Part shown: piece after piece, positions 1 through 64,000 of the stretch
How the letters are laid out: every line of letters starts with the position of its first letter
Numbering within the stretch: the first letter of the stretch is position 1
NCBI GenBank assembly: GCA_964561855.1
Contig: CAZLQP010000002.1
Coordinates: forward strand, 64,475 to 128,474
DNA: 64,000 bases
Reading direction: 5' to 3'
From: an uncultured Burkholderiales bacterium
GTDB lineage: Bacteria; Actinomycetota; Acidimicrobiia; IMCC26256; JAGPDB01
The notes under the pieces: model-generated
Database searches by the model: none
What the model saw: only the letters and a program-made list of their open reading frames with translations
Told to the model about the DNA's origin: nothing
Program-made: the position numbers and the translations under genes

Positions 1-225
1 ACCATGAATTTTAGGATGCAGAGTCACAACGCGATGATCGAACATCTCCGGCATGCCTGTAACGTCTTCAACAGTGATTACAGGGATATTCGCATCCGCT
101 ATTGCTTTTGCAGTTCCTCCTGAAGAAACTATTTCTATACCTAATTGATGAAGACTTTGAACAAACTCTACGACACCAGTTTTATCGAAACATGAAATCA
201 AAGCTCTTTTGACAGGAAAACTCAT
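1..225 (-). CDS. purH: AICAR formyltransferase/IMP cyclohydrolase PurH, first 75 codons only (gene runs off the left edge)
   Basis: Hand translation of the reverse strand from the ATG at 225 gives [75 protein letters not shown]. This is the MGS-like PurH N-terminus. It starts 2 nt after the purN stop. Confidence 0.85.
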
Positions 226-227
226 AA

Positions 228-839
228 TTACCTTTCATCTGATTGTGCAAAGTGTTCTGCACAAAATTCTCTGATTGCCTTTGGATACAATCGATGTTCT
301 ACTTTTTGAATTCTTTCATGAAGTGTGTCTTCATCATCATTGTCAAAGACTTCAACCGATTCCTGAGCCAAGATCGGGCCCGCATCGACTTCTTCTGTCG
401 CGATGTGAACAGTGACTCCGGTTAGCTTGACACCTGCTTTCAGAGTTGCTGTCATGGTCCCTCTCCCCCAAGTTCCAGTAAAAGCCGGCAACAAACTCGG
501 GTGTATGTTAAGAACTCGATTTTGATAACTTCTAAAAAATTCCGACGACAAGATTGTCATGAAACCAGCCATAACAACTAGATCAATTTCTTCTTGCTGT
601 AATGCCTTTAATACTCGATTTGTAAAGCCTTCTCTATCCTTCGTAAAACCAGTTCGATCGATGACAACGTATTTTACATTTGCTGTTTTCGCTTTTTCTA
701 TGGCGCCTATTCCATCGCGATCGCAAACTAAAAGTGCTACCTCAATACCGTCATCTAGGATTGCCTGAAAATTAGTACCAGAACCCGACGCTAAAACTGC
801 GATCCGAGGAGCATAAGGTTGTTTCATGGTATCTTTCAA
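228..839 (-). CDS. purN: Phosphoribosylglycinamide formyltransferase
   Basis: 203-aa [21 protein letters not shown] and [10 protein letters not shown] motifs. purH lies directly downstream. Confidence 0.93.
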
Positions 840-848
840 GTTTTAATG

Positions 849-885
849 CTCTCACATCTCGCACTACATATGCCAAATGTGAGAG
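849..885 (-). other. Inverted repeat hairpin (9-bp stem ctctcacat/atgtgagag, 19-nt loop) between the membrane-protein gene and purN
   Basis: Read directly from the sequence. No clear U-tract follows, so its role is unknown. Confidence 0.4.
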
Positions 886-910
886 ATCAATACTTCACAA
901 AACTAAGGTT

Positions 911-1348
911 TTATTCGAAATCGTATTGGTAATCCCATGTTGTGGAATCAGTCAATAGCGAAAGTAGTAAACCTCCAACTATTAGAGCGATCACAACAAT
1001 TCCAAGAACAAGCCCTGCAATTGCCATTCCCTTACCTTTAATTCCATTCGGTGAGTTTTTGAATTTCACCAAAGACAACGCACCGAAAACTGTGGCGACA
1101 ATAGCTAGAATTGCTGCAAGAGGCCAACAGCAAATCGTTACTCCACCGACAATACCAGTAACCATTGATGTAATTGCAAAAGGTTCGTTCTTTGGTCCTT
1201 GGTTGTACCCACCACCTTGATAGTTCGGATTCATTGGTGGCATTGGAGGAGTAGGTGGCATCGGCGGTGGCGGTGGAGGCGGTGGAGTTGCTCCATAGTC
1301 GCCAGGATTAATACCATCATTATTTCCGTTGTTTGTTGGATCTGTCAT
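911..1348 (-). CDS. Pro-rich small membrane protein (DUF4190-like architecture)
   Basis: ORF with a PPPPPPPPPMPPTPPMPP tract followed by two hydrophobic helices. I prefer the ATG at 1348 (MTDPTNNG), which is preceded by GGGGGGA, over the ORF-track start at 1384. Confidence 0.7.
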   Translation of the reverse strand: MTDPTNNGNNDGINPGDYGATPPPPPPPPMPPTPPMPPMNPNYQGGGYNQGPKNEPFAITSMVTGIVGGVTICCWPLAAILAIVATVFGALSLVKFKNSPNGIKGKGMAIAGLVLGIVVIALIVGGLLLSLLTDSTTWDYQYDFE

Positions 1349-1415
1349 GTTTCCCCCCAAAGTCGATAAAAGACTAGTACCCATCTACTTAAAATGCGTG
1401 GATTTCGAAACAACT

Positions 1416-1487
1416 CCGGAGGACTGACCCTCCAAAAGGGACGAATTGCCTGAGCGATTAGTCCCTTTTGGAGGGTCAGTCCTCCGG
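1416..1487. repeat. GC-rich palindromic intergenic repeat, full-length copy (27-bp perfect arms ccggaggactgaccctccaaaagggac, 18-nt loop)
   Basis: Arms verified as exact reverse complements. The same element recurs at 39322, 56950, 35092 and 47363. Confidence 0.9.
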
Positions 1488-1491
1488 AAGG

Positions 1492-2376
1492 TTAAAGGGC
1501 TTTGACTATTTCTTCCATTGCTGGGCCGATTTCAGTCGGATTCAACACTACTGTTGCTCCAGCTTTCTCAAGTGCATCCATTTTTGACTGAGCTGTACCT
1601 TTACCACCAGAAATAATTGCACCAGCATGCCCCATCTTTTTACCTTCTGGCGCTGTAACTCCAGCAACATAAGCAACAACAGGTTTGCTCATCTTATTGG
1701 CAATAAATTCAGCAGCTTCTTCTTCAGCAGTCCCACCGATCTCGCCAATCATAATTACAGCTTTAGTGTCAGGATCTGCCTCAAAACGTTCTAGACAATC
1801 AATATGACTGATTCCAGGAACTGGATCTCCACCGATTCCAACACACGTTGTCTGGCCGATCCCTCTCATCGTGATCTCATGGACAGCTTGGTAAGTTAGC
1901 GTTCCTGATCGAGAAACAACTCCAACTGGACCGCCAGCCATTGCAATTTGGCCTGGGATAATTCCAATGTTGCACTCGCCAGGAGTGATGATACCTGGAC
2001 AGTTTGGTCCAAGGATACTTGTATTTGGAAATTCAGTTTTCACATGATTATAGAACTGCGCTTCATCGTGACTAGGTACGCCTTCAGTGATCACAACAAC
2101 TAGTTCCATACCAGCTTCAGCTGCTTCTAAAACCGCTCCCTTAACACCAGGTGCTGGAATGAAAATACAACTTGCTGTTGCACCAGTAGCTTCTTTAGCA
2201 TCTGCAACAGTCGCATAAATAGGAACACCATCAACATCTTCGCCTGCTTTTTTTGGATTAGTTCCAGCGACTACCTGGGTACCATAATCGCGATTTCGTA
2301 GACCGTGAAAACGCCCTTGGCTACCTGTTAAACCTTGATAGATAACCTTGGTGTCTTTGTTTACATAAATACTCAT
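1492..2376 (-). CDS. sucD: Succinyl-CoA ligase alpha subunit
   Basis: 294 aa. VIYQGLTGSQGRFH and SRSGTLTYQ motifs. Downstream of sucC. Confidence 0.96.
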   Translation of the reverse strand: MSIYVNKDTKVIYQGLTGSQGRFHGLRNRDYGTQVVAGTNPKKAGEDVDGVPIYATVADAKEATGATASCIFIPAPGVKGAVLEAAEAGMELVVVITEGVPSHDEAQFYNHVKTEFPNTSILGPNCPGIITPGECNIGIIPGQIAMAGGPVGVVSRSGTLTYQAVHEITMRGIGQTTCVGIGGDPVPGISHIDCLERFEADPDTKAVIMIGEIGGTAEEEAAEFIANKMSKPVVAYVAGVTAPEGKKMGHAGAIISGGKGTAQSKMDALEKAGATVVLNPTEIGPAMEEIVKAL

Positions 2377-2389
2377 ACTTCTCCTTAGT

Positions 2390-2425
2390 TAGGGTCAGAC
2401 CCTATTCGCTATAGGGTCTGACCCT
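2390..2425. repeat. Nested palindromic repeat (tagggtcagaccctat / atagggtctgacccta, 4-nt loop) in the sucC-sucD spacer
   Basis: Read directly. Each arm contains the self-complementary 13-mer agggtc(a/t)gaccct. It lies immediately 5' of the sucD Shine-Dalgarno AAGGAG. Confidence 0.85.
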
Positions 2426-2458
2426 ATAACAGTTTTGGGAGTTCGGACTCCCGATTGA

Positions 2459-3598
2459 TCACTTCGAAAGTTCCACTGCCTTTTTAGCTGCGTCCAACAT
2501 TGTTTTTGCTGGAATAACTTTCGGATTTGGATTCGCTTCTAAAATAGCGCGTCCTTCTTCGGCATTAGTTCCATCTAAACGAACAACAATTGGTGACTTC
2601 AATTCAACACGCGAAGTTGCTTCAATCACACCGTTTGCGACATCATCGCATTTCGTGATTCCACCAAATATATTCAAAAAGATAGCCTTGACTTTTTCGT
2701 CACTATTAACAACCTCGATTGCATTAGCCAATAACTCGGCGTCTGCACCGCCTCCGACATCTAGAAAGTTCGCAGGAGTTCCACCGACTTGATTAACAAC
2801 ATCCAGAGTAGACATAACAAGTCCTGCACCATTTCCTATGATTCCAATTTCTCCGTCAAGACCAATGTAATTTAAGCCTTTTTCTTTCGCCATTTTTTCT
2901 CTATCATCCAGCTCTTGTGTGCCTTCATAAGCTTCCCATTCTGGATGACGATAACTGGCATTTTCATCTAGGGTTACTTTTGCATCAAGGGCATGGACTT
3001 TGCCTTGGGGAGTTAAAATCAGCGGATTGATTTCAGCTAAATCACAATCTCCTTCTACATATGCTCGATATAATTTCAACAAAATTTCTACTGCACCTTG
3101 CTTAGCTTCTTCATCTAAGTTGGCAGCTTCAACCCACGCTCTACATTGTTCCTCAGTTAGGCCAATGTATGGATCAATCCATATTTTCGAAATCGCATCT
3201 GGATTTTCTTCTGCAACTACTTCTATTTCTACTCCACCTTCGGCGCTTAACATCCCAAGATGCTTTTTTGCAGAACGATCTAAAGTAAATGATGCGTAAT
3301 ATTCCTTTTCAATATCGCTTGCATGCTCAATCCACAATATTTTTACAATGTGCCCTTTGATATCGAGCCCTAGAATATTGTTTGCATGTTCACGAACTTC
3401 CGCTTCGTTATTTGCCAGCTTTACTCCGCCCGCTTTACCGCGTCCTCCAACTAAGACTTGGGCCTTAACCACAACTGGATAACCGACTTCATTTGCTACT
3501 GCAACAGCAGATTCAACATCAGTAACGGCCTTTCCTGCACTTACTGGTATATCAAATGAAGCAAATAGTTCTTTACCTTGATACTCTAAAAGATCCAT
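2459..3598 (-). CDS. sucC: Succinyl-CoA ligase beta subunit
   Basis: MDLLEYQGKELF N-terminus, ATP-grasp region. The ATG at 3598 sits 5 nt after AGGAG and is preferred over the GTG at 3604 in the ORF track. Confidence 0.96.
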   Translation of the reverse strand: MDLLEYQGKELFASFDIPVSAGKAVTDVESAVAVANEVGYPVVVKAQVLVGGRGKAGGVKLANNEAEVREHANNILGLDIKGHIVKILWIEHASDIEKEYYASFTLDRSAKKHLGMLSAEGGVEIEVVAEENPDAISKIWIDPYIGLTEEQCRAWVEAANLDEEAKQGAVEILLKLYRAYVEGDCDLAEINPLILTPQGKVHALDAKVTLDENASYRHPEWEAYEGTQELDDREKMAKEKGLNYIGLDGEIGIIGNGAGLVMSTLDVVNQVGGTPANFLDVGGGADAELLANAIEVVNSDEKVKAIFLNIFGGITKCDDVANGVIEATSRVELKSPIVVRLDGTNAEEGRAILEANPNPKVIPAKTMLDAAKKAVELSK

Positions 3599-3677
3599 CA
3601 ACACTCCTATTTAGGATGGTATATATTAACGCTGATACGTTACTAGAAGGCCTTAGGAAATCTCTAAATTAGAGAGC

Positions 3678-6215
3678 CTAACTAACTATTTGTAACGGAG
3701 GTGAGAGTGAAGCCATGAAAATTCGGATTTTGTCATCTGGAAAATCCACTTTAATCTCAACATCTCCGTTTCTTTGCTCTGAAACTTCTACTACTCTACC
3801 GGTTCCATATTTGGAGTGCTCAACAACTATACCGGCTTTAAAGGCATCGACATCAAAATCATCTGGGATCATGCTGAAATTCTCATCATTTACATCATCC
3901 GAAACATTACCCCATATTCGGTCGTGGATTTCTTGAGATGCTGCTCTATCTTGTTCGGCTCTTCTTTGCTTGTAGATAGAATTGCCGACGCTTTGCCCAA
4001 ATACTTTGCCACCACTGACTTCATCTGGGTGGATATCATCAAAGACCACATCGTCATATACATCTGAATATCTCGACTTGGGTCGAGATGGTTTTGAGCT
4101 TTGCTGAGTGTCATTAAAACCAGCAGGATCACGGTTAGCATTCACTAACTCGGCTGGGATTTCTCTTAAGAACCTGCTTGGCGAATAGTAATCTACAGAT
4201 GCATACATCATCCTCGACAGCGCACAGCTCAAATAGAGTTTTTCCATCGCCCTAGTAATACCCACATAACAAAGTCTGCGCTCTTCCTCTAGTTCTGAAA
4301 CATCTCCCATTGAGCGTTCATGTGGAAATAATCCTTCTTCTAATCCGACGATGAATACAACAGGAAATTCAAGGCCTTTGGCGCTGTGTAGAGTCATTAG
4401 CGTCACAAAATCTTCACTCTGATTTGTCTTATCTGATTCACTCAAAAGTGATACAGCTTCTAGAAAAGCATCGACTCTTTGTATTGAAGAATTGATATCA
4501 ACCAACCGCTCATCTTGGTCTCGAAATGCTTCCAATCGGTCTGAAAGGCCATCACTTTGCAATACTTTATTTGCAGTGCGCTCTGCATTTTTTTCTAAAG
4601 CCAAATCAAAATCATTAGCTTGTGTTACTAGTTCTATCAAGTTTTCAAGTCTTCCTTGAGATTCGAATGAACCCTCATCTTCTAATGCTTTAATATATCC
4701 AGTCTCTTTTAATAAGGAATCCAAAATGTCGGAAACTCTAAGCAATTTAGAATTAAGAATAGAATCGTATGCATCGTTTAAAGTTTCAAGACCTTTAATG
4801 ACTTTCTTTGAAACACCTATATTTTGAGCAGTCCTACAAGCCTCACCAAAAGAAACATCATTAATTCGAGCGTACTGTGCAATCTTTGAAACACTAGTTT
4901 CGCCAATTCCCCTTTTAGGTTCATTGATGATTCTTCGCCAAGATGCTTCGTCTGCTGGATTGACTAGCACCCGCAAATAAGCAATTGCATCTTTGACTTC
5001 TTTACGGTCATAAAACTTTGTACCCCCAATCAACTTATAAGGAATAGATCTTCTTATCAGCTGCTCTTCTATCAAACGCGATTGCGCATTTGTCCTATAA
5101 AAAACAGCAATATCATCGAAAGAATATTCTGATCTGAGCTCACTAATTGTCTCAGCTACATAATTTGATTCACCACGGTCGTCATTTGCATAATAAACAT
5201 TTATTTGTTCACCAAGACCTTTGTGAGAAACTAAATCTTTCTTATGTCTAGATGTGTTGTTTGATATAACCGCATTTGCAGCATTAAGAATGTTTTCTGT
5301 CGAACGATAGTTAGTGTTGAGCACAACTACTTCTGCATTTTGATATTGCTCTTCGAACCTCTGAAGATTTAGATGATCTGCTCCTCTAAATTTATAAATC
5401 GACTGGTCAGCATCACCTACTACTGTAATGTTTTTATGCTTTTGCGAGATTAGGTTCACTAGCTCCCATTGTGCAAGGTTTGTATCTTGGAACTCGTCGA
5501 CCAATACATGCGTGAAACGACTTTGATATTTTTCTCGCTTGTCTTCATGGTATTTTAAGAGTTCAACGCATTTAATCAAAAGATCGTCGAAATCAACGGC
5601 ATTAGCTGCCCGCAATCGGTGTTCATATTCGGCATATATCTTCGCAACAGTTGTTTGTGTCTCCATTTCGGCACGATCTAAAGCTTGGGCTGGCGTAATC
5701 AACTCATTTTTAAAACCGGAAATTGTCTTATATAAGCTTTTAGCTGCAAACCTTTTAGAATCGGCACCTATTTCTCGCCGCGAATACTCAATCAGCCTTG
5801 TTGCATCTGCAACATCATATATAGAAAAACCGCTTTTTACCCCAACTGGAGATCCATCAATACGCAATATACGAGCACAAGCAGAGTGAAAAGTAGATAC
5901 CCACATTCTTGCAGCAATAGGTCCGACTAAATGTGAAACGCGTTCAACCATTTCTGCTGCAGCTTTATTTGTAAACGTGATGGCTAAAATTTCGAATGGA
6001 GAAACTTTTTGTTCTGCAATTAAATAAGCAATTCTTCTAGTAAGCACTCGAGTTTTACCAGAACCGGCACCGGCCACTACTAACAGCGGGCCATTACCAT
6101 AGGTCACTGCATTATATTGCTGTTCGTTTAAATCCGCAGTAATTTCGTTCGAAGTACTTCTTAGCTCTTGATCTTGCAAAGATACGTCTGAGAAAATGTT
6201 CGCTGGAAAAGTCAC
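3678..6215 (-). CDS. pcrA: ATP-dependent DNA helicase PcrA/UvrD family with a long C-terminal tail ending in a Tudor-like segment
   Basis: 845 aa. Walker A AGAGSGKTRVLT, DEFQDT, and helicase motifs through VGITRA. The C-terminus has HSKYGTGRVVEV. Confidence 0.93.
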   Translation of the reverse strand: MTFPANIFSDVSLQDQELRSTSNEITADLNEQQYNAVTYGNGPLLVVAGAGSGKTRVLTRRIAYLIAEQKVSPFEILAITFTNKAAAEMVERVSHLVGPIAARMWVSTFHSACARILRIDGSPVGVKSGFSIYDVADATRLIEYSRREIGADSKRFAAKSLYKTISGFKNELITPAQALDRAEMETQTTVAKIYAEYEHRLRAANAVDFDDLLIKCVELLKYHEDKREKYQSRFTHVLVDEFQDTNLAQWELVNLISQKHKNITVVGDADQSIYKFRGADHLNLQRFEEQYQNAEVVVLNTNYRSTENILNAANAVISNNTSRHKKDLVSHKGLGEQINVYYANDDRGESNYVAETISELRSEYSFDDIAVFYRTNAQSRLIEEQLIRRSIPYKLIGGTKFYDRKEVKDAIAYLRVLVNPADEASWRRIINEPKRGIGETSVSKIAQYARINDVSFGEACRTAQNIGVSKKVIKGLETLNDAYDSILNSKLLRVSDILDSLLKETGYIKALEDEGSFESQGRLENLIELVTQANDFDLALEKNAERTANKVLQSDGLSDRLEAFRDQDERLVDINSSIQRVDAFLEAVSLLSESDKTNQSEDFVTLMTLHSAKGLEFPVVFIVGLEEGLFPHERSMGDVSELEEERRLCYVGITRAMEKLYLSCALSRMMYASVDYYSPSRFLREIPAELVNANRDPAGFNDTQQSSKPSRPKSRYSDVYDDVVFDDIHPDEVSGGKVFGQSVGNSIYKQRRAEQDRAASQEIHDRIWGNVSDDVNDENFSMIPDDFDVDAFKAGIVVEHSKYGTGRVVEVSEQRNGDVEIKVDFPDDKIRIFMASLSPPLQIVS

Positions 6216-6224
6216 CCTTATAAT

Positions 6225-6488
6225 TTAGGTGTTATTTGCGACAGAAACGCTGTCGTAGGAATTTTGGTATTCATCGAGTGCGATATAACCTCTCATGATC
6301 TGAGTCTTTTCACTATTTAGAAAAACCACGAATCCGCCACTATCGGCATCAATTTCCAATTCAAAGTAATTTTTCCAATCTCCATTTGGAACAATTTCTT
6401 CTGGATCGAGATCTTTCGGAATTCTTCTGAATCGTGAATTTGGTTCATCGAAAATCCACCAACTATTTGATGTAGGCAAAATAATCAT
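6225..6488 (-). CDS. Small hypothetical protein (87 aa, MIILPTSNSWWIFDEP...)
   Basis: Start moved to the ATG at 6488, which is preceded by GGGTGGTG. The longer ORF-track N-terminus has no RBS. No family recognised. Confidence 0.5.
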   Translation of the reverse strand: MIILPTSNSWWIFDEPNSRFRRIPKDLDPEEIVPNGDWKNYFELEIDADSGGFVVFLNSEKTQIMRGYIALDEYQNSYDSVSVANNT

Positions 6489-6582
6489 GAACACCACCCT
6501 GTCAAATATAAAGTAGATAAATTCTACAACGCAGGCCGATTTTTCGCCAATAGGACCATGAGTCCAGCATAAACTTCCAGGT

Positions 6583-7194
6583 CTAAGCGATCTCGAATGC
6601 TCTACAGCGAGCGATACCTGACCGACTACCAATAGACAGAACTTCTTTAAATGCTAAGTCGAGCTCTTGAAGATTTTGAGTATATTGTGTCAACAATGTA
6701 ATCAATTCTTGCGCAATTTCTAGTTGCCGAGAGATGTCTTGGGAAGTTTCTTTCTCTTCTAATAGCGCTACATATTGATCATATTGTCCCTTAATCTCGG
6801 TAAGGGTATCTTCCATAGTCTGTAGATTTTTAATACCACTATCCCAATCCTCGCGTTGATTAGCTGGAGGATTTAAAGCAGAAAAACCTTCTCTTAGTGA
6901 CTTTAACGACGATATCGCTTCATCGAAAGTCTCACCGTAGGTCGGATCTTTTGCAGGATCTAAACCAAACAACTTCTTGAAGACTACTGGATCCACAGAA
7001 TTACACACGTCTTGAACCTGTGTTTTAAATTCTCTAGTTCCATCCGCTCGAGTCGCTGTGACTTTTTGAGAATCGCGAGTACTAGTTGTTTCTCCTCCAC
7101 CAGATTCGCTAGATGAACATGATACGAATATAAAGACGATAATCAAAAAGAATGGTATCAAAAATCTAGTCTTCAAAATCAAAACCTTGTACAT
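6583..7194 (-). CDS. Putative lipoprotein (paralog of 7179..7739)
   Basis: Signal peptide with lipobox FVSC. Helical acidic body. Conserved N-proximal and C-terminal Cys. Confidence 0.7.
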   Translation of the reverse strand: MYKVLILKTRFLIPFFLIIVFIFVSCSSSESGGGETTSTRDSQKVTATRADGTREFKTQVQDVCNSVDPVVFKKLFGLDPAKDPTYGETFDEAISSLKSLREGFSALNPPANQREDWDSGIKNLQTMEDTLTEIKGQYDQYVALLEEKETSQDISRQLEIAQELITLLTQYTQNLQELDLAFKEVLSIGSRSGIARCRAFEIA

Positions 7195-7739
7195 TCACGG
7201 ATGTCATGCTCTTCTGCAAATTCTACAATAGCGTTGACTCTCAAATCGTTTCCTTTTACAAGCATGTCATATTCTTTTTGTAAATCTTCAATAACTTTTT
7301 GCTGCTCTTCAAAAATCTCAGGCTCAACCACTTCCCCTCTGCTTTGTTCGAACCTTGCTAACTTATTCAACGCCTCAAGAATTAAAGGAAATGAATCTCT
7401 AATCGCTGTGAAATCATCTATAAATGTTTCCCACTCATCTTTTAATTCCTCATCTGGATCAATCGCGGTGAGCTGAGCAATTATTTTGTCAAATTCCTCT
7501 TCGGCACTCGAAAGTGTCTCATTGAATTCATCGGTCTCTCTTAAAGAAAAATTAGCATTCAATGCATCCAGTGCAGTTTCGTCTATTGAAGTACATACTA
7601 AATCGACTTCGCTTTTGAAACGATCGCTAATTACAAAAACTTCGTCTTGGGAACTATTTTGTGAAGAATCAAGTAAAGAACAACTGACTAAGGACAACGA
7701 AACTATAACTACTAAAGATAAGGTTTTAATTATTCCCAT
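7179..7739 (-). CDS. Putative lipoprotein (paralog of 6583..7194)
   Basis: [20 protein letters not shown] lipobox. Start overlaps the guaA stop by 10 nt. Confidence 0.7.
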
Positions 7740-9280
7740 TCGATTGTTCCTGGAGGTTTCGATGTCACATCATATGCTACACGGTTAACTCCTGGAACTT
7801 CGTTGATAATACGTTGAGCCATCTTCTCTAAAACTTCGAAAGGAATACGTGCAAAGTCAGCTGTCATTGCATCATCAGAAGTCACTGCACGAATAATAAT
7901 TGGGTAATCATATGTGCGTTCATCGCCCATGACACCTACCGATCTCACTGTAGGTAACACAGCAAAACTTTGCCATATCTCTCGATATAAACCAGCTCTT
8001 CTAACCTCTTCTACAACTATATTGTCAGCAGCCCTTACAATTTCTACACGCTCAGGGGTAATATCGCCAATGATACGAACGCCAAGACCCGGACCTGGGA
8101 ATGGTTGACGCCAAACAATCTCTTCAGGTAAACCTAGCTCTTCTCCAATTGCGCGGACTTCATCTTTGAATAGATTGCGCAGAGGTTCTACGAGTTCAAA
8201 TTTCATGTCTTCAGGCAAGCCCCCTACATTGTGATGGCTTTTAATCGTCGATGCGTCATCATTACCTGATTCAATAATGTCCGGATACAATGTACCTTGC
8301 ACAAGGAATTGTGTGTCAGATAGATCTTTTGCAATTTCTTCAAATACTCTGATGAAAGTCTCGCCGATAATTTTTCGTTTTTGCTCAGGCTCGCTTACAC
8401 CTGATAGAGCTTCATAGAAACGTTCTTGTGCTTTTACATGTATTAAATCAACTTTGAATTGATTCCGAAAAGTCGCTTCTACTTGCTCTGACTCGCCTTC
8501 ACGCATCAGTCCAGTGTCAACATATACACAGGTAAGTTGATCACCAATTGCTTTGTGCACTAAAGCAGCAGCAACAGCTGAATCTACACCGCCTGAAAGT
8601 CCACAAATCACACGTTCGTTACCAACTTGTTTTTGAATTGCTTGAACAGAATCAGAAATGATTGTTGTATAAGTCCATGTAGGATCGCAATGCGCTGCAT
8701 CATACAAAAATCGTTTAAGCACATCTTGACCACGGTCGGTATGCTTTACTTCTGGGTGAAATTGGACTCCATAAATTCCTCTTTGAGGGTTTTCTAATAC
8801 AGCCACAGGAGCATGTGGGGTATTTGCAGTTGTTCTAAAACCTTCTGGAGCCTGAGTGATTGCACATCCGTGGCTCATCCAAACATTTTCTTGTTCTGCA
8901 AGATCAGTAAGCAAAGTTGAAGAGTCCAATACGTTAAGTTCTGTCCGGCCATATTCTCCTGGCCCATCTTTAGTAACAGTGCCACCTAGTTGCTGTGCAA
9001 TTAATTGTGCGCCATAACAAATACCAAAAATTGGTATCCCGAGTTCATAGATCTCCGGATCCAAAGTAGGAGCTCCTGGTTCGAATACCGATTTTGGACC
9101 ACCAGATAAGATGATTCCTTGAGGTTTCTTATCTTTAACTTCTTTAGCCGTAATAATTCTAGGAACTATTTCTGAATAAACATGAGCTTCACGTACACGA
9201 CGGGCGATAAGCTGTGCATATTGAGCACCAAAATCAACTACTAGTACGATCTGATCAGGTTTAAGTGCAGAATCACTCAC
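7730..9280 (-). CDS. guaA: GMP synthase (glutamine-hydrolysing)
   Basis: 516 aa. GATase-1 CYGAQL, ATP-PPase SGGVDS, C-terminal GTIEWE. Confidence 0.97.
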
Positions 9281-10443
9281 GATTTTTTACCCATTCCTAT
9301 TTGTTGTGCTTGCTGTAAAAGTTTTCCTTCAGTTTGAAGTGATGGAGCAATCATTACTTCTGCTTTTTGAAATTCTTTTAGACTCGCATGACCTGTCGTT
9401 GCCATTGAAGTGCGCAGTGCGCCACAAAGGTTAAGAGTTCCATCATTTTCTTTTGCAGGTCCGATAAGAATTTCTTCAAGTGATGCTTTTTGACCAGCAT
9501 AAACTCTTGCTCCGCGAGGAAGCGTCGGATGAAATGTAGCCATACCCCAGTGATATCCTTTGCCTGGCGCTTCAGTCGCACTTGCTAAAGGTGAACCAAC
9601 CATTACTGCATCTGCTCCACATGCAAATGCTTTAGATATATCTCCACCGGTACGCATTCCGCCATCTGCAATAACATGTACATAAACACCAGTTTCATCT
9701 AAGTGCCTGATTCTTGCACCTGCTGCATCTGCAATAGCTGTGGCTTGTGGTACACCAATTCCAAGAACACCTCGCGAAGTACAAGCATGCCCTGGACCTA
9801 CACCAACCAAAATTCCAGCAGCACCGGTACGCATTAAGTGAAGTGCTCCTGAATAACTTGCACAGCCTCCGACGATCACTGGAATTTCTAGCTGACGAAT
9901 GAATTTTGTTAAATCTAGTGTCTCACCTGTTTTAGATACGTGTTCCGCACTAACTACGGTTCCTTGGATTACAAGTAGATCCAAGTCAGAATTCGAAACA
10001 TACTTCATATACTCGTTGACTTTTTGTGGAGTCAAAGAAGCACAAGCAGTAACTCCTGCATCCTTAATTTCTTTAATTCGCTCGGTTATAAGCTCGCCCT
10101 TGATCGGTTCTTGATAAATTTCTTGCATACGTTGCGTAGCTTTCTCTTTATCAAGTTCCGCAATTTCCTCTAAGACCTTTTGCGGATCTTCGTATCGCGT
10201 ATAAATGCCTTCCAAATTTAGACAACCAAGTCCTCCAAGTTTGCCCATCGCGATTGCAATTTGAGGAGAAACCACTCCGTCCATTGCTGAACCGATTATT
10301 GGAATATCGAATTTATATGCGTCAATCTCCCACGAAATATCTACATCTTCTGGATCACGAGTTCTTCGAGAAGGCACAATCGCAATGTCATCAAAGCCAT
10401 ATGCACGTCTACCTGATTTTCCTATACCAATTTCAACTTCCAC
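9277..10443 (-). CDS. IMP dehydrogenase-family protein without CBS pair (GuaB3-like)
   Basis: 388 aa. IMPDH barrel motifs ([13 protein letters not shown]). The size and the position beside guaA resemble mycobacterial guaB3. Confidence 0.8.
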
Positions 10444-10493
10444 AATATTTACCTGTCTAGTTGGGGACTAATAAGTCATCCAGTCTACTTCAA

Positions 10494-11240
10494 TTACTCC
10501 CCAGTAGAACAATGGAGAAGTTCTGTCAGGATATGTGCCGTTGCACCCCAGATAAAAACATCTTTTAAATTGTGATCCTTTACGAAATACATATGAATAG
10601 GAACCGCCATTTCTCCAAAATCCCAAATCTCACAGAAGTAATTATCAGGAACCAGCAACTGCGCAATTGATATTTGATGCAGTGTATCGACTTCATGTGG
10701 GTTCAATGAAACGTCTTGTAGAGAACCTAGTTGGGTTGTAGCTACAACGGGAAGGATCTTTGAGTCTCGTGTTTTTGTTGTTACCGGATTTAATTCTCCA
10801 ATAAAAGTGAATTTGTCTGGCGAAATACCGATCTCTTCGTGGGTTTCTCTTAATGCTGTATTTCGAAAATTATTATCTTCTTTTTCAACCATTCCGCCGG
10901 GAAAAGAAACCTGACCTTTATGATGTGATACTTCAACAGTACGAGTCATAACGACTACTGAATCTATAGTTTTATCTTCATTGATTATTAGTGGAACTAG
11001 AACAGCTGAAGGTTTAGATTTTTGATCATTGTCTCCTAAATCCTCTAGTGCTGATTGAGGAAGTTCAAAACTCGAATTCTGTTTATTATCCTCTACATTA
11101 ATTTTCGCCACGAATTGTTCGATGTCACCCAATACAAGTGACCGTGAATCAGGGTTCAATTTCGACCATGGCGCTGGCGGTCCCGGCATCCAACTTTTAG
11201 GTCGCGGTAACGATTCATAGTTATTATAAATTTCTTCCAA
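10494..11240 (-). CDS. Nudix hydrolase, CoA pyrophosphatase-like
   Basis: MTRTVEVSHHKGQVSFPGG (NuCoA-like) followed by the Nudix box ALRETHEEIGI. Confidence 0.75.
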   Translation of the reverse strand: MEEIYNNYESLPRPKSWMPGPPAPWSKLNPDSRSLVLGDIEQFVAKINVEDNKQNSSFELPQSALEDLGDNDQKSKPSAVLVPLIINEDKTIDSVVVMTRTVEVSHHKGQVSFPGGMVEKEDNNFRNTALRETHEEIGISPDKFTFIGELNPVTTKTRDSKILPVVATTQLGSLQDVSLNPHEVDTLHQISIAQLLVPDNYFCEIWDFGEMAVPIHMYFVKDHNLKDVFIWGATAHILTELLHCSTGE

Positions 11241-11241
11241 G

Positions 11242-13380
11242 TTAAATACTTCTGCTTCCTAAAACATCAGATATCGTAGGTACATCCATTAAATCTAGAA
11301 TTTTATTAACACCTTCGGAAATTTTCATACTCTGAGGAAAAATTACATCAACACCCATTGCATGAAGAGTATCATGATCATCAGATGGGATTACACCACC
11401 CATTGCAACGACAACTTTCCTATTAGGATTTAAACGACTCAACTCTTTCATCATTTCATCAACTTGTGCAACATGTGCACCTGAATGACATGAAACACCT
11501 ATCACATCGATTGATGGATCATTTGCAATTTTATGTGCTGTCGATTTAGGAGTTTCACTTATGACTCCAGACCAAACAACATCAAATCCAGCATCTTTAA
11601 ACCCAGCTGCAACGATATTAGGGCCTCGATCATGTCCATCTAAGCCAAAAGTAACTAGCAACATTTTCGGTTTAGCTCCTCGTGCCTGAGAAGCTGTTTC
11701 AACACGATGCTGTGTTGCTAGAAACTCTTCATTAGTTTTCATTTCATTTGCATAAGTCCCTATAGAAACAACTGCAACACGTTCGCGAGGACCAAATGCC
11801 TTAGTCAATGAGGTCGTAATATCTTCCCAAGTTGCTCCAGCTGCCATCGCATCAATTACCGGTGGCATAAGATTTTGATTTCCAAGTGCTGCATTTGTAA
11901 CATGGCCAGTTAAGCGCTCAACTTCACCAACGTCAGAGTGAGACCGAACGTACTCAATTGAAGCTAACTGGGCTTTACGAGTTGCCGTTGCATCTATGCT
12001 TAGACCGTCGAGCTCTGGTGCGTTTTCATCTACGAATTCGTTAACACCTACAATCTTTGTCTGACCTGAATCTTGCCAGGCTTGACGAACAGCTGCGGAC
12101 CTAGTTATTCGTTCGCGTAACCATCCGTTTTCAGTAACAGCTCTAATACCGCCATTAGAAGCTATTTCCTTAACAACGTCATTTGCATCACGCACCATTT
12201 TCATGGTCATTTCTTCGATCGCGAAAGAACCACCGAAGGGATCGATTAATTCATGCAGTCCTGCTTCAAGCATTATTTTTTGTGTTGCTTCAGAGATCCT
12301 TCGAGCATCATCAGATGGGAGCCTTACTCCTTCATCGTAACTACTGGTATGCAAACTTTGGGTACCTCCCAAAACGGCTGCCATCGATTCTATTGTCGAT
12401 CTAACGATATTGAACATCGGGTCCTTAGACTGTAAAGAGACACCTGACGTATGTGAATGGAATCGCATTCGTTTTGCATCATCAGTTGTTGCTCCCAACT
12501 CAGATACATATCGCTCCCACAGGATTCGCCCTGCTCTCATTTTGGCTATTTCGCCAAAAAAGTCGATGCCCACCGAATAAAAGAAAGAGAGTTGAGGTGC
12601 AAAGTCGTCGACTGCAATACCTCTGCTCTTCATGGTTTCAATATATTCAACTCCAGCTGCGAGCATATAACCTAACTCTTCATGCAGAAATGCTCCACCT
12701 TCTTGATAGTGATATCCGGAGATAGAAATAGGGTTGAACTTAGGTAAATTAGTAGAGCAGAATTCGATAATGTCTGTAGCGATCCTCATGCTTGGACTGA
12801 CACCAAACATCTCAGTATTTCTAACATTTAGTTCTTTAATTGGATCGTTTTGAATAGTCCCTCTCAAGAATTTAGGATCGACTCCTTGGTTACGCGCAGC
12901 AACGATCAAACCAGCTAGCGATTGTAATACTGCACCATTCATTGTCATCGAAACTGAAACATCACCTAAAGGAACTCCTTCGAAAAGACGCTCGAAATCA
13001 TATGCACTGTCTAATGCAACACCAGACATTCCTACCTCAGCTGCATACGTTTCGTTGTCGCTATTCAAACCATGATGCGTGAGGATATCAAATGCAACAG
13101 ACATTCCCTTATCTCCATTTGCATATCTATCACGATAGATTTTGTTTGTTTCGACTGCTGTCCCATATCCTGCATATTGTCGAGTTGTCCAAGGACGACC
13201 AACATACATTGATTCGTACACTCCCCTTGGAGATCCTGGTGTACCTGGCAACCTATTGGCCCACAAATATTCGCTTCTACCATTGCCGCCATAAAAAGCC
13301 TGTTGAACGCGATCTGGTCTAACGGTAGAAAGTTTCCTTAAACGATTAAGTCTTTGTTGCTCTTCATTCCCATCAGCCAT
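11242..13380 (-). CDS. Methylmalonyl-CoA mutase-family enzyme, catalytic barrel fused to a B12-binding domain
   Basis: 712 aa. RPWTTRQYAGYG, MSVAFD and the C-terminal DxHxxG motif (GLDGHDRG). Substrate not assignable by eye. Confidence 0.85.
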   Translation of the reverse strand: MADGNEEQQRLNRLRKLSTVRPDRVQQAFYGGNGRSEYLWANRLPGTPGSPRGVYESMYVGRPWTTRQYAGYGTAVETNKIYRDRYANGDKGMSVAFDILTHHGLNSDNETYAAEVGMSGVALDSAYDFERLFEGVPLGDVSVSMTMNGAVLQSLAGLIVAARNQGVDPKFLRGTIQNDPIKELNVRNTEMFGVSPSMRIATDIIEFCSTNLPKFNPISISGYHYQEGGAFLHEELGYMLAAGVEYIETMKSRGIAVDDFAPQLSFFYSVGIDFFGEIAKMRAGRILWERYVSELGATTDDAKRMRFHSHTSGVSLQSKDPMFNIVRSTIESMAAVLGGTQSLHTSSYDEGVRLPSDDARRISEATQKIMLEAGLHELIDPFGGSFAIEEMTMKMVRDANDVVKEIASNGGIRAVTENGWLRERITRSAAVRQAWQDSGQTKIVGVNEFVDENAPELDGLSIDATATRKAQLASIEYVRSHSDVGEVERLTGHVTNAALGNQNLMPPVIDAMAAGATWEDITTSLTKAFGPRERVAVVSIGTYANEMKTNEEFLATQHRVETASQARGAKPKMLLVTFGLDGHDRGPNIVAAGFKDAGFDVVWSGVISETPKSTAHKIANDPSIDVIGVSCHSGAHVAQVDEMMKELSRLNPNRKVVVAMGGVIPSDDHDTLHAMGVDVIFPQSMKISEGVNKILDLMDVPTISDVLGSRSI

Positions 13381-13462
13381 TGGAACTCCTTTTTATAGTT
13401 CCAGGAATCTTAGCCCTATTTCGAAAACCCAGTAAAACGAATTTGAACTCTAAAAAACGAAA

Positions 13463-13509
13463 AAGGGTCTGACCCTATAGATCGGATCGATCTATAGGGT
13501 CAGACCCTT
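13463..13509 (-). terminator. groES intrinsic terminator built from the agggtc(a/t)gaccct palindromic repeat (22-bp arms, 3-nt loop, then TTTCGTTTTTT on the minus strand)
   Basis: Arms verified as exact reverse complements. A U-rich tract follows on the transcribed strand. Confidence 0.85.
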
Positions 13510-13522
13510 AAGAAAACAAAGA

Positions 13523-13813
13523 TTATTTAGATATCTTTGCAAGTACGTCACGAGAAGAAAGAATAAGTAGATCTTCTCCATCTACTGAAATTTCTGTTCC
13601 ACCGTATTTTGAATAAATAACAGTGTCTCCGACAGCGATTTCCATTTCTATTCTTTCGTTGTCATCTCCAACTCGACCTGGACCTACTGCTAAAACTTCA
13701 CCTTGTTGTGGCTTTTCTTTGGCAGAGTCAGGAATTACAAGTCCACTTGCGGTTGTTTCTTCAGCTTCTGCTGAACGTATAACGATTCGATCTTCTAATG
13801 GCTGCAGATTCAT
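13523..13813 (-). CDS. groES: Co-chaperonin GroES
   Basis: [13 protein letters not shown]... 96 aa from the ATG at 13813, preceded by GGAGG. The ORF-track N-extension is rejected. Confidence 0.96.
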
Positions 13814-13848
13814 GCAGTGCCTCCTAATATATTTAAGATTGTTACCTC

Positions 13849-13874
13849 TTAGCACTCTCGAGTGAGAGTGCTAA
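13849..13874 (-). promoter_or_regulatory. CIRCE-like HrcA operator TTAGCACTC-N8-GAGTGCTAA
   Basis: Both 9-mers match the CIRCE consensus exactly. I count an 8-nt spacer where the canonical one is 9. It sits in the groES 5' leader. Confidence 0.9.
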
Positions 13875-13875
13875 T

Positions 13876-13905
13876 ACGCTACCAAGTGTTGATAGTCGTA
13901 TTCAA
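13876..13905 (-). promoter_or_regulatory. Candidate groES promoter TTGAAT-18 nt-TAGCGT
   Basis: Hexamers read on the minus strand immediately upstream of CIRCE. Confidence 0.45.
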
Positions 13906-13948
13906 CCTGGGTGAAGGGTTAATTGTCCGAATAACCCAAAATGGGGGA

Positions 13949-14953
13949 TCAGACCCCCAGCTTCCAGGTGGGGTTAATGCCAGTCGTTAGTGGAGACGGA
14001 CCATCAAGTTCGTATCTTATCTTTCCGGTAATAGCTATCATCGCTGCATTATCTGTGCACATTGACCGCTGAGGTATTAGAGCACGAATCGAATACTTGT
14101 CAGCAAGCTCTTGGGCCCTAGATCTCAAATAAGAATTTGCGGCAACTCCTCCGCCAATTGAGAAAGCTTTCGACGGTGTGCCACGAGAATTTAACAATTC
14201 AATAGCAGCTTCGCTTTTAGATATTAACGAATCAACTACCGCTGCTTGGAAACTTGCACACAAATCTTCTACCTTTGCATCTGGATTATCTCTGACAACA
14301 TGTTTCATTGCTGTTTTCAATCCAGAAAACGAAAAATTGAACGGATCTTTTTTCAACGGACGAGGAAGATTGAATGCTTTAGGATCTCCCTTTTCTGCAA
14401 GCTGATCGATCTTTGGTCCTCCTGGATATCCAAGTCCAAAAAGTCTTGCTACCTTGTCGTAGGCTTCTCCAGCAGCATCATCAATAGTGGCACCTAAAAT
14501 CTCATATGCCCCTGGTTCATTAACGATCACAACCATTGTATGACCTCCAGATACCAACAATGAAACATGAGGAAACTCAACATTTTCATGTTCTAAAAGC
14601 ACGCTCAAAATATGTGCCTCATGATGATTGACTGCCACGAAATCTTTGCCTAAAGCATAAGCGTATGCTTTTGCAGCAGTAGAGCCCACTAACAATGCCG
14701 CAGCAAGTCCAGGTCCGGTACATCCAGCAAATAGATCAACATCACTTAATTCAATATCTGCTTGTTCACAACTTAATCTAACAACATTGTTTACCATTTC
14801 AATATGGTGTCTTCCAGCTAGTTCTGGAACCACTCCTCCGTATTTAGTTTGAACATCAATTTGGCTTGATACAACAGAACTTAAAAGAACATCATCTTTA
14901 ACAACTGCAGCTGCGGTTTCATCACATGAAGATTCGATACTTAGTATGATCAC
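13949..14953 (-). CDS. tsaD: tRNA N6-adenosine threonylcarbamoyltransferase TsaD
   Basis: ILSIESSCDETAAAV and HHxEAH motifs. The GTG at 14953 forms a GTGA overlap with the rimI stop and follows AAGGTGG. Confidence 0.93.
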   Translation of the reverse strand: MIILSIESSCDETAAAVVKDDVLLSSVVSSQIDVQTKYGGVVPELAGRHHIEMVNNVVRLSCEQADIELSDVDLFAGCTGPGLAAALLVGSTAAKAYAYALGKDFVAVNHHEAHILSVLLEHENVEFPHVSLLVSGGHTMVVIVNEPGAYEILGATIDDAAGEAYDKVARLFGLGYPGGPKIDQLAEKGDPKAFNLPRPLKKDPFNFSFSGLKTAMKHVVRDNPDAKVEDLCASFQAAVVDSLISKSEAAIELLNSRGTPSKAFSIGGGVAANSYLRSRAQELADKYSIRALIPQRSMCTDNAAMIAITGKIRYELDGPSPLTTGINPTWKLGV

Positions 14954-15408
14954 GTTCGTGCCACCTTTATTGAATCTAGCCACATAATCTCAGCATCCTC
15001 ACCATTGTCACGATAGTAATGCTTTCGTTTTCCTACACTTTCGAATCCAAGCGATTCATAAAGACTGATTGCAGGAAAGTTAGAAACACGAACTTCCAAG
15101 GTAGCTTTTTGCGCCCCGAATGTTTTCGCTTTTCCTAATAGCGCTACTATCAACTTTTTTGCAAAACCTTTACGTCGAGAATTTTCTTGAATAACCAAAG
15201 AATAGATATGAAGTTCATCGCCGATTACCTGCCCCACACAAAAACCTTTGATTTCGTTATTGTTTACATACACCAACGAGATATGAGAGGGGCTGTGTAG
15301 TTCCTTTAGAAAAGTTTCACCACTATTTGGATTTACATTTGTTTCATTCTCAATCTTGACGACACTGTCAATGTGGGATTCTTGCATTTCCATCACGTCT
15401 ATATTCAT
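14950..15408 (-). CDS. rimI: Ribosomal-protein-alanine N-acetyltransferase (GNAT)
   Basis: 152 aa. GNAT motif RRKGFAKKL. Embedded in the tsaB-rimI-tsaD order. Confidence 0.85.
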   Translation of the reverse strand: MNIDVMEMQESHIDSVVKIENETNVNPNSGETFLKELHSPSHISLVYVNNNEIKGFCVGQVIGDELHIYSLVIQENSRRKGFAKKLIVALLGKAKTFGAQKATLEVRVSNFPAISLYESLGFESVGKRKHYYRDNGEDAEIMWLDSIKVART

Positions 15409-16124
15409 TTTGGCTTACCCCACGAAAGTTCAGCATCGGATTTCCTAAGATACAAAGCCTTTGGAGTAAATGTGTCTACCATCAGATCTTTAGCAACTGC
15501 CTCTTGAACAAATTCAATGGCATGCTGTGGATTTATCGACAATAGTTCTATTCTGGATTTTTGCAAATGATCAATTTTCTCGAACTCTGAATAAGCTTCA
15601 GGATCATCTAGAACTATTTGGCCCTCAAAGCCATTTATTCTTTCCACCAATTCACTAGGAGAAATCAAAGTCTCACTAATTGATCGTGAAAACGATGTTG
15701 CAATACTTATACCATCTACATCCAAACCATGCACTTGGTCCTGGCTATTAAATTGGGCACAATACACTTCATGTCGACGAGCATCTTTTGCAATTAATAT
15801 AGATCTGCCTTCATCGTGAGATAAAGCAGCAAGTTCTAGTGACGACATTGGAACTATAGGACAACCTATGGCATGCGAGATGCTATGTGCTGCAGTTATT
15901 CCGACTCTAAGCCCAGTAAACATTCCAGGGCCAATTCCTAAACCTATGGCTTCGATCTCGCCGATTTTAAGGCCTTGATCTTTTAAACACTCCTCAATAG
16001 CTTTCAAAATGTTCTCAGAATGCGAAGATCGCTGTGTAAGAATCGAAACTGAAGATGTTGCGTTCTGCTCTCCACATGCAATTGATACACAATCGCTTGA
16101 AGTATCGATAACCAATACTTTCAT
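15405..16124 (-). CDS. tsaB: t6A biosynthesis protein TsaB
   Basis: MKVLVIDTSSD N-terminus. 4-nt overlaps with both neighbours. Confidence 0.85.
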   Translation of the reverse strand: MKVLVIDTSSDCVSIACGEQNATSSVSILTQRSSHSENILKAIEECLKDQGLKIGEIEAIGLGIGPGMFTGLRVGITAAHSISHAIGCPIVPMSSLELAALSHDEGRSILIAKDARRHEVYCAQFNSQDQVHGLDVDGISIATSFSRSISETLISPSELVERINGFEGQIVLDDPEAYSEFEKIDHLQKSRIELLSINPQHAIEFVQEAVAKDLMVDTFTPKALYLRKSDAELSWGKPK

Positions 16125-16555
16125 TTCACTAACTCACATTTAATGTTACGAAATTCATCATTAGAATCGTCAAAAGTCAATCGATAATGCTCACGATCTA
16201 ATAGCTCTTCTATTCTTTCTCCCCACTCAATCATGGTAATTGCATCATCGGAAAATAAGTTCTCAATGCCTAAATCAAAAATCTCGTTTACATGTTCTAA
16301 ACGATAGGTGTCAATGTGTATAACTCGAAAATCAGTACCTTGATACTCTGCAACTATCGCAAAGGTAGGAGAAATTACTTGTTCTTTTATGCCAACTGCC
16401 TTACAAAATAATGAAACGAATGTGGTCTTTCCAGCTCCTATGTCTCCAACAAGAACTATTACATCACCCGGTTTAAAAACTTTTGTACACTCACTGGCAT
16501 ACAATGGCAATTCGCCCAAAGTGATTTCTTCTCTAGTTAGGTTTTCTAGTATCAC
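16121..16555 (-). CDS. tsaE: t6A biosynthesis ATPase TsaE
   Basis: 144 aa. P-loop GDIGAGKTTF. Confidence 0.88.
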   Translation of the reverse strand: MILENLTREEITLGELPLYASECTKVFKPGDVIVLVGDIGAGKTTFVSLFCKAVGIKEQVISPTFAIVAEYQGTDFRVIHIDTYRLEHVNEIFDLGIENLFSDDAITMIEWGERIEELLDREHYRLTFDDSNDEFRNIKCELVK

Positions 16556-17152
16556 TTAACTATCCAATACTTTTTTTACAATCCGAAGATCGTTGCGCAT
16601 ATCTTCTTCTGCGCGCTTTCCATTACGCAATACAAATGCTGGATGAACCGTGGGTATAATCACACTTGAATCTTTTACGGTTTGAGTACCTCGTAATTTG
16701 GTTATACCTTCTTTAGTTTGAAGGACATATCGCGTAGCAAAGTTTCCTACTGGGACGATTACCTTAGGCGATACGAATTCGATCTGACCTTTTAAAAATG
16801 CACTACATCTTTTTATTTCTTCTCGGTTAGGATCTCTATTTTCTGGCGGCCTACATTTCAAAACGTTTGCTATATATATCTCTTGTCTTTGAATCCCAAT
16901 TTCCTCGAACAAACGAATGAGAAGCTGGCCTCCTCTACCGACGAAAGGTTTGCCGGTCTCATCTTCGTTAGCACCGGGCGCTTCGCCAATTACCATGATT
17001 CGTGCCGAAATTGGCCCATCACATAACACTACATTTTTTCTTGTTTGACAAAGATCACATCTAGTACAGTTCAAAGCGTCCATTGCCAACAACTCATAGC
17101 TGGCATATGTCCGATCATCATCCAATATATTTTGATCTGCGGTTTTTGGCAC
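16556..17152 (-). CDS. Uracil-DNA glycosylase, family 4 (Fe-S type)
   Basis: CTRCDLC cysteine cluster and the GEAPGANED...GKPFVGRGGQLL motif. Confidence 0.85.
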   Translation of the reverse strand: MPKTADQNILDDDRTYASYELLAMDALNCTRCDLCQTRKNVVLCDGPISARIMVIGEAPGANEDETGKPFVGRGGQLLIRLFEEIGIQRQEIYIANVLKCRPPENRDPNREEIKRCSAFLKGQIEFVSPKVIVPVGNFATRYVLQTKEGITKLRGTQTVKDSSVIIPTVHPAFVLRNGKRAEEDMRNDLRIVKKVLDS

Positions 17153-17154
17153 CC

Positions 17155-18129
17155 TTATAGCGTAGCGATTTTGTTGAGGAATTCGCCTAGCGCAGCATTA
17201 AATTCATCAGGAGATTCAAGCATGGGAGCATGTCCAACGTCTTCAATGATTATTTCCTTTGTACCTAAAGCCCTAGCAACGATATCTGCATCTTTTATAG
17301 GAGTAACCGGATCTGAGGTTCCGACCACGACGAGGGCTGGAGATGAGAATTTCTCGAGTGTTTCTAAATAGTTAAAGTCTGCCAACATTTTCAATGCATC
17401 AGAGCAAACTTGGCGATCTGTCGAATTCACACATCTCCTCACGAATTCAACAACTGCATTCGATGCTTTTTTACCTAAGGCGAACCTTGCCATCGGAAAG
17501 CCGACTATTGGAAACTCGGAGAAAAAGTGAAATGCTTTTCCAGTTAAAGAAAACTTTGCAAGTGCTTCTGTAATATTTTCAACATGATGATATGGAGGAT
17601 GGGCTAATGTTGAAACCAAACCAAGCCCTCGAACATGTTTATCTGCGTGGGCTGGATATTGATCGAGGTAAGCCATTGCTGCAACACCGCCCATTGAGTT
17701 TCCGATAAAGACCACGTTGACTAATTCTAAAGTTGTAATCACATCATGCAAATCATTGGCGAGCAACTCTAACGTCATACCTTGATCGCCAGCTTCAGAA
17801 CCACCATGACCTCTAATGTCTATTGCAACAAGATCGAATTGTTCTCTGAGCTCCTCGAATTGATGTGCCCAAATCGCCGAACACAATGCGAAACCATGTA
17901 AAAAAATCAAGGTTGGTTTAGTTTTACTCCTCGGACCGTCACGATATACCATCAATTTGGCTCCGTCGCGCGTTTCGATAATGAATTGTTCTTTTGTTAA
18001 AAACTCAAAATCTACTTCTGTATTCGACAATGCATTAACGACAATTTTCTGCGCACCATAAGCTGCCGAAGCAACACCAATAGCTGCAGTAGCTGCAATA
18101 CCTATAACTTTTAATGGATTATTTGCCAT
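17155..18129 (-). CDS. Alpha/beta-fold hydrolase
   Basis: 324 aa. HGF oxyanion motif, nucleophile elbow GNSMGG, C-terminal H. Confidence 0.8.
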   Translation of the reverse strand: MANNPLKVIGIAATAAIGVASAAYGAQKIVVNALSNTEVDFEFLTKEQFIIETRDGAKLMVYRDGPRSKTKPTLIFLHGFALCSAIWAHQFEELREQFDLVAIDIRGHGGSEAGDQGMTLELLANDLHDVITTLELVNVVFIGNSMGGVAAMAYLDQYPAHADKHVRGLGLVSTLAHPPYHHVENITEALAKFSLTGKAFHFFSEFPIVGFPMARFALGKKASNAVVEFVRRCVNSTDRQVCSDALKMLADFNYLETLEKFSSPALVVVGTSDPVTPIKDADIVARALGTKEIIIEDVGHAPMLESPDEFNAALGEFLNKIATL

Positions 18130-18143
18130 ACGAACTCAATAGC

Positions 18144-19247
18144 CTACACGTAAATTCTTTGTACCCTTGGGCCAATACCACACAAGATTTCATAAGATAT
18201 TGTGTCTGTTGCCATAGCCCAATCATCGGCACTAATTTGCTTTTCTTTACTTTTCCCAAAAAGCACAACTTTAGTGCCTACTTGATATTCATCATCTCCT
18301 AAATCAACCATTAATTGGTCCATTGTCACTGCCCCTACAATTGGGTAGAACTTATCCTCGATTAGAACATTTCCACCTTTAATTCCTAAGTTCCGCGGCA
18401 CTCCATCGGCATAACCTATAGGGACCACCGCAATATTAGTGTCCTTTGGAGTTCGAAAGAGCGAAGAATATGAGACGCCTTCCCCTGCATTTATGCGATG
18501 TATGTAAGAAATCTCAGAGTAAAGATCCGCTATCGGTTCAAGATCGAGAAATTGTTTCATATCTAACGAAGGATAATAACCATAGATACTCAAGCCCACT
18601 CTGACTAGATCGAATCTAGACCCTGGAATCGAGATTGCAGCAGCGGAATTAGCTGAATGTACATAGTCAGGATTTAGTCCTCTACTTTTTAGTTGTTCTA
18701 GCTCATACTCAAAAGTTTTTAGCTGCCCTAAAGTTTCATCTTTTACTTGGTCGTCTGCTGATGGAAAGTGAGTATATATTCCTTCTAGTTTTAGATTACT
18801 CGCTAAAGAAATTATGTCTGCCAGTTCCGAAACATTTTCTATTCGACAACCAACCCTATTCATACCGGTGTTTATTTTTAGATGAACGTTGAAGTCTCTC
18901 TTTACACTAGCAATCCGCCTTAAAAAATCTCTTGAATATACACTCAGCGAAACTTTCAAATCTGAAAACTGTTCAAGATCTCCAATCCCTGGTTCGCTTA
19001 AAAGAAGGATTTTTGTTTTAATCTGGTTTTTTCTAAGCTCAATTGCTTCATCCGGTGTCGCAACGCAAAGAAATTCAACACCTAAATTTTCTAGAATTTT
19101 TGCTACTGGGATAAAACCATGCCCATAAGCATTTGCCTTTATTGCCACTGCGACTTTTGACGGACTTACTAACTTAGAAATATTAACAAAGTTCTTTTCT
19201 AGCTTATCTAGACTAATTTGAAAACAATTCCTTGAAGAAAATTGCAT
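18144..19247 (-). CDS. alr: Alanine racemase
   Basis: VAIKANAYGHG PLP-lysine motif. 367 aa. Confidence 0.93.
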   Translation of the reverse strand: MQFSSRNCFQISLDKLEKNFVNISKLVSPSKVAVAIKANAYGHGFIPVAKILENLGVEFLCVATPDEAIELRKNQIKTKILLLSEPGIGDLEQFSDLKVSLSVYSRDFLRRIASVKRDFNVHLKINTGMNRVGCRIENVSELADIISLASNLKLEGIYTHFPSADDQVKDETLGQLKTFEYELEQLKSRGLNPDYVHSANSAAAISIPGSRFDLVRVGLSIYGYYPSLDMKQFLDLEPIADLYSEISYIHRINAGEGVSYSSLFRTPKDTNIAVVPIGYADGVPRNLGIKGGNVLIEDKFYPIVGAVTMDQLMVDLGDDEYQVGTKVVLFGKSKEKQISADDWAMATDTISYEILCGIGPRVQRIYV

Positions 19248-19259
19248 AAAATAACACTA

Positions 19260-19637
19260 CTAGATTTTCTTAAGTGCAATAACTACAGCCACGGAACTAA
19301 TGTCAGAATGACTAATAGAGCACTGGAAATCAAGATCTGAAAACTCTTTTATATCAAGCCTAATCTCAGGTGCACCGTTTTCGCTTTTAATGATTTCAAT
19401 ATTTTTTAAACCTAAACTAAATGGGATTCTTCCTAGAGATTTCGATAGTGCTTCTTTTGCGGCAAATCGAGCAGCAATAGAACTAATCATTTGTTTTGAA
19501 AGGCGATCATAACTATCGATGCCGAGCTCTTTAATCTCGAGACTTGTCAACATCTTGTCGATAATTTTTGGGTGCCTCTTGATTGCTAAAGCCATACGAT
19601 CATTGTCAACAATGTCGATTCCTACTCCAACGATCAT
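19260..19637 (-). CDS. acpS: Holo-[acyl-carrier-protein] synthase
   Basis: MIVGVGIDIVDNDRM start at 19637. The ORF-track N-extension would overlap the upstream gene. Confidence 0.9.
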   Translation of the reverse strand: MIVGVGIDIVDNDRMALAIKRHPKIIDKMLTSLEIKELGIDSYDRLSKQMISSIAARFAAKEALSKSLGRIPFSLGLKNIEIIKSENGAPEIRLDIKEFSDLDFQCSISHSDISSVAVVIALKKI

Positions 19638-19641
19638 TTGC

Positions 19642-22600
19642 TTACAACCAATACTGTTCAGCAAGATCCACAACAGGCTTCGTCAGAAGTTCCATAATGC
19701 TTACTTTTTCGAGAATAGTTTCATCAAAAGAATCTTTTTGCTCAGTAACAGCATCTCTTAAAGCAAACAATCTTTGTTTATACCCTTCCAAAATACGCTT
19801 TCGAGCTTGAAGTGAAATCTCTAATTCATCTTGTAAATCAATATGCAAAAGCGTAATACCTGTAGTCTTTGTTCGCTTCACTTCTGGGATTAAGATCACA
19901 TTGCGCATGTCGCTTTTACCTTGTGTTATCCAGACAACTTGTTCACGTGCGGTAAGGCTCTTCGTACCACGCAATTTAGGGTTGTCAGAAATTCGCGATT
20001 TAAGATCTTTAGCGCTACCAACTTGCTCTATGATCACCAAGTTAGCTTCACCAGAAGAGACATCGCCTTGAATTTCATATCGAGTATGACCCGTTATAGA
20101 TGCAACCATTTCATCTAATGCAAGCAAAGTACGAATCACAGGATATTGCAACGTATCTCTTTCGATACCCTTCTCTAATAGATAGGAAACACTTGGCGAT
20201 CGCAAAAGCGTGTCATCAGATCTAGAAATACCGACTGTTACCGTCTTTGCTTGGTGTCTGATCGCATCAATTGGACGGGTTAATTGATCAATCGATCTTG
20301 TTAATATCGAAACTGCACAATTAGCTAGCACTTGTGGAGTTTGCACACCTTGACATTGGTCAGCTAATAGCGCGGGCATGAACGGAGGCGTTAGAGCTAC
20401 GAATAACTTCGTTAGATTAGCCGCATCACTAGCATCCAAGATGGCATCATATTGCCTGTCAGCCAACATCTTGAAGTATTCAGTTGACGGTGTAGCAAGT
20501 TTTTGGCCAAGTTTTGAAAGTCCCATTGCAGTATCAAGTTCGCTAGGAGTTAGATCTGCTAGCGCCCCTCGAGCTTCTCTTAAAACTTTGGCCGTTGAAT
20601 CAATAGCTCTTGCTGATTCATAGCCAAAAATATGGCCTGCCATAACTGAAAGTATGAAACTAAGGTGTTTGTTAGTCTTAGGCACTGTAATTACGGTATC
20701 TGTAGAATCGAATCGTTCAGATACATCATCGGTTATGACAATCGGACATGCTTTATGCGCTTTATATATCGCGACTTCTTTTGCTACGTCATCAGCATTG
20801 GATCCGTCTAATCCTGTTGCACACACAACAATAAGAGGTTCCGAAGATAAATCAATATGTTTTTTATCTTCGGTTGAATCTTCTGCAATTGCTTTGTAAC
20901 AAAGCTCTGAAGATTTAATCCTTATTTCTCTAGCAGCGATAGTGTTTGCGCCGTTTCCAACAGTTGCCCAAGATCTCCTGGATAAAACATTAGCCTTAGC
21001 AATCTCCCCGATTCTTTCCCGATTGGCTAAAACCTTGGCCATCAACTCAGGCAGTCCATAGAGACCATCTACTATTTGGTTCACTAATTCCTTATCCAAT
21101 TCAGATTCATTTCTGATCTGCTCAATGGCAATTGACAAATAGGCAGAAGCTGCGACTTGCGCATAGAAAGCTTTGGTAGACGCAACGGACATCTCCACAT
21201 CTCTACCACTAGATGTATAACACACACCATCGGCTTTAGAGGTGAGATCGCTACCTCTTCTATTTACAATCGCAATGATACTTGCACCGCGATCTTTTAA
21301 AAGATCGACAGTACGATTTGTGTCAGTTGTAGTACCAGACTGAGAAACCGCAATCGCAAGCACATTACTCATATCGCCTTTAAGCGCAAACCCCGATAGT
21401 TCAGTTGCGAGAGTTGCCTTCACATTAAGAGATGAATTTAAAGCATTGAAAAAGTATTCACAAGACTGAGCAGCGATTGCAGCAGTACCTTGACCTATTA
21501 AGAACACCTGATTTATTTTCCCTGATTTCAGGTGCTCTTGAATATGATCAGGAACAATGTCTTCAATAATTATTGGATAATAATTGTCGCCAATACGTTC
21601 AAACTTTCCATGCAATGTAGTAGAAAAACTTCTTGGTGCTTCGTTTATCTCTTTCCATAAATAGTGTTCGAACGATCCTCTATCGATATCTCGAGTTGTT
21701 ACTTCACTATTGATAATGTCATCTTCGTTGACTTCTAAATTCTGGCCGTCATAAGCAATCCGCACCAAACCTTCAAGGCTTCCAGCCTTTTCAGAATGTA
21801 GACAGAAGATCTGTCCCCTAGAAGAAACTGGCTGATTCGGATCATGTGGAGTTTCTCCATCTACTCGAACGTATTGTTCCGCTACTTCAACGACTCCATA
21901 AGGTTCGCTCGCAATCAAGTATTCATTTTCACCTAAACCTACAAAGAGGCCTTGTCCTCCACCACGCAAGGCTAGAAATAAACTTTCGGGTTCCGCCTGA
22001 GCCATCAATGAAACTGCTGTTGAGCCTTCAAACCGCGAGACGACTTTACGAAATGAGTTGATTACGTCTTCTTTATTGTTTTCTTTTCGCTCATGACTAT
22101 ATAAAACAGGAATCAACTTTGCATCTGTAGTTATCTCAGGATTTATGTCGCACTCTGCACGTAAAGCATCATGATTATCTATGTCTCCATTGAGTGCACC
22201 TAGAGCAACTTCAAAATTTCCGTTACTTAATTGCTCTGTCATGTCCAAAGGATGAGTATTATCTTCACTTATAACGCCCATAGATGCCCATCTCGTATGG
22301 GCCATAACCATTTCATGAGCATCAGTATTGCGAGAAATAATGTCAAACAAAAACTCGTCACTAGAAATTGAGTCGCGGAGAAATTTGACGTTGTCCCCTA
22401 ATTCCCCAATTTCTGCAGCTCGCTTGTATACGAAATATAGAATTGAAGTTGAATCTAGAAGAGCCTCACGCACTGTTCTATTGGTGAAGTTCGAATAGTT
22501 TCGTTTTTCAATTATCTCTCGGTCGTGTTCATCCAAATTTACATTTGTCAAAGAAAAACTTATACCTGCGCTGTCACGTCCGCGAACTTCGATACGATCT

Positions 22601-23049
22601 AAGCTTCGTAAAACTAAATTGATGGAACGATAGATTGCGATCACATTGTTAGGAATCGAGCTTAAATCTTGCTTATTCTGTGTTATGAGATCCGAGATCT
22701 GATCTGCACCAATACACGCATCTTGTTCTATTCTCCATAACGAATCATTAATTTCGATTAACTTATTTTTTGTGTCTTCATCGAGTTTTTCGCCATCGAG
22801 TATGCTTTGTGTTTTTTCACGTGCGTTTGCAGACTGATTTCTAAGTTGGTCGCAAAATTGTGAATTTTTTACTAAATTTATAACTCCACCAACGCTAATT
22901 GCTCTTTTAGCTAATTTTGACAACTCTTCAATATCGATATCATCGTTTACTGGATCCGTATTTATAACTTCGAGAATTGAAATCAGACCACTCAACTCAT
23001 CAGAAACTGGGTCTGTTTGTTTTCTAACTAAAGCTACAATTCCACACAT
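19642..23049 (-). CDS. Oversized GlmS-like glutamine amidotransferase (class II) with two SIS domains, 1135 aa
   Basis: MCGIVA N-terminal nucleophile, RGRDSAGI, HTRWAS, WKEINEAP, SQSGTTTDT. About 140 aa are inserted after the nucleophile strand and about 330 aa follow the second SIS domain. Adjacent to glmM. Confidence 0.75.
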   Translation of the reverse strand: MCGIVALVRKQTDPVSDELSGLISILEVINTDPVNDDIDIEELSKLAKRAISVGGVINLVKNSQFCDQLRNQSANAREKTQSILDGEKLDEDTKNKLIEINDSLWRIEQDACIGADQISDLITQNKQDLSSIPNNVIAIYRSINLVLRSLDRIEVRGRDSAGISFSLTNVNLDEHDREIIEKRNYSNFTNRTVREALLDSTSILYFVYKRAAEIGELGDNVKFLRDSISSDEFLFDIISRNTDAHEMVMAHTRWASMGVISEDNTHPLDMTEQLSNGNFEVALGALNGDIDNHDALRAECDINPEITTDAKLIPVLYSHERKENNKEDVINSFRKVVSRFEGSTAVSLMAQAEPESLFLALRGGGQGLFVGLGENEYLIASEPYGVVEVAEQYVRVDGETPHDPNQPVSSRGQIFCLHSEKAGSLEGLVRIAYDGQNLEVNEDDIINSEVTTRDIDRGSFEHYLWKEINEAPRSFSTTLHGKFERIGDNYYPIIIEDIVPDHIQEHLKSGKINQVFLIGQGTAAIAAQSCEYFFNALNSSLNVKATLATELSGFALKGDMSNVLAIAVSQSGTTTDTNRTVDLLKDRGASIIAIVNRRGSDLTSKADGVCYTSSGRDVEMSVASTKAFYAQVAASAYLSIAIEQIRNESELDKELVNQIVDGLYGLPELMAKVLANRERIGEIAKANVLSRRSWATVGNGANTIAAREIRIKSSELCYKAIAEDSTEDKKHIDLSSEPLIVVCATGLDGSNADDVAKEVAIYKAHKACPIVITDDVSERFDSTDTVITVPKTNKHLSFILSVMAGHIFGYESARAIDSTAKVLREARGALADLTPSELDTAMGLSKLGQKLATPSTEYFKMLADRQYDAILDASDAANLTKLFVALTPPFMPALLADQCQGVQTPQVLANCAVSILTRSIDQLTRPIDAIRHQAKTVTVGISRSDDTLLRSPSVSYLLEKGIERDTLQYPVIRTLLALDEMVASITGHTRYEIQGDVSSGEANLVIIEQVGSAKDLKSRISDNPKLRGTKSLTAREQVVWITQGKSDMRNVILIPEVKRTKTTGITLLHIDLQDELEISLQARKRILEGYKQRLFALRDAVTEQKDSFDETILEKVSIMELLTKPVVDLAEQYWL

Positions 23050-23057
23050 ATTTATCC

Positions 23058-24404
23058 TTAATTACAAACTTTTATTACTGTTTCTTTTAACTGTTCTATA
23101 GCGCTTAATGCTTCACTTTCATCTGATGCTTCTACGCTAATGCGAACGACTTCTTCAGTGCCAGATGGACGAATGATTATTCTTGAATTTTGCCCAAGTT
23201 GTTTGAGTAAATCTTCTTTCTGGCTTAAGATTTCTTGGCTATCAGTTGCATTCTTTTTAAAAGCTACTTGAACTTTATCGTGTTTTTGAATTAGTGGAAC
23301 AAACAAGTTCAATATCGACGATGCATCACTTCGATTCAACTTTGATTTAACAATGCTAGCTACAGATAAGGAGTTCAAAATTCCATCACCCCAGAATTGT
23401 TTATCCGATCGAATTATATGACCTGACTGCTCTCCGCCTAGAGAGAAATTACCTCGAAGCATCTCTGCTAAAACATACTTATCGCCAACATCGGTTTCGA
23501 CAAACTCAATATCATGCTCGCGTAAAAACAATCTCAGAGCTCCGTTACTCATTGTTGTCGCTACTACTGCATTGTTTGATAAAGAACCTAGGGCTTTCAT
23601 ATCAATCGCAAAAAGAGCAAGAATTTTATCTCCATCAACAATATTGCCTTTGTTGTCAACGACCATCACTCGGTCGGCATCACCATCAAAAGCAAAACCT
23701 ATATCAGCGCCATAGCTCATAACTGCTTTCTGCAAGTCTTCAAGATGAACAGCTCCACAGTTTTCATTAATACGCTTACCATCAGACTCAGTATTAATTG
23801 CTTGCACATCAGCTCCACAATGTTCAAATACATGCGGTCCTACAAAATGAGCAGCTCCATTAGCACAGTCTAAAACAACCTTTAAGCCATCGAGTTTCGG
23901 TCTATCGGCAAACTCAATTAAGTACTTTGCATATTCGTAGATGGCTTCATTCGTTGATGGACTTTCACCTTCTTCGAAATCAATTTCTTCAAATCTCGAT
24001 AGACAATCAAGCATCGATGACTCGATCTGTAGTTCCATTTCTGAAGTGACCTTTTGTCCGCCAACACCTAAGACTTTAATCCCATTATCTTCAGGCGGAT
24101 TATGGCTAGCAGTTATTACAACTGCGGGAACACTGTTTTTCTGAGCTAAAGCAGCAACCCCTGGAGTGGGGATTATTCCGAGATCTCGAATTGTTCCTCC
24201 AGCAGTTTGTATTGCTTTTGCTATTGCAGAGCTAAGTTGCGGACCTGAAACTCTGGTATCGCGACCTATATAAAAATCTGATTGAACACCAATTACATCA
24301 GCGATTGCATGGCCCAAACAATAAGCAACTTTTAAAGAAAGCACATCAGGAAATTTGCCTCTAATACCGTCAGTCCCAAACCTGACTTGATCTGCTATAT
24401 CCAT
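23058..24404 (-). CDS. glmM: Phosphoglucosamine mutase
   Basis: FGTDGIRG and TASHNPPEDNGIK motifs. 448 aa. Confidence 0.95.
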   Translation of the reverse strand: MDIADQVRFGTDGIRGKFPDVLSLKVAYCLGHAIADVIGVQSDFYIGRDTRVSGPQLSSAIAKAIQTAGGTIRDLGIIPTPGVAALAQKNSVPAVVITASHNPPEDNGIKVLGVGGQKVTSEMELQIESSMLDCLSRFEEIDFEEGESPSTNEAIYEYAKYLIEFADRPKLDGLKVVLDCANGAAHFVGPHVFEHCGADVQAINTESDGKRINENCGAVHLEDLQKAVMSYGADIGFAFDGDADRVMVVDNKGNIVDGDKILALFAIDMKALGSLSNNAVVATTMSNGALRLFLREHDIEFVETDVGDKYVLAEMLRGNFSLGGEQSGHIIRSDKQFWGDGILNSLSVASIVKSKLNRSDASSILNLFVPLIQKHDKVQVAFKKNATDSQEILSQKEDLLKQLGQNSRIIIRPSGTEEVVRISVEASDESEALSAIEQLKETVIKVCN

Positions 24405-24466
24405 CCAACCATGCTAGCGATATGTAGAACTGATTCTTTAATATTAAGTTAAAACAGATTAAATTA

Positions 24467-24865
24467 TTAACGCTTAGAGAACTGTGAAGCTTTTCTAGCT
24501 TTCTTAAGTCCGTACTTCTTGCGCTCTTTTTCACGAGGATCTCTTGTAAGCAATCCTGCAGCCTTAAGGTCTGTTCGTTGGTCTGGATCTAAACCTAAAA
24601 CTGCTCGTGCAATACCCAGACGCAAAGCTCCAGCTTGTCCTGCAACTCCACCACCGATGATTGTTGCATCAACATCATATACATCTTTTGTATTAGATAC
24701 ATTAAGTGCTTCAACAGCATGTCTTACCAACAAATCACTGTTTAAATATTGTTCAATAGGTTTCTTATTTACAGTAATTGTTCCATTGCCTGGGCGTACT
24801 CTCACTCGAGCAATTGAACTTTTTCTTCTACCTGTTGTTTGAATTAGTGGTTTTGTTTTAGGCAC
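24467..24865 (-). CDS. rpsI: 30S ribosomal protein S9
   Basis: 132 aa, ends [11 protein letters not shown]. Confidence 0.97.
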
Positions 24866-24890
24866 TTAAATTTCCTCTAGTAGTCACGCA

Positions 24891-25346
24891 TTAGGCGCTA
24901 ACTTTGTCTTTCTTGGATTTAATTTCAAATGGTATAGGTTTTTGTGCTGCATGAGGATGCTCTGCCCCTCTATACACATGAAGCTTCTTGATCATTTGTC
25001 GACCTAAACGGCCATGAGGAAGCATTCCCTTGATCGCTAGCTCAACTACTTCACGAGGATCTTTTTTCATCATGTCTTGTAAAGTCATTGATCGAAGTCC
25101 ACCTGGATATCCTGAGTGGAAGTAGTAGTTCTTGTCTTCGCCCTTACGGATAGAAATATCAAGTTCACTCGCATTGATGATGATCACATTATCGCCGACA
25201 TCCATATGTGGTACCCACATTGGTTTGTGTTTTCCTCGCAAGAGATGAGCAGCCTCTGTGGCTACTTTTCCAAGCACTAGACCTTTTGCATCTATCACAT
25301 GCCATTCACGAACAATGTCTGTCGCTTTTGGTTGATATGTTCCCAT
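24891..25346 (-). CDS. rplM: 50S ribosomal protein L13
   Basis: MGTYQPKATDIVREWHVIDA from the ATG at 25346, preceded by GAGGAA. The longer ORF-track start is rejected. Confidence 0.96.
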   Translation of the reverse strand: MGTYQPKATDIVREWHVIDAKGLVLGKVATEAAHLLRGKHKPMWVPHMDVGDNVIIINASELDISIRKGEDKNYYFHSGYPGGLRSMTLQDMMKKDPREVVELAIKGMLPHGRLGRQMIKKLHVYRGAEHPHAAQKPIPFEIKSKKDKVSA

Positions 25347-25504
25347 TATTTCCTCTGTAGTCGATTTTGTTGAGCAGCTATTACTGCACATAAGAACATA
25401 TAAATCTAGCGCGTTTTCGCCTCTCTTAGCAAAGCGAGCCCACAATTCCGCACGATGGCGTTCTAAACACTGACATTTCGATAGTTAAACACCCCAACGC
25501 AGGG

Positions 25505-26293
25505 CTAATAGGAGACGTTAACCAAGAATAGACCATGTGGCGGCGCAATTTGGGAGCCCAAAACTCGATCGGTACCTTGCAACATCAATTCGACGTATTC
25601 AAGAGAAATTTTTCCTTTCCCCACTTGAACAAGTACTCCAACGATTGAACGTACCATCTGCCAACAGAATGCATTTGCAGAAATTTCAAAGCAAATCAGT
25701 CCTTCTGAGCTGAGGCTAATCAAATGGCTTGGAGGATCAGCGAATCTAGCTGCTAGAACTTCGCGAATATTATGTTTAGAATTTGGGTCTTCCCGGCATA
25801 CGCTTGAAAAATCCTTCTCTCCAACAAAGTATTCTGCGGCTTTCGACATCGCATCTAGGTCAAGTTTATTTGGGATATGCCAAGAAAAATCGCAGCTAAA
25901 CATATCTATATTTTTGGAGTTATTTATGAGGTAATTATAAGTTCGAGATTTTGCAGAAAATCTTGCATGAAAATCTTCTTCAACTTCCACGATTTCAGAA
26001 AAGACTATTTCAGGATTTAATCGCTGATTCAAAACGTGTTTCAATCTTGAAATATCTAGGTCCATCTCTGGAGTGTCAGGAAAATTGAAGGACATAACCT
26101 GATGCAATGCGTGAACGCCTCGGTCAGTCCTTCCAGCAATAGCGAAATTTACATTTTGCTGAGCGACCATTTCAATGACTTCGCGAACTTTACCCATAAC
26201 TGTAGGTACACGATCTAAATCCTCTGAAGTTTGCTCGGCAACACCATGAAAATATTTCCCATGATAAGAAAACGTCGCCTTATAGTTCTTCAT
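25505..26293 (-). CDS. truA: tRNA pseudouridine(38-40) synthase
   Basis: 262 aa. GRTDRGVHA catalytic motif. Confidence 0.92.
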   Translation of the reverse strand: MKNYKATFSYHGKYFHGVAEQTSEDLDRVPTVMGKVREVIEMVAQQNVNFAIAGRTDRGVHALHQVMSFNFPDTPEMDLDISRLKHVLNQRLNPEIVFSEIVEVEEDFHARFSAKSRTYNYLINNSKNIDMFSCDFSWHIPNKLDLDAMSKAAEYFVGEKDFSSVCREDPNSKHNIREVLAARFADPPSHLISLSSEGLICFEISANAFCWQMVRSIVGVLVQVGKGKISLEYVELMLQGTDRVLGSQIAPPHGLFLVNVSY

Positions 26294-26357
26294 AACTAGT
26301 CAATTCTATCCATTTTTTCATCTTTTGTTATCTCGGACGTAGCTCGTTCAGCGTGAT

Positions 26358-26470
26358 GTTTTGGCTCGATAAGTGAATCGTGAGCATTTGCAGCAAGTGA
26401 GGAGACCTTAGGCTCCGAACGTCCGCATAGCGGTGCGAAACAGCGAGCGATCGACTTATCGAGCCAAAAC
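26358..26470 (-). ncRNA. Unclassified multi-hairpin element, copy A (candidate structured RNA in the rplQ-truA spacer)
   Basis: 17-bp perfect outer stem (26358-26374 / 26454-26470) enclosing a 58-nt core (26384-26441). The core is 46/58 identical and co-linear with 59188-59245. The inner hairpins show compensatory changes. Confidence 0.6.
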
Positions 26471-26514
26471 GTCGAAATAAGGAAATTAGTATATGAGGAT
26501 TAAAAACTGAAGGA

Positions 26515-26868
26515 CTATACGAGTTCGATGCGTGCCATTGGAGCTTTATCTCCAGGGCGTGTACCAAGCTTTAAGATACGTACATATCCACCTGGACGAG
26601 AAGAATACTTTGGAGCAATCTCTGTCACAAGCTTATTGACTACAGCTTTGTCGCGAAGGTCAGAAACAAGCTGACGTTGAACATGCTGAGAGTTTTCTTG
26701 ACGAGCTTTTGTGATCATCTTCTCTAGTTCTGGTCGCATGAACTTTGCTTTAGCTAACGTTGTTTCGATTGCACCGTATGTAAAGAATTGGCGTGCCAAG
26801 TTAGACACAATTAATTTTTGGTGCTTTGGATCGCGTCCGAATCGTTGTCCTTTTTTTGGAGTTGCCAT
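26515..26868 (-). CDS. rplQ: 50S ribosomal protein L17
   Basis: 117 aa. Follows rpoA. Confidence 0.96.
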   Translation of the reverse strand: MATPKKGQRFGRDPKHQKLIVSNLARQFFTYGAIETTLAKAKFMRPELEKMITKARQENSQHVQRQLVSDLRDKAVVNKLVTEIAPKYSSRPGGYVRILKLGTRPGDKAPMARIELV

Positions 26869-26879
26869 TTTTCTTTTCC

Positions 26880-27815
26880 TTAGTGCTTGTTAGGTAGTGC
26901 CAAACCACGTTCGTCAAGTTTTTCGATAACTTCATCGAGTGACTTTTGACCGAAGTTTGTAAGTGCCAATAATTCTTCTGGACTTTGTGAGAGTAGTTGT
27001 CCAATAGTTTCAATACGTGCTCGTCGTAAACAGTTACGAGGACGCTCTGAAAGATCAAGTTCATCTACGCTTAATTCTAGGTCTGGAGATGTTGTACTTG
27101 CAGGTGCAATTTCTCCAAGCTCAAGACCTTGTGGATTTTCTGAAAGTTCAGAAATGAGTTCCATCAAGTTCTTTACAGTTGAAGTAGCAGAAGCTAATGC
27201 TTCACGAGGAGTCATTGATCCATCTGTTTCAATTTCAATTGTAAGTTCATCGTAGTTTGTAGCTTGTTCTACACGGGTTGGTGCGACAGAATAGCTAACT
27301 CGACGTACTGGTGAATAAATTGCGTCAATTGGAATAATTCCTATAGTTCCACTTGCTTTTTGACGGTCAATTGCTTGATAACCTCGACCCTGTTCGATTG
27401 TGATATCACATTGGAATTGAGCTTTGTCGTTAAGGTTTGCGATCACCAAATTTGGATTGTAGATAGTCACTTCTGGACCTACTTGAATGTCGCCAGCAGT
27501 TACTTGTCCAGGACCACTCTTATCTATTCTTCCTGTTATAGGCTCATCTGCCTCACAAGAAACAACAACGTCTTTTAGATTCAAGATAACATCAGTAACG
27601 TCTTCTTTAACACCAGCAATAACATCAAATTCATGCAAAGCAGCATCGAATCTTACTTGTGTAATTGCAGCACCTGGAATAGACGAAAGCAATGTACGAC
27701 GTATTGAGTTACCTAGTGTCTGTCCGAATCCTGGCTCGAGTGGAGAGATAACAAACTTGCAAGTATTTCCTACTTGCTCTCCTGCTTCTACCTCTGGTCG
27801 TTGGATGATGAGCAT
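26880..27815 (-). CDS. rpoA: DNA-directed RNA polymerase alpha subunit
   Basis: 311 aa. LEPGFGQTLGNSIRR motif. Confidence 0.97.
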   Translation of the reverse strand: MLIIQRPEVEAGEQVGNTCKFVISPLEPGFGQTLGNSIRRTLLSSIPGAAITQVRFDAALHEFDVIAGVKEDVTDVILNLKDVVVSCEADEPITGRIDKSGPGQVTAGDIQVGPEVTIYNPNLVIANLNDKAQFQCDITIEQGRGYQAIDRQKASGTIGIIPIDAIYSPVRRVSYSVAPTRVEQATNYDELTIEIETDGSMTPREALASATSTVKNLMELISELSENPQGLELGEIAPASTTSPDLELSVDELDLSERPRNCLRRARIETIGQLLSQSPEELLALTNFGQKSLDEVIEKLDERGLALPNKH

Positions 27816-27845
27816 TTTGTCTCCTTGTGTAAGACGAAAGTGTGA

Positions 27846-28469
27846 TTACTTCGAGTAAAGCTCGACTATGAGCTGTTCACGAACTGGTATATCTATTTGT
27901 TCTCGGATTGGAATGTCAGCAACGGTAATAGTTGCATCATTCTTGTTAACTTCAAGCCATTGAGGAGCTTCGTGATCTACAACCTCAATTGCGTGACGTA
28001 CAACAATCATTGCTTTTGCGCGATCAGTTAGAGCGACTTTGTCATCCTTCTTGAGCTGGTAGCTAGGTATGTTTACTCGTTTACCATTAACAAGAATGTG
28101 TCCATGTCGAATGAACTGACGTGCTTGAGATCTAGATGCAGCGAATCCTGAACGGAAAACAACATTATCTAGACGAGTCTCTAGAAGCTGTAACAAGTTG
28201 TCACCTGTCTTACCTGTTCTACGTGCTGCTTCTTTAAAGGTAATACGGAATTGCTTTTCAAGTACTCCATATATACGACGTGCCTTTTGCTTTTCACGTA
28301 ACTGGAGTAAGTACTCAGTCTCGCGAACTCTTCCTCGGCCATGTTGACCAGGAGGGTAAGGTCGTCGTTCGATAGGGCACTTCATTGAGTCACATTTTGC
28401 ACCCTTTAGAAATAATTTCATTCGCTCGCGGCGGCAAAGACGACAAACAGGTCCTGTATATCTCGCCAT
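27846..28469 (-). CDS. rpsD: 30S ribosomal protein S4
   Basis: MARYTGPVCRLCRRE N-terminus. Confidence 0.97.
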   Translation of the reverse strand: MARYTGPVCRLCRRERMKLFLKGAKCDSMKCPIERRPYPPGQHGRGRVRETEYLLQLREKQKARRIYGVLEKQFRITFKEAARRTGKTGDNLLQLLETRLDNVVFRSGFAASRSQARQFIRHGHILVNGKRVNIPSYQLKKDDKVALTDRAKAMIVVRHAIEVVDHEAPQWLEVNKNDATITVADIPIREQIDIPVREQLIVELYSK

Positions 28470-28471
28470 GA

Positions 28472-28867
28472 TTACACTCTCCGTCTCTTAGGTAGACGAC
28501 AACCATTATGTGGAAGTGGAGTCACGTCTTTAATACCTACAACTTCAATACCAATATTTTGCAAAGAACGAATAGCTGTTTCTCGACCAGAACCTGGCCC
28601 CTTAACTAGCACATCAACTTTCTTTACACCATGCTCCATCGCTAATTTTGCTGCTTGTTCAGCAGCAGCGCCAGCAGCAAATGGTGTTGATTTTCTTGAT
28701 CCTTTGAAACCTACTTGACCAGATGACGCCCAAGCAATTACGTTTCCTTGCTGATCAGCAATCGTGATAATTGTGTTATTAAATGAACTTTTTATATGTG
28801 CCACACCATAAAAGACATCTTTGCGGTCTTTTTTCTTCATGCGGCGGTTTTTAGTTGCAGTAGCCAT
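28472..28867 (-). CDS. rpsK: 30S ribosomal protein S11
   Basis: 131 aa. [13 protein letters not shown]-terminus. Confidence 0.97.
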
Positions 28868-29244
28868 TACTTAGTTACCTTCTTCTTACCAGCAACAGTC
28901 TTCTTAGGACCTTTACGAGTACGAGCATTAGTGCTTGTACGTTGCCCACGAACAGGAAGACCACGACGATGTCGGATGCCCTGATAGCAACCTATTTCCA
29001 TCTTTCGTTTGATGTTCTGAGAAACATCTCTTCGAAGGTCACCTTCTACTTTGATGTTGTCATCAATATATTGTCGAAGTTTTGCAACTTCCTCTTCAGA
29101 CAGATCGCGAACACGAGTCTGGCCTGGAAGATTCGTTGCTTCACAGATACTGACCGCTGTTTTGCGACCAATACCGTAAATATAAGAGAGTGAAATGTCG
29201 AGCCGCTTTTCACGGGGTATGTCGACGCCGGCGATACGTGCCAT
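28867..29244 (-). CDS. rpsM: 30S ribosomal protein S13
   Basis: [15 protein letters not shown]-terminus. Confidence 0.97.
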
Positions 29245-29276
29245 AAATACTCTTAAACCTTTCTTTGCTTAAACGT

Positions 29277-29390
29277 TTAACCTTGACGTTGTTTATGTCG
29301 AGGGTTTTCACAAATGACGCGTACTGATCCATGCCTACGAATAACGCGGCACTTCTCACACATCTTTTTAACGGATGGACGAACTTTCAT
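29277..29390 (-). CDS. rpmJ: 50S ribosomal protein L36 (not in the ORF track)
   Basis: Hand translation gives [37 protein letters not shown], then a stop. Located between infA and rpsM. Confidence 0.93.
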
Positions 29391-29439
29391 TGCTACCTTT
29401 TGATTTTTATCGGTGTGACGGAAAAATTGTTCTTAAAAC

Positions 29440-29664
29440 TTACTTGTACCTATAAATGATACGTCCCTGGTTGAGATCATATGTTGTGAGCTCAACTTGT
29501 ACTTTATCTCCAGGAAGAATTCGGATGTAGTGCATCCTCATTTTCCCAGAAATTTGGGCAATGATTTTGTGGCCATTCTCGAGTTCAACTCGAAACATAG
29601 CATTACCTAAGGCTTCTGATACAGTACCGTCAAGGACGATTACGTCTTCTTTGCCTGAGGTCAA
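29440..29664 (-). CDS. infA: Translation initiation factor IF-1
   Basis: 74 aa, [11 protein letters not shown]...[12 protein letters not shown] start, 5 nt after GGAG. Confidence 0.95.
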
Positions 29665-29828
29665 TTTTACTCCATCATTGTTTTGTCGAGGTGATCACGA
29701 ATTTGCCGCGACGATCACACCTCATAAGTTTTTAAGACAGAGATAAATACTAGACCATTTGGGACCTTATACGCCAAGCTGGGCGAACTATTAAGTCAAC
29801 ATTGGAGTTTAATACTTGAAAAATTGGA

Positions 29829-29853
29829 AAATTGGCAGCTATATTGCCAATTT
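29829..29853 (-). terminator. Intrinsic terminator of the 1457-aa gene (aaattggca / tgccaattt, 7-nt loop, then UUUCCAAUUUUUC)
   Basis: Read directly. The stem includes the stop codon. Confidence 0.65.
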
Positions 29854-32800
29854 AGCTCTCAATTTTGGGCATATGACGCCTTTTTCGTAATTCTCTTACT
29901 AAAAATGTAAGACCAACAATATTAAGTGCGACCAAAACAGAATAGATCAAAAAGGTGTTCAATTTTTTAGGATTGATATTGAGAGGATTTTTCTTAAGGT
30001 CATCAGAATCTGAATCGGCTTTAGGATTCGAGCTGGTAGCTTGACCCTCTGAATTTGTCTCATCTAACTCATCAACATCTTCAAAATCTGAGGATTCGAG
30101 ATTAGTTTGCGCCTGATTTTGCTCTCTTTGTTCATCGACAGGAAAATCCGATATTTGTGATGGGTAGAAACCAGCAAAGATTCCTTCTCGGATTTCTCCC
30201 TCACTCAAAACAAAGACATCTGATTGTTGACTCTCCGGATCGATTGAAGAAACGATAGTCTCTTCAATGCCCGTTCTCTTCGGGGACAAATCGAAACCTT
30301 GCGGGGTAACAAATTTGAGTTGATATCCTTCTGCAGGTAAAACATTTGTAAATTCTGCTACACCACTTTCATTAGTAGTTACAGAATCAAGCACTACTCC
30401 TTCTCTAAGTAGTTCAACTTCAATTCCTTCCAAGGCAATTTCATTTTCATCCGCAATACCATCTTCATTCTCATCCATCCAGGCATTTGCTCTAACTAAA
30501 GAATATGTTCCTATTTCGCTATAAGCAGTGTAAATATTGTTGTACGGGGTCGGATCATCAGACAAAACTGCGTTCGTCAATAACAACAAATTTCCTTGTG
30601 AACCTTCATCGACGCGAATCGTCAACTCGTAGACTTGAGAATCAAAGCCATCTAAATTGAAAGTCGGCCATTGGACTCTGTCTTCTATAAAAGTTCCCCC
30701 ACTCGAAGAAACATAAGAGGTATTAAGTGGCAAATAGCTAGTTAAATTAATATCCTGCGCTCTGGAAAGAGGGTCGTTACTTGCGATATTTGTAACCTCG
30801 ATTATGTAGTTAATAAGTTGCCCTGGAAATACTTTACCGGAATAGCCAGTTGTCGTTATTCGAATATCCGGAATACACATTTCTCCGTCTTCGTATTGCA
30901 CAATAGCTGTTGAACTTAAACCAACATTGTGAACTTCTTGAAGTTGATCTGTGACTTGAATCTGACCGGAATTCGTTAAGGGAGTAATAATATTGCATGC
31001 ATCTTCCACAACAGTTTGATAACAAATCTCAGGATCATCACCCGAAAATGTTAGAACTACCAGAGGATTCATATTTTCACTCGCCCACGGCAGCGAGTTA
31101 TTTGCTTTAAATTGAAAACTGGCTTCAAGTTCAGAATAGTCGTCAACTGAAATTCCAGAAATGTCTAGAATCCCCGGTTCTGTAACATTGCCCGCTACCG
31201 TCAAGAGATCGATCATCTCATAACCTGTGACAGGATTAGATTGCGAATCTACTATGGTGACGTAAAGCTCTGATAAGTCTTCGATCGAAGTACCGATCGG
31301 CATAACTAACTTTGCTTCATTCCAACTATCAACTTTCGAGGATAATACTTCGCAATAAAATCGTGAAGGCTCGACTGTAACATTTTGAGTATATCTTCTA
31401 CAAGGGGCACTTCCCGTTGATGCATCAAATGACCAGGTGTCACCATTTCTTCCTTTGGCCCATACGCATCCGTTATTGTCAGGTACATATCCAATATCGT
31501 TTGTATCACCAGTAACGCCAATTTCACTTGAGGTAATACCATTAAACGTCCAAGGATCCCATCTAGAAGAACCAGCTCCTTGATGACCAAAACCTGAACA
31601 CAAAGCATTCTCAGTCCAGTTGAAACATACAGCCTTACCCGATCTCGGAGAAGCTATTAGATATGCTTTTTCCCATGCAAAAATTGTGGCTTGATCGCCA
31701 TCTGAAAGAGTGACCTCAGCCGCATGAAATGTCGGCAAGAAGTTGGCCATATCAACGGCTTCTCTTCCGGCTGTAGTCACTGTATTGAGTTGGTCCGTAA
31801 TAGCTACTGATGTTCCTGTTTGTAAATCATTACAATTGATGCCCAAATATGTAAAGTTCTGTGGCCGGTAGGCAAATGCACAAACTGAATTATTGATTGG
31901 ATTTATGAATGGTTGTGTCAACCTGCAAAAACGGTCGTTGTAACAGTTAGGTCGAGGATTAGAAAAGTATCCGCCATCTCCATTACTGCAACGTCCATCT
32001 CCTGTAGTTGCATCAAAACAGACCAGTCGAGTTCCTTTGCAGATATCGACTACAAAATTACATCCAAAAATATCTAGATTCGATTCAAAAGCATAATTCA
32101 TGTAAATATACATCTTTGTGCCTTGCACTATCGATTGAGCAATAGGGCCAGTTGAGCCATAATCCGTATGATTAGCAGGAGTATATGCCGTTACAACTCC
32201 ACCATAAGAAGCTACAAGATCTTTGGTTGTATGACTCCCACATGGTGTAGAACCTATCGCAGGATCATAACTATAAACTTTCAACGTAATGTCATAGGTG
32301 AAAAGACAATCCCCAATTTTATTAAGTTGTTGAATGCGACTCTGGCGTTGACCTCCGAGGGGTGCGCCTGCGGAACTTAACTGTATGTATTCTTGCCCTT
32401 CACACATGTCGTTTGTATTTGTGTCAAAACAGACTATTCCGAAACCAAGATTTCTTTGTGTTGAAGTAAATATTCGACCGTCTTCATCTAAATAGTGCAA
32501 CGGTGTCACAGGAGAACGAAAATCGCTATTGCCTTGAGAATCATAAAAGTCTTTTGGATAACCTGCGCAGTTATCACCTGTTGCTTTTTCGACACACCCG
32601 ATATCGAACTTTCTCTGTCCAGGACCTTCACCTGCAAGAGTAGAAGTAAACAGTGTAAAAATTCTTTCTCCATGAACTATTGGAAGATATCCTGAATTGT
32701 CAGATGTTGAATTGGTAAATATTTCAGAAGTCTGAGTAACTTCTGCAGAATCTCCCTTCGCGCCGACAGGTACATTTTCTTTAGAAACTCTTATCGCATT

Positions 32801-34225
32801 TATTCCAGATAGATTTGATTCACTGGAAAAATTTTCTCCCCCATCATTCGAAAATTGCTTTATGTAACCAGGAGGAGTAACCAACGAGTCTTGAACATAC
32901 TGCTGACGAGACGATATTGTTTCATTCAAGAGTAAATCCATTGGAGAAGCTAAGTCATTTTGAATCGTAAATTTCCAGTTCATTTCTGAACCTGGTCTGA
33001 CTTCCTCTAATTCGTTGCCATTTTCATCGGTCAGCGTTTTTGAAGCTATCGAGATCGAAGTCCTTCCTCCGCCAGGGCCAAAAATTGAGTCTAAATAATC
33101 TGGAATTCCATCGCCATCAGAGTCATCATTACCTAAATTTCCGTCGCCGTTTACATCTTCTTCGATGTTCGTAATTCCATCGCCATCATAATCGTCGCTG
33201 TCTTCAGCACGATACGGTAAAACGAATTGAGGGTTTGCCATTCGTCTTCCTAGAGTTAATTGAGAAGCTGCGGTCAGGTGAATAAAGTCGGCTCCTCTCA
33301 ATAAATCTTCTGTTTCTACGACGAACGTTTTAGGGTCGCTATCAGCAATGTTTTGAATGGCTTGACGGACATTGTTATTGCCTTGAGTTACTTTTTCAAA
33401 AGTTGAACATGGATGGACTGCAAGTATGCAAACGCTAACGGCACATCCTGATGGATTGTAAATCAGATTGTAGACATTCGATAAACATTGCTGACCAGAG
33501 ATCTTTCCCAAAATATTGATTGCATCAGGATGCATCTCTAAATCCTGTTTAACCGAATCAAGCAGTTCTGTAAGGTTTGCCTGATAATTCTCCACAGTCT
33601 CTGCCTTTACAGCATCTGATTCCCCTTGCATCCAATAAAACGCGTCTATCGAATACGTATCGCCATTTGCCTGCATGATAGCTGCAAGATCAAGTCTTCT
33701 TTGTTTCAACATGTCATATGATTTTCCGACTGAATTAACATTCCAATCGGCAAGACCACCAAATTCGTTACTCGGAGTTTGAGCGAGTCTCTGCAAACCA
33801 TAGGTCACTTTCAAAAAGACCATGTTTCTTCGCCCTTGATCCCACAAGTTTCTTGCTATACCTATTTCAGGTCCAAAGTAATTTTTGGGTTGGACAGAAG
33901 TTAGCGGTAAAAGTTCAGTTGATGAACTATTAAATCTTGTAACAGTCAGTTGATCATCACCAGTAGACCACATAATTTTTGTTGCACTGTCTGCGGGATG
34001 ACTTCCAAGTGGAGGGTTCATTGAACTCACAAAGCTTGTATCGCCTTGTGCGTTTGATTGTCCTGCGAGAACTAGTACCGAATAGTGGGTTGAATTCTCG
34101 TTCGCTACAATTTCGTCTTGGCTTGTTAAAAATGTAGAAACGACCAAAACTGAAAGAATCACTCTTAATGCGTACGACAGTAAAGGTGTTTTATGTTTGA
34201 GCCTGAGAGTATGCAGAATTAACAC
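29852..34225 (-). CDS. Giant secreted/anchored multidomain surface protein: SGNH/SASA-type esterase-like domain, TSP3-like Ca-binding repeats, Cys-paired repeat region, DUF11-like and SdrD/Cna-B-like domains, acidic spacer, C-terminal TM anchor
   Basis: 1457 aa. N-terminal signal-like segment. VLVLAGQSNAQGD. DSDDYDGDGITNIEEDVNGDGNLGNDDSDGDGIPDYLD. SdrD-like DENEDGIADENEIALEGIEVEL. C-terminal hydrophobic helix plus RKRR. GTG start, uncertain. Confidence 0.8.
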   Translation of the reverse strand: MLILHTLRLKHKTPLLSYALRVILSVLVVSTFLTSQDEIVANENSTHYSVLVLAGQSNAQGDTSFVSSMNPPLGSHPADSATKIMWSTGDDQLTVTRFNSSSTELLPLTSVQPKNYFGPEIGIARNLWDQGRRNMVFLKVTYGLQRLAQTPSNEFGGLADWNVNSVGKSYDMLKQRRLDLAAIMQANGDTYSIDAFYWMQGESDAVKAETVENYQANLTELLDSVKQDLEMHPDAINILGKISGQQCLSNVYNLIYNPSGCAVSVCILAVHPCSTFEKVTQGNNNVRQAIQNIADSDPKTFVVETEDLLRGADFIHLTAASQLTLGRRMANPQFVLPYRAEDSDDYDGDGITNIEEDVNGDGNLGNDDSDGDGIPDYLDSIFGPGGGRTSISIASKTLTDENGNELEEVRPGSEMNWKFTIQNDLASPMDLLLNETISSRQQYVQDSLVTPPGYIKQFSNDGGENFSSESNLSGINAIRVSKENVPVGAKGDSAEVTQTSEIFTNSTSDNSGYLPIVHGERIFTLFTSTLAGEGPGQRKFDIGCVEKATGDNCAGYPKDFYDSQGNSDFRSPVTPLHYLDEDGRIFTSTQRNLGFGIVCFDTNTNDMCEGQEYIQLSSAGAPLGGQRQSRIQQLNKIGDCLFTYDITLKVYSYDPAIGSTPCGSHTTKDLVASYGGVVTAYTPANHTDYGSTGPIAQSIVQGTKMYIYMNYAFESNLDIFGCNFVVDICKGTRLVCFDATTGDGRCSNGDGGYFSNPRPNCYNDRFCRLTQPFINPINNSVCAFAYRPQNFTYLGINCNDLQTGTSVAITDQLNTVTTAGREAVDMANFLPTFHAAEVTLSDGDQATIFAWEKAYLIASPRSGKAVCFNWTENALCSGFGHQGAGSSRWDPWTFNGITSSEIGVTGDTNDIGYVPDNNGCVWAKGRNGDTWSFDASTGSAPCRRYTQNVTVEPSRFYCEVLSSKVDSWNEAKLVMPIGTSIEDLSELYVTIVDSQSNPVTGYEMIDLLTVAGNVTEPGILDISGISVDDYSELEASFQFKANNSLPWASENMNPLVVLTFSGDDPEICYQTVVEDACNIITPLTNSGQIQVTDQLQEVHNVGLSSTAIVQYEDGEMCIPDIRITTTGYSGKVFPGQLINYIIEVTNIASNDPLSRAQDINLTSYLPLNTSYVSSSGGTFIEDRVQWPTFNLDGFDSQVYELTIRVDEGSQGNLLLLTNAVLSDDPTPYNNIYTAYSEIGTYSLVRANAWMDENEDGIADENEIALEGIEVELLREGVVLDSVTTNESGVAEFTNVLPAEGYQLKFVTPQGFDLSPKRTGIEETIVSSIDPESQQSDVFVLSEGEIREGIFAGFYPSQISDFPVDEQREQNQAQTNLESSDFEDVDELDETNSEGQATSSNPKADSDSDDLKKNPLNINPKKLNTFLIYSVLVALNIVGLTFLVRELRKRRHMPKIES

Positions 34226-34376
34226 CGATATCCATATCCCTACTGTTCGTTTGCCGATTCAATACATATATAATCGACATTTTACGAACCTGTAGGACTA
34301 GGCAATTTGATTCATTTCTGAAATAAAAACACTAACAATGCGAATCAGGCGAAAATCTAGAGGTAATAAATCGTCC

Positions 34377-35045
34377 CTAGCTGATTCTACGTTCCAGAAT
34401 CTCCAGAATTCTATTCAGTACGTTGCCTGCTTCACCTATTCCGCCGACTTTTTCTAAGAGATTCTTGCTGTCATAAAATTCTAAAAGCGGAGCAGTTTCT
34501 TTTTCATATAGTTCGAGTCTCGTCTGAATTGCTTCAGGAGTATCATCTTTTCGCTGTTTCACATCTCCGCCACAAACATCACACGTCCAGTCAGATTTAG
34601 GAGGATTGTCGATATGATAAATTGCACCGCAGTCTGCACATACTCTTCTACCAGTGAGTCTGTGCATCACGATATCTGTATCTACCTCGATACTAATTGC
34701 ACAATGCAGAGGTGCATTTTTCTGATTCAATATTTCTTCTAGTGCAGATGCTTGACCTTGTGTTCTAGGAAAGCCATCAAGGATAAAACCGTCAGATAAC
34801 AATTCAGGAGAGTTATCGAATTTTTCAGCTACAACTTTTATTACTGTTTCATCTGGGACTAATTGTCCCTTATCTATATAACTTTGCGCTTCCTTACCGG
34901 CAGGTGTTCCAGCTTTTATCGCTGCTCGAAAAATGTCTCCTGTAGAAAGATGGTGGCTGCCGAAATGCTCGACCAATAAAGCAGCTTGAGTACCTTTGCC
35001 TGCACCCTGCTTTCCAAAAAGAATAATCCGAGGTTTCATAGTCAT
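34377..35045 (-). CDS. adk: Adenylate kinase (Zn-lid type)
   Basis: GKQGAGKGTQ P-loop. Lid with CADCG...CDVCG. Confidence 0.95.
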   Translation of the reverse strand: MTMKPRIILFGKQGAGKGTQAALLVEHFGSHHLSTGDIFRAAIKAGTPAGKEAQSYIDKGQLVPDETVIKVVAEKFDNSPELLSDGFILDGFPRTQGQASALEEILNQKNAPLHCAISIEVDTDIVMHRLTGRRVCADCGAIYHIDNPPKSDWTCDVCGGDVKQRKDDTPEAIQTRLELYEKETAPLLEFYDSKNLLEKVGGIGEAGNVLNRILEILERRIS

Positions 35046-35091
35046 ATATTGAGTAGTAACTATAGTGCTAAAAGCTTCACTGAATCACTTT

Positions 35092-35118
35092 GTCCCATTT
35101 GGAGGGTCAGTCCTCCGG
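35092..35118. repeat. Half copy of the palindromic repeat (gtcccatttggagggtcagtcctccgg) abutting the secY stop codon
   Basis: Matches one arm of the 1416..1487 element except for one base in the A/T tract. Confidence 0.8.
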
Positions 35119-36453
35119 TTAGGATTTAGAGAGGAAACCTTCGTAGTTTCGAAGTGACATTTGTGAATCTATCTGCTTCATAGTTTCAAGCGATACTCCA
35201 ACCATGATCAACATTGATGTTCCACCAAATGGGAACTGTGTAATGTTCCAAAGAATCGTTACGAATATCGGGAAACCTGCGATGAACGCCACCATTATTG
35301 CACCAGGCAGAGTAATACGGTTGAGAATACGAGTTAAGTAACGTTCAGTATCTGCACCTGGTTTGATACCTGGGATATAACCACCTTGTTTGCGAATAAT
35401 ATCTGCTTGTTGAGAAGGATTAAAAGCAATATATGTATAGAAATATGAAAATCCAAGAATCAAAACAACTTGAGCTGCTAGATACCACCATGATTGACCG
35501 TTAATGAAATTATTTTCAACAAATTGACGGAAACTTTCATTGTTTGCCAAACCTGCAATCAACGCTGGAAACAACAAGAGTGACTGAGCAAAAATAACTG
35601 GCACGATACCCGCAGTATTTACTTTCATCGGAATATATGAACTTTGACCACCCATCATCTTTCTTCCGACAACTCGTTTTGCAAACTGCACTGGTATTCG
35701 TCTCTGCCCAGATTCTACGAACACAACACCTGCGATCATTGCAAGGCCGATCATAAGGAATACGACGAATTGTTCACGAGATCCTTCTGTCCATATTGCA
35801 GCAAACTGAAATGGAACGGTACTTGCAACAGAGGCGAAAATCAGAATAGACATTCCATTTCCAATTCCCTTAGAAGTGATCAATTCTCCCATCCACATCA
35901 GCAACGCTGTACCTGCCACAAGCGTAAGAATCATCAATAAATATTTTGGAGTAGTCATGTTGTTGACAAGGAAAGAAGTAACAGCTGTACCATCTGCATC
36001 ATTGAAGCTTTGTCCGTAAAGCTGGCCTTGATTTAGCTGGTAAACCAAAACTGAAGATTGTAGTAGCGCTAAAAGAATTGTCACATACCTTGTAGTCTGT
36101 GTAACTTTCTTTTGACCTTCCGGGCCTTCTTGCTTCCAAGTTTTAACTTTTGGAATTATTTCTCCCAGCAATTGCATGATGATGCTTGCTGTAATGTACG
36201 GCATAATTCCGAGAGCAAAAACTGCAAGGTTTCGAAGTCCACCACCGGCAAGGAGGGCAAAGTAGTTAAGAAGTCCGCCACCTTGATCAGAGAAAATTTC
36301 TGGGTTTCCTAATGTAGCTCGAACTCTTTCATAGTCAACATATGGCAATACAATGAATGATCCAATTCGGTAAAGGACAATGATTGCAAGGGTGAAGAAA
36401 ATCTTTTTTCTCAAGTCCCCTATTCGGAACATCAATGACAGCTTGTCGATCAC
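35119..36453 (-). CDS. secY: Preprotein translocase SecY
   Basis: 444 aa, 10-TM profile, GIMPYITASII motif. Confidence 0.96.
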   Translation of the reverse strand: MIDKLSLMFRIGDLRKKIFFTLAIIVLYRIGSFIVLPYVDYERVRATLGNPEIFSDQGGGLLNYFALLAGGGLRNLAVFALGIMPYITASIIMQLLGEIIPKVKTWKQEGPEGQKKVTQTTRYVTILLALLQSSVLVYQLNQGQLYGQSFNDADGTAVTSFLVNNMTTPKYLLMILTLVAGTALLMWMGELITSKGIGNGMSILIFASVASTVPFQFAAIWTEGSREQFVVFLMIGLAMIAGVVFVESGQRRIPVQFAKRVVGRKMMGGQSSYIPMKVNTAGIVPVIFAQSLLLFPALIAGLANNESFRQFVENNFINGQSWWYLAAQVVLILGFSYFYTYIAFNPSQQADIIRKQGGYIPGIKPGADTERYLTRILNRITLPGAIMVAFIAGFPIFVTILWNITQFPFGGTSMLIMVGVSLETMKQIDSQMSLRNYEGFLSKS

Positions 36454-36583
36454 TTAGCTTTCCTCTCAAATTCTTTCATCTACGCACAATTTATCAGGTA
36501 GAAATATTGCTAAAGCAGTTATTCATACTAGTTCATCACTTTCGATAATCTTGAGATTGTCGAGTCAATTTTCTCGAGATTTT

Positions 36584-37072
36584 CTAAATTGTGAGCTTTC
36601 TTCCTGGTGTATCTGCGCCAAAATTAGCGATTTCTAGATCAATATTGAGTGGTACAGTTTTTAGTTCGTCGTTTTCACCCATGAGCTCCGAAGGTACGGC
36701 CCACATTACTTCAAACTCGATGCCATCTGGGTCTTTACCATATACGCTTTTAGATGCTCCATGATCAGATGCACCAGTGTATGAATTTTGTTGCATTAGT
36801 TTCTCAGACATTTCTTTAAGATCACGCAAAGTTTCAACTTGCCAAGCTAGATGATACAAACCCACATTTTGTCCGCGAGGAGCTGAAGCAGCATTTTCTC
36901 CAATACTGAATAGTCCTAGATCGTGATCATTGTTTGAAAGAGGTGATCTCATAAATACAGCACCTGGTAGTTGTGCTGCAATTTCGAATCCGAAAACATC
37001 CTGATAAAATTCTGCAGAGCTTTCAGCATTTCTAACAAAAAGTACTGCATGATTAAGCCTAGAAATACTCAT
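36584..37072 (-). CDS. VOC/glyoxalase-family protein
   Basis: 162 aa. LNHAVLFVRNAESSAEFYQDVFGF and a second beta-alpha-beta-beta-beta module. Confidence 0.75.
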   Translation of the reverse strand: MSISRLNHAVLFVRNAESSAEFYQDVFGFEIAAQLPGAVFMRSPLSNNDHDLGLFSIGENAASAPRGQNVGLYHLAWQVETLRDLKEMSEKLMQQNSYTGASDHGASKSVYGKDPDGIEFEVMWAVPSELMGENDELKTVPLNIDLEIANFGADTPGRKLTI

Positions 37073-37091
37073 ACATCCACATTAGTGAAAA

Positions 37092-37640
37092 CTATCGTTC
37101 TGCGAGGTATTGATTCATTTGGTTCCATAGATCTTGATCGGCCTTCGAACGGATCAAAGGTTCAAATCCGAGGCTTTTGTAGACCTTAACTGCGATCACA
37201 TTTTCCAAATGAGTTTTCAAAAAGGTTTTAGGATACAAATCGTTAAGCTGGTTCAAAATTTTAGCTACTAAAGGCTTCGCAAGATTATTTCCTTGAAATT
37301 CAGGTATTATTGCAACCCAATGAAGCAAACCAAGTAATTCTCCATCAAGTTCTCTTTCCCACGATGTTGCTGTTCCAATTTCTTTATTGTCAGAGACCAA
37401 GAACCAACAGCGTTGTTCTAAAAGATCTTCTTGTCCAGAGGTGAAACTATCAAATTTTTGCTTAGCTTGATCTAAATTTTCAAAAGCACCTGCAGCAAGA
37501 TTTATTTGACACCATTTTTGGGCATCATCTAATTCATTATTAAATAGCCTAAATGAATATTCATGATCGAGCTTGAAACATAACTCGTCTTGAGAATTCC
37601 GAATCATAAACAATGCCGTATCATCGTTTGAGTACGACAT
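37092..37640 (-). CDS. GNAT-family N-acetyltransferase
   Basis: 182 aa. VAIIPEFQGNNLAKPL (motif A) and YKSLGFEP. Confidence 0.75.
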   Translation of the reverse strand: MSYSNDDTALFMIRNSQDELCFKLDHEYSFRLFNNELDDAQKWCQINLAAGAFENLDQAKQKFDSFTSGQEDLLEQRCWFLVSDNKEIGTATSWERELDGELLGLLHWVAIIPEFQGNNLAKPLVAKILNQLNDLYPKTFLKTHLENVIAVKVYKSLGFEPLIRSKADQDLWNQMNQYLAER

Positions 37641-37646
37641 TATTTA

Positions 37647-38144
37647 TTACCTATTTGTGTGTTGATTTCCTTGAGCAGGTCTACGCTTATCTCCCCATGG
37701 AAGTGGAACGATCTCACATGTACCACCAGCAGCTTCGATTGCTGTTTTTGCACTTGCTGAAAATGCATGAGCTTTCACAGTCAAAGCCTTATCGATATTT
37801 CCTCGACCGAGTACTTTTACAAAACCTTGTTTCTTTAAAACTCCAGCAGTTCTCATTGAGCCTGGATCTGCAGTAGCTCCAGCTTCAAATGCAGAAGAAA
37901 GAGAATCTAAGTTAATTGAAAGATACTCAACTCTAAATGGGTTCGAAAAGCCTTTGGCTTTTGGAGAACGACGATATGTTGGAACTTGTCCACCTTCGAA
38001 ACCTGCAAACACAGTGTTGCGTGCATGTTGACCTTTAGTACCACGACCAGCAGTTTTACCGCCTTTACCAGCGATACCTCGACCTACGCGTTTTTTAGTT
38101 TTCTTTTCGCCTTCGTTAGGACGCAAATCATTAATTTTGATCAT
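37647..38144 (-). CDS. rplO: 50S ribosomal protein L15
   Basis: 165 aa, Gly/Lys-rich N-terminus, spc-operon position. Confidence 0.95.
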   Translation of the reverse strand: MIKINDLRPNEGEKKTKKRVGRGIAGKGGKTAGRGTKGQHARNTVFAGFEGGQVPTYRRSPKAKGFSNPFRVEYLSINLDSLSSAFEAGATADPGSMRTAGVLKKQGFVKVLGRGNIDKALTVKAHAFSASAKTAIEAAGGTCEIVPLPWGDKRRPAQGNQHTNR

Positions 38145-38347
38145 TACTGATCCTTTCGCCCAGCTGTGCTGGCATCCTCTACACTAACCAAGTGGTCAAC
38201 GCTGGCAATCATGCCACGAACTACAGGGTTGTCTTCATGTACTCTGCTTCTACCGATTTTTCCTAAACCTAAAGCACGAATCGCACCGCGATGCTTTGGC
38301 TTAGATCCAATAGTGCTTTTAATTTGTGTAACAACTATTTGTGCCAT
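38144..38347 (-). CDS. rpmD: 50S ribosomal protein L30
   Basis: 67 aa. VTQIKSTIGSKPKHR. Confidence 0.95.
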   Translation of the reverse strand: MAQIVVTQIKSTIGSKPKHRGAIRALGLGKIGRSRVHEDNPVVRGMIASVDHLVSVEDASTAGRKDQ

Positions 38348-38931
38348 TATGCCTTCACCTCTGTTTTGGCGTCACGCTTATTTCGTTGTGACTCTTTGTA
38401 TGCAGCATACATTCCTTTGGTGGTTACCTCTTCAGGAGACTTTCCACGAAGTCGAGCTACATCTTCAGGACGTTTAAGAGTTTTAAGACCATGAATTGTT
38501 GCACGAGATACGTTAATCGCATTTGCAGAACCTTGAGATTTTGCCAAAATATCTTGCACTCCTGCGGCTTCTAGGATTGTACGTACTGCTCCACCTGCGA
38601 TTACTCCAGTACCAGGAGCTGCAGGCTTTAACATAACTCGAGCTGCATCATGAATACCTGTATTCATGTGTGTAACGGTACCTCCAGCTAGTGGCACAGA
38701 AAAAACATTCTTCTTCGCTTCTTCAATACCTTTTTGAATAGCCGCTGGAACTTCTTTTGCTTTACCATAGCCAAGTCCAACATTACCGTTTCCGTCACCG
38801 ACGACGACAAGTGCAGTAAAGCCGAAACGACGCCCACCTTTAACTACCTTCGCAACACGATTGATCGCGATAACTCGCTCTTCGAGGTTTGAAGTATTTT
38901 CTTTTGTTTCAGTTGTGCTTTCTTGAGCCAT
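38347..38931 (-). CDS. rpsE: 30S ribosomal protein S5
   Basis: 194 aa. [12 protein letters not shown] motif. Confidence 0.97.
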
Positions 38932-38949
38932 GGTTTTCCCGTTCTGTTC

Positions 38950-39303
38950 CTAAAACTTAATTCCTGCTTCGCGTGCAGCATCAGCCACTGCAGCTACACG
39001 ACCGTGATATTTGTATCCTCCGCGATCGAATACCACTTTCTCGATACCTTTTTCTTTTGCTCTCTTTGCAACCGTTTCTCCGACTTTCTTAGCGGCTTCC
39101 ACATTAGAGGTTGAAGATGAGAGACCCTTTTCATGTGTCGAAGCTGCCGCGATAGTAACTCCAGTAATATCGTCGATGATTTGAGCAACAGTGTGTTTGT
39201 TTGATCTATATACAGCTAAGCGAGGCTTAGTAGCTGAACCTTCGATCTTTTTTCTAACGCGCAAGTGACGTCGTACTCTTGCGTTTTTCGATGTCTTCAA
39301 CAT
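38950..39303 (-). CDS. rplR: 50S ribosomal protein L18
   Basis: 117 aa. [11 protein letters not shown] motif. Confidence 0.97.
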
Positions 39304-39321
39304 TGTTGTTTTCCTTTTCTT

Positions 39322-39391
39322 CCGGAGGACTGACCCTCCAAAAGGTACTAATCGCTCAGGCGATTCGTACCTTTTGGAGGGTCAGTCCTCC
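39322..39391. repeat. GC-rich palindromic intergenic repeat, full-length copy inside the spc operon (rplF-rplR spacer)
   Basis: ccggaggactgaccctccaaaaggtac ... gtaccttttggagggtcagtcctcc. Same element as 1416..1487 in the opposite orientation, with a paired gggac/gtccc to ggtac/gtacc change. Confidence 0.9.
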
Positions 39392-39395
39392 TCTA

Positions 39396-39935
39396 CTACT
39401 TGGCTGACTTACCAGCTTTACGACGAACGTATTCGCCTTCGTAACGTATACCCTTACCTTTGTATGGTTCTGGCTTTCTGATTTTTCTGATATTGGCAGC
39501 AACTTGACCTACAAGTTGCTTATCGATTCCAGATACTTCAATTCTTGTTTGAGTTGGAGTCACAAAAGTAATTCCTTCTGGAGCTTCAAAAACTACAGGA
39601 TGAGAAAAACCAAGTGCCATATCCAACTTTGATGAACCTTGAGCATTTGCTCTATAACCCACACCTTGAATTTCTAAAGCTTTTGTATAACCCTCAGAAA
39701 CACCTACGATGTTGTTAGCAATCAATTGTCGAATCAGACCATGAAGAGCTTTGTTCTCTCGCTCATCATTAGCTCGAGCAACTTTTACTTCATTGTCTTC
39801 AACAGTTACTGTGATATTTTGTGGAATTTCGTTTTCTAGTTCGCCTTTAGATCCTTTGACCTTAACAACTGATCCAGAAACAGAAACTTCTACACCGCTA
39901 GGAACGGGAATCGGTTTCAATCCTACACGTGACAT
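39396..39935 (-). CDS. rplF: 50S ribosomal protein L6
   Basis: [18 protein letters not shown]-terminus. Confidence 0.97.
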
Positions 39936-40340
39936 TTACCACACCTCACAAAGTACTTCGCCACCGACGTGAGTTTCACGAGCTTGACGATCTGTTATTA
40001 CACCTTTTGATGTAGAAAGAATAGCAATACCCATTCCACCTAACACTCTAGGAATTTCATTTGACGGTTTATATATACGAAGACCAGGTTTTGAAACTCT
40101 TTTAATACCTGTAATTACTCTTTCACGCTTTGGTGAATATTTCATTTTAATATTCAAAACTTTATATGGTTTATCAGCTGGGTCTTCAACACTGAATTCT
40201 TCAATGAAACCTTCAGAATGCAATATTTTTGCAACTGCTTCTTTAAGTTTGCTTGAAGGCATTGATACTTGGTCATGCATAGCAATATTCGCGTTACGAA
40301 TACGGGTAAGCATATCTGCGATTGGGTCTGTTACGTTCAT
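39936..40340 (-). CDS. rpsH: 30S ribosomal protein S8
   Basis: [14 protein letters not shown] motif. Confidence 0.97.
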
Positions 40341-40352
40341 CTGCTTACCTCC

Positions 40353-40538
40353 TTACCATGATGCCTTGGTAACGCCGGGGAGTTCCCCATTGTGTGCCAT
40401 ATTTCTAAAACATATTCTGCAAAGGCCGAACTTCTTGAAAACACTACGTGGACGTCCGCAACATCTGCATCGTGTGTATCCTCGAACCTTGAACTTTGGT
40501 TCTCTTTGTTGTTTATTTACGAGAGCTTTTTTTGCCAT
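40353..40538 (-). CDS. rpsN: 30S ribosomal protein S14, short Zn-ribbon (type Z) form
   Basis: 61 aa. CRCCGRP...CRIC. Confidence 0.96.
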
Positions 40539-40557
40539 GTATTCCTCTACTTAGAAC

Positions 40558-41109
40558 CTATTGATTATCCGACTTAAACGGAAAACCAAGAGCTTGTAGT
40601 AATGCTTTACCGTGTTCGTTAGTTGTTGCTGATGTACAAATGGTGATGTCCATACCTCGAGGTGTATCAATATCGTCATAGTTGATTTCTGGGAAAATCA
40701 ACTGCTCATTGATACCAAAGGTATAGTTACCTCGACCATCGAAACTTTTTGGATTTAATCCTCGAAAGTCTCGAATTCTTGGAATCGCAAGAGTAACTAA
40801 GCGATCATAGAACTCCCACATACGATCTCCACGCAATGTAACTTTCGCACCAATCGCTTGATTCTCACGAAGCTTAAAACCAGCAATTGATTTTTTAGCA
40901 CGAGTGATCGCAGCTTTTTGACCAGATAGTGCTGTTAAGTCTTTTACTGCACCTTCAATCAAGTTACCTTGCTGTGTAGCTTTACCTACACCTGTATTGA
41001 TAACAATCTTTGTCAATGTTGGAACTTCATGAATGTTTTTTAGTTCCAAGTTTGATTTCAAGTTGTCAGCAACTTCTGATCTGAATTTTTCTTTTAGACG
41101 AGGAGCCAT
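40558..41109 (-). CDS. rplE: 50S ribosomal protein L5
   Basis: 183 aa, spc-operon position. Confidence 0.97.
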
Positions 41110-41435
41110 TAGAGATCACTTCCAGTCTTTTTTGAATAGCGCACTTTGACGCGCTTTCCGTCTTGTTCTTCAACGCGAACACCAACTCGAGTAGCTTGAC
41201 CATCTTGGTCAATTAACATCACGTTACTTACATGAATAGGCATATCTTTTTCGATAATACCTGCTTGCATAGTTGCACGTGTTTGCTTTTGGTGTTTTTT
41301 AGAAATGTTCGCACCTTCAACAAGAACTTTGTCTTTAGAAGGATATGTACGAATCACTTCGCCTTCTTTTCCTTTATTCTTTCCTGAGATAACACGAACT
41401 TTATCGCCTTTACGGATCTTCATAGTCTTAGCCAT
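41109..41435 (-). CDS. rplX: 50S ribosomal protein L24
   Basis: 108 aa. [23 protein letters not shown] motif. Confidence 0.97.
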
Positions 41436-41803
41436 TACAAAACCTCCGGTGCAAGAGAAACAATTCTCATAAATTTCTTGTCTCGAAGTTCACGACCAAC
41501 AGGACCAAAGATACGAGTTCCACGAGGAGACTTGTCGTCTTTGATAACAACGCATGCGTTCTCATCAAACCTTATATAGCTTCCATCAGGTCGTCTTTGT
41601 TCTTTCTTTGTTCGAACAACTACACATTTGACTACGTCACCTTTTTTAACTTGGCCACCTGGTTGTGCGTCTTTGACAGTCGCAACAAAGATATCTCCAA
41701 GTCGAGCGTAGCGACGTCGTGTACCACCCAAAACCTTGATGCAGAGAACTTCTCTTGCACCAGTGTTGTCGGCGACTTTTAGTCGACTTTCTTGCTGTAT
41801 CAC
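41435..41803 (-). CDS. rplN: 50S ribosomal protein L14
   Basis: [17 protein letters not shown]-terminus. Confidence 0.98.
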
Positions 41804-41809
41804 TTTTAC

Positions 41810-42076
41810 CTACTTTGCCTTCTCAACGATTTCAGTTAAACGCCAGCGCTTTTTAGCACTAAGTTTTCTTGTCTCTGAAATTCGAACTCTGTCGCCTTTT
41901 CCAGCTTCGTTGTTCTCGTCGTGTACATAAAACTTTTTAGATTGAAGTTGTGTTTTTCGATATTGTGGGTGAGGCTTACGGTAAGTTACAGTAACAACTA
42001 CTGTTTTATCCATTGCATCGCTAGTAACAATACCTTCGCGAACCTTGCGGCTTGCTCGTGTTTGTGTTTCACTCAT
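41810..42076 (-). CDS. rpsQ: 30S ribosomal protein S17
   Basis: 88 aa, S10-operon terminal position. Confidence 0.96.
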
Positions 42077-42294
42077 TATTTATCTCCCTGATCAGAGTCA
42101 GTAGATGCTATTTCTCGTTCACTTATAACAGTTTCTACTCGTGCGATTTCTTTCTTAACTTTTGATATTAAATTGTGCTTTTCTAATGAACCTGTTGCAT
42201 TTTGGAAACGTAAGTTGAAAAGTTCTTCTTTCAAATCAAGAAGCTTTGTCACGAGTTCTGCATCGCTAAGTTCACGGATTTCTGTTGCGTACAT
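42076..42294 (-). CDS. rpmC: 50S ribosomal protein L29
   Basis: 72 aa. ELFNLRFQ motif. Confidence 0.95.
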
Positions 42295-42710
42295 TATTCA
42301 CCTTCCTCACGAACAATGAAACGTGTCTTCATAGGAAGTTTCATTCTGGCTAATCTCATAGCTTCACGAGCTGTTTCCTCGTTAACACCTGAAAGTTCAA
42401 ACATAACTCTTCCTGGCTTTACTTTTGCAACCCATCCTTCAGGGTTACCTTTACCTTTACCCATTCGAGTTTCGTTTGGTTTCTTGGTTACGGGTTGATC
42501 TGGGAAAATATTGATCCAAACCTTACCGCCACGTTTAATATAACGAGTCATAGCAATACGAGCAGCTTCTATCTGACGGTTAGAAACTTTCGCAGGAGCT
42601 AAAGCTTGAATTCCGTAGTCACCGAAACTAATTTGAGTTCCACCTTTAGATAGACCACGCATACGGCCTCGCATTTGCTTGCGATACTTAACCTTTCGAG
42701 GCATTAACAT
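42294..42710 (-). CDS. rplP: 50S ribosomal protein L16
   Basis: [20 protein letters not shown]-terminus. Confidence 0.98.
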
Positions 42711-42713
42711 TTT

Positions 42714-43652
42714 TTAGTCCTCCCCGCCTCTAAAGTGTGGAGTTTCATGTCCACCCTTAGCTGTACGGCGTTCGATTTCTTCTTCCTCTTCAAGAAGCTT
42801 TTCTAATTCAGGATCAGCTTCCGCGATAAGTGATTTTGATTCTTCAACAATTTCTGTGTCTTTGATTGAATCAACTTCAACTTCTTCAGCAACAACGCTT
42901 GATTTACGTTTTCCGCCACCTGATTTAACAACTCGCGGAGTTTCAGTAGTCGTAGCTCCTGAAGTTTCACCTGTTGCCATTGCTGCTTCACGAGCAATTT
43001 TGTCATCGGCAGAAACTTTGTAAGGAACAATGTCGCCTTTGTATAACCAAACTTTAACTCCGATACGACCAGCAACAGTTTTTGCAGAAACTGAACCATA
43101 ATCGATATCTGCACGAAGAGTATGTAGAGGAACTCGTCCTTCACGGTACCATTCAGTACGAGCCATTTCAGCCCCACCCAGACGACCTGAACATTGGATC
43201 TTAATTCCAAGTGCTCCAGCTTTAAGTGCAGTTTGAACTGCACGCTTCATTGCACGACGGAACGAAACACGTCCAGCAAGTTGATCCCCAACTCCTTGAG
43301 CCAACAACATTGCATCCAATTCTGGATTCTTAATTTCTTGAACATTTAATTGCGCTTTAGGATTACCAGTAATCTGCAAAAGCTTTCTGCGGTGCTTATC
43401 AATTTCTGCACCTTTACGTCCGATGACAATACCTGGACGTGCAGTAAATACATCTACACGTACACGATCTCCTGCGCGCTCGATTTCTATTCGGCTAAGA
43501 GCAGCGTGTTCTAATGCTGAAGTCAAATAAGCTCTGATTTTTGCATCTTGAATAACGTTTTCTGTATATTCAGTTCCAGATGCAAACCAGCGTGACTTCC
43601 AATCGGTTGTGTAACCTAGGCGGAAACCATAAGGATGAATTTTCTGACCCAT
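42714..43652 (-). CDS. rpsC: 30S ribosomal protein S3 with an acidic C-terminal extension of about 90 aa
   Basis: [14 protein letters not shown]-terminus. 312 aa, against the usual 210-240. Confidence 0.96.
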
Positions 43653-44479
43653 TATGCGTCACCTTCTTTTTCTTCAGTTTTCTTCGTAGTCTTCTTTGCC
43701 TTAGGCGCAGCTTCTGTGTCTTCTGATTCAGTCACGGCTTCGCGCCCTTCGGGACTCTCGGAGCCTGAGGTCTCCTCGATCGCTGCAGATGTTCCTTCAT
43801 CAGAATCCACCGCAGCTTCGCCAGCCTTCTTAGCCGTAGTCTTTTTTGAAGTCGATTTCTTAGAAGCAGGCTTTTTCTCAACTTCTGAAGAATCCTCTAC
43901 ATCCGAGTCGGCCTTCTTCTTAGCTGGAGCTTTTTTAGCTTTTGGCTTGTCTTGGATTACTTCTTCATCTTCTGAAATTTCTTCATCAGTTGAAGCTGAA
44001 GCTTCCTCTTTAGCTTTTTGTGCAGCCTTAGATGCTTCTGCACGACGTCTGCGCTGTTCACGAGCATTAGCTGCACCTGAATTAGCTTCTTTCTGAGATT
44101 TCTTTTCAATCTCTTCTTCGCTCATGCGTTCAACAATGATCGTGATGTGACATGTTCGTTTAAAGATTCGAGTACCTCGTCCACGCGCACGTGCCCGGAA
44201 ACGCTTCAGCGTTGGACCTTCATCAACAAATGCTTCCGAAACTTTCAGTTCCTCTGCTGGAATCTGGTTGTTGTGTTCAGCATTAGCTATTGCAGAGTTA
44301 AGAAGTTTTGAGACTTCATGTGCTGGTCCACGATCACAAAGCAAAAGCTCAACTTGCGCTGCTTCTACATCTTTGTTTCTGATTAGATTTACTACTTGGC
44401 GAACCTTGTATGGTGAAGTACCAATATACTTCGCTACAGCTCGCACCTTTGGGCGCTCTTGGAGCTCTGTATCAGCCAT
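43652..44479 (-). CDS. rplV: 50S ribosomal protein L22 with a Lys/Ala/Glu-rich C-terminal extension of about 155 aa
   Basis: The L22 core ends near ITIIVERM. Total length is 275 aa. Confidence 0.95.
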
Positions 44480-44754
44480 TAGCGTCCCTTCTTTTCGTCT
44501 TTAGCATGACTTCTAAATGTTCGTGTTATTGCGAACTCGCCAAGCTTGTGTCCAACCATTGATTCTGAAATGAATACTGGAACATGTTTGCGACCATCGT
44601 GCACTGCAATAGTGTGTCCTACCATGTCAGGAATAATCATGGAACGTCGAGACCATGTCTTAATAACTTTTTTTGTTCCTGCTTCGTTTTGAGCTTCTAC
44701 TTTTTCGAGTAGATGATCATCAACGAAAGGTCCTTTTTTCAAACTACGTGACAT
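44479..44754 (-). CDS. rpsS: 30S ribosomal protein S19
   Basis: [16 protein letters not shown]-terminus. Confidence 0.98.
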
Positions 44755-44756
44755 AA

Positions 44757-45593
44757 TTACCTTCTTGATCCGCGACTTCGACGTCTACGAACAATCATTG
44801 AACTTGACTTCTTCTTCTTAGAACGAGTTCTAGTTTCTTTCTTACCCCAAGGTGAAACAGGATGACGTCCACCTGAAGTTTTACCTTCACCACCACCATG
44901 TGGGTGATCCACAGGGTTCATAGCAACACCACGAACATGTGGTCGCTTGCCTTTCCAGCGGTTACGGCCAGCCTTACCAACTTTGATAAGACCAAATTCT
45001 GAGTTACCAACTTCTCCAACTGTTGCACGACAGTCAATTGGAACTCGTCGCATTTCTGTTGAAGGCAAACGCAAAGTTGCATATTGTCCTTCTTTAGCAA
45101 CAAGCTGAACTGCAGCACCTGCACCTCGAGCCATTTTCGCTCCACCGCCAGGCTTTAATTCAATGTTATGAATTACTGTACCTACAGGGATGTAACGAAG
45201 TGGTAATGCGTTTCCAATTTTGATATCTGCTTTTTGGCCAGACTCAACTTTGGTTCCAACTTCAAGATCCTTCGGCGCAATTATGTATCGCTTTTCTCCA
45301 TCTTCATAGTGAAGTAAAGCAATACGAGCATTACGATTTGGATCGTATTCAATAGAAGCAACCTTTGCAGGAATCGCATCTTTGTTACGGTGAAAATCGA
45401 TGATTCTGTATTGTTGCTTGTGACCGCCACCACGATGACGTGAAGTCATACGACCAAGGTTATTTCTTCCACCTGTGCGGTTCTTTTTAGCTAATAGAGA
45501 CTTTTCTGGTTTTGTTTTTGTAATTTCTTCGAAAGTTGAAGAGCTTTGAAAACGTCGACCAGGGCTCGTTGGTTTTCTAGAACGGATAGCCAT
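44757..45593 (-). CDS. rplB: 50S ribosomal protein L2
   Basis: 278 aa. [15 protein letters not shown] motif. Confidence 0.98.
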
Positions 45594-45926
45594 TTATGCT
45601 CCCAACACTTCTATTGAGTCGCCATCTTTAAGAGTGACAACTGCAATTTTCTTACCAGGACGAGTACCGAATGTACCGGTCTTACGATTTCGTTTTCTTT
45701 TACCTTGACGGTTGTGTGTTCGAACACTTTCAACTTTTACATTGAATAGTTCTTCTACAGCATTTCGGATTTCAACTTTGTTTGAATCTGAAGCAACAAC
45801 GAAAGTGTAAACACCTTCATCAAAACCTTCGTAGCTCTTTTCTGAAACTACAGGGGCTTTGATTACTTCACGAAATCTAACTACATTTCTTGCTTTTGAC
45901 TGCGCAGATTGTTCTACAGTTTTCAT
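45594..45926 (-). CDS. rplW: 50S ribosomal protein L23
   Basis: 110 aa. Positioned between rplD and rplB. Confidence 0.93.
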   Translation of the reverse strand: MKTVEQSAQSKARNVVRFREVIKAPVVSEKSYEGFDEGVYTFVVASDSNKVEIRNAVEELFNVKVESVRTHNRQGKRKRNRKTGTFGTRPGKKIAVVTLKDGDSIEVLGA

Positions 45927-46669
45927 TTAGCAGCCTCCTTTTCAAGTGCATCAATGCCAGCATCGATAATGTTGTCGTAAGTTACGCTGTCGTCTTGTTC
46001 AGAGTAACTTGCAACATGTTCACCTTTAAGCATTCTTAGAAGTGCATCGAAAGTGTCTTGAGAAAAGACTACGTAGTCACTGCATAGAACATCGTATGCA
46101 TTTAACTCTCTTGGAAGAATTAGTTGTACTTGATCTGATAAACCACGAAGTGACTTCCACGTATTTTCATCTCGATGATCAACAACAACCAGGAGTCTTG
46201 GTAGTTTTTCTTTAACATTTGAGCTTCGAAGTTCTAGTGCTTCTAGGACTTTGATTGCGTCTTTAGTTTTAGGAGCTTCAATGTCCCAGCTATCGACGAT
46301 TACAATCTTTGAATCTTGTGCACGATCAGAAAGTGATTGCAACAAAGCTGCACGGATCATTTTCTTTGGTGTCTTTTGAGAATAATCACGTGGACGAAGA
46401 GCGTGTGTCATTCCACCACCACGCCAGATTGGAGAACGTGATGATCCTGCACGTGCACGACCTGTTCCTTTTTGACGCCATGGCTTTGATCCACCACCGC
46501 TTACTTCAGAGCGAGTTTTAGTTTTTTGTGTACCTTGTCGAGCTGCTGCTAATTGAGCAAGCACAACTTGGTTAAGTAAAGATATGTTTGGCTCTAAACC
46601 GAAGAACTCCTCTGGAAGTTCTATCTTCTTTGAGTCTTTACCTTGTGAAGTTTTTGAGGTGATCTGCAT
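45923..46669 (-). CDS. rplD: 50S ribosomal protein L4
   Basis: 248 aa. KPWRQKGTGRAR motif. Confidence 0.96.
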   Translation of the reverse strand: MQITSKTSQGKDSKKIELPEEFFGLEPNISLLNQVVLAQLAAARQGTQKTKTRSEVSGGGSKPWRQKGTGRARAGSSRSPIWRGGGMTHALRPRDYSQKTPKKMIRAALLQSLSDRAQDSKIVIVDSWDIEAPKTKDAIKVLEALELRSSNVKEKLPRLLVVVDHRDENTWKSLRGLSDQVQLILPRELNAYDVLCSDYVVFSQDTFDALLRMLKGEHVASYSEQDDSVTYDNIIDAGIDALEKEAAK

Positions 46670-47325
46670 TAGTTACTCACCTTCTTTGCTGGAGCTTTTG
46701 CTCCTGTCTTGATAAATACAACAGAACCTTTGTTACCAGGCACTGAACCTTTAATCATTAGAACATTTCGCTCTGGGTCTGCTGCTACGACTTTAAGATT
46801 TTGTGTAGTAACAGTAACTTGACCAAATTGACCGGCCATTCTTTTACCTTTGAAAACACGACCTGGCGTTGCACAAGCACCAATTGATCCTGGTGCACGG
46901 TGGTGTTTATGGTTACCGTGTGCTGCACCTTGACCTTTGAAGTTGTGGCGCTTCATTCCACCAGCAAAACCGTGACCTTTAGAGATACCAGTTACGTCTA
47001 CGATTTCGTCTTTTTCAAATTGGTCAACTGTAATTGCTTGACCAACTTCGTAACCTTCTAGATCTTGAACTCGGATTTCTGCAAGCTTGCGTGCAGATTC
47101 GATGTTTGCATTTTTTAAATGTCCAAGAGCTGGCTTGGTCATATTGCGTTCTTTTTTCTTTCCCATCGCTAATTGGATAGCACTGTATCCATCGCGTTGG
47201 GGAGTTTTAATTTGTGCAATATGACAAGGCTCACATTGAATAACGGTTACAGGAATAACCTTGTTGTTTTCATCCCAGAGTTGAGTCATTCCGACTTTCA
47301 CTCCGAGCATGCCTTTAGTAGTCAT
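46669..47325 (-). CDS. rplC: 50S ribosomal protein L3
   Basis: MTTKGMLGVKVGMTQLW N-terminus. Confidence 0.97.
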   Translation of the reverse strand: MTTKGMLGVKVGMTQLWDENNKVIPVTVIQCEPCHIAQIKTPQRDGYSAIQLAMGKKKERNMTKPALGHLKNANIESARKLAEIRVQDLEGYEVGQAITVDQFEKDEIVDVTGISKGHGFAGGMKRHNFKGQGAAHGNHKHHRAPGSIGACATPGRVFKGKRMAGQFGQVTVTTQNLKVVAADPERNVLMIKGSVPGNKGSVVFIKTGAKAPAKKVSN

Positions 47326-47362
47326 GACATTGGCTCGTTTCTAGTTGCGGGCTTATCTTTTG

Positions 47363-47390
47363 TACCTTTTGGAGGGTCAGTCCTCCGGTA
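47363..47390. repeat. Half copy of the palindromic repeat (gtaccttttggagggtcagtcctccggtac) in the rplC 5' leader
   Basis: Matches the right arm of the 39322..39391 copy. Flanking gtacc/ggtac can close a small stem. Confidence 0.8.
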
Positions 47391-47604
47391 CTTTTGGCGT
47401 TTATTCACACCAACGCTCCGACAGTGCTGGGCACTCGGAGCGCGAGATCAGTTGTGTTATCTGGTTCCTTGGAACGGAATTGTTCTAAGGCCTTGATAAA
47501 CGTCGGTTAAAACGTGTAGCTAATTTTGTTTCGCAAAATTGGCAAGGTGATATATATTAGGGCAACTTTAGGGCTTTTGTACAATCGGAGCGAAAAGTTC
47601 TCAC

Positions 47605-47635
47605 TAAACAAAAATGGCCCGACAAAAGTCGGGCC
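47605..47635 (-). terminator. Intrinsic terminator after the 595-aa gene (GGCCCGAC-TTTT-GTCGGGCC, then ATTTTTGTTT on the minus strand)
   Basis: 8-bp GC stem at 47616-47635 plus a U-rich tract. Confidence 0.85.
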
Positions 47636-47653
47636 ACAAAACTATTGCTTAAG

Positions 47654-49441
47654 TTATCTGGCAATACCTCGAGGCTTGATTGCTTGCCAAACAGATTTCG
47701 CAGTTTCAACTACTTGTCCTGCCCTTTGAGCAACCTGGCTCGCTCTTTCAGCTACTCTTCCAGCTAGATGTGCACCATTTGCAATTCTTGATGTTGAAGT
47801 AAATGGAGCAGGCTTTGACTCGATAACCGGTGATTCGCTCTCTTGAGCAACTACAGGCTCTGCAACTGGCACTACAACAGGAGCAGGTTCAAACGTTGTA
47901 GGTTGAATTGTTCCTAATAAAGCACCAGCCAAAAGGTTACCTTCGGCTTGTGAAAGCACTATTGGAGCTGTCTTAACAGTTGTCGCTTCAGGGTTCAATC
48001 TTAGTGATGCTGGTAATAATGCATCTGGCACTGAATAACCTTGCATCTGTGAAACTCGATTCTCGCCTTGAATATATGCTGGCTGAACTTCTGGTTCATT
48101 CGCAGGTGTTGATTCGATTGTTGAACTTGCAGTGGTAGTAGGTTCTGGAGTTAGAAATGTTTCAACTGGTGTGAAATATGGAGTTTCTGGTTCAGCCCAA
48201 AGCAGTGGAGGTGGTGTTGGAACCCCTGAGCTTTCGACAACTGGTTGAACTACAGGTTCTGAAAAGGCAATTTCTTCTGTCGCCCAGTCGTAAAGCTTTG
48301 GTCGATCAACTGTCATATCTACAACTGCTGGTTCAAAAGGTACTTCTGGAGTTTCAAAAATAGCTTCGAATTCGTCGATTACAGTTGGAGATTGTTCAGT
48401 TTCAGGAAATCCTTCAGTGTTTTCGAAGATTGCATCGATTTCAGCTGCAAGTTCTGGATTTAGTTCTGTTTCTAGGCTTTCTTGTCCATCTTTTCTTCTT
48501 CTAGCCGCCGCTGCCGCAGCTGCAGATCCAGCAAGCAATGCAGCTCCTGCGCCAACAGCTCCACCGCCGACCATAAGACCAAGAATCGGATTTATTCCTG
48601 TTCGCGGCAAAGTACCTTTAGGTCCTTCTGGCTGAGCTTGAGGTTGAGGTTCTGCTGGTGGAGCAGGTTGCGGAGCAACTGTTGTTGGAGCCTCAGTTGT
48701 TGGAGGTTCAGTTGTTGGAACAACAGTTGTTGTTGTGGTTGTAGTGGTTGTCGTTGTAGTTGTAGGAATCTCAGGTTCTTTTATTCCACATTCGTCTACT
48801 AAAAATGCCATCGCTTCTTCAAGAGTGAGAGGATTGTCTCCTTCTTCTTGAAGAATTCTCAAAGCTTCTTCAAAACCTTCAGGAGTTGTGATATCAACAT
48901 CTCGAAGTTCTAAACCTTCAAGAAATTCTGGACATGCACCTTCGTCATGAGGAATTGTTGTAGTAGTAGAAGGAGTTGTTGTTGTAGTAGTAGAGGCTGG
49001 AGGTTCAGTTGTTGTAGTAGTTGAAGGGTGAGTTGTAGTTGTTGTAGAAGCTGGTGGCTGTGTTGTAGTCGTTGGTGGTTCAGTAGTTGTTGTTGGAATT
49101 GTAGTTGTAGTTGTAGGAACTGGCTTTGGCTTTCCACACTCATCAACTAGATATGCATTAGCTTCAAAAGGAGTCATTTCTCTTTCGGAAATAAGGATTG
49201 TATATGCACTTTCCCAACCAGCAGGAGTAGTAATATCGATACCTCTTAGTTCAAGACCTTCTAAGAATTCTTCACAACCACCTTCATCTTGAACGAGTGT
49301 AGTTGTAGTGCCATTAGCACCCACTGGAGCAGCGTTATTTATGGCAAGACCAGCACCACCACCGAACAATGCTGCTGTTGCACCAATGGAAACAGCTGCT
49401 CGTCTGATTGGATTTGGTTGTCTTACTTTTTTGGGAGCCAT
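47654..49441 (-). CDS. Thr/Pro-rich exported protein with two copies of a two-Cys domain, an internal LPRTG + TM + RRRK sorting-signal-like segment, and a tail of about 280 aa
   Basis: 595 aa. N-terminal signal-like segment. Repeats at residues 53-103 and 167-219. LPRTG at residues 278-282. AAAGGA RBS 6 nt before the ATG. Confidence 0.8.
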   Translation of the reverse strand: MAPKKVRQPNPIRRAAVSIGATAALFGGGAGLAINNAAPVGANGTTTTLVQDEGGCEEFLEGLELRGIDITTPAGWESAYTILISEREMTPFEANAYLVDECGKPKPVPTTTTTIPTTTTEPPTTTTQPPASTTTTTHPSTTTTTEPPASTTTTTTPSTTTTIPHDEGACPEFLEGLELRDVDITTPEGFEEALRILQEEGDNPLTLEEAMAFLVDECGIKEPEIPTTTTTTTTTTTTTVVPTTEPPTTEAPTTVAPQPAPPAEPQPQAQPEGPKGTLPRTGINPILGLMVGGGAVGAGAALLAGSAAAAAAARRRKDGQESLETELNPELAAEIDAIFENTEGFPETEQSPTVIDEFEAIFETPEVPFEPAVVDMTVDRPKLYDWATEEIAFSEPVVQPVVESSGVPTPPPLLWAEPETPYFTPVETFLTPEPTTTASSTIESTPANEPEVQPAYIQGENRVSQMQGYSVPDALLPASLRLNPEATTVKTAPIVLSQAEGNLLAGALLGTIQPTTFEPAPVVVPVAEPVVAQESESPVIESKPAPFTSTSRIANGAHLAGRVAERASQVAQRAGQVVETAKSVWQAIKPRGIAR

Positions 49442-49535
49442 ATTAAATCCTTTTACTAGGTTTTATGAAGTAACGTATTATTTCGGACAAATTAACACAA
49501 ATAAGTGTAGCGGGTATTTCATGAGAATGCAAAAA

Positions 49536-50468
49536 TTATCTTGAAACTGGTTCTTTTTGTGGACAATCTCTAGCCAATACTGCTCCACCATTGATTCGCA
49601 CAATTGATCTCGGATGATTTGCCCCCAAGTTGCGCGCATTTTGTGCGAAGTCAGAACCTTGAATCACCATGCCTGTTTTCCCAGTTGGGACAGTATCCCC
49701 ATCCAAGAAACGATCTACGGCATCGGTTTCACCAGAATTGAGGTGTTCAACATACTCTTCGTCTAACAGCTCTGGTCTTAGTTGTTGAAAAATATCAGCC
49801 TTTTGTTCTTCCAACTCTTCAATTTGAGTGTCAAATTCACTCTTTTGTTCCAAATATTCATCGATTCTTTGATTTCTAAGTTGATCTATATAGTCCTTGA
49901 GCTGGTCAAAGAAGCTCAAATCTGCAATTGCGACTACAAATTCTTCCATCTGAGGATCAAAAATGACTCCGTCTGGTGTTTCAGAGAGACCTTGCCCATA
50001 AATTGGCAGATACATTTCTTTCAAATTTTCGAAGGCATAGCGCAAAACAACACTATTTTTTCCGCTTGGAGTTATCCCTTCGCTAAGAGCAAAAAGTCCT
50101 TCTAATTCAGTTCTAATTGAATCTTTACTTGGGTAAAAGCGAGGTCGCAATGGTAGTAGTCCAGATTCAAGCTGATCTATAGCTTGTTGCTCAAAAAGTG
50201 AATTGTCGCCTAACCCCCATTTCAAATGGCTTTTCTTCGACAATCTGGTTTGTCGCTTCAAAGCAGCCTCGATTACGACTCTTACTTCTTTGCCAACACG
50301 GTTTTCTATACCTCGTAAAACGTAATGCAAAGCCATCGGGTTTGAAATGACATTTTGGTGGTTACCTACAACAGACATTGAGCTTTGATATTGATTGATT
50401 CTATATTTTTCGAAAAAACCTAAATTGCGATCAATATCGTCACTGATTGCGTCATTCCTAGCGCCCAT
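49536..50468 (-). CDS. Hypothetical cytoplasmic protein, 310 aa, no family recognised
   Basis: Long ORF with an AGGA RBS 6 nt upstream. Contains a coiled-coil-like acidic segment (EYLEQKSEFDTQIEELEEQKADIFQQL). Confidence 0.65.
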   Translation of the reverse strand: MGARNDAISDDIDRNLGFFEKYRINQYQSSMSVVGNHQNVISNPMALHYVLRGIENRVGKEVRVVIEAALKRQTRLSKKSHLKWGLGDNSLFEQQAIDQLESGLLPLRPRFYPSKDSIRTELEGLFALSEGITPSGKNSVVLRYAFENLKEMYLPIYGQGLSETPDGVIFDPQMEEFVVAIADLSFFDQLKDYIDQLRNQRIDEYLEQKSEFDTQIEELEEQKADIFQQLRPELLDEEYVEHLNSGETDAVDRFLDGDTVPTGKTGMVIQGSDFAQNARNLGANHPRSIVRINGGAVLARDCPQKEPVSR

Positions 50469-50508
50469 TAGTCATCCTTGAGAATTATTAGTACTTTTTG
50501 TCCTAATT

Positions 50509-50539
50509 ATTCTAGTTCACAATGGATATGCACTGTCAA
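50509..50539 (-). promoter_or_regulatory. Candidate promoter TTGACA-19 nt-TAGAAT for the 49536..50468 / 47654..49441 gene pair
   Basis: Both hexamers read on the minus strand between the rpsJ stop and the 310-aa ORF. The spacer is one to two nt longer than optimal. Confidence 0.5.
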
Positions 50540-50587
50540 GAGGTCATGACAATTAGAGCTTAATATATTAAGAAAAGTGAACCTAGT

Positions 50588-50905
50588 TTATGCAGTCTGG
50601 ATTTTAATCTCGATGTCAACACCTGCAGGAAGATCAAGGCGTTGAAGAGATTCAACAGTATTTCCTGTTGGTTCCATAATATCGATTAGTCGCTTATGAA
50701 TTCTCATCTCAAAGTGTTCACGAGCATCTTTATCTACGTGTGGAGAAGTGGTAACTGTATAACGGTGTTTTTCGGTTGGAAGAGGGATAGGTCCTACAAC
50801 TCTGGCCTTAGTTCTAACTACTGTTTCTACGATTTTTTTAGATGACTGATCGATTAATTCATGGTCATATGCTTTTAGTCGTATACGAATTTTTTGGTCT
50901 TGCAT
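50588..50905 (-). CDS. rpsJ: 30S ribosomal protein S10
   Basis: [19 protein letters not shown]... 105 aa from the ATG at 50905. The ORF-track N-extension is rejected. Confidence 0.96.
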
Positions 50906-51026
50906 TCCTATTCCCTTGTCAAACAGCGGTTTTGCTTTTGTATCACAAAATAACAGAGGAAATACTAGTTCAAATATCATGCTTAAAACAAATGCAAGAC
51001 ATTTACCGATTCTATAAGATGTCTAA

Positions 51027-51506
51027 ATGTCCAGATATGAGAAAATCGCCTTTGTTTGCTTAGGTAATATCTGCCGCTCCCCAACTGCAGAGGCAATTAT
51101 GAAAGATATTTTGAAGAGAGAAGATTTAGACGGGATCAGTGTCTCATCTTATGGAACATCCTCATGGCATGAAGGTGACAGTGCTGATCCTCGGGCAATA
51201 GCCGAAGGTAAAAGACGCGGAGTCGAGATCGATTCGATTGCTAGCCCCCTGACTGCCGATATTGCTTTGAGCCTCGATCTTATTTTGGTGATGGATAAAT
51301 CTAACTATAAAAATGTATTAAAACTCTTGCCAGAAAACATGCACGACAAAGTTAAATTTCTCGGAAGTTTTGAGCCTGGAGCTAAAACTGATGCTGAAAT
51401 TTCAGACACTTATTATGGAGATTCCCAAGGATTTGCCAAAGGTTTTGAACACATCTCTCGCTGTTGTGAAGGCTTGTATGTCTATCTAGCAAAATTCAAC
51501 TCATAA
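51027..51506 (+). CDS. Low-molecular-weight protein tyrosine phosphatase / ArsC-like fold
   Basis: 159 aa. CLGNICRS (CX5R-S) P-loop, with a DP motif downstream. Confidence 0.85.
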   Translation: MSRYEKIAFVCLGNICRSPTAEAIMKDILKREDLDGISVSSYGTSSWHEGDSADPRAIAEGKRRGVEIDSIASPLTADIALSLDLILVMDKSNYKNVLKLLPENMHDKVKFLGSFEPGAKTDAEISDTYYGDSQGFAKGFEHISRCCEGLYVYLAKFNS

Positions 51507-51545
51507 CCTGCATTCATAATATGAAACTTAAGAATTGTCTTGAGC

Positions 51546-53915
51546 CTATGCGCTCTCAACACTTTTAAGAGTAGATCCTTTGATCATTGATAATGGAACG
51601 TCCGAAGCCTTTATTGCTTGAGAATACAAATATCCTTGTGCTTGGGTACAACCCAGATCACGCAACGTATCTCGAATTTCACTACTTTGCACACCTTCTG
51701 CAGTAACTACTAATCCCATCGATTTTCCAAGTGCAATTAATGCATTTACTATCGCTGTATCGTTCTCATCATGACCATAACCGCGAATGAACGAACCATC
51801 AATTTTAAATCCTGCAATAGGGAACTTTTTCAGATAAGACAATGAAGAATAACCTGTTCCAAAATCATCGATAACAACAGCAAAACCATGTGACTTTAAT
51901 TCGTTCAAAAGCGACATTACTCCGCGCGCATCTCCGAGTAGCGCAGATTCTGTCATTTCAAAAATTATTCTTGAAGGTGCAATCTGATACTTCGCACAGT
52001 AACTCATGATATCAAGCATAAATCTCGGATGACTAAGTTGACGTTGTGAGATGTTGATATTGATACTCATAGAATTAACACCATGGGTTCGATCCCAATT
52101 TGAAAGTTGTTTCAAACTTTCTCTAATTATTGCATCACCTAGATCAATTATTAAACCATTGTCTTCAGCAACGGGGATGAACTCATCAGGAGAGATGTAA
52201 CCATGCTCATGATGATTCCATCTAGCTAAAGCTTCGAATGCAACTGTTTTATTTGTTTCTAAATCAATAATTGGCTGGAAGAAAGTTTCGATTTCGCTTC
52301 TAGCAATAGCTTTATGCAAATCACTCAACGACCATATTGAGATGTCTCGCGCAGGCTTTAGGGATTCAGATGCATACTCAATTCTGTTACGTCCAAGTTC
52401 CTTTGCCCGATACATTGCAGCATCTGCATTTCTAAGTAATTCTTGAGGTTCAGCATTTGCTTCTGTATCACTCATTGCAATACCGATCGAACAAGTCAGA
52501 TACATTTCATTTCCAAAAACATCTATTGGCTTTATAACTTCATCCAAAACTCGCATTGCTAAATCAAAAGTGACATCTCGTTGAGCAGGTGGTGAAACCA
52601 AAATCGCAAACTCGTCTCCTCCTAATCGACAAACGAGCCCTTGGTCACCCACGACACCAGATATTCGATGAGCGATTGTCTTAATCACTAAGTCACCGCT
52701 TTCGTGTCCAAAGGTATCGTTAAGTTCTTTGAATCGATCTAAATCGATAAACATCACCGCCAATGAATCATCTTCATCGATTTGATCTAATTCACTTTCT
52801 AGAGACTCAATAAAATACGATCTATTGACCAAATCAGTGAGTGTATCGTGAGTTGCGAGTTCTTGATATTTTTCTTCGCTTTTCGAGATTTCAATAATCG
52901 AATTATGTTGAGATTCAACCAACTTCTTGTTGTCAAAGAAACCGACAATTTGTGTCACCAAAATAGCTGCAAACACCATCAGAAAACTGTATAAAACTAC
53001 ACTAGGGACTTCTTCAACACGAGATACTGTAGTAAATGCTATCCCCAATATCGCGGCGATCATAATATATGCAACTACAGCTAATTTGATTTCACTCTTA
53101 TGATTGGGTTGATGCTTTGGAATGCCATCTGCAGTTGTCGTACCGTGTACCCAAAACAATAGTGCAGTAAAAATCAAAATCCTCTGTATCGGTCTACCTA
53201 CCGATTCATCTTGAAATCTTCCAGCTACATAAAGAATGTCTGCTGTGGCATTACTAAACAAACCAAGCATGATGTAGAAGATAGATTTATCTATTTGACG
53301 ATACAAAATAAGCGCAATACCTACTGAGATAATGATGATATCGAAAGTAAATGTCGCAAAATCAATTAGATGATTTTCAAACAAGCTTTCTTTATTCGGC
53401 GCAACGAACAAAGAGATGTAGACAACACCCACGAAGGCTACACACGCACCAAAAGTTATGGAATGAACAAGTAGTTGAATCTTCTCTCTTTTTGGAAGAC
53501 CATAAAACCCAAGCATCAATATTCCGACCACAACAGTTGGAATAGCCATCAGAATGAAGTAGTCCGCGAGATTCGGGCTGATATGAGGATTACCTGAAGT
53601 AATCGGATGGATGATCATTACAAGCTGGCCTGGTATCCACAAAAGTGCAGCAATCATAATGAGTTTCCAAGCAAGCAACCTTGTTTTCTTTACTTTGTCT
53701 GCAACATGTACAATAAAGATTAAGTAAAATGCGAGCTTGACTGCTTCAAAAAATGAAACTCCAAAAATTGCACGGCTATCTGGAATCAGAAACATGGTCG
53801 AATAAAAAACCACTGCTGCAACATATCCAATAAGTAAAATACTAAAATAAGTTTTCTTTTGAACTGAGATGACTCGAACCACTATCTTGTTGAGAGCAGC
53901 ACTAATAGATTCCAT
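51546..53915 (-). CDS. Polytopic membrane sensor with GGDEF and EAL domains (c-di-GMP turnover)
   Basis: 789 aa. About 9-10 N-terminal TM helices. RLGGDEFAIL, EALARW and DDFGTGYSSL motifs. Confidence 0.88.
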   Translation of the reverse strand: MESISAALNKIVVRVISVQKKTYFSILLIGYVAAVVFYSTMFLIPDSRAIFGVSFFEAVKLAFYLIFIVHVADKVKKTRLLAWKLIMIAALLWIPGQLVMIIHPITSGNPHISPNLADYFILMAIPTVVVGILMLGFYGLPKREKIQLLVHSITFGACVAFVGVVYISLFVAPNKESLFENHLIDFATFTFDIIIISVGIALILYRQIDKSIFYIMLGLFSNATADILYVAGRFQDESVGRPIQRILIFTALLFWVHGTTTADGIPKHQPNHKSEIKLAVVAYIMIAAILGIAFTTVSRVEEVPSVVLYSFLMVFAAILVTQIVGFFDNKKLVESQHNSIIEISKSEEKYQELATHDTLTDLVNRSYFIESLESELDQIDEDDSLAVMFIDLDRFKELNDTFGHESGDLVIKTIAHRISGVVGDQGLVCRLGGDEFAILVSPPAQRDVTFDLAMRVLDEVIKPIDVFGNEMYLTCSIGIAMSDTEANAEPQELLRNADAAMYRAKELGRNRIEYASESLKPARDISIWSLSDLHKAIARSEIETFFQPIIDLETNKTVAFEALARWNHHEHGYISPDEFIPVAEDNGLIIDLGDAIIRESLKQLSNWDRTHGVNSMSININISQRQLSHPRFMLDIMSYCAKYQIAPSRIIFEMTESALLGDARGVMSLLNELKSHGFAVVIDDFGTGYSSLSYLKKFPIAGFKIDGSFIRGYGHDENDTAIVNALIALGKSMGLVVTAEGVQSSEIRDTLRDLGCTQAQGYLYSQAIKASDVPLSMIKGSTLKSVESA

Positions 53916-54035
53916 GCTTTACATTCGGCAAATTCAAAGCGGATATAGAGCAAAATATCGATAAATAATAGTGACGAATAAAGTATTCGCAAAACTGCGC
54001 ATAATTCGCCTCTATGCATGTAGGTTTAGAATTGT

Positions 54036-54506
54036 TTAGCTAATTTTACTTAGAATGTCCTTGTCGGAACACGCTTTTTTGAAAGCAATTAATCTTCTAT
54101 CGATGTCCCTTTGTAAAATTTTTGAGCCGAAATATTCCATTAAAGGTTTTAGCAGTTTTGGTTTGCAAACAAAATTGTAACGCCAGGTAACTAGAACTCT
54201 TCCTTCATCTGTATCTACAAAGTTCCATCCGCCGGAAAATGATTTGAAGAACCAAGGACCTTTAACCATTTTCATACCAACATGATTTGGAGGATTATAA
54301 GTAATATATTCCGAAATCATCTCGAGACCGTGTTTAGATTTCGTTTGGGTTCTAACACCCTTATCAGCTTTTGTTGCTCCATCTAAAAGATGTTGTTCTT
54401 TAACAAATGGATCCCACTTGTATCTGATTTTGCCATAGGTTTGTGAAAGCTTAAAAGCTGTTTGAATATCTAGATCTATTTCTACTTGTGACTGAACTCT
54501 GGGCAT
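54036..54506 (-). CDS. SRPBCC (polyketide cyclase/START-like) family protein
   Basis: 156 aa. The fold assignment rests on the length and a general sequence pattern only. Confidence 0.55.
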   Translation of the reverse strand: MPRVQSQVEIDLDIQTAFKLSQTYGKIRYKWDPFVKEQHLLDGATKADKGVRTQTKSKHGLEMISEYITYNPPNHVGMKMVKGPWFFKSFSGGWNFVDTDEGRVLVTWRYNFVCKPKLLKPLMEYFGSKILQRDIDRRLIAFKKACSDKDILSKIS

Positions 54507-54529
54507 ACATTCAATCTAGTTATTGGGTA

Positions 54530-54555
54530 CAAAAAAAGGACCTCATTGAGGTCCT
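54530..54555 (-). terminator. tuf intrinsic terminator (AGGACCTC-att-GAGGTCCT, then TTTTTTTG on the minus strand)
   Basis: 8-bp stem at 54537-54555, with a 7-A run on the plus strand at 54531-54537. Confidence 0.85.
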
Positions 54556-54577
54556 TTTCTCAAGTTTATTGCTTAAA

Positions 54578-55768
54578 TTACTTTGTAATTTTTGCTACAA
54601 CTCCAGCACCTACAGTTCGGCCACCTTCACGGATAGCAAAACGTAGTCCTTCTTCCATAGCAATTGGCTTTTGCAATTCAACTTCCATTGCTACATTGTC
54701 GCCAGGCATAACCATTTCAGTTCCTTCTGGAAGCTTGATTGAACCTGTCACGTCAGTTGTACGGAAGTAGAACTGTGGTCGGTAGTTTGCGAAGAATGGG
54801 GAGTGTCGTCCACCTTCTTCTTTTGAAAGAATATAAACTTCGCAAGTGAAGTCTGTATGAGGTGTAGTTGTACCTGGAGCTGCAAGTACTTGTCCACGCT
54901 CAACTTCTTCTTTCTTAGTGCCACGTAGAAGACAACCAACGTTTTCCCCAGCGCGACCTTCATCTAGAAGCTTGCGGAACATTTCAACACCGGTCACAAC
55001 AGTCTTCGTTGTTGGATTTAGACCAACGATTTCAACTTCTTCGTTAACCTTAACGATTCCTCTTTCAACACGTCCTGTAACAACAGTTCCACGACCTGTA
55101 ATTGAGAACACGTCCTCAATAGGCATCAAGAATGGCTTGTCTTCGTCACGGTCTGGTTCTGGAATGAATTCATCAACTGCATTCATTAATTCCATAACCT
55201 TGTCTTGCCAGTCAGAGTCGCCTTCAAGTGCTTTAAGAGCAGAAACACGAACGATTGGAGTGTCATCGCCTGGGAATTCATATTGTGTTAGCAATTCACG
55301 AATTTCCATCTCAACAAGTTCAAGAAGTTCTTCATCATCAACCATGTCTGATTTGTTAAGAGCAACAACGATTGAAGGAACACCAACCTGGCGTGCAAGA
55401 AGAATGTGCTCACGTGTTTGAGTCATAGGACCGTCAGTTGCAGCAACTACAAGAATTGCTCCATCCATCTGAGCAGCACCTGTGATCATGTTCTTTACAT
55501 AGTCTGCGTGACCTGGGCAGTCAACGTGTGCATAGTGACGCTTCTCTGTTTCATATTCAACGTGAGTAACGCTGATGGTAATACCACGATCGCGCTCTTC
55601 TGGAGCGTTGTCGATGTTTGCGAAATCAGTAAAAGTATTGTTTCCACCAATCTTGTCTGACAGGGTCTTTGTGATTGCTGCAGTCAGAGTTGTCTTTCCA
55701 TGGTCAACGTGACCGATTGTACCAACATTCAAGTGTGGCTTACTGCGCTCAAATTTTTCTTTAGCCAT
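54578..55768 (-). CDS. tuf: Elongation factor Tu
   Basis: [27 protein letters not shown] from the ATG at 55768. Confidence 0.98.
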
Positions 55769-55903
55769 TGATGGCAACCTTTCTTTTTACTTTCAAGGAT
55801 CTATTGGACATACATTTTATATCCGCGGACAGAAACTTTAGCCTATCACAAGCCATAATGTGAACTTGTGCTCCAAGGCTGCATTTTATACCGTTTATAT
55901 AGT

Positions 55904-56407
55904 CTATTTCCCCAGCTGATCTAAAGCATATTGTGGGATAAGTTTTCGCCACTCTTTTGGTTCGAATCTATATCCACGGCGACCCAATATCGATTTATCG
56001 AAGTGACGGATTTTGATCAATTCAAAACTGCCGAGATTTACATTTGAAAATTCTGATCCAGTTCTAGCATTCCAATCGTAGGATTCAATTTTTGCAGAAA
56101 ATAATACCTCTCGAGAATGCTTATGCAAACGAGACACGCTCAAGAACGAGCCAACTTCAATACCGGTAGCAGCTAGCTCTTCAATAAGTTCACGCTGCAA
56201 TGCTTTTTTGAGAGTCATTTCAAGGTTCTTTTGGCCATTATGAATTACAAGGTCGGATTTTTCGATCCGACCGCCGGGACAAATCAAAAACGATTTTGAG
56301 TGGCCAAAATGTGTCCTTCGGATAAATAGGTAATCATCGTTGCACTTCACAAGCCCACGGACTTTAATTCTTGCTATTGGCATTTTTGAAATATGCGGTA
56401 TTTCCAT
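55904..56407 (-). CDS. Nudix-fold protein with an atypical, insert-containing Nudix box (paralog 2)
   Basis: 167 aa. CPGGRIEKSD ... LQRELIEELAATG. Roughly 40-45% identical by eye to 56439..56936. Confidence 0.65.
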   Translation of the reverse strand: MEIPHISKMPIARIKVRGLVKCNDDYLFIRRTHFGHSKSFLICPGGRIEKSDLVIHNGQKNLEMTLKKALQRELIEELAATGIEVGSFLSVSRLHKHSREVLFSAKIESYDWNARTGSEFSNVNLGSFELIKIRHFDKSILGRRGYRFEPKEWRKLIPQYALDQLGK

Positions 56408-56438
56408 AGCATGAAAGTATCACACAAGTGAGGAGTTT

Positions 56439-56936
56439 CTACAAACTGAATTGACTTTGACGGTTGAGAATAAGCTTCTTCCATTTTCTGGGTTTTAGTC
56501 GATAACCCTTGGAGCCGAGTAATTTCTTGTCGAGGCTCTCAACTTCTACCAATTCATATGTGCCTTTGTGTTCCTGAGAGAATTCTTTTCCAGTTTTGTT
56601 TTCCCAATCAATTGAAGCAACGTCGACATGATATAGAACTTCGATTGAACCCCGCTTAGATTTTCTGACATCCAATAAATCACCTACCACAATTTCTCGC
56701 GCAGCTAATTCCTCTTGAAGTTCTCTTCTTAAGGCTTCCTTTAAAGTCTTACCGATGTTTTTCTTATCGCCTTTTATACGATCAGATTTTCTTAAACGAC
56801 CACCAGGAAATACTGTGTAGTGTTTTTTCTTTTCAGGTCGTGTGCGTTTTATAAAGATGTACTTATTACCGCAATGCACAAAACCGCGCACGGCGATCGA
56901 CTTAATCGGAGTCGTATCGAGCTCTTCAATTTCCAC
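56439..56936 (-). CDS. Nudix-fold protein with an atypical, insert-containing Nudix box (paralog 1)
   Basis: 165 aa. FPGGRLRKSD ... LRRELQEELAARE. GTG start. Confidence 0.65.
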   Translation of the reverse strand: MEIEELDTTPIKSIAVRGFVHCGNKYIFIKRTRPEKKKHYTVFPGGRLRKSDRIKGDKKNIGKTLKEALRRELQEELAAREIVVGDLLDVRKSKRGSIEVLYHVDVASIDWENKTGKEFSQEHKGTYELVEVESLDKKLLGSKGYRLKPRKWKKLILNRQSQFSL

Positions 56937-56949
56937 CCCACCATTTTAT

Positions 56950-57028
56950 CGGGGGACTGACCCTCCATAATGCTCAAAAGGGACACATTATGTGTCCCTT
57001 TTGAGCATTATGGAGGGTCAGTCCCCCG
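56950..57028. repeat. GC-rich palindromic intergenic repeat, longest copy (79-nt perfect palindrome) just after the fusA stop
   Basis: cgggggactgaccctccataatgctcaaaagggacaca t tgtgtcccttttgagcattatggagggtcagtcccccg. Symmetry checked base by base about 56989. Confidence 0.9.
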
Positions 57029-57035
57029 GGTAGAG

Positions 57036-59120
57036 TTATTCGCCTTTTACTTTGGCAACGATTTCTTCTGCAATTGCACCAGGCACTTGTTCATAATTAT
57101 GGAACTGCATTGAATATGCTGCTCGACCTTGTGTCTTAGAACGAAGGTCATTTACATAACCGAACATGTTCGCTAGAGGAACTTTAGCTTTAATAACTTG
57201 AGAGTTACCTCGTTGTTCCATTCCTTCAACTTGTCCACGACGAGAGTTGATATCTCCAATCACATCACCCATGTAATCTTCTGGAGTTGTAACTTCCACA
57301 CTCATCACTGGCTCAAGCAAAACAGGTTTTGCTTTACGAGCAGCTTCTTTGAAGCCCATAAGTCCTGCAATACGGAAAGCCATTTCAGAAGAGTCAACAT
57401 CGTGGTAAGAACCATAAGTCAAATCTACTTTGACGTCTACCATTGGATAACCAGCCAATACACCAGTCTCCATTGCATCGATAATACCTTTTTCAACTGC
57501 TGGAATGTACTCGCGAGGAATAACACCACCGGTGATTGAGTTAACGAATTCAAATCCGCCGCCAGGACCAGAGGGCTCAACTGTAATAACAACATCAGCA
57601 TATTGTCCAGAACCACCAGATTGTTTAACGTGCTTGTATTGAACCTTCTCAACTTTTTGCGAAATAGTTTCACGATAAGCAACTTGAGGTTTACCAACGT
57701 TTGCATCAACATTGAATTCACGCTTCATTCGATCAACCAAAACTTCAAGGTGAAGCTCGCCCATACCGCGAATGATTGTCTGTCCTGTTTCTTCGTCAGT
57801 GTTGACCTTAAATGTTGGGTCTTCTTCCGAAAGCGAAGCTAGAGCTTTTGCAAGCTTGTCTTGATCGTTCTTTGTTTTAGGTTCGATTGCAACACTGATC
57901 ACAGGTTCTGGAAATTCCATATTTTCCAAGATGATCGGATTTGATTTGTCGCAAAGAGTATCACCAGTTGTTGTTTGCTTGAATCCAAGTCCAGCAACAA
58001 TGTCACCTGCGTATGCAACTTCAATATCTTCACGATCATTTGCATGCATACGAAGAAGTCGACCAATTCGTTCCTTCTTATCACGAGTCGAATTGTAAAG
58101 ATCTTGACCCTTTTCAATCTTTCCAGAATAAATACGGAAGTAAGTAAGTTTTCCATAAGGATCCGCTACAACCTTAAATGCAAGTGCAGAAAATGGTTCG
58201 TTGTCGTCTGCATGGCGCTCATCTGGAGTTTCGCCGTCCATTTTTGTTCCGTTAATTGAAGCAATATCTAACGGTGATGGAAGGTAATCTACAACAGCAT
58301 TAAGCATTGGCTGAACACCTTTGTTCTTAAATGCTGAACCACAAAGCACAGGAACAAATTCACCAGCGATTGTTCCCTTTCGAATTGCTCTCTTTAGTTC
58401 TGCTTCGGTGATCTCTTCATCGTTGAGGTATTTCTCCATGATCTCATCATCAGTAGCAGTTACAGAATCCAAAAGCAAGTGCCGGTATTCATCAGCTTGC
58501 GCTTTTAGTTCTGGACGAATCTCGCAAACTTCAAACTCTTGACCTTCACTTGGATCGTCTAGCGCCCATTTAACTTCTTTCATCTGAACAAGATCAACGA
58601 TTCCTTCAAAAATATCTTCTGATCCAATTGGTAAATGAAGTACTGCAGTAGTTGCACCAAGTCGTTCTTGAATCATTCCTAAACACATGAAGAAGTCTGC
58701 ACCCGTTCGGTCCATCTTGTTCACGAAACACATTCTTGGAACACCATATTTATCAGCTTGACGCCAAACAGTTTCTGATTGAGGTTCTACACCTGCAACA
58801 CCATCGAAAACTGCAACTGCACCATCGAGCACACGAAGTGAACGCTCAACTTCAACAGTGAAGTCAACGTGACCCGGTGTGTCAATAATTTGGATCATGT
58901 GGTCGTTCCACATACATGTTGTAGCAGCAGATGTAATGGTAATACCACGCTCTTGCTCTTGAGCCATGTGGTCCATCACTGCTCCACCTTCATGTACTTC
59001 ACCGATTTTGTATGTACGTCCGGTGTAATACAAGATACGTTCAGTAGTTGTTGTTTTACCGGCGTCGATGTGAGCCATGATTCCGATGTTGCGAACTTTT
59101 TCTAATGGGTGACGTGCCAT
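57036..59120 (-). CDS. fusA: Elongation factor G
   Basis: 694 aa. [20 protein letters not shown]. Confidence 0.98.
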
Positions 59121-59154
59121 TTTTTTCTTTCTTTCGTTTTTTAAATATCTTAGA

Positions 59155-59282
59155 GTTTGGTGGTGGATCCAGCGAGTATCTGAGATCGCATTTGCAGCGA
59201 GAGAAGAGACCTTAGGCTCTTCTCGTCAGCGAAGCTGCGCGAAACGCGATCGAAGATAGTCGCTGGGTTCACCACCGAAAAC
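59155..59282 (-). ncRNA. Unclassified multi-hairpin element, copy B (candidate structured RNA in the rpsG-fusA spacer)
   Basis: Imperfect outer stem of about 23 bp (59159-59181 / 59254-59276, extendable). gatcgc/gcgatc helix. 58-nt core at 59188-59245, homologous to 26384-26441. Confidence 0.6.
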
Positions 59283-59288
59283 CGAGTG

Positions 59289-59774
59289 TTACCATCTAAA
59301 GTGAGCAAATGCTTTGTTAGCTTCTGCCATCTTTTGAAGGTCATCACGTTTTTTGATTGATGTACCAACACCATTTGCTGCATCGATAATTTCTTGAGCA
59401 AGTCGTTGCGCCATAGTTTTTTCACGACGTTTACGAGAGTGCTCTACAATCCATCGAATAGCTAAAGTTGTTGCACGACGAGGCTTTACTTCAACTGGTA
59501 CTTGGTATGTTGCACCACCGACACGACGAGAACGAACTTCCAAAGCTGGACGAACATTTTCGATTGCTTTTTTCAGCGTTGGAATTGGATCTCCTGCTTG
59601 CGCATCTTCTGTTTTCTTTTCCTTGACAATTTCAAGTGCGTCATAAACAATTTTTGCTGCAACAGATTTTTTTCCGTGCAAAAGAATTTTGTTAATTAAT
59701 TGTTGAACTACAACTGAATGATAAATCGGATCAGGTAATAGTTCTCTTCTGGGAGCTGGACCTTTACGTGGCAT
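59289..59774 (-). CDS. rpsG: 30S ribosomal protein S7
   Basis: [18 protein letters not shown] ... AFAHFRW. Confidence 0.98.
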
Positions 59775-60151
59775 TAGGACTTAGCCTCCTTCTTCGCACC
59801 ATAACGACTTCGAGCTTGTTTACGATTTGCAACACCTGCAGCATCGAGTGTTCCTCGAACTACTTTGTATCGCACACCTGGAAGGTCCTTTACTCGACCT
59901 CCACGAACAAGAACGATTGAGTGCTCTTGAAGGTTATGACCAATACCTGGAATGTAAGCTGTTACTTCAACTCCAGTGCTTAGACGAACACGCGCTATTT
60001 TTCTTAGAGCTGAGTTCGGTTTACGAGGGGTAAGAGTTTTTACTTGGGTACATACTCCACGACGTTGTGGTGACCCTTTCAAAGCTGGTACCACAGATTT
60101 TGTGGTTTTATCTTTTCGTCCTTTACGAACGAGCTGTTCAATTGTTGGCAC
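59774..60151 (-). CDS. rpsL: 30S ribosomal protein S12
   Basis: [11 protein letters not shown]... [12 protein letters not shown] start 7 nt after AGGAG. Confidence 0.98.
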
Positions 60152-60289
60152 TAAGGCTCTCCTTATTCCTTCAACGAGAGAAGGTTTGCTTTTCTTCGAC
60201 TATCAAAAGTCCTTACTAAGTTTTGACTTAGCTCCGGCAATCTTGATAAAAGTCAGCACGGCGCTCAGCAACGTCAAAACAGAAATCAT

Positions 60290-60319
60290 ATTCTACGCGT
60301 ATTGGACACCCTTGAGCAA
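60290..60319 (-). promoter_or_regulatory. Candidate str-operon promoter TTGCTC-18 nt-TAGAAT
   Basis: Read on the minus strand about 140 nt upstream of rpsL and downstream of the 60337..60391 terminator. Confidence 0.5.
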
Positions 60320-60336
60320 AATTGTGCGAAAAAGAT

Positions 60337-60391
60337 CAAAAAGCAGTTCGAAGTAGGACCAAATCGGCCTCATACTTCGGACTGCTTTTTT
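60337..60391. terminator. Bidirectional-looking terminator hairpin (gcagttcgaagta / tacttcggactgc), flanked by an A-run and a T-run
   Basis: 13-bp stem with one mismatch. AAAAA lies 5' and TTTTTT lies 3' on the plus strand. It follows the sigma/anti-sigma pair on the minus strand. Confidence 0.75.
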
Positions 60392-60417
60392 CTAATTGAG
60401 TTTAAATCCGTGTATTT

Positions 60418-60924
60418 CTATGGATTCGTCGATACTGTGTCGTCATCGTCATCGTCATCGTCATCGGAGTCGTCGTCATCAGAATCGTCATCAGAGTCAT
60501 CGTCATCGTCATCGGAGTCATCGTCGTCATAGTCAGGAGATGTAGAGACTGAACTACCTTCAGATCTAGAAGATGAATCATCGTCAGAAGAACTACTTCG
60601 GCGTGATGATTCTCGACGATCGTCGTCGTCATCGGAGTCATCATCAGATATTGTTGAGACAGTTGTATTTACCGTTGTCGAAGTTGAGTTATCATCTTGT
60701 TCGACCCGGACACGATCACGATCATCCGCTGTATCAATGTTGCTCGATGTATTTGTCACACCAAATGCAGCACCACCAATCGCAATTACTAAAAGACTCG
60801 CAAGAGCTGTTGCAACAATTCTCTGCCTTCTCACTCGTTGGCCAATAACAGCCTTTGCTCTTTGAGAGACATCATCAGGAACTATGATTTCCTGATCATC
60901 ATCTAAATCTTTAAAATTTGTCAT
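60418..60924 (-). CDS. Single-pass membrane protein co-translated with the ECF sigma (anti-sigma-like position), with an extreme Asp/Ser tail
   Basis: 168 aa. ATGA overlap with the sigma gene. TM segment IVATALASLLVIAIGGAAFGV. The C-terminal 90 aa are dominated by D and S. Confidence 0.65.
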   Translation of the reverse strand: MTNFKDLDDDQEIIVPDDVSQRAKAVIGQRVRRQRIVATALASLLVIAIGGAAFGVTNTSSNIDTADDRDRVRVEQDDNSTSTTVNTTVSTISDDDSDDDDDRRESSRRSSSSDDDSSSRSEGSSVSTSPDYDDDDSDDDDDDSDDDSDDDDSDDDDDDDDDTVSTNP

Positions 60925-61454
60925 GGTTTTACCTCCACCATTGTTCTTAATCGGCTAAGTGCGTCATGCAAAGTTGATTTAACAGTGCCTACGCTTAAAT
61001 TGAGCGCTGAAGCAGTATCTGCCTCAGATAAATCTGCAAGGTATCTCATTGAAACTATGTCACGCTGACGTGACGATAATTTTTTCAAAGCTTTTCTTAG
61101 ATCAAGTCGGATATCAGATAGGTAATTGGTTGATTGTTGATCTGTCGATTGAAAATTATGCGCATATTTCCTTCTGACCGCATCTTTACGCCAACCAGAT
61201 ATGACAAGCCTTGTAGCAACCTTTGCTGCATATCCATTTGCATAATTGTCTTCAAGCATGTTCTTTTCGATCAATCTTGCGATAGTCTCGATTGCGACGT
61301 CTTCTGATGCTTCTCGATGTCCTAACAATTTGAATGCAACTCGGTAAGAAACTTTGTAAATCTCTTCATAACGATCGTCATCCATTGATAACTTCTCGGT
61401 ATCAGTTAGTAAATTCATCCTTGTGACTGTAGTCCTAGTTTCATGTTTTGGCAT
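60921..61454 (-). CDS. ECF-type sigma-70 family factor (start uncertain: 61454, 61466 or 61418)
   Basis: Region 4 HTH: SMRYLADLSEADTASALNLSVGTVKSTLHDALSRL. Region 2-like EDVAIETIARL. The ORF-track start at 61565 is probably too long. Confidence 0.8.
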   Translation of the reverse strand: MPKHETRTTVTRMNLLTDTEKLSMDDDRYEEIYKVSYRVAFKLLGHREASEDVAIETIARLIEKNMLEDNYANGYAAKVATRLVISGWRKDAVRRKYAHNFQSTDQQSTNYLSDIRLDLRKALKKLSSRQRDIVSMRYLADLSEADTASALNLSVGTVKSTLHDALSRLRTMVEVKP

Positions 61455-61660
61455 TGTCACGCTCATACAAATACAAACGCTTCTCAACGTAAAAAGGTTG
61501 GGAGAAAATAAAAATGCCTTCTGAACAGGTATTATATAAAAAATGTTCTGATAATCCCTGTTCACGGCCGTTTTCTAGAAGATTTAAAATCTTGTAGTCC
61601 ATTTCCTTCTAAGGAGCGTCTTCTTATGATTAGCCCAAAAATGTACCCCACGGAGGAACA

Positions 61661-62500
61661 ATGAAATTAAGGAAGATCTCAACACTTCTAGGAATAATCG
61701 GTACCACGATGCTATTGACCGCATGCGTACCTCAAGTGCCTGGACTACCGACACCGCCCATTCCGACAACATCTACCAGCACTACTACTACAACTACCAC
61801 TACGACTACGCCTGAACCAGTTATTCAAAATGGATCAGCCCAAGTTTTATGTGGTGAATCATCTGGAAGCTTACCTCTTCCGGAAAAAGAATACTTTGCA
61901 ATCAATACAACAAAATCTGGCGATGTCCTACTTACATTATCTACAAAACCAAATTATCATGGCACTTTTGACAACCTAAATGATGGAGTATTGTTTAACA
62001 AAATTGCCGAAGCGCAAGTTGGAGTACCTAAAGCGATTGCCAAATCATCTAGCGACACTACTTGGTTTACTCTTATCTACAACTACGAGTACGAATACTT
62101 GAATGCGGGGTATACACAACTAGTAGAAACTGAAATCATTTTTGAGGTCCGTATGGAAGGAAATAGAATTTCTGTTAAGAGTAACCTAGGTTCTAGGGCT
62201 TACGCAGCAACTAATTTCGAAAGTTTGTCTTCAGTAACTATTGGACATTTCTCCACTGAAGATTTTCTTGCAGCCGAAAAATACACTGGCACAGATACAC
62301 TCGAACCAGATACACTCCTCGGAGATCCGACATTCGAGCGTCCGTTTGGTTGGGGCTATTCCGGAGATCAAATCGGAATCTCATCGAATCCGACACCACC
62401 TGTTGGGCCTGTAGAAAATAGCGCTTCTATATTCGATCGAATCGCAATCGACGAAAAACAGACCAGATTCGGATGTGTTGCTTCTGCATCACTCAGCTAA
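61661..62500 (+). CDS. Putative lipoprotein with a poly-Thr linker
   Basis: MKLRKISTLLGIIGTTMLLTAC lipobox. GGAGG RBS. 279 aa. Confidence 0.75.
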   Translation: MKLRKISTLLGIIGTTMLLTACVPQVPGLPTPPIPTTSTSTTTTTTTTTTPEPVIQNGSAQVLCGESSGSLPLPEKEYFAINTTKSGDVLLTLSTKPNYHGTFDNLNDGVLFNKIAEAQVGVPKAIAKSSSDTTWFTLIYNYEYEYLNAGYTQLVETEIIFEVRMEGNRISVKSNLGSRAYAATNFESLSSVTIGHFSTEDFLAAEKYTGTDTLEPDTLLGDPTFERPFGWGYSGDQIGISSNPTPPVGPVENSASIFDRIAIDEKQTRFGCVASASLS

Positions 62501-62518
62501 TTAACCACCCATTTCAAA

Positions 62519-62549
62519 AGGCCCAGTTCTCTGGGCCTTCTTTATTTCC
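62519..62549 (+). terminator. Intrinsic terminator (AGGCCCAG-ttct-CTGGGCCT, then TCTTTATTT)
   Basis: Read directly, downstream of the lipoprotein gene. Confidence 0.8.
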
Positions 62550-62648
62550 CGTGCTTGTAGTCTTTTTTCGAGATTCCATAGTCTTCCTATTATGTTTGCC
62601 ATAATGTACGCCGAGAATCGAAGGTATCTTCAAATCCTTGGGGTGTCT

Positions 62649-63218
62649 ATGGCGTCTAATTCAACTCAACAAGACAATGTCATTGAATTAGCTTTGCGTG
62701 CAAACAGGGTTGACCTAGATTCAATAAAAAACGAATATGAGTCGAGCTATAAGAACTATTTTGGTTATGCATATTCTTTAACATCGTCGACAGATGCCTC
62801 TAAAGAAATAGTGCAGAGCGTTTTTGCTCGGTTAGTCTCGAGAACAAAGAAAAAAGGGTTTTTGCATATTGAAAATCTGGAAGCATATATTGTACGGAGC
62901 ATCCGAAACGAACATGTGGACAGGAACAAGAAAGAATTACGCAACATAACAATTAGATCAGAAGAAACTGAATCTCATCCATCAGCAGAGCACATTCATT
63001 TTGATGGTGTACAAAATGAGAGTCTTTCTCGAGCAATCCAAAAACTTCCCACCGCACAAAGAACTTGCGTTGTCATGCGCTACTTTGATGATTTCTCTGT
63101 CGAGAAAATCTCAAAAGAACTAGGTATTTCTAAAAGTGCAGTTAAGACTCACATTCAAAGGGCTCGAGCTGCTCTAAATCGACACCTTCAAGATATAGAA
63201 GGAGGTGAAGCTATATGA
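62649..63218 (+). CDS. ECF-type sigma-70 family factor (alternative start at 62592)
   Basis: Region 4: QRTCVVMRYFDDFSVEKISKELGISKSAVKTHIQRARAAL. Region 2-like segment EIVQSVFARL. Confidence 0.8.
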   Translation: MASNSTQQDNVIELALRANRVDLDSIKNEYESSYKNYFGYAYSLTSSTDASKEIVQSVFARLVSRTKKKGFLHIENLEAYIVRSIRNEHVDRNKKELRNITIRSEETESHPSAEHIHFDGVQNESLSRAIQKLPTAQRTCVVMRYFDDFSVEKISKELGISKSAVKTHIQRARAALNRHLQDIEGGEAI

Positions 63219-63979
63219 GCAACGATACCTTAATTAAAGAGGCCATTGAGCAAACTATTGATGAAGCTTCTCTTTACGCACCGGACTTGAATTGGGATGA
63301 AGTTTTAATCCTTTCGAAGGACACGAAACCATTTAATCAAGATAACTTTTATTTCAGTCACCGAAGACTGATTTCAATAGCAGCATCAATTTTATTGATT
63401 GCAGTAGTTTCGACTTTGTTACTCACAAACTACATTGGAGGATCCGATGATGTCGATGTAGTAGAAGACACCAAAGAGACAAATGAAATCGTCGAGACAG
63501 TACCGACTAGTATCACCACGACGACAACTCTGCCCGCCACTAGCACCACAGTAGCTCCGAACGCGAACAGATCTTCCACCACCCCGAGCACAGGTACACC
63601 TCAACCAACCGTCACACCCACAACGTCAATAGTTCAAAGCCTTGAGATTTGGGCGATGCAACCTGTCACATTGAACTACAGCAATACTGGTTCAACCCAA
63701 ACATACTACCCTCGTGTAGAGTTACGCACGCTTAGCGAAACTGGTAATTTTCCTGTAAACGTGACAGTCGAAATTGTAGACTACGCAGGAGTTAATTCCG
63801 TTTTTCATCAATACAAATTGAACATTCAACCGCAGCAGGATGCATACACCATCGTATCCCCTGTCGGAGTTCCCATAGGGCAATGCCAGCGATATTGGTT
63901 CTCCATGACTGTCGAATGGGACGGAAAATCACGCAGTTCGGGAACTGCAGACATAAATCCAATATCAGGTTGTCCATAG
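63215..63979 (+). CDS. Single-pass membrane protein translationally coupled to the ECF sigma (anti-sigma-like position)
   Basis: ATGA overlap. TM segment LISIAASILLIAVVSTLLL. Thr/Pro linker. C-terminal beta-rich domain with two Cys. No HxxxCxxC zinc motif. Confidence 0.6.
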   Translation: MSNDTLIKEAIEQTIDEASLYAPDLNWDEVLILSKDTKPFNQDNFYFSHRRLISIAASILLIAVVSTLLLTNYIGGSDDVDVVEDTKETNEIVETVPTSITTTTTLPATSTTVAPNANRSSTTPSTGTPQPTVTPTTSIVQSLEIWAMQPVTLNYSNTGSTQTYYPRVELRTLSETGNFPVNVTVEIVDYAGVNSVFHQYKLNIQPQQDAYTIVSPVGVPIGQCQRYWFSMTVEWDGKSRSSGTADINPISGCP

Positions 63980-64000
63980 CTCGTCGTAAGCAGGCCTTTT

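Follow-up and report, generated by a model that had tools for sequence, protein, structure and literature searches.

REP and REPIN elements have been described in Enterobacteria and Pseudomonas, in which their clusters are known as BIMEs and RAYT transposases mobilise them (PMC3116915, PMC3337134, PMC3733652). The known REP superfamilies are marked by a conserved GTAG or CGTC tag at one end of the unit (PMC3733652). REP units are imperfect palindromes of 20–40 nt that lie outside genes, with tens to hundreds of copies in a genome; an inverted pair of units constitutes the replicating REPIN, and the cognate RAYT gene, which encodes a Y1 HUH transposase, is single-copy and has units on its flanks. 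The TIR repeats flanking TIRYT (RAYT-like) genes have the motif GGGGWSAS; these repeats are moderately abundant and partly self-complementary, and they are found singly, as dimers or in clusters (Di Nocera et al. 2013, PMC3733652). REP and REPIN elements have been studied almost only in proteobacteria, and their host range would widen with a structural equivalent from an actinobacterial lineage that is streamlined and uncultured. Our literature search yielded nothing that connects REPIN/RAYT systems with Actinobacteria, and nothing on repeats in Acidimicrobiia; the REP analogy drawn below therefore crosses phyla. Other dispersed intergenic inverted repeats (Correia/NEMIS, RUP, ERIC, RPE and inverted DUS pairs) are co-transcribed with genes and influence mRNA processing or termination; they are longer, or make target duplications (TA for Correia), or are also found within genes (DUS and RPE).

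Here we describe palindromic repeats (hereafter type A) from the spacers of a window of 64,000 nt, the whole stretch of DNA that was analysed. They are probably lineage-specific, REP/REPIN-like miniature elements that have been copied between spacers and are transcribed within operon mRNAs. As such, they are elements of a known kind, and no new mechanism is demonstrated.

Type A repeats in the spacers of the window

A search of the window for the 16-mer GGAGGGTCAGTCCTCC, with up to two mismatches allowed, yielded eight matches at five loci, none with more than one mismatch. The level expected by chance, estimated from 100 dinucleotide shuffles, was 0.00, in keeping with the claim of an earlier note on this DNA that chance recurrence was negligible. 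Six of the matches are exact (1418–1433, −; 1470–1485, +; 35101–35116, +; 39324–39339, −; 39376–39391, +; 47371–47386, +), and the other two have a single mismatch (56951–56966, −; 57012–57027, +). The five loci consist of three inverted doublets and two single units of 27–30 nt. An inverted-repeat search returned arms of 35 nt (1415–1449/1454–1488, 94%), 32 nt (39324–39355/39360–39391, 97%) and 39 nt (56950–56988/56990–57028, 100%). A second motif, the 13-mer AGGGTCWGACCCT, had four matches (2391, 2413, 13464 and 13496) at two further loci, against 0.02 expected; these loci, referred to as type B, have CTATAGGGTC(W)GACCCT in common.

All seven sites of the earlier note were found again, with offsets of no more than 1–3 nt, and its description of them as intergenic holds: on a crude gene map, spacers make up about 5% of the window, and all seven type A and type B sites lie inside them. 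Coding regions of the window contained none of the eight type A 16-mers and none of the four type B 13-mers. Pfam assignments agree with the flanking genes that had been named (sucD, sucC, groES, secY/adk, rplF/rplR, rplC and fusA). The GC content of the repeat elements is 49–63%, against 39–43% for the window and about 41% for the MAG. The degenerate core GGWCNGWCC was matched 13 times in the window (1.8 expected), with 12 of these matches in spacers. The same note had likened these GC-rich palindromic intergenic repeats to REP or BIME elements, and the architecture is indeed REPIN-like, with singlets and inverted doublets, extragenic and close behind stop codons. The type A copy number given here (eight units, five loci) is that of the 64-kb window, and the five loci could reflect something peculiar to the highly expressed operons of this region.

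Alignment of the eight arms defined the type A unit as (C.ATT.)GTMCC-TTTT-GGAGG-GTCAGT-CCTCC-GG, with a length of about 27–34 nt. This unit is an imperfect palindrome in which CC..GG and GGAGG..CCTCC pair, giving a stem of 7 bp with a four-nucleotide bulge (TTTT) and a six-base loop. On its outer side, the unit ends abruptly at CCTCC(GG), and both the bulge and the loop are identical in all eight arms. In the doublets, for which no strand is assigned, units face each other head-to-head around a short centre; the doublets span 68–79 nt and form hairpins of 32–39 bp, with z-scores of −11.5 to −15.3 for the RNA folds of the sense strand. Type A elements begin 0–7 nt behind stop codons. No target-site duplication was detected, as no direct repeats border the three doublets, and no GTAG or CGTC tag was consistently present in the eight arms, the inner end of which reads GTCC or GTAC after A or C, and the outer end CCGG.

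The doublet at site 1 (1415–1488) consists of two perfect 28-nt arms, TCCGGAGGACTGACCCTCCAAAAGGGAC, around an 18-nt centre. The sucD stop codon is 3 nt before it and the start of a DUF4190 gene 30 nt behind it; the doublet is predicted to fold with −65.3 kcal/mol as RNA (z −11.5) and −41.3 kcal/mol as DNA. Site 5 (39321–39391), within the spc ribosomal-protein operon, is found 4 nt past the rplF stop codon and 20 nt ahead of the rplR start codon (−60.6 kcal/mol as RNA, −38 kcal/mol as single-stranded DNA). The doublet at site 7 (56950–57028), 7 nt past the fusA stop codon, is a variant: its version of the 16-mer is GGAGGGTCAGTCCCCC, the whole element is a perfect palindrome (39+1+39), its arms each carry nine extra nucleotides, its outer pairs are GGGGG/CCCCC, and it has the most negative folding energies (−80 kcal/mol as RNA, z −15.3; −51 kcal/mol as single-stranded DNA). 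Both single units are on the plus strand. The unit at site 4 (35092–35118; GTCCCATTTGGAGGGTCAGTCCTCCGG; profile E-value 3.5e-10) starts directly at the secY stop codon (0 nt), 46 nt ahead of the adk start codon. The unit at site 6, in the rplC leader (47363–47392), reads GTACC-TTTT-GGAGG-GTCAGT-CCTCC-GGTAC and folds on its own into a small hairpin (−14.1 kcal/mol, z −3.7), the pairing of which is extended by GTACC..GGTAC.

When site 5 is reverse-complemented, it is identical to site 1 at 65 of 68 positions, including the loops and the 18-nt centre, whereas direct comparison gives 59 of 68. Such identity, extending to the centre, indicates that these two sites are copies in opposite orientations rather than convergent hairpins. 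Two of the three differences form a compensatory pair (GGGAC/GTCCC versus GGTAC/GTACC). Every doublet is homotypic with respect to these two subtypes, and singlets of either subtype exist. The identical loops, bulge and centre, together with the occurrence of both orientations, argue for the copying of a master sequence, rather than for convergence of terminators.

Doublets in which two perfect inverted ends enclose a short centre, present in either orientation and confined to one lineage, might also be MITEs, that is, internally deleted insertion sequences with the 28-nt arms as terminal inverted repeats, mobilised by a DDE transposase encoded elsewhere. A MITE would be expected to leave a target-site duplication, which is absent from all three doublets, and is typically larger than 68–79 nt. 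Furthermore, a cut-and-paste element with terminal inverted repeats would not leave single units, which are present here, and searches of the window, of plasmids and of phages revealed no insertion sequence whose ends match. We therefore consider a MITE origin improbable.

Each type A arm contains both a Shine-Dalgarno pentamer (GGAGG) and an anti-Shine-Dalgarno pentamer (CCUCC), and the Shine-Dalgarno sequence of rplR in one relative, L022 (GGAGGA), sits at the position of the left end of the element in the window. The earlier note had raised the possibility that the transcribed element mimics or sequesters such sequences, which would amount to a regulation of translation. This suggestion found no support, because GGAGG and CCUCC either form pairs or are hidden inside a stem with a folding energy of −60 to −80 kcal/mol. 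Moreover, 20–46 nt separate them from the following start codon, and the genes behind them have Shine-Dalgarno-like sequences of their own nearer to the start. In addition, the outer side of site 7 is GGGGG/CCCCC, and G-rich stems suffice to explain the composition of the arms. Translational regulation of this kind is extremely unlikely.

Assembly, relatives and a second hairpin family

Three short-read Logan contigs (SRR6318357) correspond to positions 1461–3817, 39391–41181 and 56999–63039 of the window, with no mismatches; they span type B site 2 completely, as well as one arm in two of the type A doublets. Each of the contigs terminates at, or within, a type A hairpin, and the joined arms are present only in the assembly of the window. 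The fact that three independent contigs stop in this way is what might be seen if the hairpins were fold-back chimeras created by the assembler, an artefact that the earlier note had named as grounds for refutation. Nevertheless, the arms and the entire site 2 are reproduced without mismatch in these independent contigs, and the copies are real. The gene order across every element is that of relatives, and the centres are unique, non-palindromic sequences, which an artefact would not create; together, these two features make a fold-back origin very unlikely, and we assign it next to no probability. The type A elements do obstruct short-read assembly: their stems of 28–39 bp break short-read assemblies of this organism at all three type A doublets that were sampled. 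We also considered the contig breaks as proof of a high copy number and rejected this argument, because the perfect common segments (28 nt) are shorter than the k-mer (k=31). The argument also fails in that one of the breaks coincides with an element's outer edge, and a loss of coverage induced by the hairpin would explain the breaks equally well.

Based on EF-G, L6 and SucC, the nearest named relatives are MAGs of Acidimicrobiia (Actinomycetota). Relatives with 88–93% (EF-G), 82–87% (L6) and 86–91% (SucC) amino-acid identity were compared over about 145 kb of orthologous regions. The type A profile retrieved only the eight arms of the window (E≤1e-4), the best E-value in the regions of the relatives being 0.37. 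Orthologous spacers were either shorter or carried unrelated hairpins, with no type A repeat. The rplF–rplR spacer is 92 nt long in the window, versus 16, 54 and 30 nt in L022, L023 and L024, respectively, in none of which was the type A motif found; once the site 5 element is subtracted, the spacer of the window has the size seen in relatives. Likewise, no type A repeat was found in the sucD–DUF4190 spacers of L026, L028 and L031, or in the secY–adk spacers of L022 and L023. Past fusA, a canonical terminator is found in L011, whereas the hairpin of L009 is long and unrelated. In the alignment of the rplC leader, the blocks CCAAAAG and AAGATA(C/A)GCCCG are conserved, and the site 6 unit is additional sequence between them; L023 and L024 have a small hairpin here, the left arm of which is replaced by the unit. 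In all, relatives already have a hairpin at four of the sites. As judged from these alignments, type A is specific to the lineage of the window, and several of its sites seem to have held some hairpin before.

In wider searches, the exact 18-mer had six single matches, all in unrelated genomes, among 596 Gb of GTDB representatives, which is the level expected by chance and indicates that the source species is absent from that collection. In JGI metagenomes, neither the 19-mer nor the gapped doublet pattern was found; nine single matches in IMG/VR were consistent with chance, and blastn gave no match to the type A element in plasmids and phages. Across the whole window, no Rfam family reached the gathering threshold, and permissive E-values yielded only generic long-hairpin miRNA models, far below that threshold.

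The earlier note had treated the 16-mer and 13-mer motifs as a single family, an assignment that did not withstand comparison: type B units are missed by the type A profile (E≥36), the common core is just 7–8 nt long, and we therefore rejected the grouping of the two types. Type B appears from its sequence to be a second, smaller hairpin family that has only the core GGGTCWGACC in common with type A. At site 2 (2390–2426, no strand assigned), TAGGGTCAGACCCTAT and ATAGGGTCTGACCCTA form 16-nt arms (2390–2405/2411–2426, 100%), each of which is itself palindromic, in the sucC–sucD spacer, 13 nt ahead of the sucD start codon (RNA fold −30 kcal/mol). L026 and L028 have orthologous sucC–sucD hairpins in which the foot AGGGU...ACCCU and the flank AACUAAGGAG are kept, with a different interior, indicating that site 2 is an old hairpin with a perfected interior rather than a fresh insertion. 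Site 3 (13452–13509, −) comprises a hairpin (13463–13509) with 22-nt arms (13463–13484/13488–13509, 100%; RNA fold −40.4 kcal/mol), followed by UUUUUCGUUUUUU on the sense strand. It was identified in a terminator scan as a canonical intrinsic terminator with a U-run, 13 nt past the groES stop codon.

The type B arms are perfect palindromes of 13–15 bp, with arm centres about 22 and 32 bp apart, a geometry that would allow a dimeric protein to bind the double-stranded DNA (a nucleoid-associated or regulatory protein, or one involved in DNA uptake or chromosome organisation), with an arm or the TAGGGTCWGACCCTA palindrome as one site. There is a precedent for such a dual role in Neisseria, in which inverted pairs of uptake sequences double as terminators. 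Unlike uptake sequences, the repeats studied here have no copies within genes; their positions, behind stop codons or inside operons, are not regulatory ones, and the type A 16-mer, with its asymmetric loop, is not a DNA palindrome. A function of the repeats as protein-binding sites is highly improbable.

Several other hairpins were observed in the window and in the relatives. The small hairpin GGGAGT-TCGG-ACTCCC (2437–2452, no strand assigned) lies directly past the sucC stop codon; its likeness to the type A 16-mer is weak and not significant. The positional orthologue of this hairpin in L026 is GGAGGGTCCGACCTC, and GGAGGGTCCGACCTC(C) is present in both L026 and L028. A second small hairpin, TGGGGG-ATCAGA-CCCCCA (13942–13959, no strand assigned), has the tsaD stop codon within its loop, and the corresponding 18-mer, TGGGGGTCTGATCCCCCA, is identical to positions 3321–3338 of L028, at a different locus. 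L031 contains the hairpin AAAAGGTCCGACCCTGGGTACGACCT, with perfect 26-nt arms. In the same relative, GGWCNGWCC was matched six times (1.1 expected), with five of the matches in spacers. These looser variants are suggestive of links to type A, although individually they are not significant. The enrichment of looser motifs in the spacers of some relatives is likewise suggestive, being what would be expected of a REP-like family drifting between lineages. A hammerhead-like core in an unrelated 58-nt repeat was also considered, and was rejected because no GAAA follows the second stem.

Transcription and folding of the type A elements

Each type A copy lies inside the sense transcript of a highly expressed operon and should therefore be transcribed. 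Sites 2, 4 and 5 separate sucC from sucD, secY from adk and rplF from rplR, respectively, with the next start codon 13–46 nt further on. The presence of very stable double-stranded RNA between these cistrons probably shapes mRNA processing.

The elements might simply be functional terminators or attenuators typical of the clade, ending transcripts at the inner GTMCC-UUUU, immobile, and with a sequence that has become common to several loci through concerted evolution, by gene conversion or by template switching from one hairpin to another. This explanation draws on the type B copy behind groES, which is a textbook terminator with a U-run, and on the presence of hairpins at four of these positions in relatives. 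RNA cut before the 3′ 16-mer is predicted to fold as a small 5′ hairpin and an A4-stem-U4 hairpin. The latter corresponds to an inner module, A4-GGKAC...GTMCC-U4, that looks like the ordinary bidirectional terminators of the clade, resembling AAAAGGACCTCA/TGAGGTCCTTTT past tuf and AAAAGGCACTCGAA in L026, and that forms before the 3′ 16-mer has been transcribed. Partial attenuation at this module is possible, according to these folds.

Nevertheless, the inner U-tract has just four nucleotides and is followed by GGAGGG, and none of the full doublet stems has a U-tract behind it; the sequences there are GUUGUUUCG, GGAAGAAAA and AUAAAAUGG, the only run being the inner U4 ahead of the 3′ 16-mer. 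[quoted passage not shown] Efficient termination is therefore unlikely at sites 2, 4 and 5, which all lie between cistrons that need to be co-transcribed, with no room for a promoter behind the element; at sites 2 and 5, essential cistrons begin 13 and 20 nt further on, respectively. Moreover, two of the copies are inverted relative to transcription, and elements conserved for their structure only would not keep loops, bulges and an 18-nt centre identical between loci. We thus regard the reading of type A elements as immobile terminators as unlikely.

For REP-like elements transcribed within operon mRNAs, the RNA stem of 32–39 bp could, instead of terminating transcription efficiently, act as a barrier to 3′-exonucleases, as an RNase III substrate or as a weak attenuator punctuating the polycistronic mRNA. 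Shielding of the upstream cistrons from 3′ exonucleases, together with RNase III cleavage of the perfect stems, would be the most likely of these RNA-level effects. Liang, Rudd and Deutscher reportedly found, in 2015, that E. coli REPs located no more than about 15 nt from a stop codon can stall terminating ribosomes. By analogy, ribosome stalling by the type A elements, which lie within 0–7 nt of stop codons, is conceivable.

Proposed spread and comparison with known repeat systems

The features of the type A elements suggest that a master sequence was copied into the short spacers between genes, with insertion in both orientations and no duplication of the target site. Copies would often have landed at a pre-existing small hairpin. 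Given the hairpins at four sites in relatives, functional hairpins may alternatively have been replaced or homogenised, rather than new elements inserted. By analogy with known systems, the copying enzyme would act in trans and recognise hairpins in single-stranded DNA, as might a RAYT/TIRYT-type HUH Y1 transposase. Scans with Pfam and NCBIfam revealed no transposase, RAYT or other, among the ORFs of the window, including those without a Pfam hit, in agreement with the earlier note, and there was no RAYT in the called genes at the loci of the relatives. A bolder proposal would make type A the first REPIN-like population in Actinomycetota: tag-less, perhaps served by a non-canonical or unknown enzyme, preferentially overwriting existing intergenic hairpins, those of essential ribosomal-protein operons among them, and co-opted there, 0–7 nt past stop codons, as operon punctuation through RNase III or as an exonuclease barrier. 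We put this forward only tentatively, as an unlikely combination.

Intrinsic (bidirectional) terminators, including the repeated motifs of Actinobacteria, have GC-rich stems and A/U runs and lie directly behind genes, a description that the groES copy fits. The U-rich tract immediately behind such a hairpin is about 7–9 nt long, and the usual location is where a transcription unit ends. The type A doublets differ from them in having no U-tract past the full stem, in their position between co-transcribed essential cistrons, and in the non-structural sequence (loops, bulge and centre) common to different loci. Like Correia/NEMIS, RUP, ERIC, RPE and the DUS of Neisseria, the type A elements are dispersed intergenic inverted repeats, but they are shorter, lack a target duplication and have no intragenic copies. 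As for the TIR repeats flanking TIRYT genes, the type A core AGGGTCAG fits GGGGWSAS at seven of eight positions; the motif is short, the match could be due to chance, and we take it as a lead only.

The type A elements differ from REP/REPIN elements in the lack of a GTAG or CGTC end tag, in their Acidimicrobiia host and in the absence of a visible RAYT from the window. A tag-less variant would provide a way to ask what the mobilising enzyme recognises. In addition, their stems are perfect and longer (28–39 bp) than those of most REPINs, from which they are also set apart by a copy number that comes from 64 kb only. In other respects, the correspondence is close: both have a short imperfect palindrome as their unit, occurring as singlets and as inverted doublets with a short spacer that form a long hairpin; both are extragenic, often right behind stop codons and inside operons; and both have a species-specific sequence, with variants in relatives, and no target-site duplication.

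A second, 58-nt repeat

Another repeat in the window, unrelated to the type A and type B palindromes, has a core some 58 nt long (GTTTCGC.C..GC....G.GACG....GAGCCTAAGGTCTC.TC.CT.GCTGCAAATGC). Two copies, with 79% identity to each other, lie on the sense strand, one on the 3' side of rplQ (26384-26441, minus strand) and the other in the rpsG-fusA spacer (59188-59245, minus strand). Each of these copies is enclosed by a long outer stem, and the two stems differ (-50 and -66 kcal/mol). The third copy, at about 43716-43800 on the plus strand, is weaker and lies antisense within the C-terminal extension of rplV. The repeat had no match in Rfam, and its motif was not found in the loci of the relatives.

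Other hairpins of the window and its relatives

A small GC hairpin, TGGGGG-TCTGAT-CCCCCA, was identified at 13942-13959, with the tsaD stop codon, TGA, in its loop. The same 18-mer is present in an orthologous region from a relative (L028, 3321-3338, in its own numbering), but in another spacer, that between sucD and the DUF4190 gene. The relatives, too, have intergenic hairpins of unusual length, perfect or near-perfect and with arms of 19-26 nt, in the regions L031 (1258-1324, 4997-5074, 14880-14922 and 17480-17532), L009 (11453-11516) and L022 (5907-5955); several have the core GGACTGTCC or GGTCCGACC. Given their presence in these relatives, long hairpins behind genes appear to be characteristic of the clade as a whole.

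Unusual reading frames

Taken as the longest ORF, the glmS-like frame (19642-23049, minus strand), which encodes GATase and SIS domains, runs to 1135 aa, roughly double the normal length, and its Pfam domains start only at residue 246; the excess may reflect a start placed too far upstream, an inserted segment or an intein. The L22 protein encoded by rplV (43652-44479, minus strand) has 275 aa, with a Pfam domain covering residues 14-117 only. L22 is also long in the relatives (238-271 aa), indicating that an extended C-terminus of the protein is a conserved feature of the clade. Directly after an ECF-type sigma factor gene lies an ORF with GAT/GAC-rich tandem repeats encoding an acidic repeat protein (60418-60924 and 60921-61565 for the pair, both on the minus strand). 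This protein matched no family, and may be the anti-sigma partner of the sigma factor.

The S10 operon and the rplC leader

Two non-ribosomal ORFs stand between rpsJ (S10, 50588-50980) and rplC (region 47654-50980), neither with a convincing family match: one at 49536-50468, the other, at 47654-49441, encoding a 595-aa low-complexity repeat protein. Genes are inserted between S10 and L3 in the relatives as well, and the S10 operon is therefore split in the clade. The leader of rplC (L3), at 47392-47470 with the minus strand as the sense strand, is kept in the relatives (L023, 2600-2724; L024, 2390-2513). It had no match in Rfam. Its stem, CGCTCCGAGTG...CACTGTCGGAGCG in the window, displays compensatory changes in L024 (CGCTCCCAATG...CATTTGAGGAGCG), and the leader is probably a ribosomal-protein leader RNA.

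Follow-up and report, generated by a model that had tools for sequence, protein, structure and literature searches.

The stretch of DNA analysed here (64,000 nt, called the window below) carries three copies, A, B and C, of a long hairpin, and with modest confidence we regard them as members of a hitherto undescribed family of structured, non-autonomous insertion elements in Acidimicrobiia/Actinomycetota, comparable to the Rickettsia palindromic elements (RPEs). Orthologous sites are filled in some genomes and empty in others, and the fold of the element is under selection on one strand, called here the pattern strand. The insertion reading rests on filled and empty orthologous sites, on independent occurrence at unrelated loci, with two oppositely oriented events in one protein tail, on in-frame copies in disordered segments, on the absence of a promoter and on wear of the conserved blocks that tracks wear of the arms. 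Element A, located between rplQ and truA, resembles a selfish insert more than it does a regulatory RNA of ribosomal proteins.

Three copies in the window and their common fold

The host genome of the window is an Acidimicrobiia MAG, in which the minus strand carries every gene from position 1 to about 61.5 kb of the window. The copies and their neighbouring genes are as follows.

26355..26473, plus strand: element A, whole hairpin, 119 nt (arm alignment, folds, model match 86.9 / 73.2 bits)
26355..26380, plus strand: 5' arm of A, pairing with 26448-26473, its distal part peculiar to A
26448..26473, plus strand: 3' arm of A
26384..26441, plus strand: core of A, the conserved three-way junction
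26515..26868, minus strand: rplQ (L17), upstream of A in the direction of transcription
25505..26293, minus strand: truA, downstream of A
27815-26880, minus strand: rpoA, in the same minus-strand region as rplQ and truA
59156..59279, plus strand: element B, whole hairpin, 124 nt (folds, model match 87.5 / 76.3 bits)
59188..59245, plus strand: core of B, with P2 entirely Watson-Crick
59289-59774, minus strand: rpsG, flanking B
57036-59120, minus strand: fusA, flanking B
43704..43822, minus strand: element C, about 119 nt, inside the rplV/L22 ORF (80.2 bits with the R2 model)
43737..43792, minus strand: core of C, with the derived changes CAUCUG, UCA loop and CGAAGC
43652-44479, minus strand: rplV/L22 ORF, whose low-complexity, long Lys/Ala/Glu-rich C-terminal tail houses C

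A sequence-only reading of this DNA had proposed a 113-nt structured RNA between rplQ and truA. Its perfect 17-bp outer stem is present (26358-26374 / 26454-26470) and its spacing is right, with the rplQ stop 44 nt away and the truA start (26293) 64 nt away, but the hairpin is slightly longer than the limits given and spans 26355-26473. The two hairpins P2 (26397-26420) and P3 (26423-26433) were correctly placed. The second copy was also correctly recognised, aligning without gaps between 26384-26441 and 59188-59245 at 46/58 identities (79%), and the differences between A and B in the stems are indeed paired (U-A to A-U and G-C to A-U in P2, C-G to A-U in P3). What had been drawn as two free single strands beside the hairpins is instead a junction closed by a covarying 3-bp helix (G-N-N / N-N-C). 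The core of A runs from GCAUUUGCA through the closing strand G-C-A and a single A to P2, followed by GU, P3, the closing strand U-G-C and GAAAC; P2 of A comprises 8 bp with a tandem G.A/A.G, a bulged A and a CC-UUA-GG cap. The fold z-scores of A and B against shuffled sequence are -6.1 to -9.9.

A first covariance model was built from A and B, as the sequence-only reading had suggested; it revealed C as a third copy in the window, and members were found in other Actinomycetota MAGs. The improved model, run unfiltered over the 64 kb, finds exactly the three copies A, B and C at 73-80 bits, with 14.6 bits for the best other site. Family-wide, the model matches 12 non-identical sites at 45-88 bits and gives at most 15 bits elsewhere. 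Comparison with Rfam, likewise suggested, matched no family, including the L17 downstream element (L17DE, RF01708). Rfam 15 at gathering score has no match anywhere in the window, so that known ribosomal leaders are not recognisable in this lineage across the str, S10, spc and alpha operons, and the window (1-64000) has no tRNA gene. At E<=10, the surroundings of A and B matched only the unrelated SNORD69, ZNFX1-AS1_2 and Plastid-ycf3, all with E>=0.75. None of the 12-mers from the conserved blocks is present in the literature searched. Self-cleaving ribozymes (hammerhead, twister, pistol, hatchet, HDV-like) gave no Rfam match even at E<=10, and by inspection a hammerhead core does not match the junction strands (A; GU; none). 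Similarly, K-turn, loop E and IS200/IS605-type ends do not fit, as judged by inspection of the sequence.

The core, common to all members, is a three-way junction of 56-62 nt, and its structure was judged on a model-based alignment of 12 non-identical members. In the revised structure, the 5' part consists of R-C-A-U, the bases U5 and U6, G-C-A, the closing strand G10-N-N and A13. P2 has 8 bp with a bulged A22, the CC-UUA-GG cap and its return strand, followed by G-U; P3 has 3-6 bp with a GNA or GNRA loop; and the 3' part consists of the closing strand N-N-C67, G-A, the bases A70 and A71, and C. In total, 91.3% of the cells are paired and 12 pairs are changed on both sides, which none of 500 shuffles matched, while slid structure controls are 27-47% paired. 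RNAalifold independently finds P2, P3 and the 3-bp closing helix. Another closing helix, UUUG/CGAA with a U.G pair, showed no covariation and was replaced by the GNN/NNC helix together with the pairs U5-A71 and U6-A70. Positions 3-4 of P2 form a tandem G.A/A.G in seven of the 12 members and are Watson-Crick in the other five.

Elements are 99-168 nt long with 19-43 arm pairs. The 6-8 bp adjoining the core are conserved within subfamilies and covary, as in GATCGC/GCGATC (B), GATTGC/GCAATC (L016) and GAAGAAGC/GCTTC (L013, L025), whereas the distal 10-40 bp of the stem differ in each copy. The earlier remark that the outer stems differ and still pair is borne out: arms of independent copies resemble each other only at background level (scores 4-11; shuffled mean 6.3, maximum 12; anchored identity 0.43-0.44 versus 0.40 shuffled), and each arm pairs with its own partner (12-21). 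Intact blocks go together with near-perfect arms in A, B, L012, L013, L016 and L025, and worn blocks with worn arms in the C lineage and L017. In the oldest lineage, junction and loop bases have changed and the stems persist.

The strand that carries the fold

The pattern strand, defined by its structural signature, is the window plus strand for A and B and the window minus strand for C. Core G.U cells number 10 on this strand and 1 on the opposite one, and transition mismatches in the arms are G.U on the pattern strand in 13 cases versus 3 (binomial p=0.02). The tandem G.A of P2 would read U.C on the opposite strand, and the pattern strand of L016 has a GUGA tetraloop. In most copies, the pattern strand folds better by 5-26 kcal/mol; L025, for example, reaches -75.1 kcal/mol on the pattern strand and -48.7 kcal/mol on the mRNA strand. 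RNAalifold gave -11.4 kcal/mol versus -4.5 kcal/mol for the opposite strand, an unequal comparison, since the opposite-strand alignment came from MAFFT instead of being fitted to the model.

At seven of nine DNA-verified independent sites, this strand runs antisense to the genes that host or flank the element. The structured strand of A is antisense to both rplQ and truA and that of B to both rpsG and fusA, and the pattern strand of C is the coding strand of rplV. The arm asymmetry may alternatively reflect selection that weakens the hairpin in the host mRNA; arm G.U cells number 12 versus 1 in anti-oriented copies and 1 versus 2 in co-oriented copies (Fisher p=0.07, not significant). The core signatures are family-wide in both orientations and thus reflect the selected single-strand form of the element itself.

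Such signatures are also what would be expected of small RNA genes, in which the pattern strand would be transcribed, usually antisense, the stem would be processed in the manner of RNase III, and an RNA of about 60 nt would act in trans or as a cis-antisense RNA. This reading, which we consider unlikely, is favoured by the covariation and the invariant junction and loop nucleotides, by the confinement of G.U, G.A and GNRA to one strand, by the compensatory changes in orthologous L22 copies (below) and by the conserved apex on a variable base, which may recall mature RNAs with processing stems. However, the pattern strand showed no sigma-70-like promoter at A or B in a scan with the sigma-70 consensus only, and the sole promoter-like site is a weak one on the minus strand (26331-26303), between A and truA. 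Every gene between 1 and 61.5 kb is encoded on the other strand, copies lie inside ORFs in both orientations, the nearest relatives have no element, and the oldest lineage has changed the supposedly essential junction and loop bases and kept the stems.

Orthologous spacers, unrelated loci and coding sequence

The spacer after rplQ was compared among relatives. It has no element in L001-L003 (L17 82% identical), L004-L006 (79%) or L007 (79%), and it has one in L008-L010 (74%), where the conserved blocks are kept and the stems are different. Thus, of the conservation at orthologous rplQ spacers that the sequence-only reading had looked for, there is none in the three closest relatives sampled and some in one more distant lineage. 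The model scan agrees, with no copy in L001-L007 and one copy in 20.9 kb of L021. For element B, L018, the only contig found by the window S12, is 100% identical across the spacer and is therefore uninformative on presence or absence, and the closest S7 relatives (P0122; L019, L020) have no element after rpsG in a gene order that differs there.

Two further observations concern these spacers. The L17 protein is identical on L008, L009 and L010; in L009 (3387-3500), the core and one arm are 100% identical to L008/L010 and are followed by total divergence, which begins inside the other arm and runs through the start of truA, and this points to a recombination breakpoint within the element with loss of the outer stem. 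In the element-free L001 (3375-3395), the sense strand reads ACATTTGCAAC after rplQ, beside a terminator; it is a 9/10 match to the family block CATTTGCAG in the opposite orientation and may be due to chance or be a remnant of the element.

L001 and L004 have canonical intrinsic terminators after rplQ. Element A sits where these relatives have the terminator and is therefore probably a 3'-end hairpin there. It is not a simple terminator, just as had been said: a U-tract terminator is absent at A, and no intrinsic terminator-like site was found at A or B on either strand. These facts raise the possibility of a domesticated cis element of the host transcripts, in which the hairpin would offer a processing site, stabilise 3' ends, terminate without a U-tract or insulate within highly expressed operons, possibly with a preference for blocking antisense transcription because the hairpin of the pattern strand is stronger. 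The position of A, where relatives have an intrinsic terminator and the window has none, speaks for it, as do the highly expressed loci (ribosomal protein operons, tRNA clusters, nuo), the arm mismatches that weaken the host-transcript hairpin in anti-oriented copies (12 vs 1, as above) and the precedent of RNase III processing of Correia elements. We nevertheless consider it unlikely, as a plain hairpin would suffice for such roles and the conserved, covarying three-way junction would be left without an explanation; moreover, a processing role is hard to imagine for copies in coding tails and linkers, the elements are patchily distributed, and the test of wobble against orientation is not significant.

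Members at other loci were sought with a pattern of three shared blocks, scanned over public genome, metagenome and viral collections. In the genome collection (185,579 species genomes) it matched five times, twice for real members (L012, L013) and three times by chance (L011, L014, L015); both matches in the metagenome collection are real; and the viral collection, scanned twice, has no match. The pattern is strict, so these counts are a lower bound and the apparent invariance of the blocks is biased upward, namely through the four members that were found by the exact pattern. These members lie at two tRNA loci, at nuoA/B and in one E2 gene. L012 has the same orientation as gyrA, a small membrane protein and tRNA-Ile, which precede it; L016, with a perfect stem of about 20 bp, is flanked by tRNA-Thr and tRNA-Met; L017 is at nuoA/nuoB; and L013 is inside the Ala/Pro linker of an E2 acyltransferase. 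In the NuoA of L017, the family match ends at residue 127 of 189, so that the element forms a C-terminal extension. The contig of L013 (CAZFAO010000006.1) is labelled as uncultured Burkholderiales, and its E2 matches best to the actinobacterial SucB model TIGR02927 (404 bits, versus 295-320 for other SucB models); the contig is probably mis-binned.

These loci bear on the view, which follows a lead of the sequence-only reading, that the element is an autoregulatory or 3'-UTR element of ribosomal protein operons, acting at rplQ in the manner of L17DE and at the str operon. It would explain why A and B are in ribosomal protein operons and why A, like L17DE, is downstream of rplQ. We consider it very improbable, because no match to RF01708 or any ribosomal leader was found, the structural signatures are on the antisense strand, unlike L17DE, the orthologous spacers of the nearest relatives are free of the element, and members also occur at gyrA/tRNA-Ile, nuoA/B and E2 loci. 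The proposal of a functional RNA therefore stands as to a genuine fold with conserved loops and junctions and covarying helices, but not as to any tie to rplQ-truA or the ribosomal protein operons.

The L22 gene provides both filled and empty sites. In an alignment of L22 proteins, the segment encoded by C occurs in four (P0241-P0244) and the insert is absent from ten close homologs within P0245-P0256. P0250 carries the opposite-strand translation elsewhere in its tail, which represents an independent insert in reversed orientation. At the DNA level, L021/L022, L023 and L024 are confirmed to carry orthologous copies; the derived changes in the core of C are shared with the copies in L021, L023 and L024, and these orthologous copies keep P2 and P3 paired via double changes (G-C to U-A in L021, C-G to G-C in L024). 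The double changes hint at a function in place, unless they arose from template-switch correction or gene conversion. In addition, L025 bears an independent, well-preserved and oppositely oriented copy in its L22 tail (66.8 bits). The filled L025 and the empty L026 share about 88% identity, which ends abruptly 5 nt before the palindrome; this left junction is sharp, and the right side is too diverged to set boundaries.

The tails of these proteins were noteworthy in other respects. L22 of the window (275 aa; rplV, 43652-44479) and S3 (312 aa; rpsC, 42714-43652) both have a long low-complexity acidic/lysine-rich C-terminal tail, long L22 tails are ancestral in the clade (homologs of 210-290 aa), and a 168-aa protein at 60418-60924 ends in long Asp and Ser runs. 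In L025, the L22 tail contains a further insert, about 66 nt long (~860-925; columns 753-819 of alignment A10), which is absent from L026 (...ESQGAKDEQPRESSGTASDSTTN...). It contains GATGAGC...ATCATCT...CTGCAAGTG, recalling P2 and the CTGCAAATG block; the model does not detect it, and it may be a degenerate second copy.

A profile of the opposite-strand peptide, searched against 1.84 billion representatives, found two more insert-bearing proteins, P0364 and the diverged P0363. Altogether, independent insertions occurred at at least nine DNA-verified sites and at two more known only as encoded peptides. They are in operon spacers, in tRNA spacers and in frame in disordered tails or linkers, in both orientations; the in-frame hosts are L22 (two independent events), NuoA, the E2 acyltransferase and the unnamed P0363 and P0364. 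In its 56-nt form, the core is free of stops in one frame per strand, the pattern strand reading AFAA.EETLGSE.PEGRET, and every in-frame coding copy seen uses these two open frames; in the 58-nt form of A and B, the frame shifts within P3. The insertion reading does not account for the apparent leaning towards translation-related, highly expressed loci, which is partly an ascertainment effect, or for the antisense orientation at most sites.

Proposed mode of insertion and comparison with known systems

The boundaries and neighbourhoods of the copies were inspected for traces of mobilisation. At the hairpin boundaries of nine copies there is no consistent direct repeat but only scattered 4-6-mers; L025 is flanked by AAGTCC on both sides, and the empty L026 allele does not confirm it as a target. 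No mobilising enzyme was found near any copy, and the neighbourhood of L016 has housekeeping genes only, with no RT, transposase or HUH enzyme. The copy number is low, with three copies in the 64-kb window and four real exact-pattern sites in the genome and metagenome collections. The copies share neither terminal inverted repeats nor a consistent target-site duplication (TSD), and no two of them are near-identical; recent transposition is thus not directly seen.

These results also bear on a classical MITE or a REP-type repeat from an IS element, an outcome that the sequence-only reading had named. The element does resemble such repeats in being small, non-coding and palindromic, in forming a long stem-loop, and in being mostly intergenic and sometimes fused to ORFs. 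On the other hand, MITEs are defined by family-wide terminal inverted repeats, TSDs and many similar copies. Here the distal arms of independent copies are no more alike than shuffled sequence, no TSD is consistent among the copies, and the window has only three copies, with 79% core identity and no near-identical ones. With no transposase nearby, no match of element A to plasmids and phages by blastn and no viral copy found, we consider this origin quite improbable.

A second, unrelated repeat family was noticed in the window, namely a 16-nt hairpin motif, GGAGGACTGACCCTCC, found at eight sites versus 0.19 expected. The sites are all intergenic, several of them within ribosomal protein operons, and have no Rfam match; three are inverted pairs that form palindromes of about 70 nt with conserved arms, in a REP/MITE-like manner. 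A similar GGGGGTCTGATCCCCCAAAAC is present in L001 immediately after rplQ. In the window, the repeat sites are as follows.

1415-1485: GGAGGACTGACCCTCC repeat site
35089-35122: GGAGGACTGACCCTCC repeat site
39321-39397: GGAGGACTGACCCTCC repeat site
47359-47392: GGAGGACTGACCCTCC repeat site
56950-57029: GGAGGACTGACCCTCC repeat site

As an insertion element, the family may spread with its pattern strand as a single-stranded intermediate, either RNA or ssDNA, whose fold would be recognised by a trans-acting enzyme. If the insertion reading is right, the covarying three-way junction and the copy-specific arms point to such mobilisation through recognition of a folded single strand. The distal arms may be made or perfected on the spot; one way would be intrastrand template switching at the palindrome, a known mutational route at quasi-palindromes. 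Presumably only insertions in tolerant places survive. The host transcript would show A and B as the complementary, weaker hairpin. As a 3'-end hairpin, A could act as a stabiliser, a U-less terminator or an RNase III site, as Correia-type repeats do.

A bolder possibility, to which we give some but limited weight, is that the three-way junction is the working part of a new class of structure-dependent mobile element, either a small RNA, perhaps catalytic, that is reverse-copied into DNA, or an ssDNA recombinase substrate, which favours highly transcribed translation-related loci and builds its arms from local sequence at each insertion, or else that it is a domesticated antisense RNA kept by selection even in the coding sequence of ribosomal proteins.

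Among known systems, the family that we favour as insertion elements is closest by description to the RPEs, which published accounts describe as palindromic, about 100-150 bp long and often located in frame inside unrelated ORFs (Ogata et al. 2000, as summarised in PMC3184786 and PMC10969869). Both are similar in size, have no coding capacity of their own and no known mobilising enzyme, can form a long hairpin, and occur in intergenic DNA as well as, often in frame, in housekeeping ORFs of unrelated function, adding a peptide that the protein tolerates. Unlike RPEs, the present family is in Actinomycetota, not in Rickettsia, and has a low copy number; only the apical three-way junction and the adjoining stem are conserved, with covarying helices and copy-specific arms, and one strand bears a strong structural signature. 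A looser resemblance is to MITEs processed in transcripts: the Correia elements (CREE) of Neisseria and the ERIC elements of Yersinia likewise form long hairpins when co-transcribed in operons, and their processing by RNase III (Correia) or RNase E (ERIC) would be plausible for the host mRNA of this element.

L17DE occurs in Lactobacillales and Listeria, where its G-U pairs and GNRA loops speak for the rplQ sense strand (PMC2864571). It resembles element A in being structured, just downstream of rplQ and not a terminator, and its strand was argued from G-U pairs and GNRA loops as was done here; it differs in that no covariance-model match exists, the signatures of our element are antisense, and our element is not specific to rplQ.

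The attC sites of integrons are mobilised as a folded single strand, of which one strand is active and the structure, not the sequence, is conserved. However, attC conserves the base of the hairpin (R/L boxes) and varies at the apex, the reverse of this element, and neither an integrase nor a cassette array accompanies the copies here. The intervening sequences of 23S rRNA are patchy long stem-loops that are excised by RNase III and tolerated in essential transcripts. The present elements are similar to them as patchy long stem-loops in highly expressed, essential transcripts, though to our knowledge intervening sequences of this kind are known in rRNA only.

Finally, if the insertion reading is true, Acidimicrobiia, which are abundant and mostly uncultured Actinomycetota of freshwater and marine environments, hold a counterpart of the Rickettsia palindromic elements. 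RNA-motif screens would call the element a cis-regulator of ribosomal proteins from the placement of A and B, and gene callers will translate it inside ORFs. A tiny insert would then have colonised essential, highly expressed genes of these bacteria, adding peptides to L22, NuoA and the E2 acyltransferase.

Follow-up and report, generated by a model that had tools for sequence, protein, structure and literature searches.

The ribosomal str-S10-spc-alpha supercluster found in the window, i.e., the whole 64,000-nucleotide stretch of DNA analyzed here, is interrupted at five junctions by non-ribosomal genes. The comparisons presented below indicate that this is probably a loosened architecture, specific to one clade and vertically inherited, rather than the outcome of recent or repeat-driven insertion. 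The ORF listing and Pfam searches located 10 accessory genes spread over the five junctions between rpsL and rplQ, in blocks of 1.0-4.4 kb that consist of non-ribosomal genes throughout. The five interruptions described in an earlier note on this DNA were thus confirmed. The same note had described the r-protein genes as intact, co-oriented, and canonically ordered, and the ORFs, Pfam matches, and tblastn anchors agreed for these and the other translation genes around the cargo. It had also described map as absent at adk/infA; no Peptidase_M24 gene lies between adk and infA. Some details of that reading had to be changed. The LMW-PTP gene (51027-51506) runs in the opposite direction, on the plus strand, the start of rpsJ is most likely at 50905 (conserved ATGCAA) instead of 50980, and rpmJ is present. 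In the order of the minus strand, the features are as follows.

57036-60151, minus strand: rpsL (59774-60151), rpsG (59289-59774), and fusA (57036-59120), the upstream anchor of junction 1 (Pfam EF-G domains, tblastn)
55904-56936, minus strand: junction 1 (fusA/tuf), divergent Nudix-fold paralogues at 56439-56936 and 55904-56407 (Pfam)
54578-55777, minus strand: tuf (EF-Tu)
54036-54506, minus strand: junction 2 (tuf/rpsJ, 51027-54506), SRPBCC/polyketide_cyc2 gene (Pfam)
51546-53915, minus strand: junction 2, membrane GGDEF-EAL gene (Pfam)
51027-51506, plus strand: junction 2, LMW-PTP gene (Pfam)
50588-50905, minus strand: rpsJ (S10), isolated with a cargo block on each side (Pfam); conserved start context CCGCTGYTTGACAAGGGAATA..ATGCAA
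49536-50468, minus strand: junction 3 (rpsJ/rplC, 47654-50468), gene of a 310-amino acid ORFan protein
47654-49441, minus strand: junction 3, gene of a Thr/Pro-rich membrane or surface protein of 595 amino acids that contains an internal LPRTG plus transmembrane segment
37647-47325, minus strand: rplC...rplO block (ORFs, Pfam, tblastn anchors)
37092-37640, minus strand: junction 4 (rplO/secY, 36584-37640), GNAT gene, 6 nt behind rplO (Pfam)
36584-37072, minus strand: junction 4, glyoxalase/VOC gene, 19 nt behind the GNAT gene (Pfam)
34377-36453, minus strand: secY (35119-36453) and adk (34377-35045), with a repeat half-copy between them
29852-34225, minus strand: junction 5 (adk/infA), gene of a 1457-amino acid SASA esterase + DUF11 + SdrD_B surface protein, the giant protein (Pfam)
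26515-29664, minus strand: infA (29440-29664), rpmJ (29277-29390), rpsM, rpsK, rpsD, rpoA, and rplQ, the downstream anchor

The two Nudix-fold proteins are 45% identical to each other and score 28 and 21.3 bits against the Pfam NUDIX family (cut-off, 21.1). They possess the REUXEE core (RELQEEL and RELIEEL), and the 23-amino acid box GX5EX7REUXEEXGU was not matched by its pattern. The GGDEF, EAL, and DDFGTG motifs of the GGDEF-EAL protein and the CX5R(S) motif of the LMW-PTP are all intact. Neither protein encoded at junction 3 matched a Pfam or NCBIfam family. A search among 1.84 billion representatives returned zero relatives of the 310-amino acid protein, and its single-sequence AlphaFold2 model (pLDDT 39) was unusable. 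PADLOC analysis of the cargo showed a weak, generic Nudix similarity to PDC-S07 alone and no defense system.

The window comes from a member of a low-GC (37-47%) clade of Acidimicrobiia. Proteins of this clade share 73-86% (SecY), 76-89% (L3), and 86-93% (EF-G) identity with those of the window, and other Acidimicrobiia are clearly apart from it, with 58%, 66%, and 77% identity, respectively. Scans of genome contigs with L3 and of metagenome contigs with L4 gave distant relatives only among the matches listed (at most 66% and 59% identity); the close clade was recovered through a search for protein homologues followed by retrieval of the contigs encoding them. The seven to eight relatives are independent metagenome contigs (NCBI, ENA, JGI, and Logan), each of which spans part of the cluster. 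Nearly all junctions that could be viewed in them hold cargo as well: fusA/tuf is filled in L176, L179, L180, L181, and L182; tuf/rpsJ in L172, L173, L176, L179, L181, and L182; rpsJ/rplC in L172 and L176; rplO/secY in L162, L165, L168, L169, L176, and L183; and adk/infA in L162, L165, L168, L169, and L183.

At four of the five junctions, the relatives carry orthologues of the window cargo in the same slot, with 45-64% identity (64-68% for adk). Such orthologues exist for at least 7 of the 10 cargo genes, and their divergence is comparable to that of adk. All clade genomes viewed, the deepest branch among them, have a Nudix orthologue directly 5′ of tuf. GGDEF-EAL orthologues (45-52%) are found 3′ of tuf in L172, L176, L179, and L181, and a GGDEF-EAL gene likewise follows tuf in L182. 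LMW-PTP orthologues (56-57%) occupy the same slot in L172 and L176, glyoxalase orthologues (59-61%) do so in L162, L165, L168, L176, and L183, and a GNAT orthologue (35%) in L162. The same-slot orthologues do not include the 310-amino acid protein gene or the SRPBCC gene, which had no counterpart at the relatives' loci viewed. The content of rpsJ/rplC is different in each genome; the 595-amino acid protein has only a 28-32-amino acid motif in common with the protein found in this slot in L172. In the deepest branch (L173-175), rpsJ/rplC contains no gene and the tuf/rpsJ cargo is of another kind. The adk/infA slot of L183 is the union of the adk slots of the other genomes, where its genes occur singly. 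It includes genes for TMEM164 (71% identity to L165), the giant protein (57% identity to the window over 1350 amino acids), PMT (54% to L162), and an NHL protein (38% to L162).

The earlier note had proposed that the lineage tolerates or uses the cluster as a landing pad for accessory genes. These results agree with tolerance, because the lineage accepts cargo and slot content varies among relatives through gain, loss, and duplication. Nonetheless, the notion of a landing pad for new insertions is largely refuted by the criteria that the note itself had set, and recent insertion is not supported, given the same-slot orthologues in relatives at four of the five junctions. The history that we consider probable is that fusA/tuf, tuf/rpsJ, rpsJ/rplC, rplO/secY, and adk/infA were opened in the ancestor of the low-GC clade, and that each would then have become a long-lived slot for non-ribosomal genes. 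The Nudix, GGDEF-EAL, LMW-PTP, and glyoxalase genes, together with an envelope island after adk, would have been kept since that ancestor, and the remaining slot genes would have been gained, duplicated, or lost over time. At adk/infA, L183 would still retain at least four genes of the island, and the window would be down to one, that of the giant SASA protein. We infer this "ancestral plus loss" history by parsimony, from contigs that each cover only some of the five junctions. Some of the turnover must be real, since the SRPBCC gene and the 310-amino acid ORFan are found in the window only and the rpsJ/rplC content differs everywhere.

The suggestion that the cargo might be compositionally distinct from its surroundings found no support. 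GC (0.396), GC3 (0.301), and CAI (0.629) of the cargo equal those of 26 background genes (0.403, 0.292, and 0.616, respectively). The statement that no integrase or transposase is visible was borne out. Pfam identified no integrase, recombinase, or transposase among the cargo ORFs or among 44 window ORFs, which represent nearly all large ORFs of the window outside the r-protein block. Zero tRNA genes were found, direct (att-like) repeats do not bracket any cargo block, and neither Pfam nor PADLOC detected mobility or defense genes.

Gaps at fusA/tuf, tuf/rpsJ, rpsJ/rplC, and rplO/secY were surveyed in 61-73 other Acidimicrobiia loci outside the clade. The median gaps were small (132 nt at fusA/tuf, 48 nt at tuf/rpsJ, and 41 nt at rplO/secY), so that the layout, which had been called unusual, is indeed unusual for the class Acidimicrobiia. 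Ordinary high-GC Acidimicrobiia are compact at tuf/rpsJ and rplO/secY, where gaps longer than 600 nt were found in 0 of 70 and 0 of 61 loci, respectively. The rpsJ/rplC junction is often open outside the clade: 11 of 73 loci exceed 600 nt and another 4 lack rpsJ in the available flank (about 15 of 77). IS-transposase-like and toxin-like ORFs were recognized by eye in translations of this junction in some other Acidimicrobiia (L078).

The cluster in the window is a case of the multigene insertions already known in the str-S10-spc-alpha supercluster. Insertions of this kind between supercluster operons have been documented, with vertical inheritance followed by further loosening; they include bfd-bfr and ilv-leu at str/S10, tusDCB at rpoBC/str, and nrdHEF within the rpoBC operon, originated in clade ancestors, and show no sign of long-distance transfer (PMC8046335, PMC6735719). 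The published cases and the window share a pattern in which a few unrelated genes separate translation operons that are otherwise collinear. However, in the window five junctions are open simultaneously, fusA/tuf, rpsJ/rplC, and rplO/secY lie inside single operons of E. coli, S10/spc (rpsQ/rplN) is tight, and Acidimicrobiia are a lineage outside those studies (PMC8046335, PMC6735719). Models such as operon concatenation address the rarity of insertions in this cluster. Five open junctions with conserved residents and turnover constitute a natural test set for such models, showing which junctions are able to open, what the regulatory consequences are, and whether loosening goes on once begun. 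They also warn that one genome by itself is no basis for taking such cargo to be recent horizontal transfer. In Mycobacterium tuberculosis, a member of the same phylum, we take tuf (Rv0685) and rpsJ (Rv0700), as well as rplO (Rv0723) and secY (Rv0732), to be separated by unrelated genes in a similar manner. The window cargo is nevertheless unrelated to the M. tuberculosis cargo and, since most sampled Acidimicrobiia are compact at these two junctions, the state of the low-GC clade was presumably derived independently.

An alternative is that the junctions are active integration hot spots that undergo repeated horizontal acquisition, possibly exploiting strong r-protein transcription, in which case the window cargo would be mostly recent. 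The variation in slot content among relatives is consistent with this possibility, in particular the different content of rpsJ/rplC in each genome and the window-only ORFan and SRPBCC genes, as are the transposase-like and toxin-like ORFs read in L078. L181 and L182, which are 99.7% identical over 17.9 kb and show no relationship once the 3′ end of tuf is reached, can be interpreted in the same way, but a break in the highly conserved tuf may be a chimeric metagenome join. Loss from a larger island accounts for the variety at adk/infA. Same-slot orthologues as divergent as adk for most of the cargo genes, composition and codon usage equal to background, and the lack of integrases, tRNAs, and att-like repeats in the searches described above also argue against hot spots, which we regard as an unlikely explanation.

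Selection for co-expression of the residents with the translation apparatus is another explanation that we consider doubtful. Nucleotide-hydrolyzing Nudix and GTP-consuming GGDEF-EAL proteins encoded next to EF-G and EF-Tu, or a GNAT protein encoded next to rplO, would be examples of such functional coupling. The adjacency of Nudix genes and tuf in all clade genomes viewed, even in the deepest branch, the presence of GGDEF-EAL after tuf in most of them, and the tight packing of the GNAT and glyoxalase genes behind rplO are in line with it, and the codon usage of the glyoxalase gene is r-protein-like (CAI 0.70). Nonetheless, inheritance alone would equally well keep genes adjacent within one clade, these neighbors are absent in other Acidimicrobiia, and most of the cargo has background-like codon usage. 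Furthermore, no cargo protein reaches a curated NCBIfam cut-off, all scores being far below. The junction 4 GNAT protein was considered as RimI and rejected (NCBIfam score of 27 bits against a cut-off of 86). The likely RimI gene is instead a member of the tsaB-tsaD cluster (14950-15408), as judged by a GNAT match and the tsa-gene context, with no specific family match.

The earlier note had also raised the possibility that a palindromic repeat, GGAGGGTCAGTCCYCCGG, mediates insertion. The repeat, which had no Rfam match, is strongly over-represented in the window, with 8 half-sites at 5 places where 0.02 are expected.

56949-57029: full-length copy directly after the fusA stop codon, with 39-nt perfect arms (-80 kcal/mol, z = -16.5)
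47371-47388: half-copy between the rplC leader (described below) and the rplC start
39322-39393: full-length copy at rplF/rplR, no cargo (-60.6 kcal/mol)
35101-35118: half-copy at secY/adk, no cargo
1416-1487: copy outside the ribosomal cluster

The repeat had been said to mark several junctions. Two of the five sites do abut cargo (fusA/Nudix and just upstream of rplC), but those at secY/adk, at rplF/rplR, and at 1416-1487 are away from cargo boundaries, 8 of 10 cargo boundaries are repeat-free, and no two copies flank a block of cargo. The spot near rplC is variable, with other hairpins in L172 and L173. The 10-nt core of the repeat had 0 matches in 365 kb of clade loci with the same slots and cargo, which argues that the repeat came after the slots had opened. 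Taken with the copies at cargo-free junctions and outside the cluster, this also argues that the repeat did not make the slots. That it served as a MITE/REP-like recombination substrate or insertion target is therefore very improbable. In our reading, the repeat is a species-specific REP/MITE-like element, unrelated to the slots, that colonized intergenic spacers later. It resembles REP/BIME elements and MITEs in being about 72-81 nt long, multi-copy, strictly intergenic, and species-specific, and in forming near-perfect palindromes that fold into highly stable hairpins (-60 to -80 kcal/mol), also within polycistronic units. It differs from them in that it also occurs as half-copies, no RAYT or other transposase was found in the 64-kb window, and there are no clear target-site duplications.

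Mis-assembly or mis-binning, which might be feared because the source is probably a metagenome-assembled genome and tuf is a conserved gene known to be prone to chimeras (as in L181/L182), was rejected as extremely improbable because independent NCBI, ENA, JGI, and Logan assemblies show the same slots filled with orthologous cargo, an independent 4.2-kb Logan contig matches part of the window exactly, and GC and codon usage are uniform along the interval.

The insertions may persist at these junctions because they lie at or near transcription-unit breaks, where r-protein stoichiometry would be left undisturbed. The following elements, together with the opposite-strand gene before rpsJ, point to such breaks.

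47614-47637, minus strand: intrinsic-terminator-like hairpin and T-run directly after the gene of the 595-amino acid protein (10-bp stem, 7 GC pairs, TTTTTGTTT tail)
47395-47518, minus strand: structured RNA leader 5′ of rplC, preceded by a clade-conserved, promoter-like TTGTAC...TAATAT block
29829-29853: terminator-like hairpin at the stop codon of the giant protein gene (terminator scan)

Promoter and terminator scans of the 44-62 kb region gave sites not above those of shuffled sequences, and terminator-like sites at 26-40 kb were about 2-fold over shuffles. Only the strongest individual hairpins were therefore used, and the transcription units proposed here derive from consensus scans and spacer lengths alone. 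With spacers of 6 and 19 nt at rplO/secY, the GNAT and glyoxalase genes probably share a transcript with the spc genes.

The rplC leader was folded by RNAalifold with 23 pairs, 8 of them compensatory, and 17 of the 23 pairs show double changes. One helix domain surrounds a variable hairpin and is followed by a long helix of 9 bp whose tip varies. Paired cells amounted to 92.2%, compared with 34-48% in slid controls, and 0 of 500 shuffles reached this value, which was obtained with an alignment fitted to the model. With the alignment of the clade leaders, nhmmer found L002 and L003 only, and a covariance model, R1, was needed to find the leader in 71 of 84 sources, always on the coding strand and immediately 5′ of rplC. 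The matches include loci where rpsJ is far away, indicating that the leader travels with rplC, a behavior that fits rpsJ/rplC as a recurrent break point. Within the sample, the leader was confined to Acidimicrobiia-like lineages. No Rfam family reached the gathering threshold anywhere in the window, and around the leader, E values up to 10 brought up nothing relevant. We consider this element a candidate r-protein autoregulatory leader. As such, it gives a poorly studied class a concrete and testable candidate for a new element of ribosomal autoregulation. Among the known r-protein leaders (Fu et al. 2013, PMC3616713; Eckert and Weinberg 2020, PMC7247131), the S10 leader of E. coli, which interacts with L4, is likewise a conserved structured 5′ leader before an operon that includes rplD. 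The Acidimicrobiia element, in contrast, precedes rplC rather than rpsJ, has a different structure, and lacks an Rfam match. A position before rplC is shared by the L4 leader candidate of Archaeoglobi (PMC3616713; PMC7247131).

It is possible, although we propose it only tentatively, that S10 control has been rewired, with a putative L4- or L3-binding leader before rplC, rpsJ outside the unit, and rpsJ/rplC permissive throughout the class; the same logic would apply to four more junctions in the low-GC clade as heritable slots tied to growth rate. In that case, envelope or surface genes (SASA/DUF11, NHL, PMT, and CHAP) and signaling genes (GGDEF-EAL, PTP, and Nudix) would be tied to growth-rate-dependent transcription.

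An ORF listing combined with Pfam assignments confirmed that the ribosomal supercluster is interrupted at five junctions by non-ribosomal genes (cargo), with the r-protein genes in order, as an earlier note had described. Every gene of the interval is on the minus strand except one, which encodes a low-molecular-weight (LMW) phosphotyrosine phosphatase (PTP). The arrangement is as follows:

Upstream anchor, minus strand: rpsL-rpsG-fusA
fusA/tuf cargo, minus strand: two Nudix-fold genes
tuf/rpsJ cargo: SRPBCC and membrane GGDEF-EAL genes (minus), LMW PTP gene (plus)
rpsJ/rplC cargo, minus strand: genes for 310-aa and 595-aa proteins without family
rplC to rplO, minus strand: unbroken
rplO/secY cargo, minus strand: GNAT and glyoxalase/VOC genes
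secY-adk, minus strand
adk/infA cargo, minus strand: gene for a 1457-aa SASA, DUF11 and SdrD_B protein
Downstream anchor, minus strand: infA-rpmJ-rpsM-rpsK-rpsD-rpoA-rplQ (rpmJ at 29277-29390)

The giant surface protein does stand in the place of map, which is missing between adk and infA in the window and in all the relatives whose context was looked up. The apparent lack of an integrase or transposase also held, since no mobile-element gene was present among the window ORFs scanned; neither tRNA genes nor defence systems were found in the window. The remaining genes are ordinary actinobacterial core. Those upstream of rplQ are purN, sucCD, a UvrD/PcrA-type helicase gene, guaA, groES, tsaEBD with a GNAT gene that is probably rimI, alr, glmS, glmM, rpsI, rplM and truA, and genes for ECF sigma factors are found beyond rpsL. 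L22 (275 aa, 43652-44479) and S3 (312 aa, 42714-43652) have long C-terminal extensions past their Pfam domains, and are 238-271 and 309-314 aa long in clade relatives. The GlmS-like ORF at 19642-23049 encodes 1135 aa (GATase at residues 246-382, SIS at 513-634), and an equal length was called in one relative (L165). GlmS is usually roughly 610 aa long, about half of this ORF, and the added length could reflect a fusion, an intein or an additional domain.

A scan of the genome collection with L3 returned, among the matches listed, only Acidimicrobiia MAGs (53-66% identity), and the anchor genes were placed by tblastn in these 80 loci. Among these listed matches, the median gaps were 132 nt at fusA/tuf (over 600 nt in 2 of 65, both with fragmented hits), 48 nt at tuf/rpsJ (0 of 70), 41 nt at rplO/secY (0 of 61) and 275 nt at rpsJ/rplC, where 11 of 73 exceeded 600 nt and rpsJ was absent from the available flank in four further loci. 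The five-junction pattern is real and unusual for the class. Therefore, the window layout is derived within its class, with the exception of rpsJ/rplC, a recurrent break point class-wide with varied contents. Judged from their translations, ORFs at this junction in one locus (L078) are IS-transposase-like and toxin-like. Large gaps at tuf/rpsJ and rplO/secY also occur in Mycobacterium and Streptomyces.

Protein searches show that the close relatives of the window form a discrete group. Their identities to the window are 73-86% for SecY, 76-89% for L3 and 86-93% for EF-G, and drop to 58%, 66% and 77% in other Acidimicrobiia. The GC content of clade loci is 37.5-47% (window about 40%), whereas the remaining class is mostly at 64-75%. 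Nearly all of the junctions in view in these relatives are occupied as well.

Slot contents in contigs of the low-GC clade (L162-L183)
rplO/secY: L162, GNAT, HAD, HAD, glyoxalase; L165 and L183, glyoxalase; L168, glyoxalase (opposite strand); L176, HAD, glyoxalase; L169, 219-aa protein, HAD; L173, 219-aa protein (contig ends before any HAD position)
adk/infA: L162, PMT, NHL protein; L165, TMEM164; L168, 826-aa protein; L169, 407-aa protein; L183, TMEM164, 1517-aa SASA/DUF11/SdrD_B protein, PMT, NHL protein
fusA/tuf: L176, 3 genes; L180, 5 genes; L179, L181 and L182, 6-7 genes; L173 and L174, Nudix immediately 5′ of tuf, fusA not adjacent
tuf/rpsJ: L176, GGDEF-EAL, PTP, 223-aa protein; L180 + L172, 985-aa protein, GGDEF-EAL, PTP, CHAP; L179, GGDEF-EAL, then a solute-binding protein gene; L173, 1286-aa NHL protein, 411-aa protein
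rpsJ/rplC: L172, 499-aa and 382-aa proteins; L176, 139-aa and 317-aa proteins; L173, 620 nt without a called gene

The proposal that the supercluster is a landing pad for recent insertions was not sustained, as BLASTP comparison of all slot proteins with one another, together with tblastn of window proteins against the relatives, identified same-slot orthologues of most cargo. These include Nudix (44-64% identity, in every genome with the region upstream of tuf visible, with a duplication in both the window and L179), GGDEF-EAL (45-52%; L172, L176, L179, L181), PTP (56-57%; L172, L176), glyoxalase (59-61%, five genomes), GNAT (35%; L162) and the giant protein (57% across 1350 aa; L183). For adk and rplD these comparisons gave identities of 64-68% and 67-79%, and the divergence of the cargo is that expected of less constrained genes under vertical descent. 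The adk/infA slot of L183 combines orthologues of the window giant protein, the L165 TMEM164 (71%) and the L162 PMT (54%) and NHL (38%) proteins; therefore, the apparent variety at this junction is best explained by an ancestral island of envelope genes from which different members were lost in different genomes.

Only the SRPBCC and 310-aa proteins are specific to the window. The latter (49536-50468) is an ORFan: a search of 1.84 billion representative proteins gave no relative. It is predicted to be mostly helical, at very low model confidence (pLDDT 39). The 595-aa protein (47654-49441) has a signal-like N-terminus and two repeated Cys-containing modules (EGxCxEFLEGLELR..DITTP) separated by long poly-Thr/Pro linkers. 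Its LPRTG motif, with a transmembrane segment and Arg-rich stop-transfer sequence, is mid-chain with about 290 residues after it, whereas a sortase-like signal is not typically placed there. Similarity of the 595-aa protein to the L172 slot protein is limited to a motif of 28-32 residues.

Composition did not set the cargo apart: its GC, GC3 and CAI (0.396, 0.301 and 0.629; r-proteins as CAI reference) are near those of the 26 window genes taken as background (0.403, 0.292 and 0.616). The r-proteins have a CAI of 0.712, and the only cargo genes with a similar value are the glyoxalase (0.70) and Thr-rich 595-aa (0.73) genes. None of the cargo blocks is flanked by direct repeats.

The second proposal, that a palindromic repeat marks the junctions and mediates insertion, was not supported either. 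The motif GGAGGGTCAGTCCYCCGG occurs 8 times in the window (0.02 expected), in three full palindromes (1416-1487, 39322-39393 and 56949-57029; arms 30-39 nt, -60 to -80 kcal/mol) and two half-copies (35101-35118 and 47371-47388). The family has CCGGAGGACTGACCCTCCAAAAGG as its core; a full copy spans 72-81 nt, and each arm contains a mini-hairpin, GGAGG-N6-CCTCC. Two of the five sites do adjoin a cargo boundary, but the other three are at rplF/rplR and secY/adk, both without cargo, and outside the cluster. In 365 kb of clade loci with the same slots, the 10-nt core did not occur. The repeat is therefore a REP/MITE-like element, young and species-specific, that entered intergenic spacers once the slots existed, and may influence mRNA stability or termination locally. 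The five-junction pattern is neither a set of recent insertions nor linked to the repeats, and is read as an inherited feature of the low-GC clade, whose long-lived slots have both gained and lost genes.

Several features suggest that the slots may coincide with breaks between transcription units. A strong intrinsic-terminator-like hairpin (47614-47637) lies 3′ of the 595-aa gene; further downstream, a clade-conserved promoter-like block and a structured leader lie within the 290 nt before rplC. An opposite-strand gene precedes rpsJ in the window, L172 and L176, and therefore rpsJ would require its own promoter; conservation upstream of rpsJ is limited to about 25 nt before the start. Another terminator-like hairpin is found at the giant-gene stop. 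The GNAT gene starts 6 nt after rplO and the glyoxalase gene 19 nt after GNAT, spacings that suggest probable co-transcription with rplO. In Gammaproteobacteria and Bacilli, small multigene insertions between supercluster operons date to clade ancestors and did not involve long-distance transfer, and additional loosening came after them (PMC8046335, PMC6735719). The window pattern is the same, already known, kind of event.

The five-junction pattern is of modest interest in itself, and the rplC leader is the most promising lead. This conserved structured RNA of about 120 nt (47395-47518, minus strand, in the window) is found 5′ of rplC across Acidimicrobiia. Alignment of rplC upstream regions from clade members and the nearest high-GC outgroups gave an RNAalifold structure of 23 pairs, 8 with compensatory changes (e.g., GUUUAUC/GAUAAC in low-GC and GUCCGUG/CACGGC in high-GC sequences). 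The covariance model matched in 71 of 84 sources, and each match lay immediately 5′ of rplC on the coding strand, including every locus with a displaced rpsJ. Among the matches listed, only three of 80 L4-anchored metagenome loci carry it; in L086 and L089 rpsJ/rplC is likewise split, and in L095 rpsJ is out of view. Covariation was strong: across the 70 distinct sequences, 92.2% of cells were paired, compared with 34-48% for slid controls; double changes occurred in 17 of 23 pairs; and none of 500 shuffles attained the observed values. These figures are somewhat inflated because the alignment was fitted to the model. The leader had no match in Rfam 15. The published r-leader surveys consulted place an L4 leader before rplC in Archaeoglobi only, and confine the L4 leader of E. 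coli, located before rpsJ, to Gammaproteobacteria. It is plausible that the element is a new r-protein leader with L4, or perhaps L3, as candidate ligand. It would offer a mechanistic reason for the class-wide break point at rpsJ/rplC, since the rplC operon bears its own control region.

Other variation was observed in the relatives. L181 and L182, from different samples, are 99.7% identical over positions 1-17886, to the tuf 3′ end, and unrelated beyond, where one has CDP-alcohol phosphatidyltransferase and PS decarboxylase genes and the other has genes for a 358-aa protein, VanY and a 290-aa protein. Either recombination with a breakpoint in tuf or a chimeric join in metagenome assembly would account for the switch. 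Both have a sixth opened junction, rpsG/fusA, with a 327-aa DUF559/MTES_1575 (endonuclease-like) gene at 8949-9932. L165, L168 and L169 have additional genes at rplQ/truA and truA/rplM. Slot cargo repeatedly includes large secreted or envelope proteins (NHL, SASA/DUF11, PMT, CHAP), and the NHL-repeat proteins (390-1380 aa; L162, L169, L173-L175, L183) are found at adk/infA, at tuf/rpsJ or after rplQ, depending on the relative.

Follow-up and report, generated by a model that had tools for sequence, protein, structure and literature searches.

In cyanobacteria, plastids and archaea, rps10 is placed behind tuf in the str operon, and a separate cluster begins with rpl3. The E. coli type of S10 operon is led by rpsJ, and the L4-responsive leader RNA found there is restricted to Gammaproteobacteria (PMC3616713). 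A candidate L4 ribosomal-protein leader (r-leader) of Archaeoglobi, whose ligand was assigned by precedent only, has been described directly upstream of an rplC-rplD-rplW-rplB cluster that leaves S10 outside (Eckert & Weinberg 2020, PMC7247131). A Firmicutes S10 r-leader, as cited in that article (PMC7247131), precedes rpsJ.

Here, we analysed the rpsJ–rplC junction in a 64-kb stretch of DNA (hereafter, the window) from a low-GC (41%) genome of the class Acidimicrobiia. The relatives of this genome resemble cyanobacteria, plastids and archaea in that tuf and rpsJ are adjacent and rplC stands separately, behind a putative promoter region of its own. The window genome and those closest to it differ in lacking tuf beside rpsJ: rpsJ directly follows tuf in 125 related loci (median ~40 nt, maximum 145 nt), but not in the window. 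An rpsJ-led operon of the E. coli type was rejected for the window, where a 3262-nt gap with two ORFs and a terminator separates rpsJ from rplC and no known L4 leader was matched. As in E. coli, autogenous control probably takes place at a leader; here, however, that leader precedes rplC rather than rpsJ, rpsJ lies outside the unit, and the RNA is unlike the E. coli leader in structure and sequence, has no Rfam match and is not followed by an attenuator terminator. With the Archaeoglobi candidate, the locus shares a structured motif directly upstream of rplC-rplD-rplW-rplB and the position of S10 outside the cluster, although that leader is archaeal, the Rfam scan revealed no similarity, and the Acidimicrobiia motif has far more instances and covariation. 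The Firmicutes leader, so far as that citation describes it, is likewise an r-leader of the S10 gene cluster outside Proteobacteria, but it is located upstream of rpsJ, and no Rfam family matched the leader region, either in the window or in a high-scoring copy of our motif (L045).

Layout of the split locus

The genes and elements of the locus, in window coordinates, are:

46669-47325, minus strand: rplC (L3; Pfam Ribosomal_L3, Pfam-annotated gene calls on the identical contig L082)
47394-47413, minus strand: P3 hairpin UUGGUGU-GAAUAA-ACGCCAA, which the conserved 3′ tail of the RNA motif forms in single-sequence folds
47402-47507, minus strand: structured RNA motif (rplC leader), ~100 nt, with three helices (P1, P1a and P2)
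47554-47584, minus strand: promoter-like block TTGTAC-N19-TAATAT, conserved in the relatives L084, L087 and L168
47604-47637, minus strand: intrinsic terminator (10-bp stem and T-run) at the end of the rpsJ/ORF310/ORF595 unit
47654-49441, minus strand: ORF595 (595 aa), a Thr/Pro-rich membrane or surface protein
49536-50468, minus strand: ORF310 (310 aa), an orphan predicted to be acidic and largely helical
50509-50539, minus strand: candidate promoter TTGACA-19-TAGAAT (TTGACA 50539-50534, TAGAAT 50514-50509)
50588-50905, minus strand: rpsJ (S10/NusE; Pfam Ribosomal_S10, 9.8e-35), whose start at 50905 agrees with the family N-terminus
51027-51506, plus strand: LMW-PTP (low-molecular-weight phosphotyrosine phosphatase; Pfam LMWPc), tuf/rpsJ cargo
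51546-53915, minus strand: GGDEF/EAL protein (Pfam), tuf/rpsJ cargo
54036-54506, minus strand: SRPBCC protein (Pfam), tuf/rpsJ cargo
54578-55777, minus strand: tuf (EF-Tu; Pfam GTP_EFTU and domains D2/D3)

The first-pass annotation had described rpsJ as split from rplC by two inserted genes, and the coordinates, the gap and its two-ORF content all proved correct. ORF310 and ORF595 lie on the same strand as rpsJ and rplC and are followed by the terminator and by the 280-nt leader that had also been reported before rplC. The two ribosomal-protein genes are uncoupled physically and, almost certainly, transcriptionally too. On the other side, three genes, one of them on the opposite strand, fill the 3672 nt (~3.7 kb) between tuf and rpsJ. 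As the tuf neighbour has also been lost, rpsJ is isolated on both sides; in the sublineage of the window it is a lone ribosomal gene stranded between two cargo blocks. The break between tuf and rpsJ is common to the window and a relative carrying the protein P0007, and a relative with a 94%-identical S10 has the order tuf, PNPOx-like, GGDEF/EAL, rpsJ.

ORF310 had no match in Pfam or NCBIfam, and a search of 5.8 billion clusters and 1.84 billion representatives returned only ORF310 itself and one 39-residue repeat match. Its AlphaFold model has a pLDDT of 39, and the protein is predicted to be a soluble orphan. ORF595 comprises two Cys-containing repeats of ~55 aa, an internal segment (residues ~278-317) in which LPRTG is followed by a hydrophobic stretch and RRRK, and a C-terminal part of 278 aa. 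It has two homologues, both weak, one of which (P0004) has the LPRTG-TM segment and the C-terminal motif VPDALLPASLRLNPE in common with ORF595 and is likewise encoded just upstream of rplC. The N-terminal hydrophobic segment, the Thr/Pro-rich stalks and the succession of LPRTG motif, hydrophobic stretch and basic cluster recall LPXTG sortase-anchored proteins, but in ORF595 the sorting-like segment is internal, with 278 further residues and a conserved motif after it. We rejected assignment of ORF595 as an LPXTG cell-wall-anchored protein, the sorting signal being at ~278-317 of 595 residues rather than at the extreme C-terminus; TIGR01167 did not match ORF595, and P0004 scored 14.4 bits, under the cut-off of 15.9.

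Both ORFs have a gene-like codon-position GC (GC1>GC2>GC3), with a GC3 of 0.32 in ORF310 and 0.18 in ORF595 (window mean, 0.29 ± 0.05). The codon usage of ORF310 is typical and native, and the codon fit of ORF595 is that of ribosomal-protein genes. Comparison of the two genes with their flanks, which the first-pass annotation had proposed as a check, revealed no foreign composition, and ORF595 looks like a highly expressed native gene. Runs of Thr codons (ACT/ACA) explain part of the low GC3 of ORF595.

Transcription signals and the class-wide operon plan

The two genes had been credited with a promoter and a terminator of their own, of which the terminator stands and the promoter does not. 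The terminator stem (47637-47614) has 10 bp, including 7 GC pairs, and is followed by TTTTTGTTT; Rfam models of sRNAs containing terminators align at 47604-47637, and a homologous terminator lies after the ORF595-like gene of L084. In the 64-kb window, 3 sites match the promoter consensus at 11 or more of 12 positions, compared with 3.4 ± 2.0 in Markov-1 simulations, so TTGACA-19-TAGAAT is not above chance. Our consensus scan, for which spacers of 16-18 nt were allowed, missed this site because its spacer is 19 nt; its TTGACA also forms the 3′ side of a weak hairpin (50553-50532). Because no terminator was found between rpsJ and ORF310, ORF310 and ORF595 would probably be transcribed by read-through from rpsJ, possibly with a contribution from a weak internal promoter. 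The terminator at 47604-47637 would then stop transcription and insulate the rplC promoter (~47554-47584) and its leader.

The split was judged unusual on the premise that a short spacer joins rpsJ to rplC almost invariably in bacteria, which fails in Acidimicrobiia, where rpsJ is tied to tuf. Across 137 Acidimicrobiia loci, rpsJ is located 14-145 nt after tuf; the median distance is 40 nt over 69 genome representatives (maximum 144) and 37 nt over 56 metagenome contigs. The median rpsJ–rplC spacer is ~260 nt (265 nt in genome representatives, 254 nt in metagenome contigs), and only 7 of the 137 loci have a spacer of ≤100 nt. It exceeds 500 nt in 11 of 73 genome representatives (~15%), eight of which have more than 1 kb, and four further genome representatives have no rpsJ within 4.4-10 kb. 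The genes that occupy this slot elsewhere are unrelated from lineage to lineage and include a multicopper oxidase, a PrsW protease, a HAD hydrolase with an ICMT methyltransferase, and an opposite-strand luciferase-like gene. One 9.4-kb insert contains ORFs that, judged by eye, resemble transposases and a toxin-antitoxin pair.

The first-pass annotation was to be refuted if relatives commonly shared the arrangement; this holds for the split itself, but not for the two-gene cargo, which differs even among the closest relatives. L084 and L085 (L3 82% identical) have an ORF595-like gene, terminator, promoter and leader, with no ORF310 counterpart in L084, and L087 (L3 83%) has a divergent 317-aa gene in the slot instead. 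In L168 (S10 86%), the promoter block begins ~155 nt past the rpsJ stop, after terminators, and the contig ends ~210 nt past this stop, inside the promoter block and short of rplC; nothing appears to be inserted after rpsJ. Neither ORF310 nor ORF595 is present in L087 or L168. With such a patchy and variable presence among the closest relatives, the cargo itself was evidently gained or lost recently.

The promoter-like block upstream of the leader, with a −35/−10 spacer of 19 nt in the window, occupies the position of a −10 box found throughout the class: in 57 of 58 loci a −10-like TANNNT lies 8-85 nt upstream of the RNA motif, where 4.4% of loci were expected to have one. This conservation strongly argues that rplC has its own promoter across the class. 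The proposal that rplC to rpsQ need a promoter of their own is thus borne out, but not the view that this promoter is new, as both the −10 box (57/58 loci) and the RNA motif (~140 loci) are class-wide and therefore older than the cargo.

The structured RNA upstream of rplC

The leader motif is composed of stem P1, inner hairpin P1a and hairpin P2, the base of which (GCGCUCCG/CGGAGCGU) is nearly invariant. In an alignment built by MAFFT, and not fitted to structure, the RNAalifold consensus has 25 pairs, of which 16 show compensatory changes on both sides; 96.7% of cells are paired, whereas controls with slid partners reach 34-48%, and none of the 500 shuffles did as well. Of the 80 genome loci, 72 gave covariance-model scores of 52-96 bits, and weaker copies were found in L070 (33 bits) and L066 (a cut-off trace), in every case immediately 5′ of rplC; the other matches in 1.4 Mb were only shadows that the P2 palindrome casts on the reverse strand and one at E = 0.69. 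When the model was built without the window, it retrieved the window copy at 46.6 bits (E = 4e-7) as the sole match in the window, and it gave 68 matches upstream of rplC across 72 loci from metagenomes or relatives. Overall, ~140 strong matches are located 15-230 nt upstream of rplC, and elsewhere in the ~2.2 Mb searched only reverse-strand shadows were found. The motif also occurs where the upstream rpsJ is absent (L037, L041, L062, L070 and L162). It is missing in seven to eight of the 80 genome loci (with spacers of 200-700 nt in three) and is therefore not universal in Acidimicrobiia.

In L087, the P3 hairpin carries a compensatory G→A change. Hairpins analogous to P3 are seen in many loci. 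No SD-sequestering or terminator element is common to all leader copies, the downstream hairpins being variable. At E ≤ 10, Rfam gave no match to the motif for either the window copy or the high-scoring L045 copy, and no ribosomal-leader family matched at E ≤ 1 over positions 40000-62000 of the window. In a comparison with E. coli 23S and 16S rRNA, the leader shows no convincing mimicry; the best local matches are 15 nt long, and GGAGCGUU is present a single time, at 23S position 1192.

Two criteria of r-leaders are thus seen in the motif, namely a 5′ position exclusive to the rplC operon and a structure with covariation, and we consider it a well-supported candidate r-leader that is apparently undescribed. 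The genes from rplC to rpsQ are most likely controlled by this leader. The first-pass annotation had suggested that they escaped an L4-responsive leader upstream of rpsJ; since that leader occurs in Gammaproteobacteria alone (PMC3616713), nothing was lost by its absence from this locus, and with the rplC leader being ancestral, rplC to rpsQ would never have depended on an rpsJ leader.

Competing explanations and implications

Overall, we regard it as likely that rpsJ/tuf and rplC form separate units in Acidimicrobiia, with a permissive slot between them and an rplC leader that acts as an r-leader. Under this plan, rpsJ would close the str/tuf unit, rplC would head an independent unit with its own promoter and a leader RNA of ~100 nt, and the interval from rpsJ to the rplC promoter would have been used repeatedly for accessory genes. 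We infer that an operon-encoded protein in excess over rRNA may bind the invariant P2 helix and the junction, lowering expression of rplC and the coupled genes. Possible ligands are uL4, for which there is precedent, and uL3, which the first gene encodes, and repression would probably be translational because no attenuator terminator follows the leader.

It is very unlikely that an ancestral operon of rpsJ and rplC was interrupted, in a recent and exceptional event, by the horizontal acquisition of a two-gene cassette, so that a new promoter became necessary and the genes downstream were cut off from their regulator. ORF310 and ORF595 are essentially without homologues, and the variable cargo of the closest relatives and the seemingly insert-free L168 would suit such an event; however, the separation is found throughout the class, together with the rplC promoter box and the leader, and all three predate the cargo, composition and codon usage are native, and the E. 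coli L4 leader that would have been lost is confined to Gammaproteobacteria (PMC3616713). Moreover, the inserted segment contains no Pfam mobility domains, integrase, transposase or tRNA, and the cargo boundaries have no flanking direct or inverted repeats, the only repeats seen being internal Thr-codon ones. The operon-rewiring part of the recent-insertion view is thus largely refuted. We find it just as improbable that rpsJ-ORF310-ORF595 is a selected operon whose ORFs are tied to rpsJ or translation: a common strand, the missing terminator after rpsJ, the codon usage of ORF595 and the retention of an ORF595-like gene at this site in L084/L085 would fit, yet ORF310 has no counterpart even in L084, both genes are missing from L087 and L168, the slots of other lineages contain unrelated genes, and Thr runs account in part for the low GC3 of ORF595. 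A chimeric join of the 47.3-50.6 kb region, through assembly or binning, is exceedingly improbable, and the misjoin about which the first-pass annotation cautioned can be considered unlikely. The Logan assembly of run SRR6318357 does break at 50488/50517, 47808 and 47388, and none of the independent contigs by itself spans 50488-50517 or covers 47388-47808. Nevertheless, three Logan contigs of this run, which carries the exact proteins of the genome, are 100% identical to the window, and the pair on either side of the rpsJ/ORF310 junction have exactly 30 nt in common, which is the overlap that neighbouring nodes of a k=31 graph should show; the order ORF595-like gene, terminator, promoter, leader, rplC was seen again in two other samples, and the GC profile and codon usage are continuous over the split region.

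As for the RNA itself, a small-molecule riboswitch, an RNase processing or stability element, or a Nus/boxA-like antitermination signal is an unlikely identity. Riboswitches usually control several metabolic operons. The lack of rRNA mimicry in the comparison with E. coli rRNA speaks for an element of this kind, the invariant nucleotides of the junction and P2 base fit a ligand pocket equally well, and rpsJ (NusE) adjoins in most genomes; on the other hand, a boxA-like consensus is not evident, no Rfam riboswitch matched, and the motif is exclusive to one ribosomal-protein operon in ~2.2 Mb, a placement that is the signature of r-leaders (PMC7247131, PMC3616713). On balance, we lean slightly towards an undescribed, class-wide uL4/uL3-sensing r-leader that replaces the gammaproteobacterial one and marks an ancient re-partition of str and S10, with a permissive rpsJ/rplC slot that is often filled by orphans.

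As first stated, the finding would imply a rare break in one of the most conserved operons of bacteria. The data point instead to a whole actinobacterial class on another operon plan, with rpsJ accompanying tuf, rplC heading its own unit and a junction that tolerates insertions. Accordingly, the E. coli layout should not be assumed in synteny annotation of MAGs and in the extraction of phylogenomic markers. The rpsJ–rplC slot would be a natural 'safe harbour' for new genes, including orphans, beside very highly expressed genes. The candidate leader, with ~140 instances and strong covariation, fronts the largest ribosomal-protein operon, and we know of no regulator of these ribosomal-protein genes in this phylum. 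It offers a directly testable RNA–protein interaction and, as a candidate, would be a further case for r-leaders having been reinvented lineage by lineage.

Separation of rpsJ and rplC in the window and across the class

The first-pass annotation described rpsJ as split from rplC by a two-gene insertion with its own promoter and terminator. The separation itself is confirmed by gene and terminator positions: two orphan genes, ORF310 and ORF595 (encoding 310 and 595 aa), a terminator and a leader region of ~280 nt lie between the two ribosomal protein genes. All genes of this interval discussed here are carried by the minus strand, and the codon-position GC of ORF310 and ORF595 follows the pattern of real genes in the same genome.

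Features of the rpsJ-rplC interval (window coordinates)
50905-50588, minus strand, rpsJ (Pfam Ribosomal_S10, 9.8e-35)
119 nt, spacer between rpsJ and ORF310
50468-49536, minus strand, ORF310
94 nt, spacer between ORF310 and ORF595
49441-47654, minus strand, ORF595
47637-47604, minus strand, terminator (10-bp stem with 7 GC pairs, plus TTTTTGTTT)
about 280 nt, interval from the terminator region to rplC
47584-47579 (TTGTAC) and 47559-47554 (TAATAT), minus strand, promoter-like block
47325-46669, minus strand, rplC

The promoter proposed for the insertion (TTGACA-19-TAGAAT, 50539-50509) is present as a sequence but does no better than chance, as its 19-nt spacer falls outside the 16-18 range and sites of this quality occur at chance frequency (3 observed versus 3.4 +/- 2.0 simulated). 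Because no terminator was found between rpsJ and ORF310, transcription of the latter by read-through from rpsJ is plausible. Rfam matches near 47610-47660 recognised only the terminator hairpin.

Among 185,579 species representatives, the closest L3 proteins come from Acidimicrobiia MAGs, at no more than 66% identity, and tuf, rpsJ and rplC were mapped at 80 loci from genomes and 80 from metagenomes. In all related loci showing both genes, tuf and rpsJ are adjacent, with an intergenic distance of at most 145 nt (n=125; median 40 nt in genome and 37 nt in metagenome loci), an arrangement for which the tuf-rps10 order of cyanobacteria is a comparison case. Between rpsJ and rplC, the median spacer is 265 nt in genome and 254 nt in metagenome loci, and it is 100 nt or shorter in only 7 of 137. 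It exceeds 500 nt in 11 of 73 species representatives, reaching 9.4 kb, and in a further four the 4.4-10 kb upstream of rplC contain no rpsJ. The cargo differs by lineage and consists of genes unrelated to each other, such as a multicopper oxidase, a PrsW protease, a HAD hydrolase with an ICMT methyltransferase or, on the opposite strand, a luciferase-like oxidoreductase. Given these spacer statistics and the unrelated cargo, the separation is lineage-typical and the site repeatedly serves as an insertion slot; the relatives' synteny speaks against a recent, exceptional split.

One related locus, L079, carries a 9.4-kb insertion (547-10001) between rpsJ and the rplC leader. Judged by eye, its ORFs include IS110-type and IS4/IS1380-type transposase-like genes, a toxin-antitoxin-like MazF/PemK-like toxin and an ACR3-like transporter, which would show mobile DNA entering the same slot.

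Integrity of the join and nature of the cargo

A contig misjoin in the rpsJ-rplC region, the alternative raised in the first-pass annotation, is unlikely. Three Logan contigs from run SRR6318357, in which exact proteins of the window genome also occur, match the window at 100% identity (51755-50488, 50517-47808 and 47388-43172). At the rpsJ/ORF310 junction, the first and second share a 30-nt overlap, and neither junction zone is spanned by a single independent contig. In L084 and L085, which derive from two other samples, an ORF595-like gene is likewise followed by terminator, promoter block, leader and rplC, and neither GC nor codon usage breaks along the region.

Compared with its flanks in GC content and codon usage, the cargo is native and not foreign: the composition of ORF310 is average for the genome, and ORF595 combines the lowest GC3 in the window with a codon fit like that of ribosomal protein genes. 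No mobility genes or boundary repeats marking a mobile element were found around the two genes.

No protein family was found for ORF310. The search of genome contigs returned no relatives, the word-indexed search of a very large protein set returned only ORF310 itself, and the full HMMER search added a 39-residue repeat match whose meaning is not clear; its AlphaFold model (pLDDT 39, pTM 0.21) was set aside. ORF595 has no Pfam or NCBIfam family above cut-off. Its N-terminal hydrophobic segment is followed by two Cys-containing repeats of ~55 residues with Thr/Pro runs between them, then by an internal LPRTG, hydrophobic and RRRK segment and 278 further residues. The sole informative relative, P0004, has the LPRTG-TM segment and a C-terminal motif in common with it (56% identity over 57 residues) and is encoded directly upstream of the rplC terminator-promoter-leader region (L084 636-2084) in an organism whose L3 is 82% identical. 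The two proteins belong to a small family with an LPXTG-like motif, TM segment and basic cluster in mid-protein and a long C-terminal part bearing the conserved motif Y.QGENR...VPDALLPASLRLNPE, a layout that differs from that of canonical sortase substrates. The partial ORF upstream of the P0004 gene has no Pfam domain and, being dissimilar to ORF310 (E = 0.5), was rejected as its counterpart.

Surroundings of the slot in the nearest relatives

In L087, whose L3 is 83% identical, the promoter block and leader are as in the window, and the gene ahead of the block is divergent and encodes a 317-aa protein with no family match. L168 (S10 86% identical) reads DUF1801, rpsJ, hairpin/terminator; its rplC promoter block begins about 155 nt past the rpsJ stop, with the contig ending about 210 nt past it, and this locus apparently represents the un-inserted state. 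Just upstream of rpsJ, a region (…CCGCTrTTTGACAAGGGAATAGGA-ATG) is conserved between the window (50906-51026) and L168 (640-748); the genes further upstream differ, and no consensus promoter was detected in it. In L084, the terminator and the rplC promoter block are separated by a ~150-nt insert (2170-2320) with no counterpart in the window; built of palindromic units, nested or in tandem (…CGCGAGCGCATATCC…, three times), and with CCCAACGC/GCGTTGGG on either side, it looks like a miniature repeat element.

In the window, tuf is followed by SRPBCC, GGDEF/EAL and LMW-PTP (plus strand) genes before rpsJ. The contig encoding P0007 (S10 94% identical) reads tuf, PNPOx-like, GGDEF/EAL, rpsJ, so the break between tuf and rpsJ is shared within the sublineage. 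The str region is itself interrupted (54036-60151: rpsL-rpsG-fusA, palindrome, two NUDIX genes, tuf, SRPBCC gene), fusA and tuf being separated by the NUDIX genes and, just downstream of fusA, by an almost perfect 77-nt palindrome (56951-57027; GGGGGACTGACCCTCCATAATGCTCAAAAGGGACACAT, ATGTGTCCC...). This palindrome may serve as a bidirectional terminator or represent a repeat element; Rfam matches to mir-515 and mir-2542 on both of its strands were dismissed as palindrome artefacts. Downstream of rplC, the L22 gene (43652-44479) encodes 275 aa, of which residues 14-117 form the Pfam domain and the remainder includes a ~155-residue C-terminal extension rich in Lys, Ala, Glu and Ser.

A conserved leader RNA in front of rplC

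The rplC upstream regions have a clear motif in common, a ~100-nt RNA. In a MAFFT alignment of 54 copies, it folds into a stem, P1, with an inner hairpin of variable length, P1a, and a hairpin, P2, whose lower 8 bp (GCGCUCCG/CGGAGCGU) are almost invariant. Paired cells amount to 96.7%, versus 34-48% after shifting the partners by 1-3 columns; both sides have changed in 16 of the 25 pairs, the covariation score reaches 0.375 versus at most 0.096, and 0 of 500 shuffles reach any of the pairing or covariation measures. A covariance model, R1, scores 52-96 bits in 72 of 80 genome loci and has a weaker match in L070 (33 bits) and a cut-off trace in L066, all directly 5' of rplC; elsewhere in 1.4 Mb it yields only one hit at E = 0.69 and shadows of the palindromic P2 on the reverse strand. 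A second model, R2, built without the window or its near relatives, finds the window copy (47402-47507, 46.6 bits, E = 4e-7) as its sole match in 64 kb, and also matches L087 (47.8 bits), L084/L085 (35.3 bits) and 65 further metagenome loci, in every case upstream of rplC. The motif is kept in five loci in which rpsJ is missing upstream (L037, L041, L062, L070 and L162) and is not present in the few loci with 12-71-nt spacers.

A candidate promoter precedes the leader. Of 58 loci, 57 have a TANNNT hexamer 8-85 nt ahead of the motif, versus 4.4% expected from the loci's own composition, and GGTG or GGTA often precedes it. The window shares a conserved block, CGATTGTACAAAAG...CCTAATATAT, with its three closest relatives.

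A further, variable hairpin, P3 (47413-47394 in the window), uses the motif's conserved 3' tail (yyGCGUG) as its 5' arm; in some lineages the tail pairs instead with the region just before the start codon. In L002, L003 and L033, the lineages nearest the window at class level, the tail (GCGUUCGC) can pair with a purine-rich stretch (…GGCGAAACG-AUG, GGAACGC) before the rplC start. Such pairing, which is not kept across all copies, hints at occlusion of the ribosome-binding site. Pairing of the P1 5' strand with a downstream GAUAAG was rejected by eye, since neither L084 nor L087 preserves it.

Its exclusive position and its structure make the motif best read as a ribosomal protein leader. The obvious candidates for its ligand would be uL4, for which E. 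coli and Archaeoglobi offer precedents, or uL3, encoded by the first gene. A test of mimicry had E. coli rRNA as its sole reference, since the fetched loci contained no Acidimicrobiia rRNA, and was uninformative. Rfam 15 gave no match to the window copy or to a high-scoring copy, literature text searches returned no description of a ribosomal protein leader in Acidimicrobiia, and in the survey of such leaders by Eckert and Weinberg (PMC7247131) the sole entry located before rplC is an archaeal L4 candidate.

The proposals that the inserted genes broke the operon, forcing a new promoter, and deprived rplC of an L4-responsive leader do not hold. Only Gammaproteobacteria have the E. coli L4 leader (PMC3616713), which was therefore never to be expected here. 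The slot separates two already independent units and would predate the radiation of the class, with the downstream, rplC unit carrying the conserved leader and probably its own promoter. A split S10 operon is thus ordinary for this class, and its analysis exposes a recurrent insertion slot together with a well-supported, apparently undescribed leader RNA of the rplC operon.
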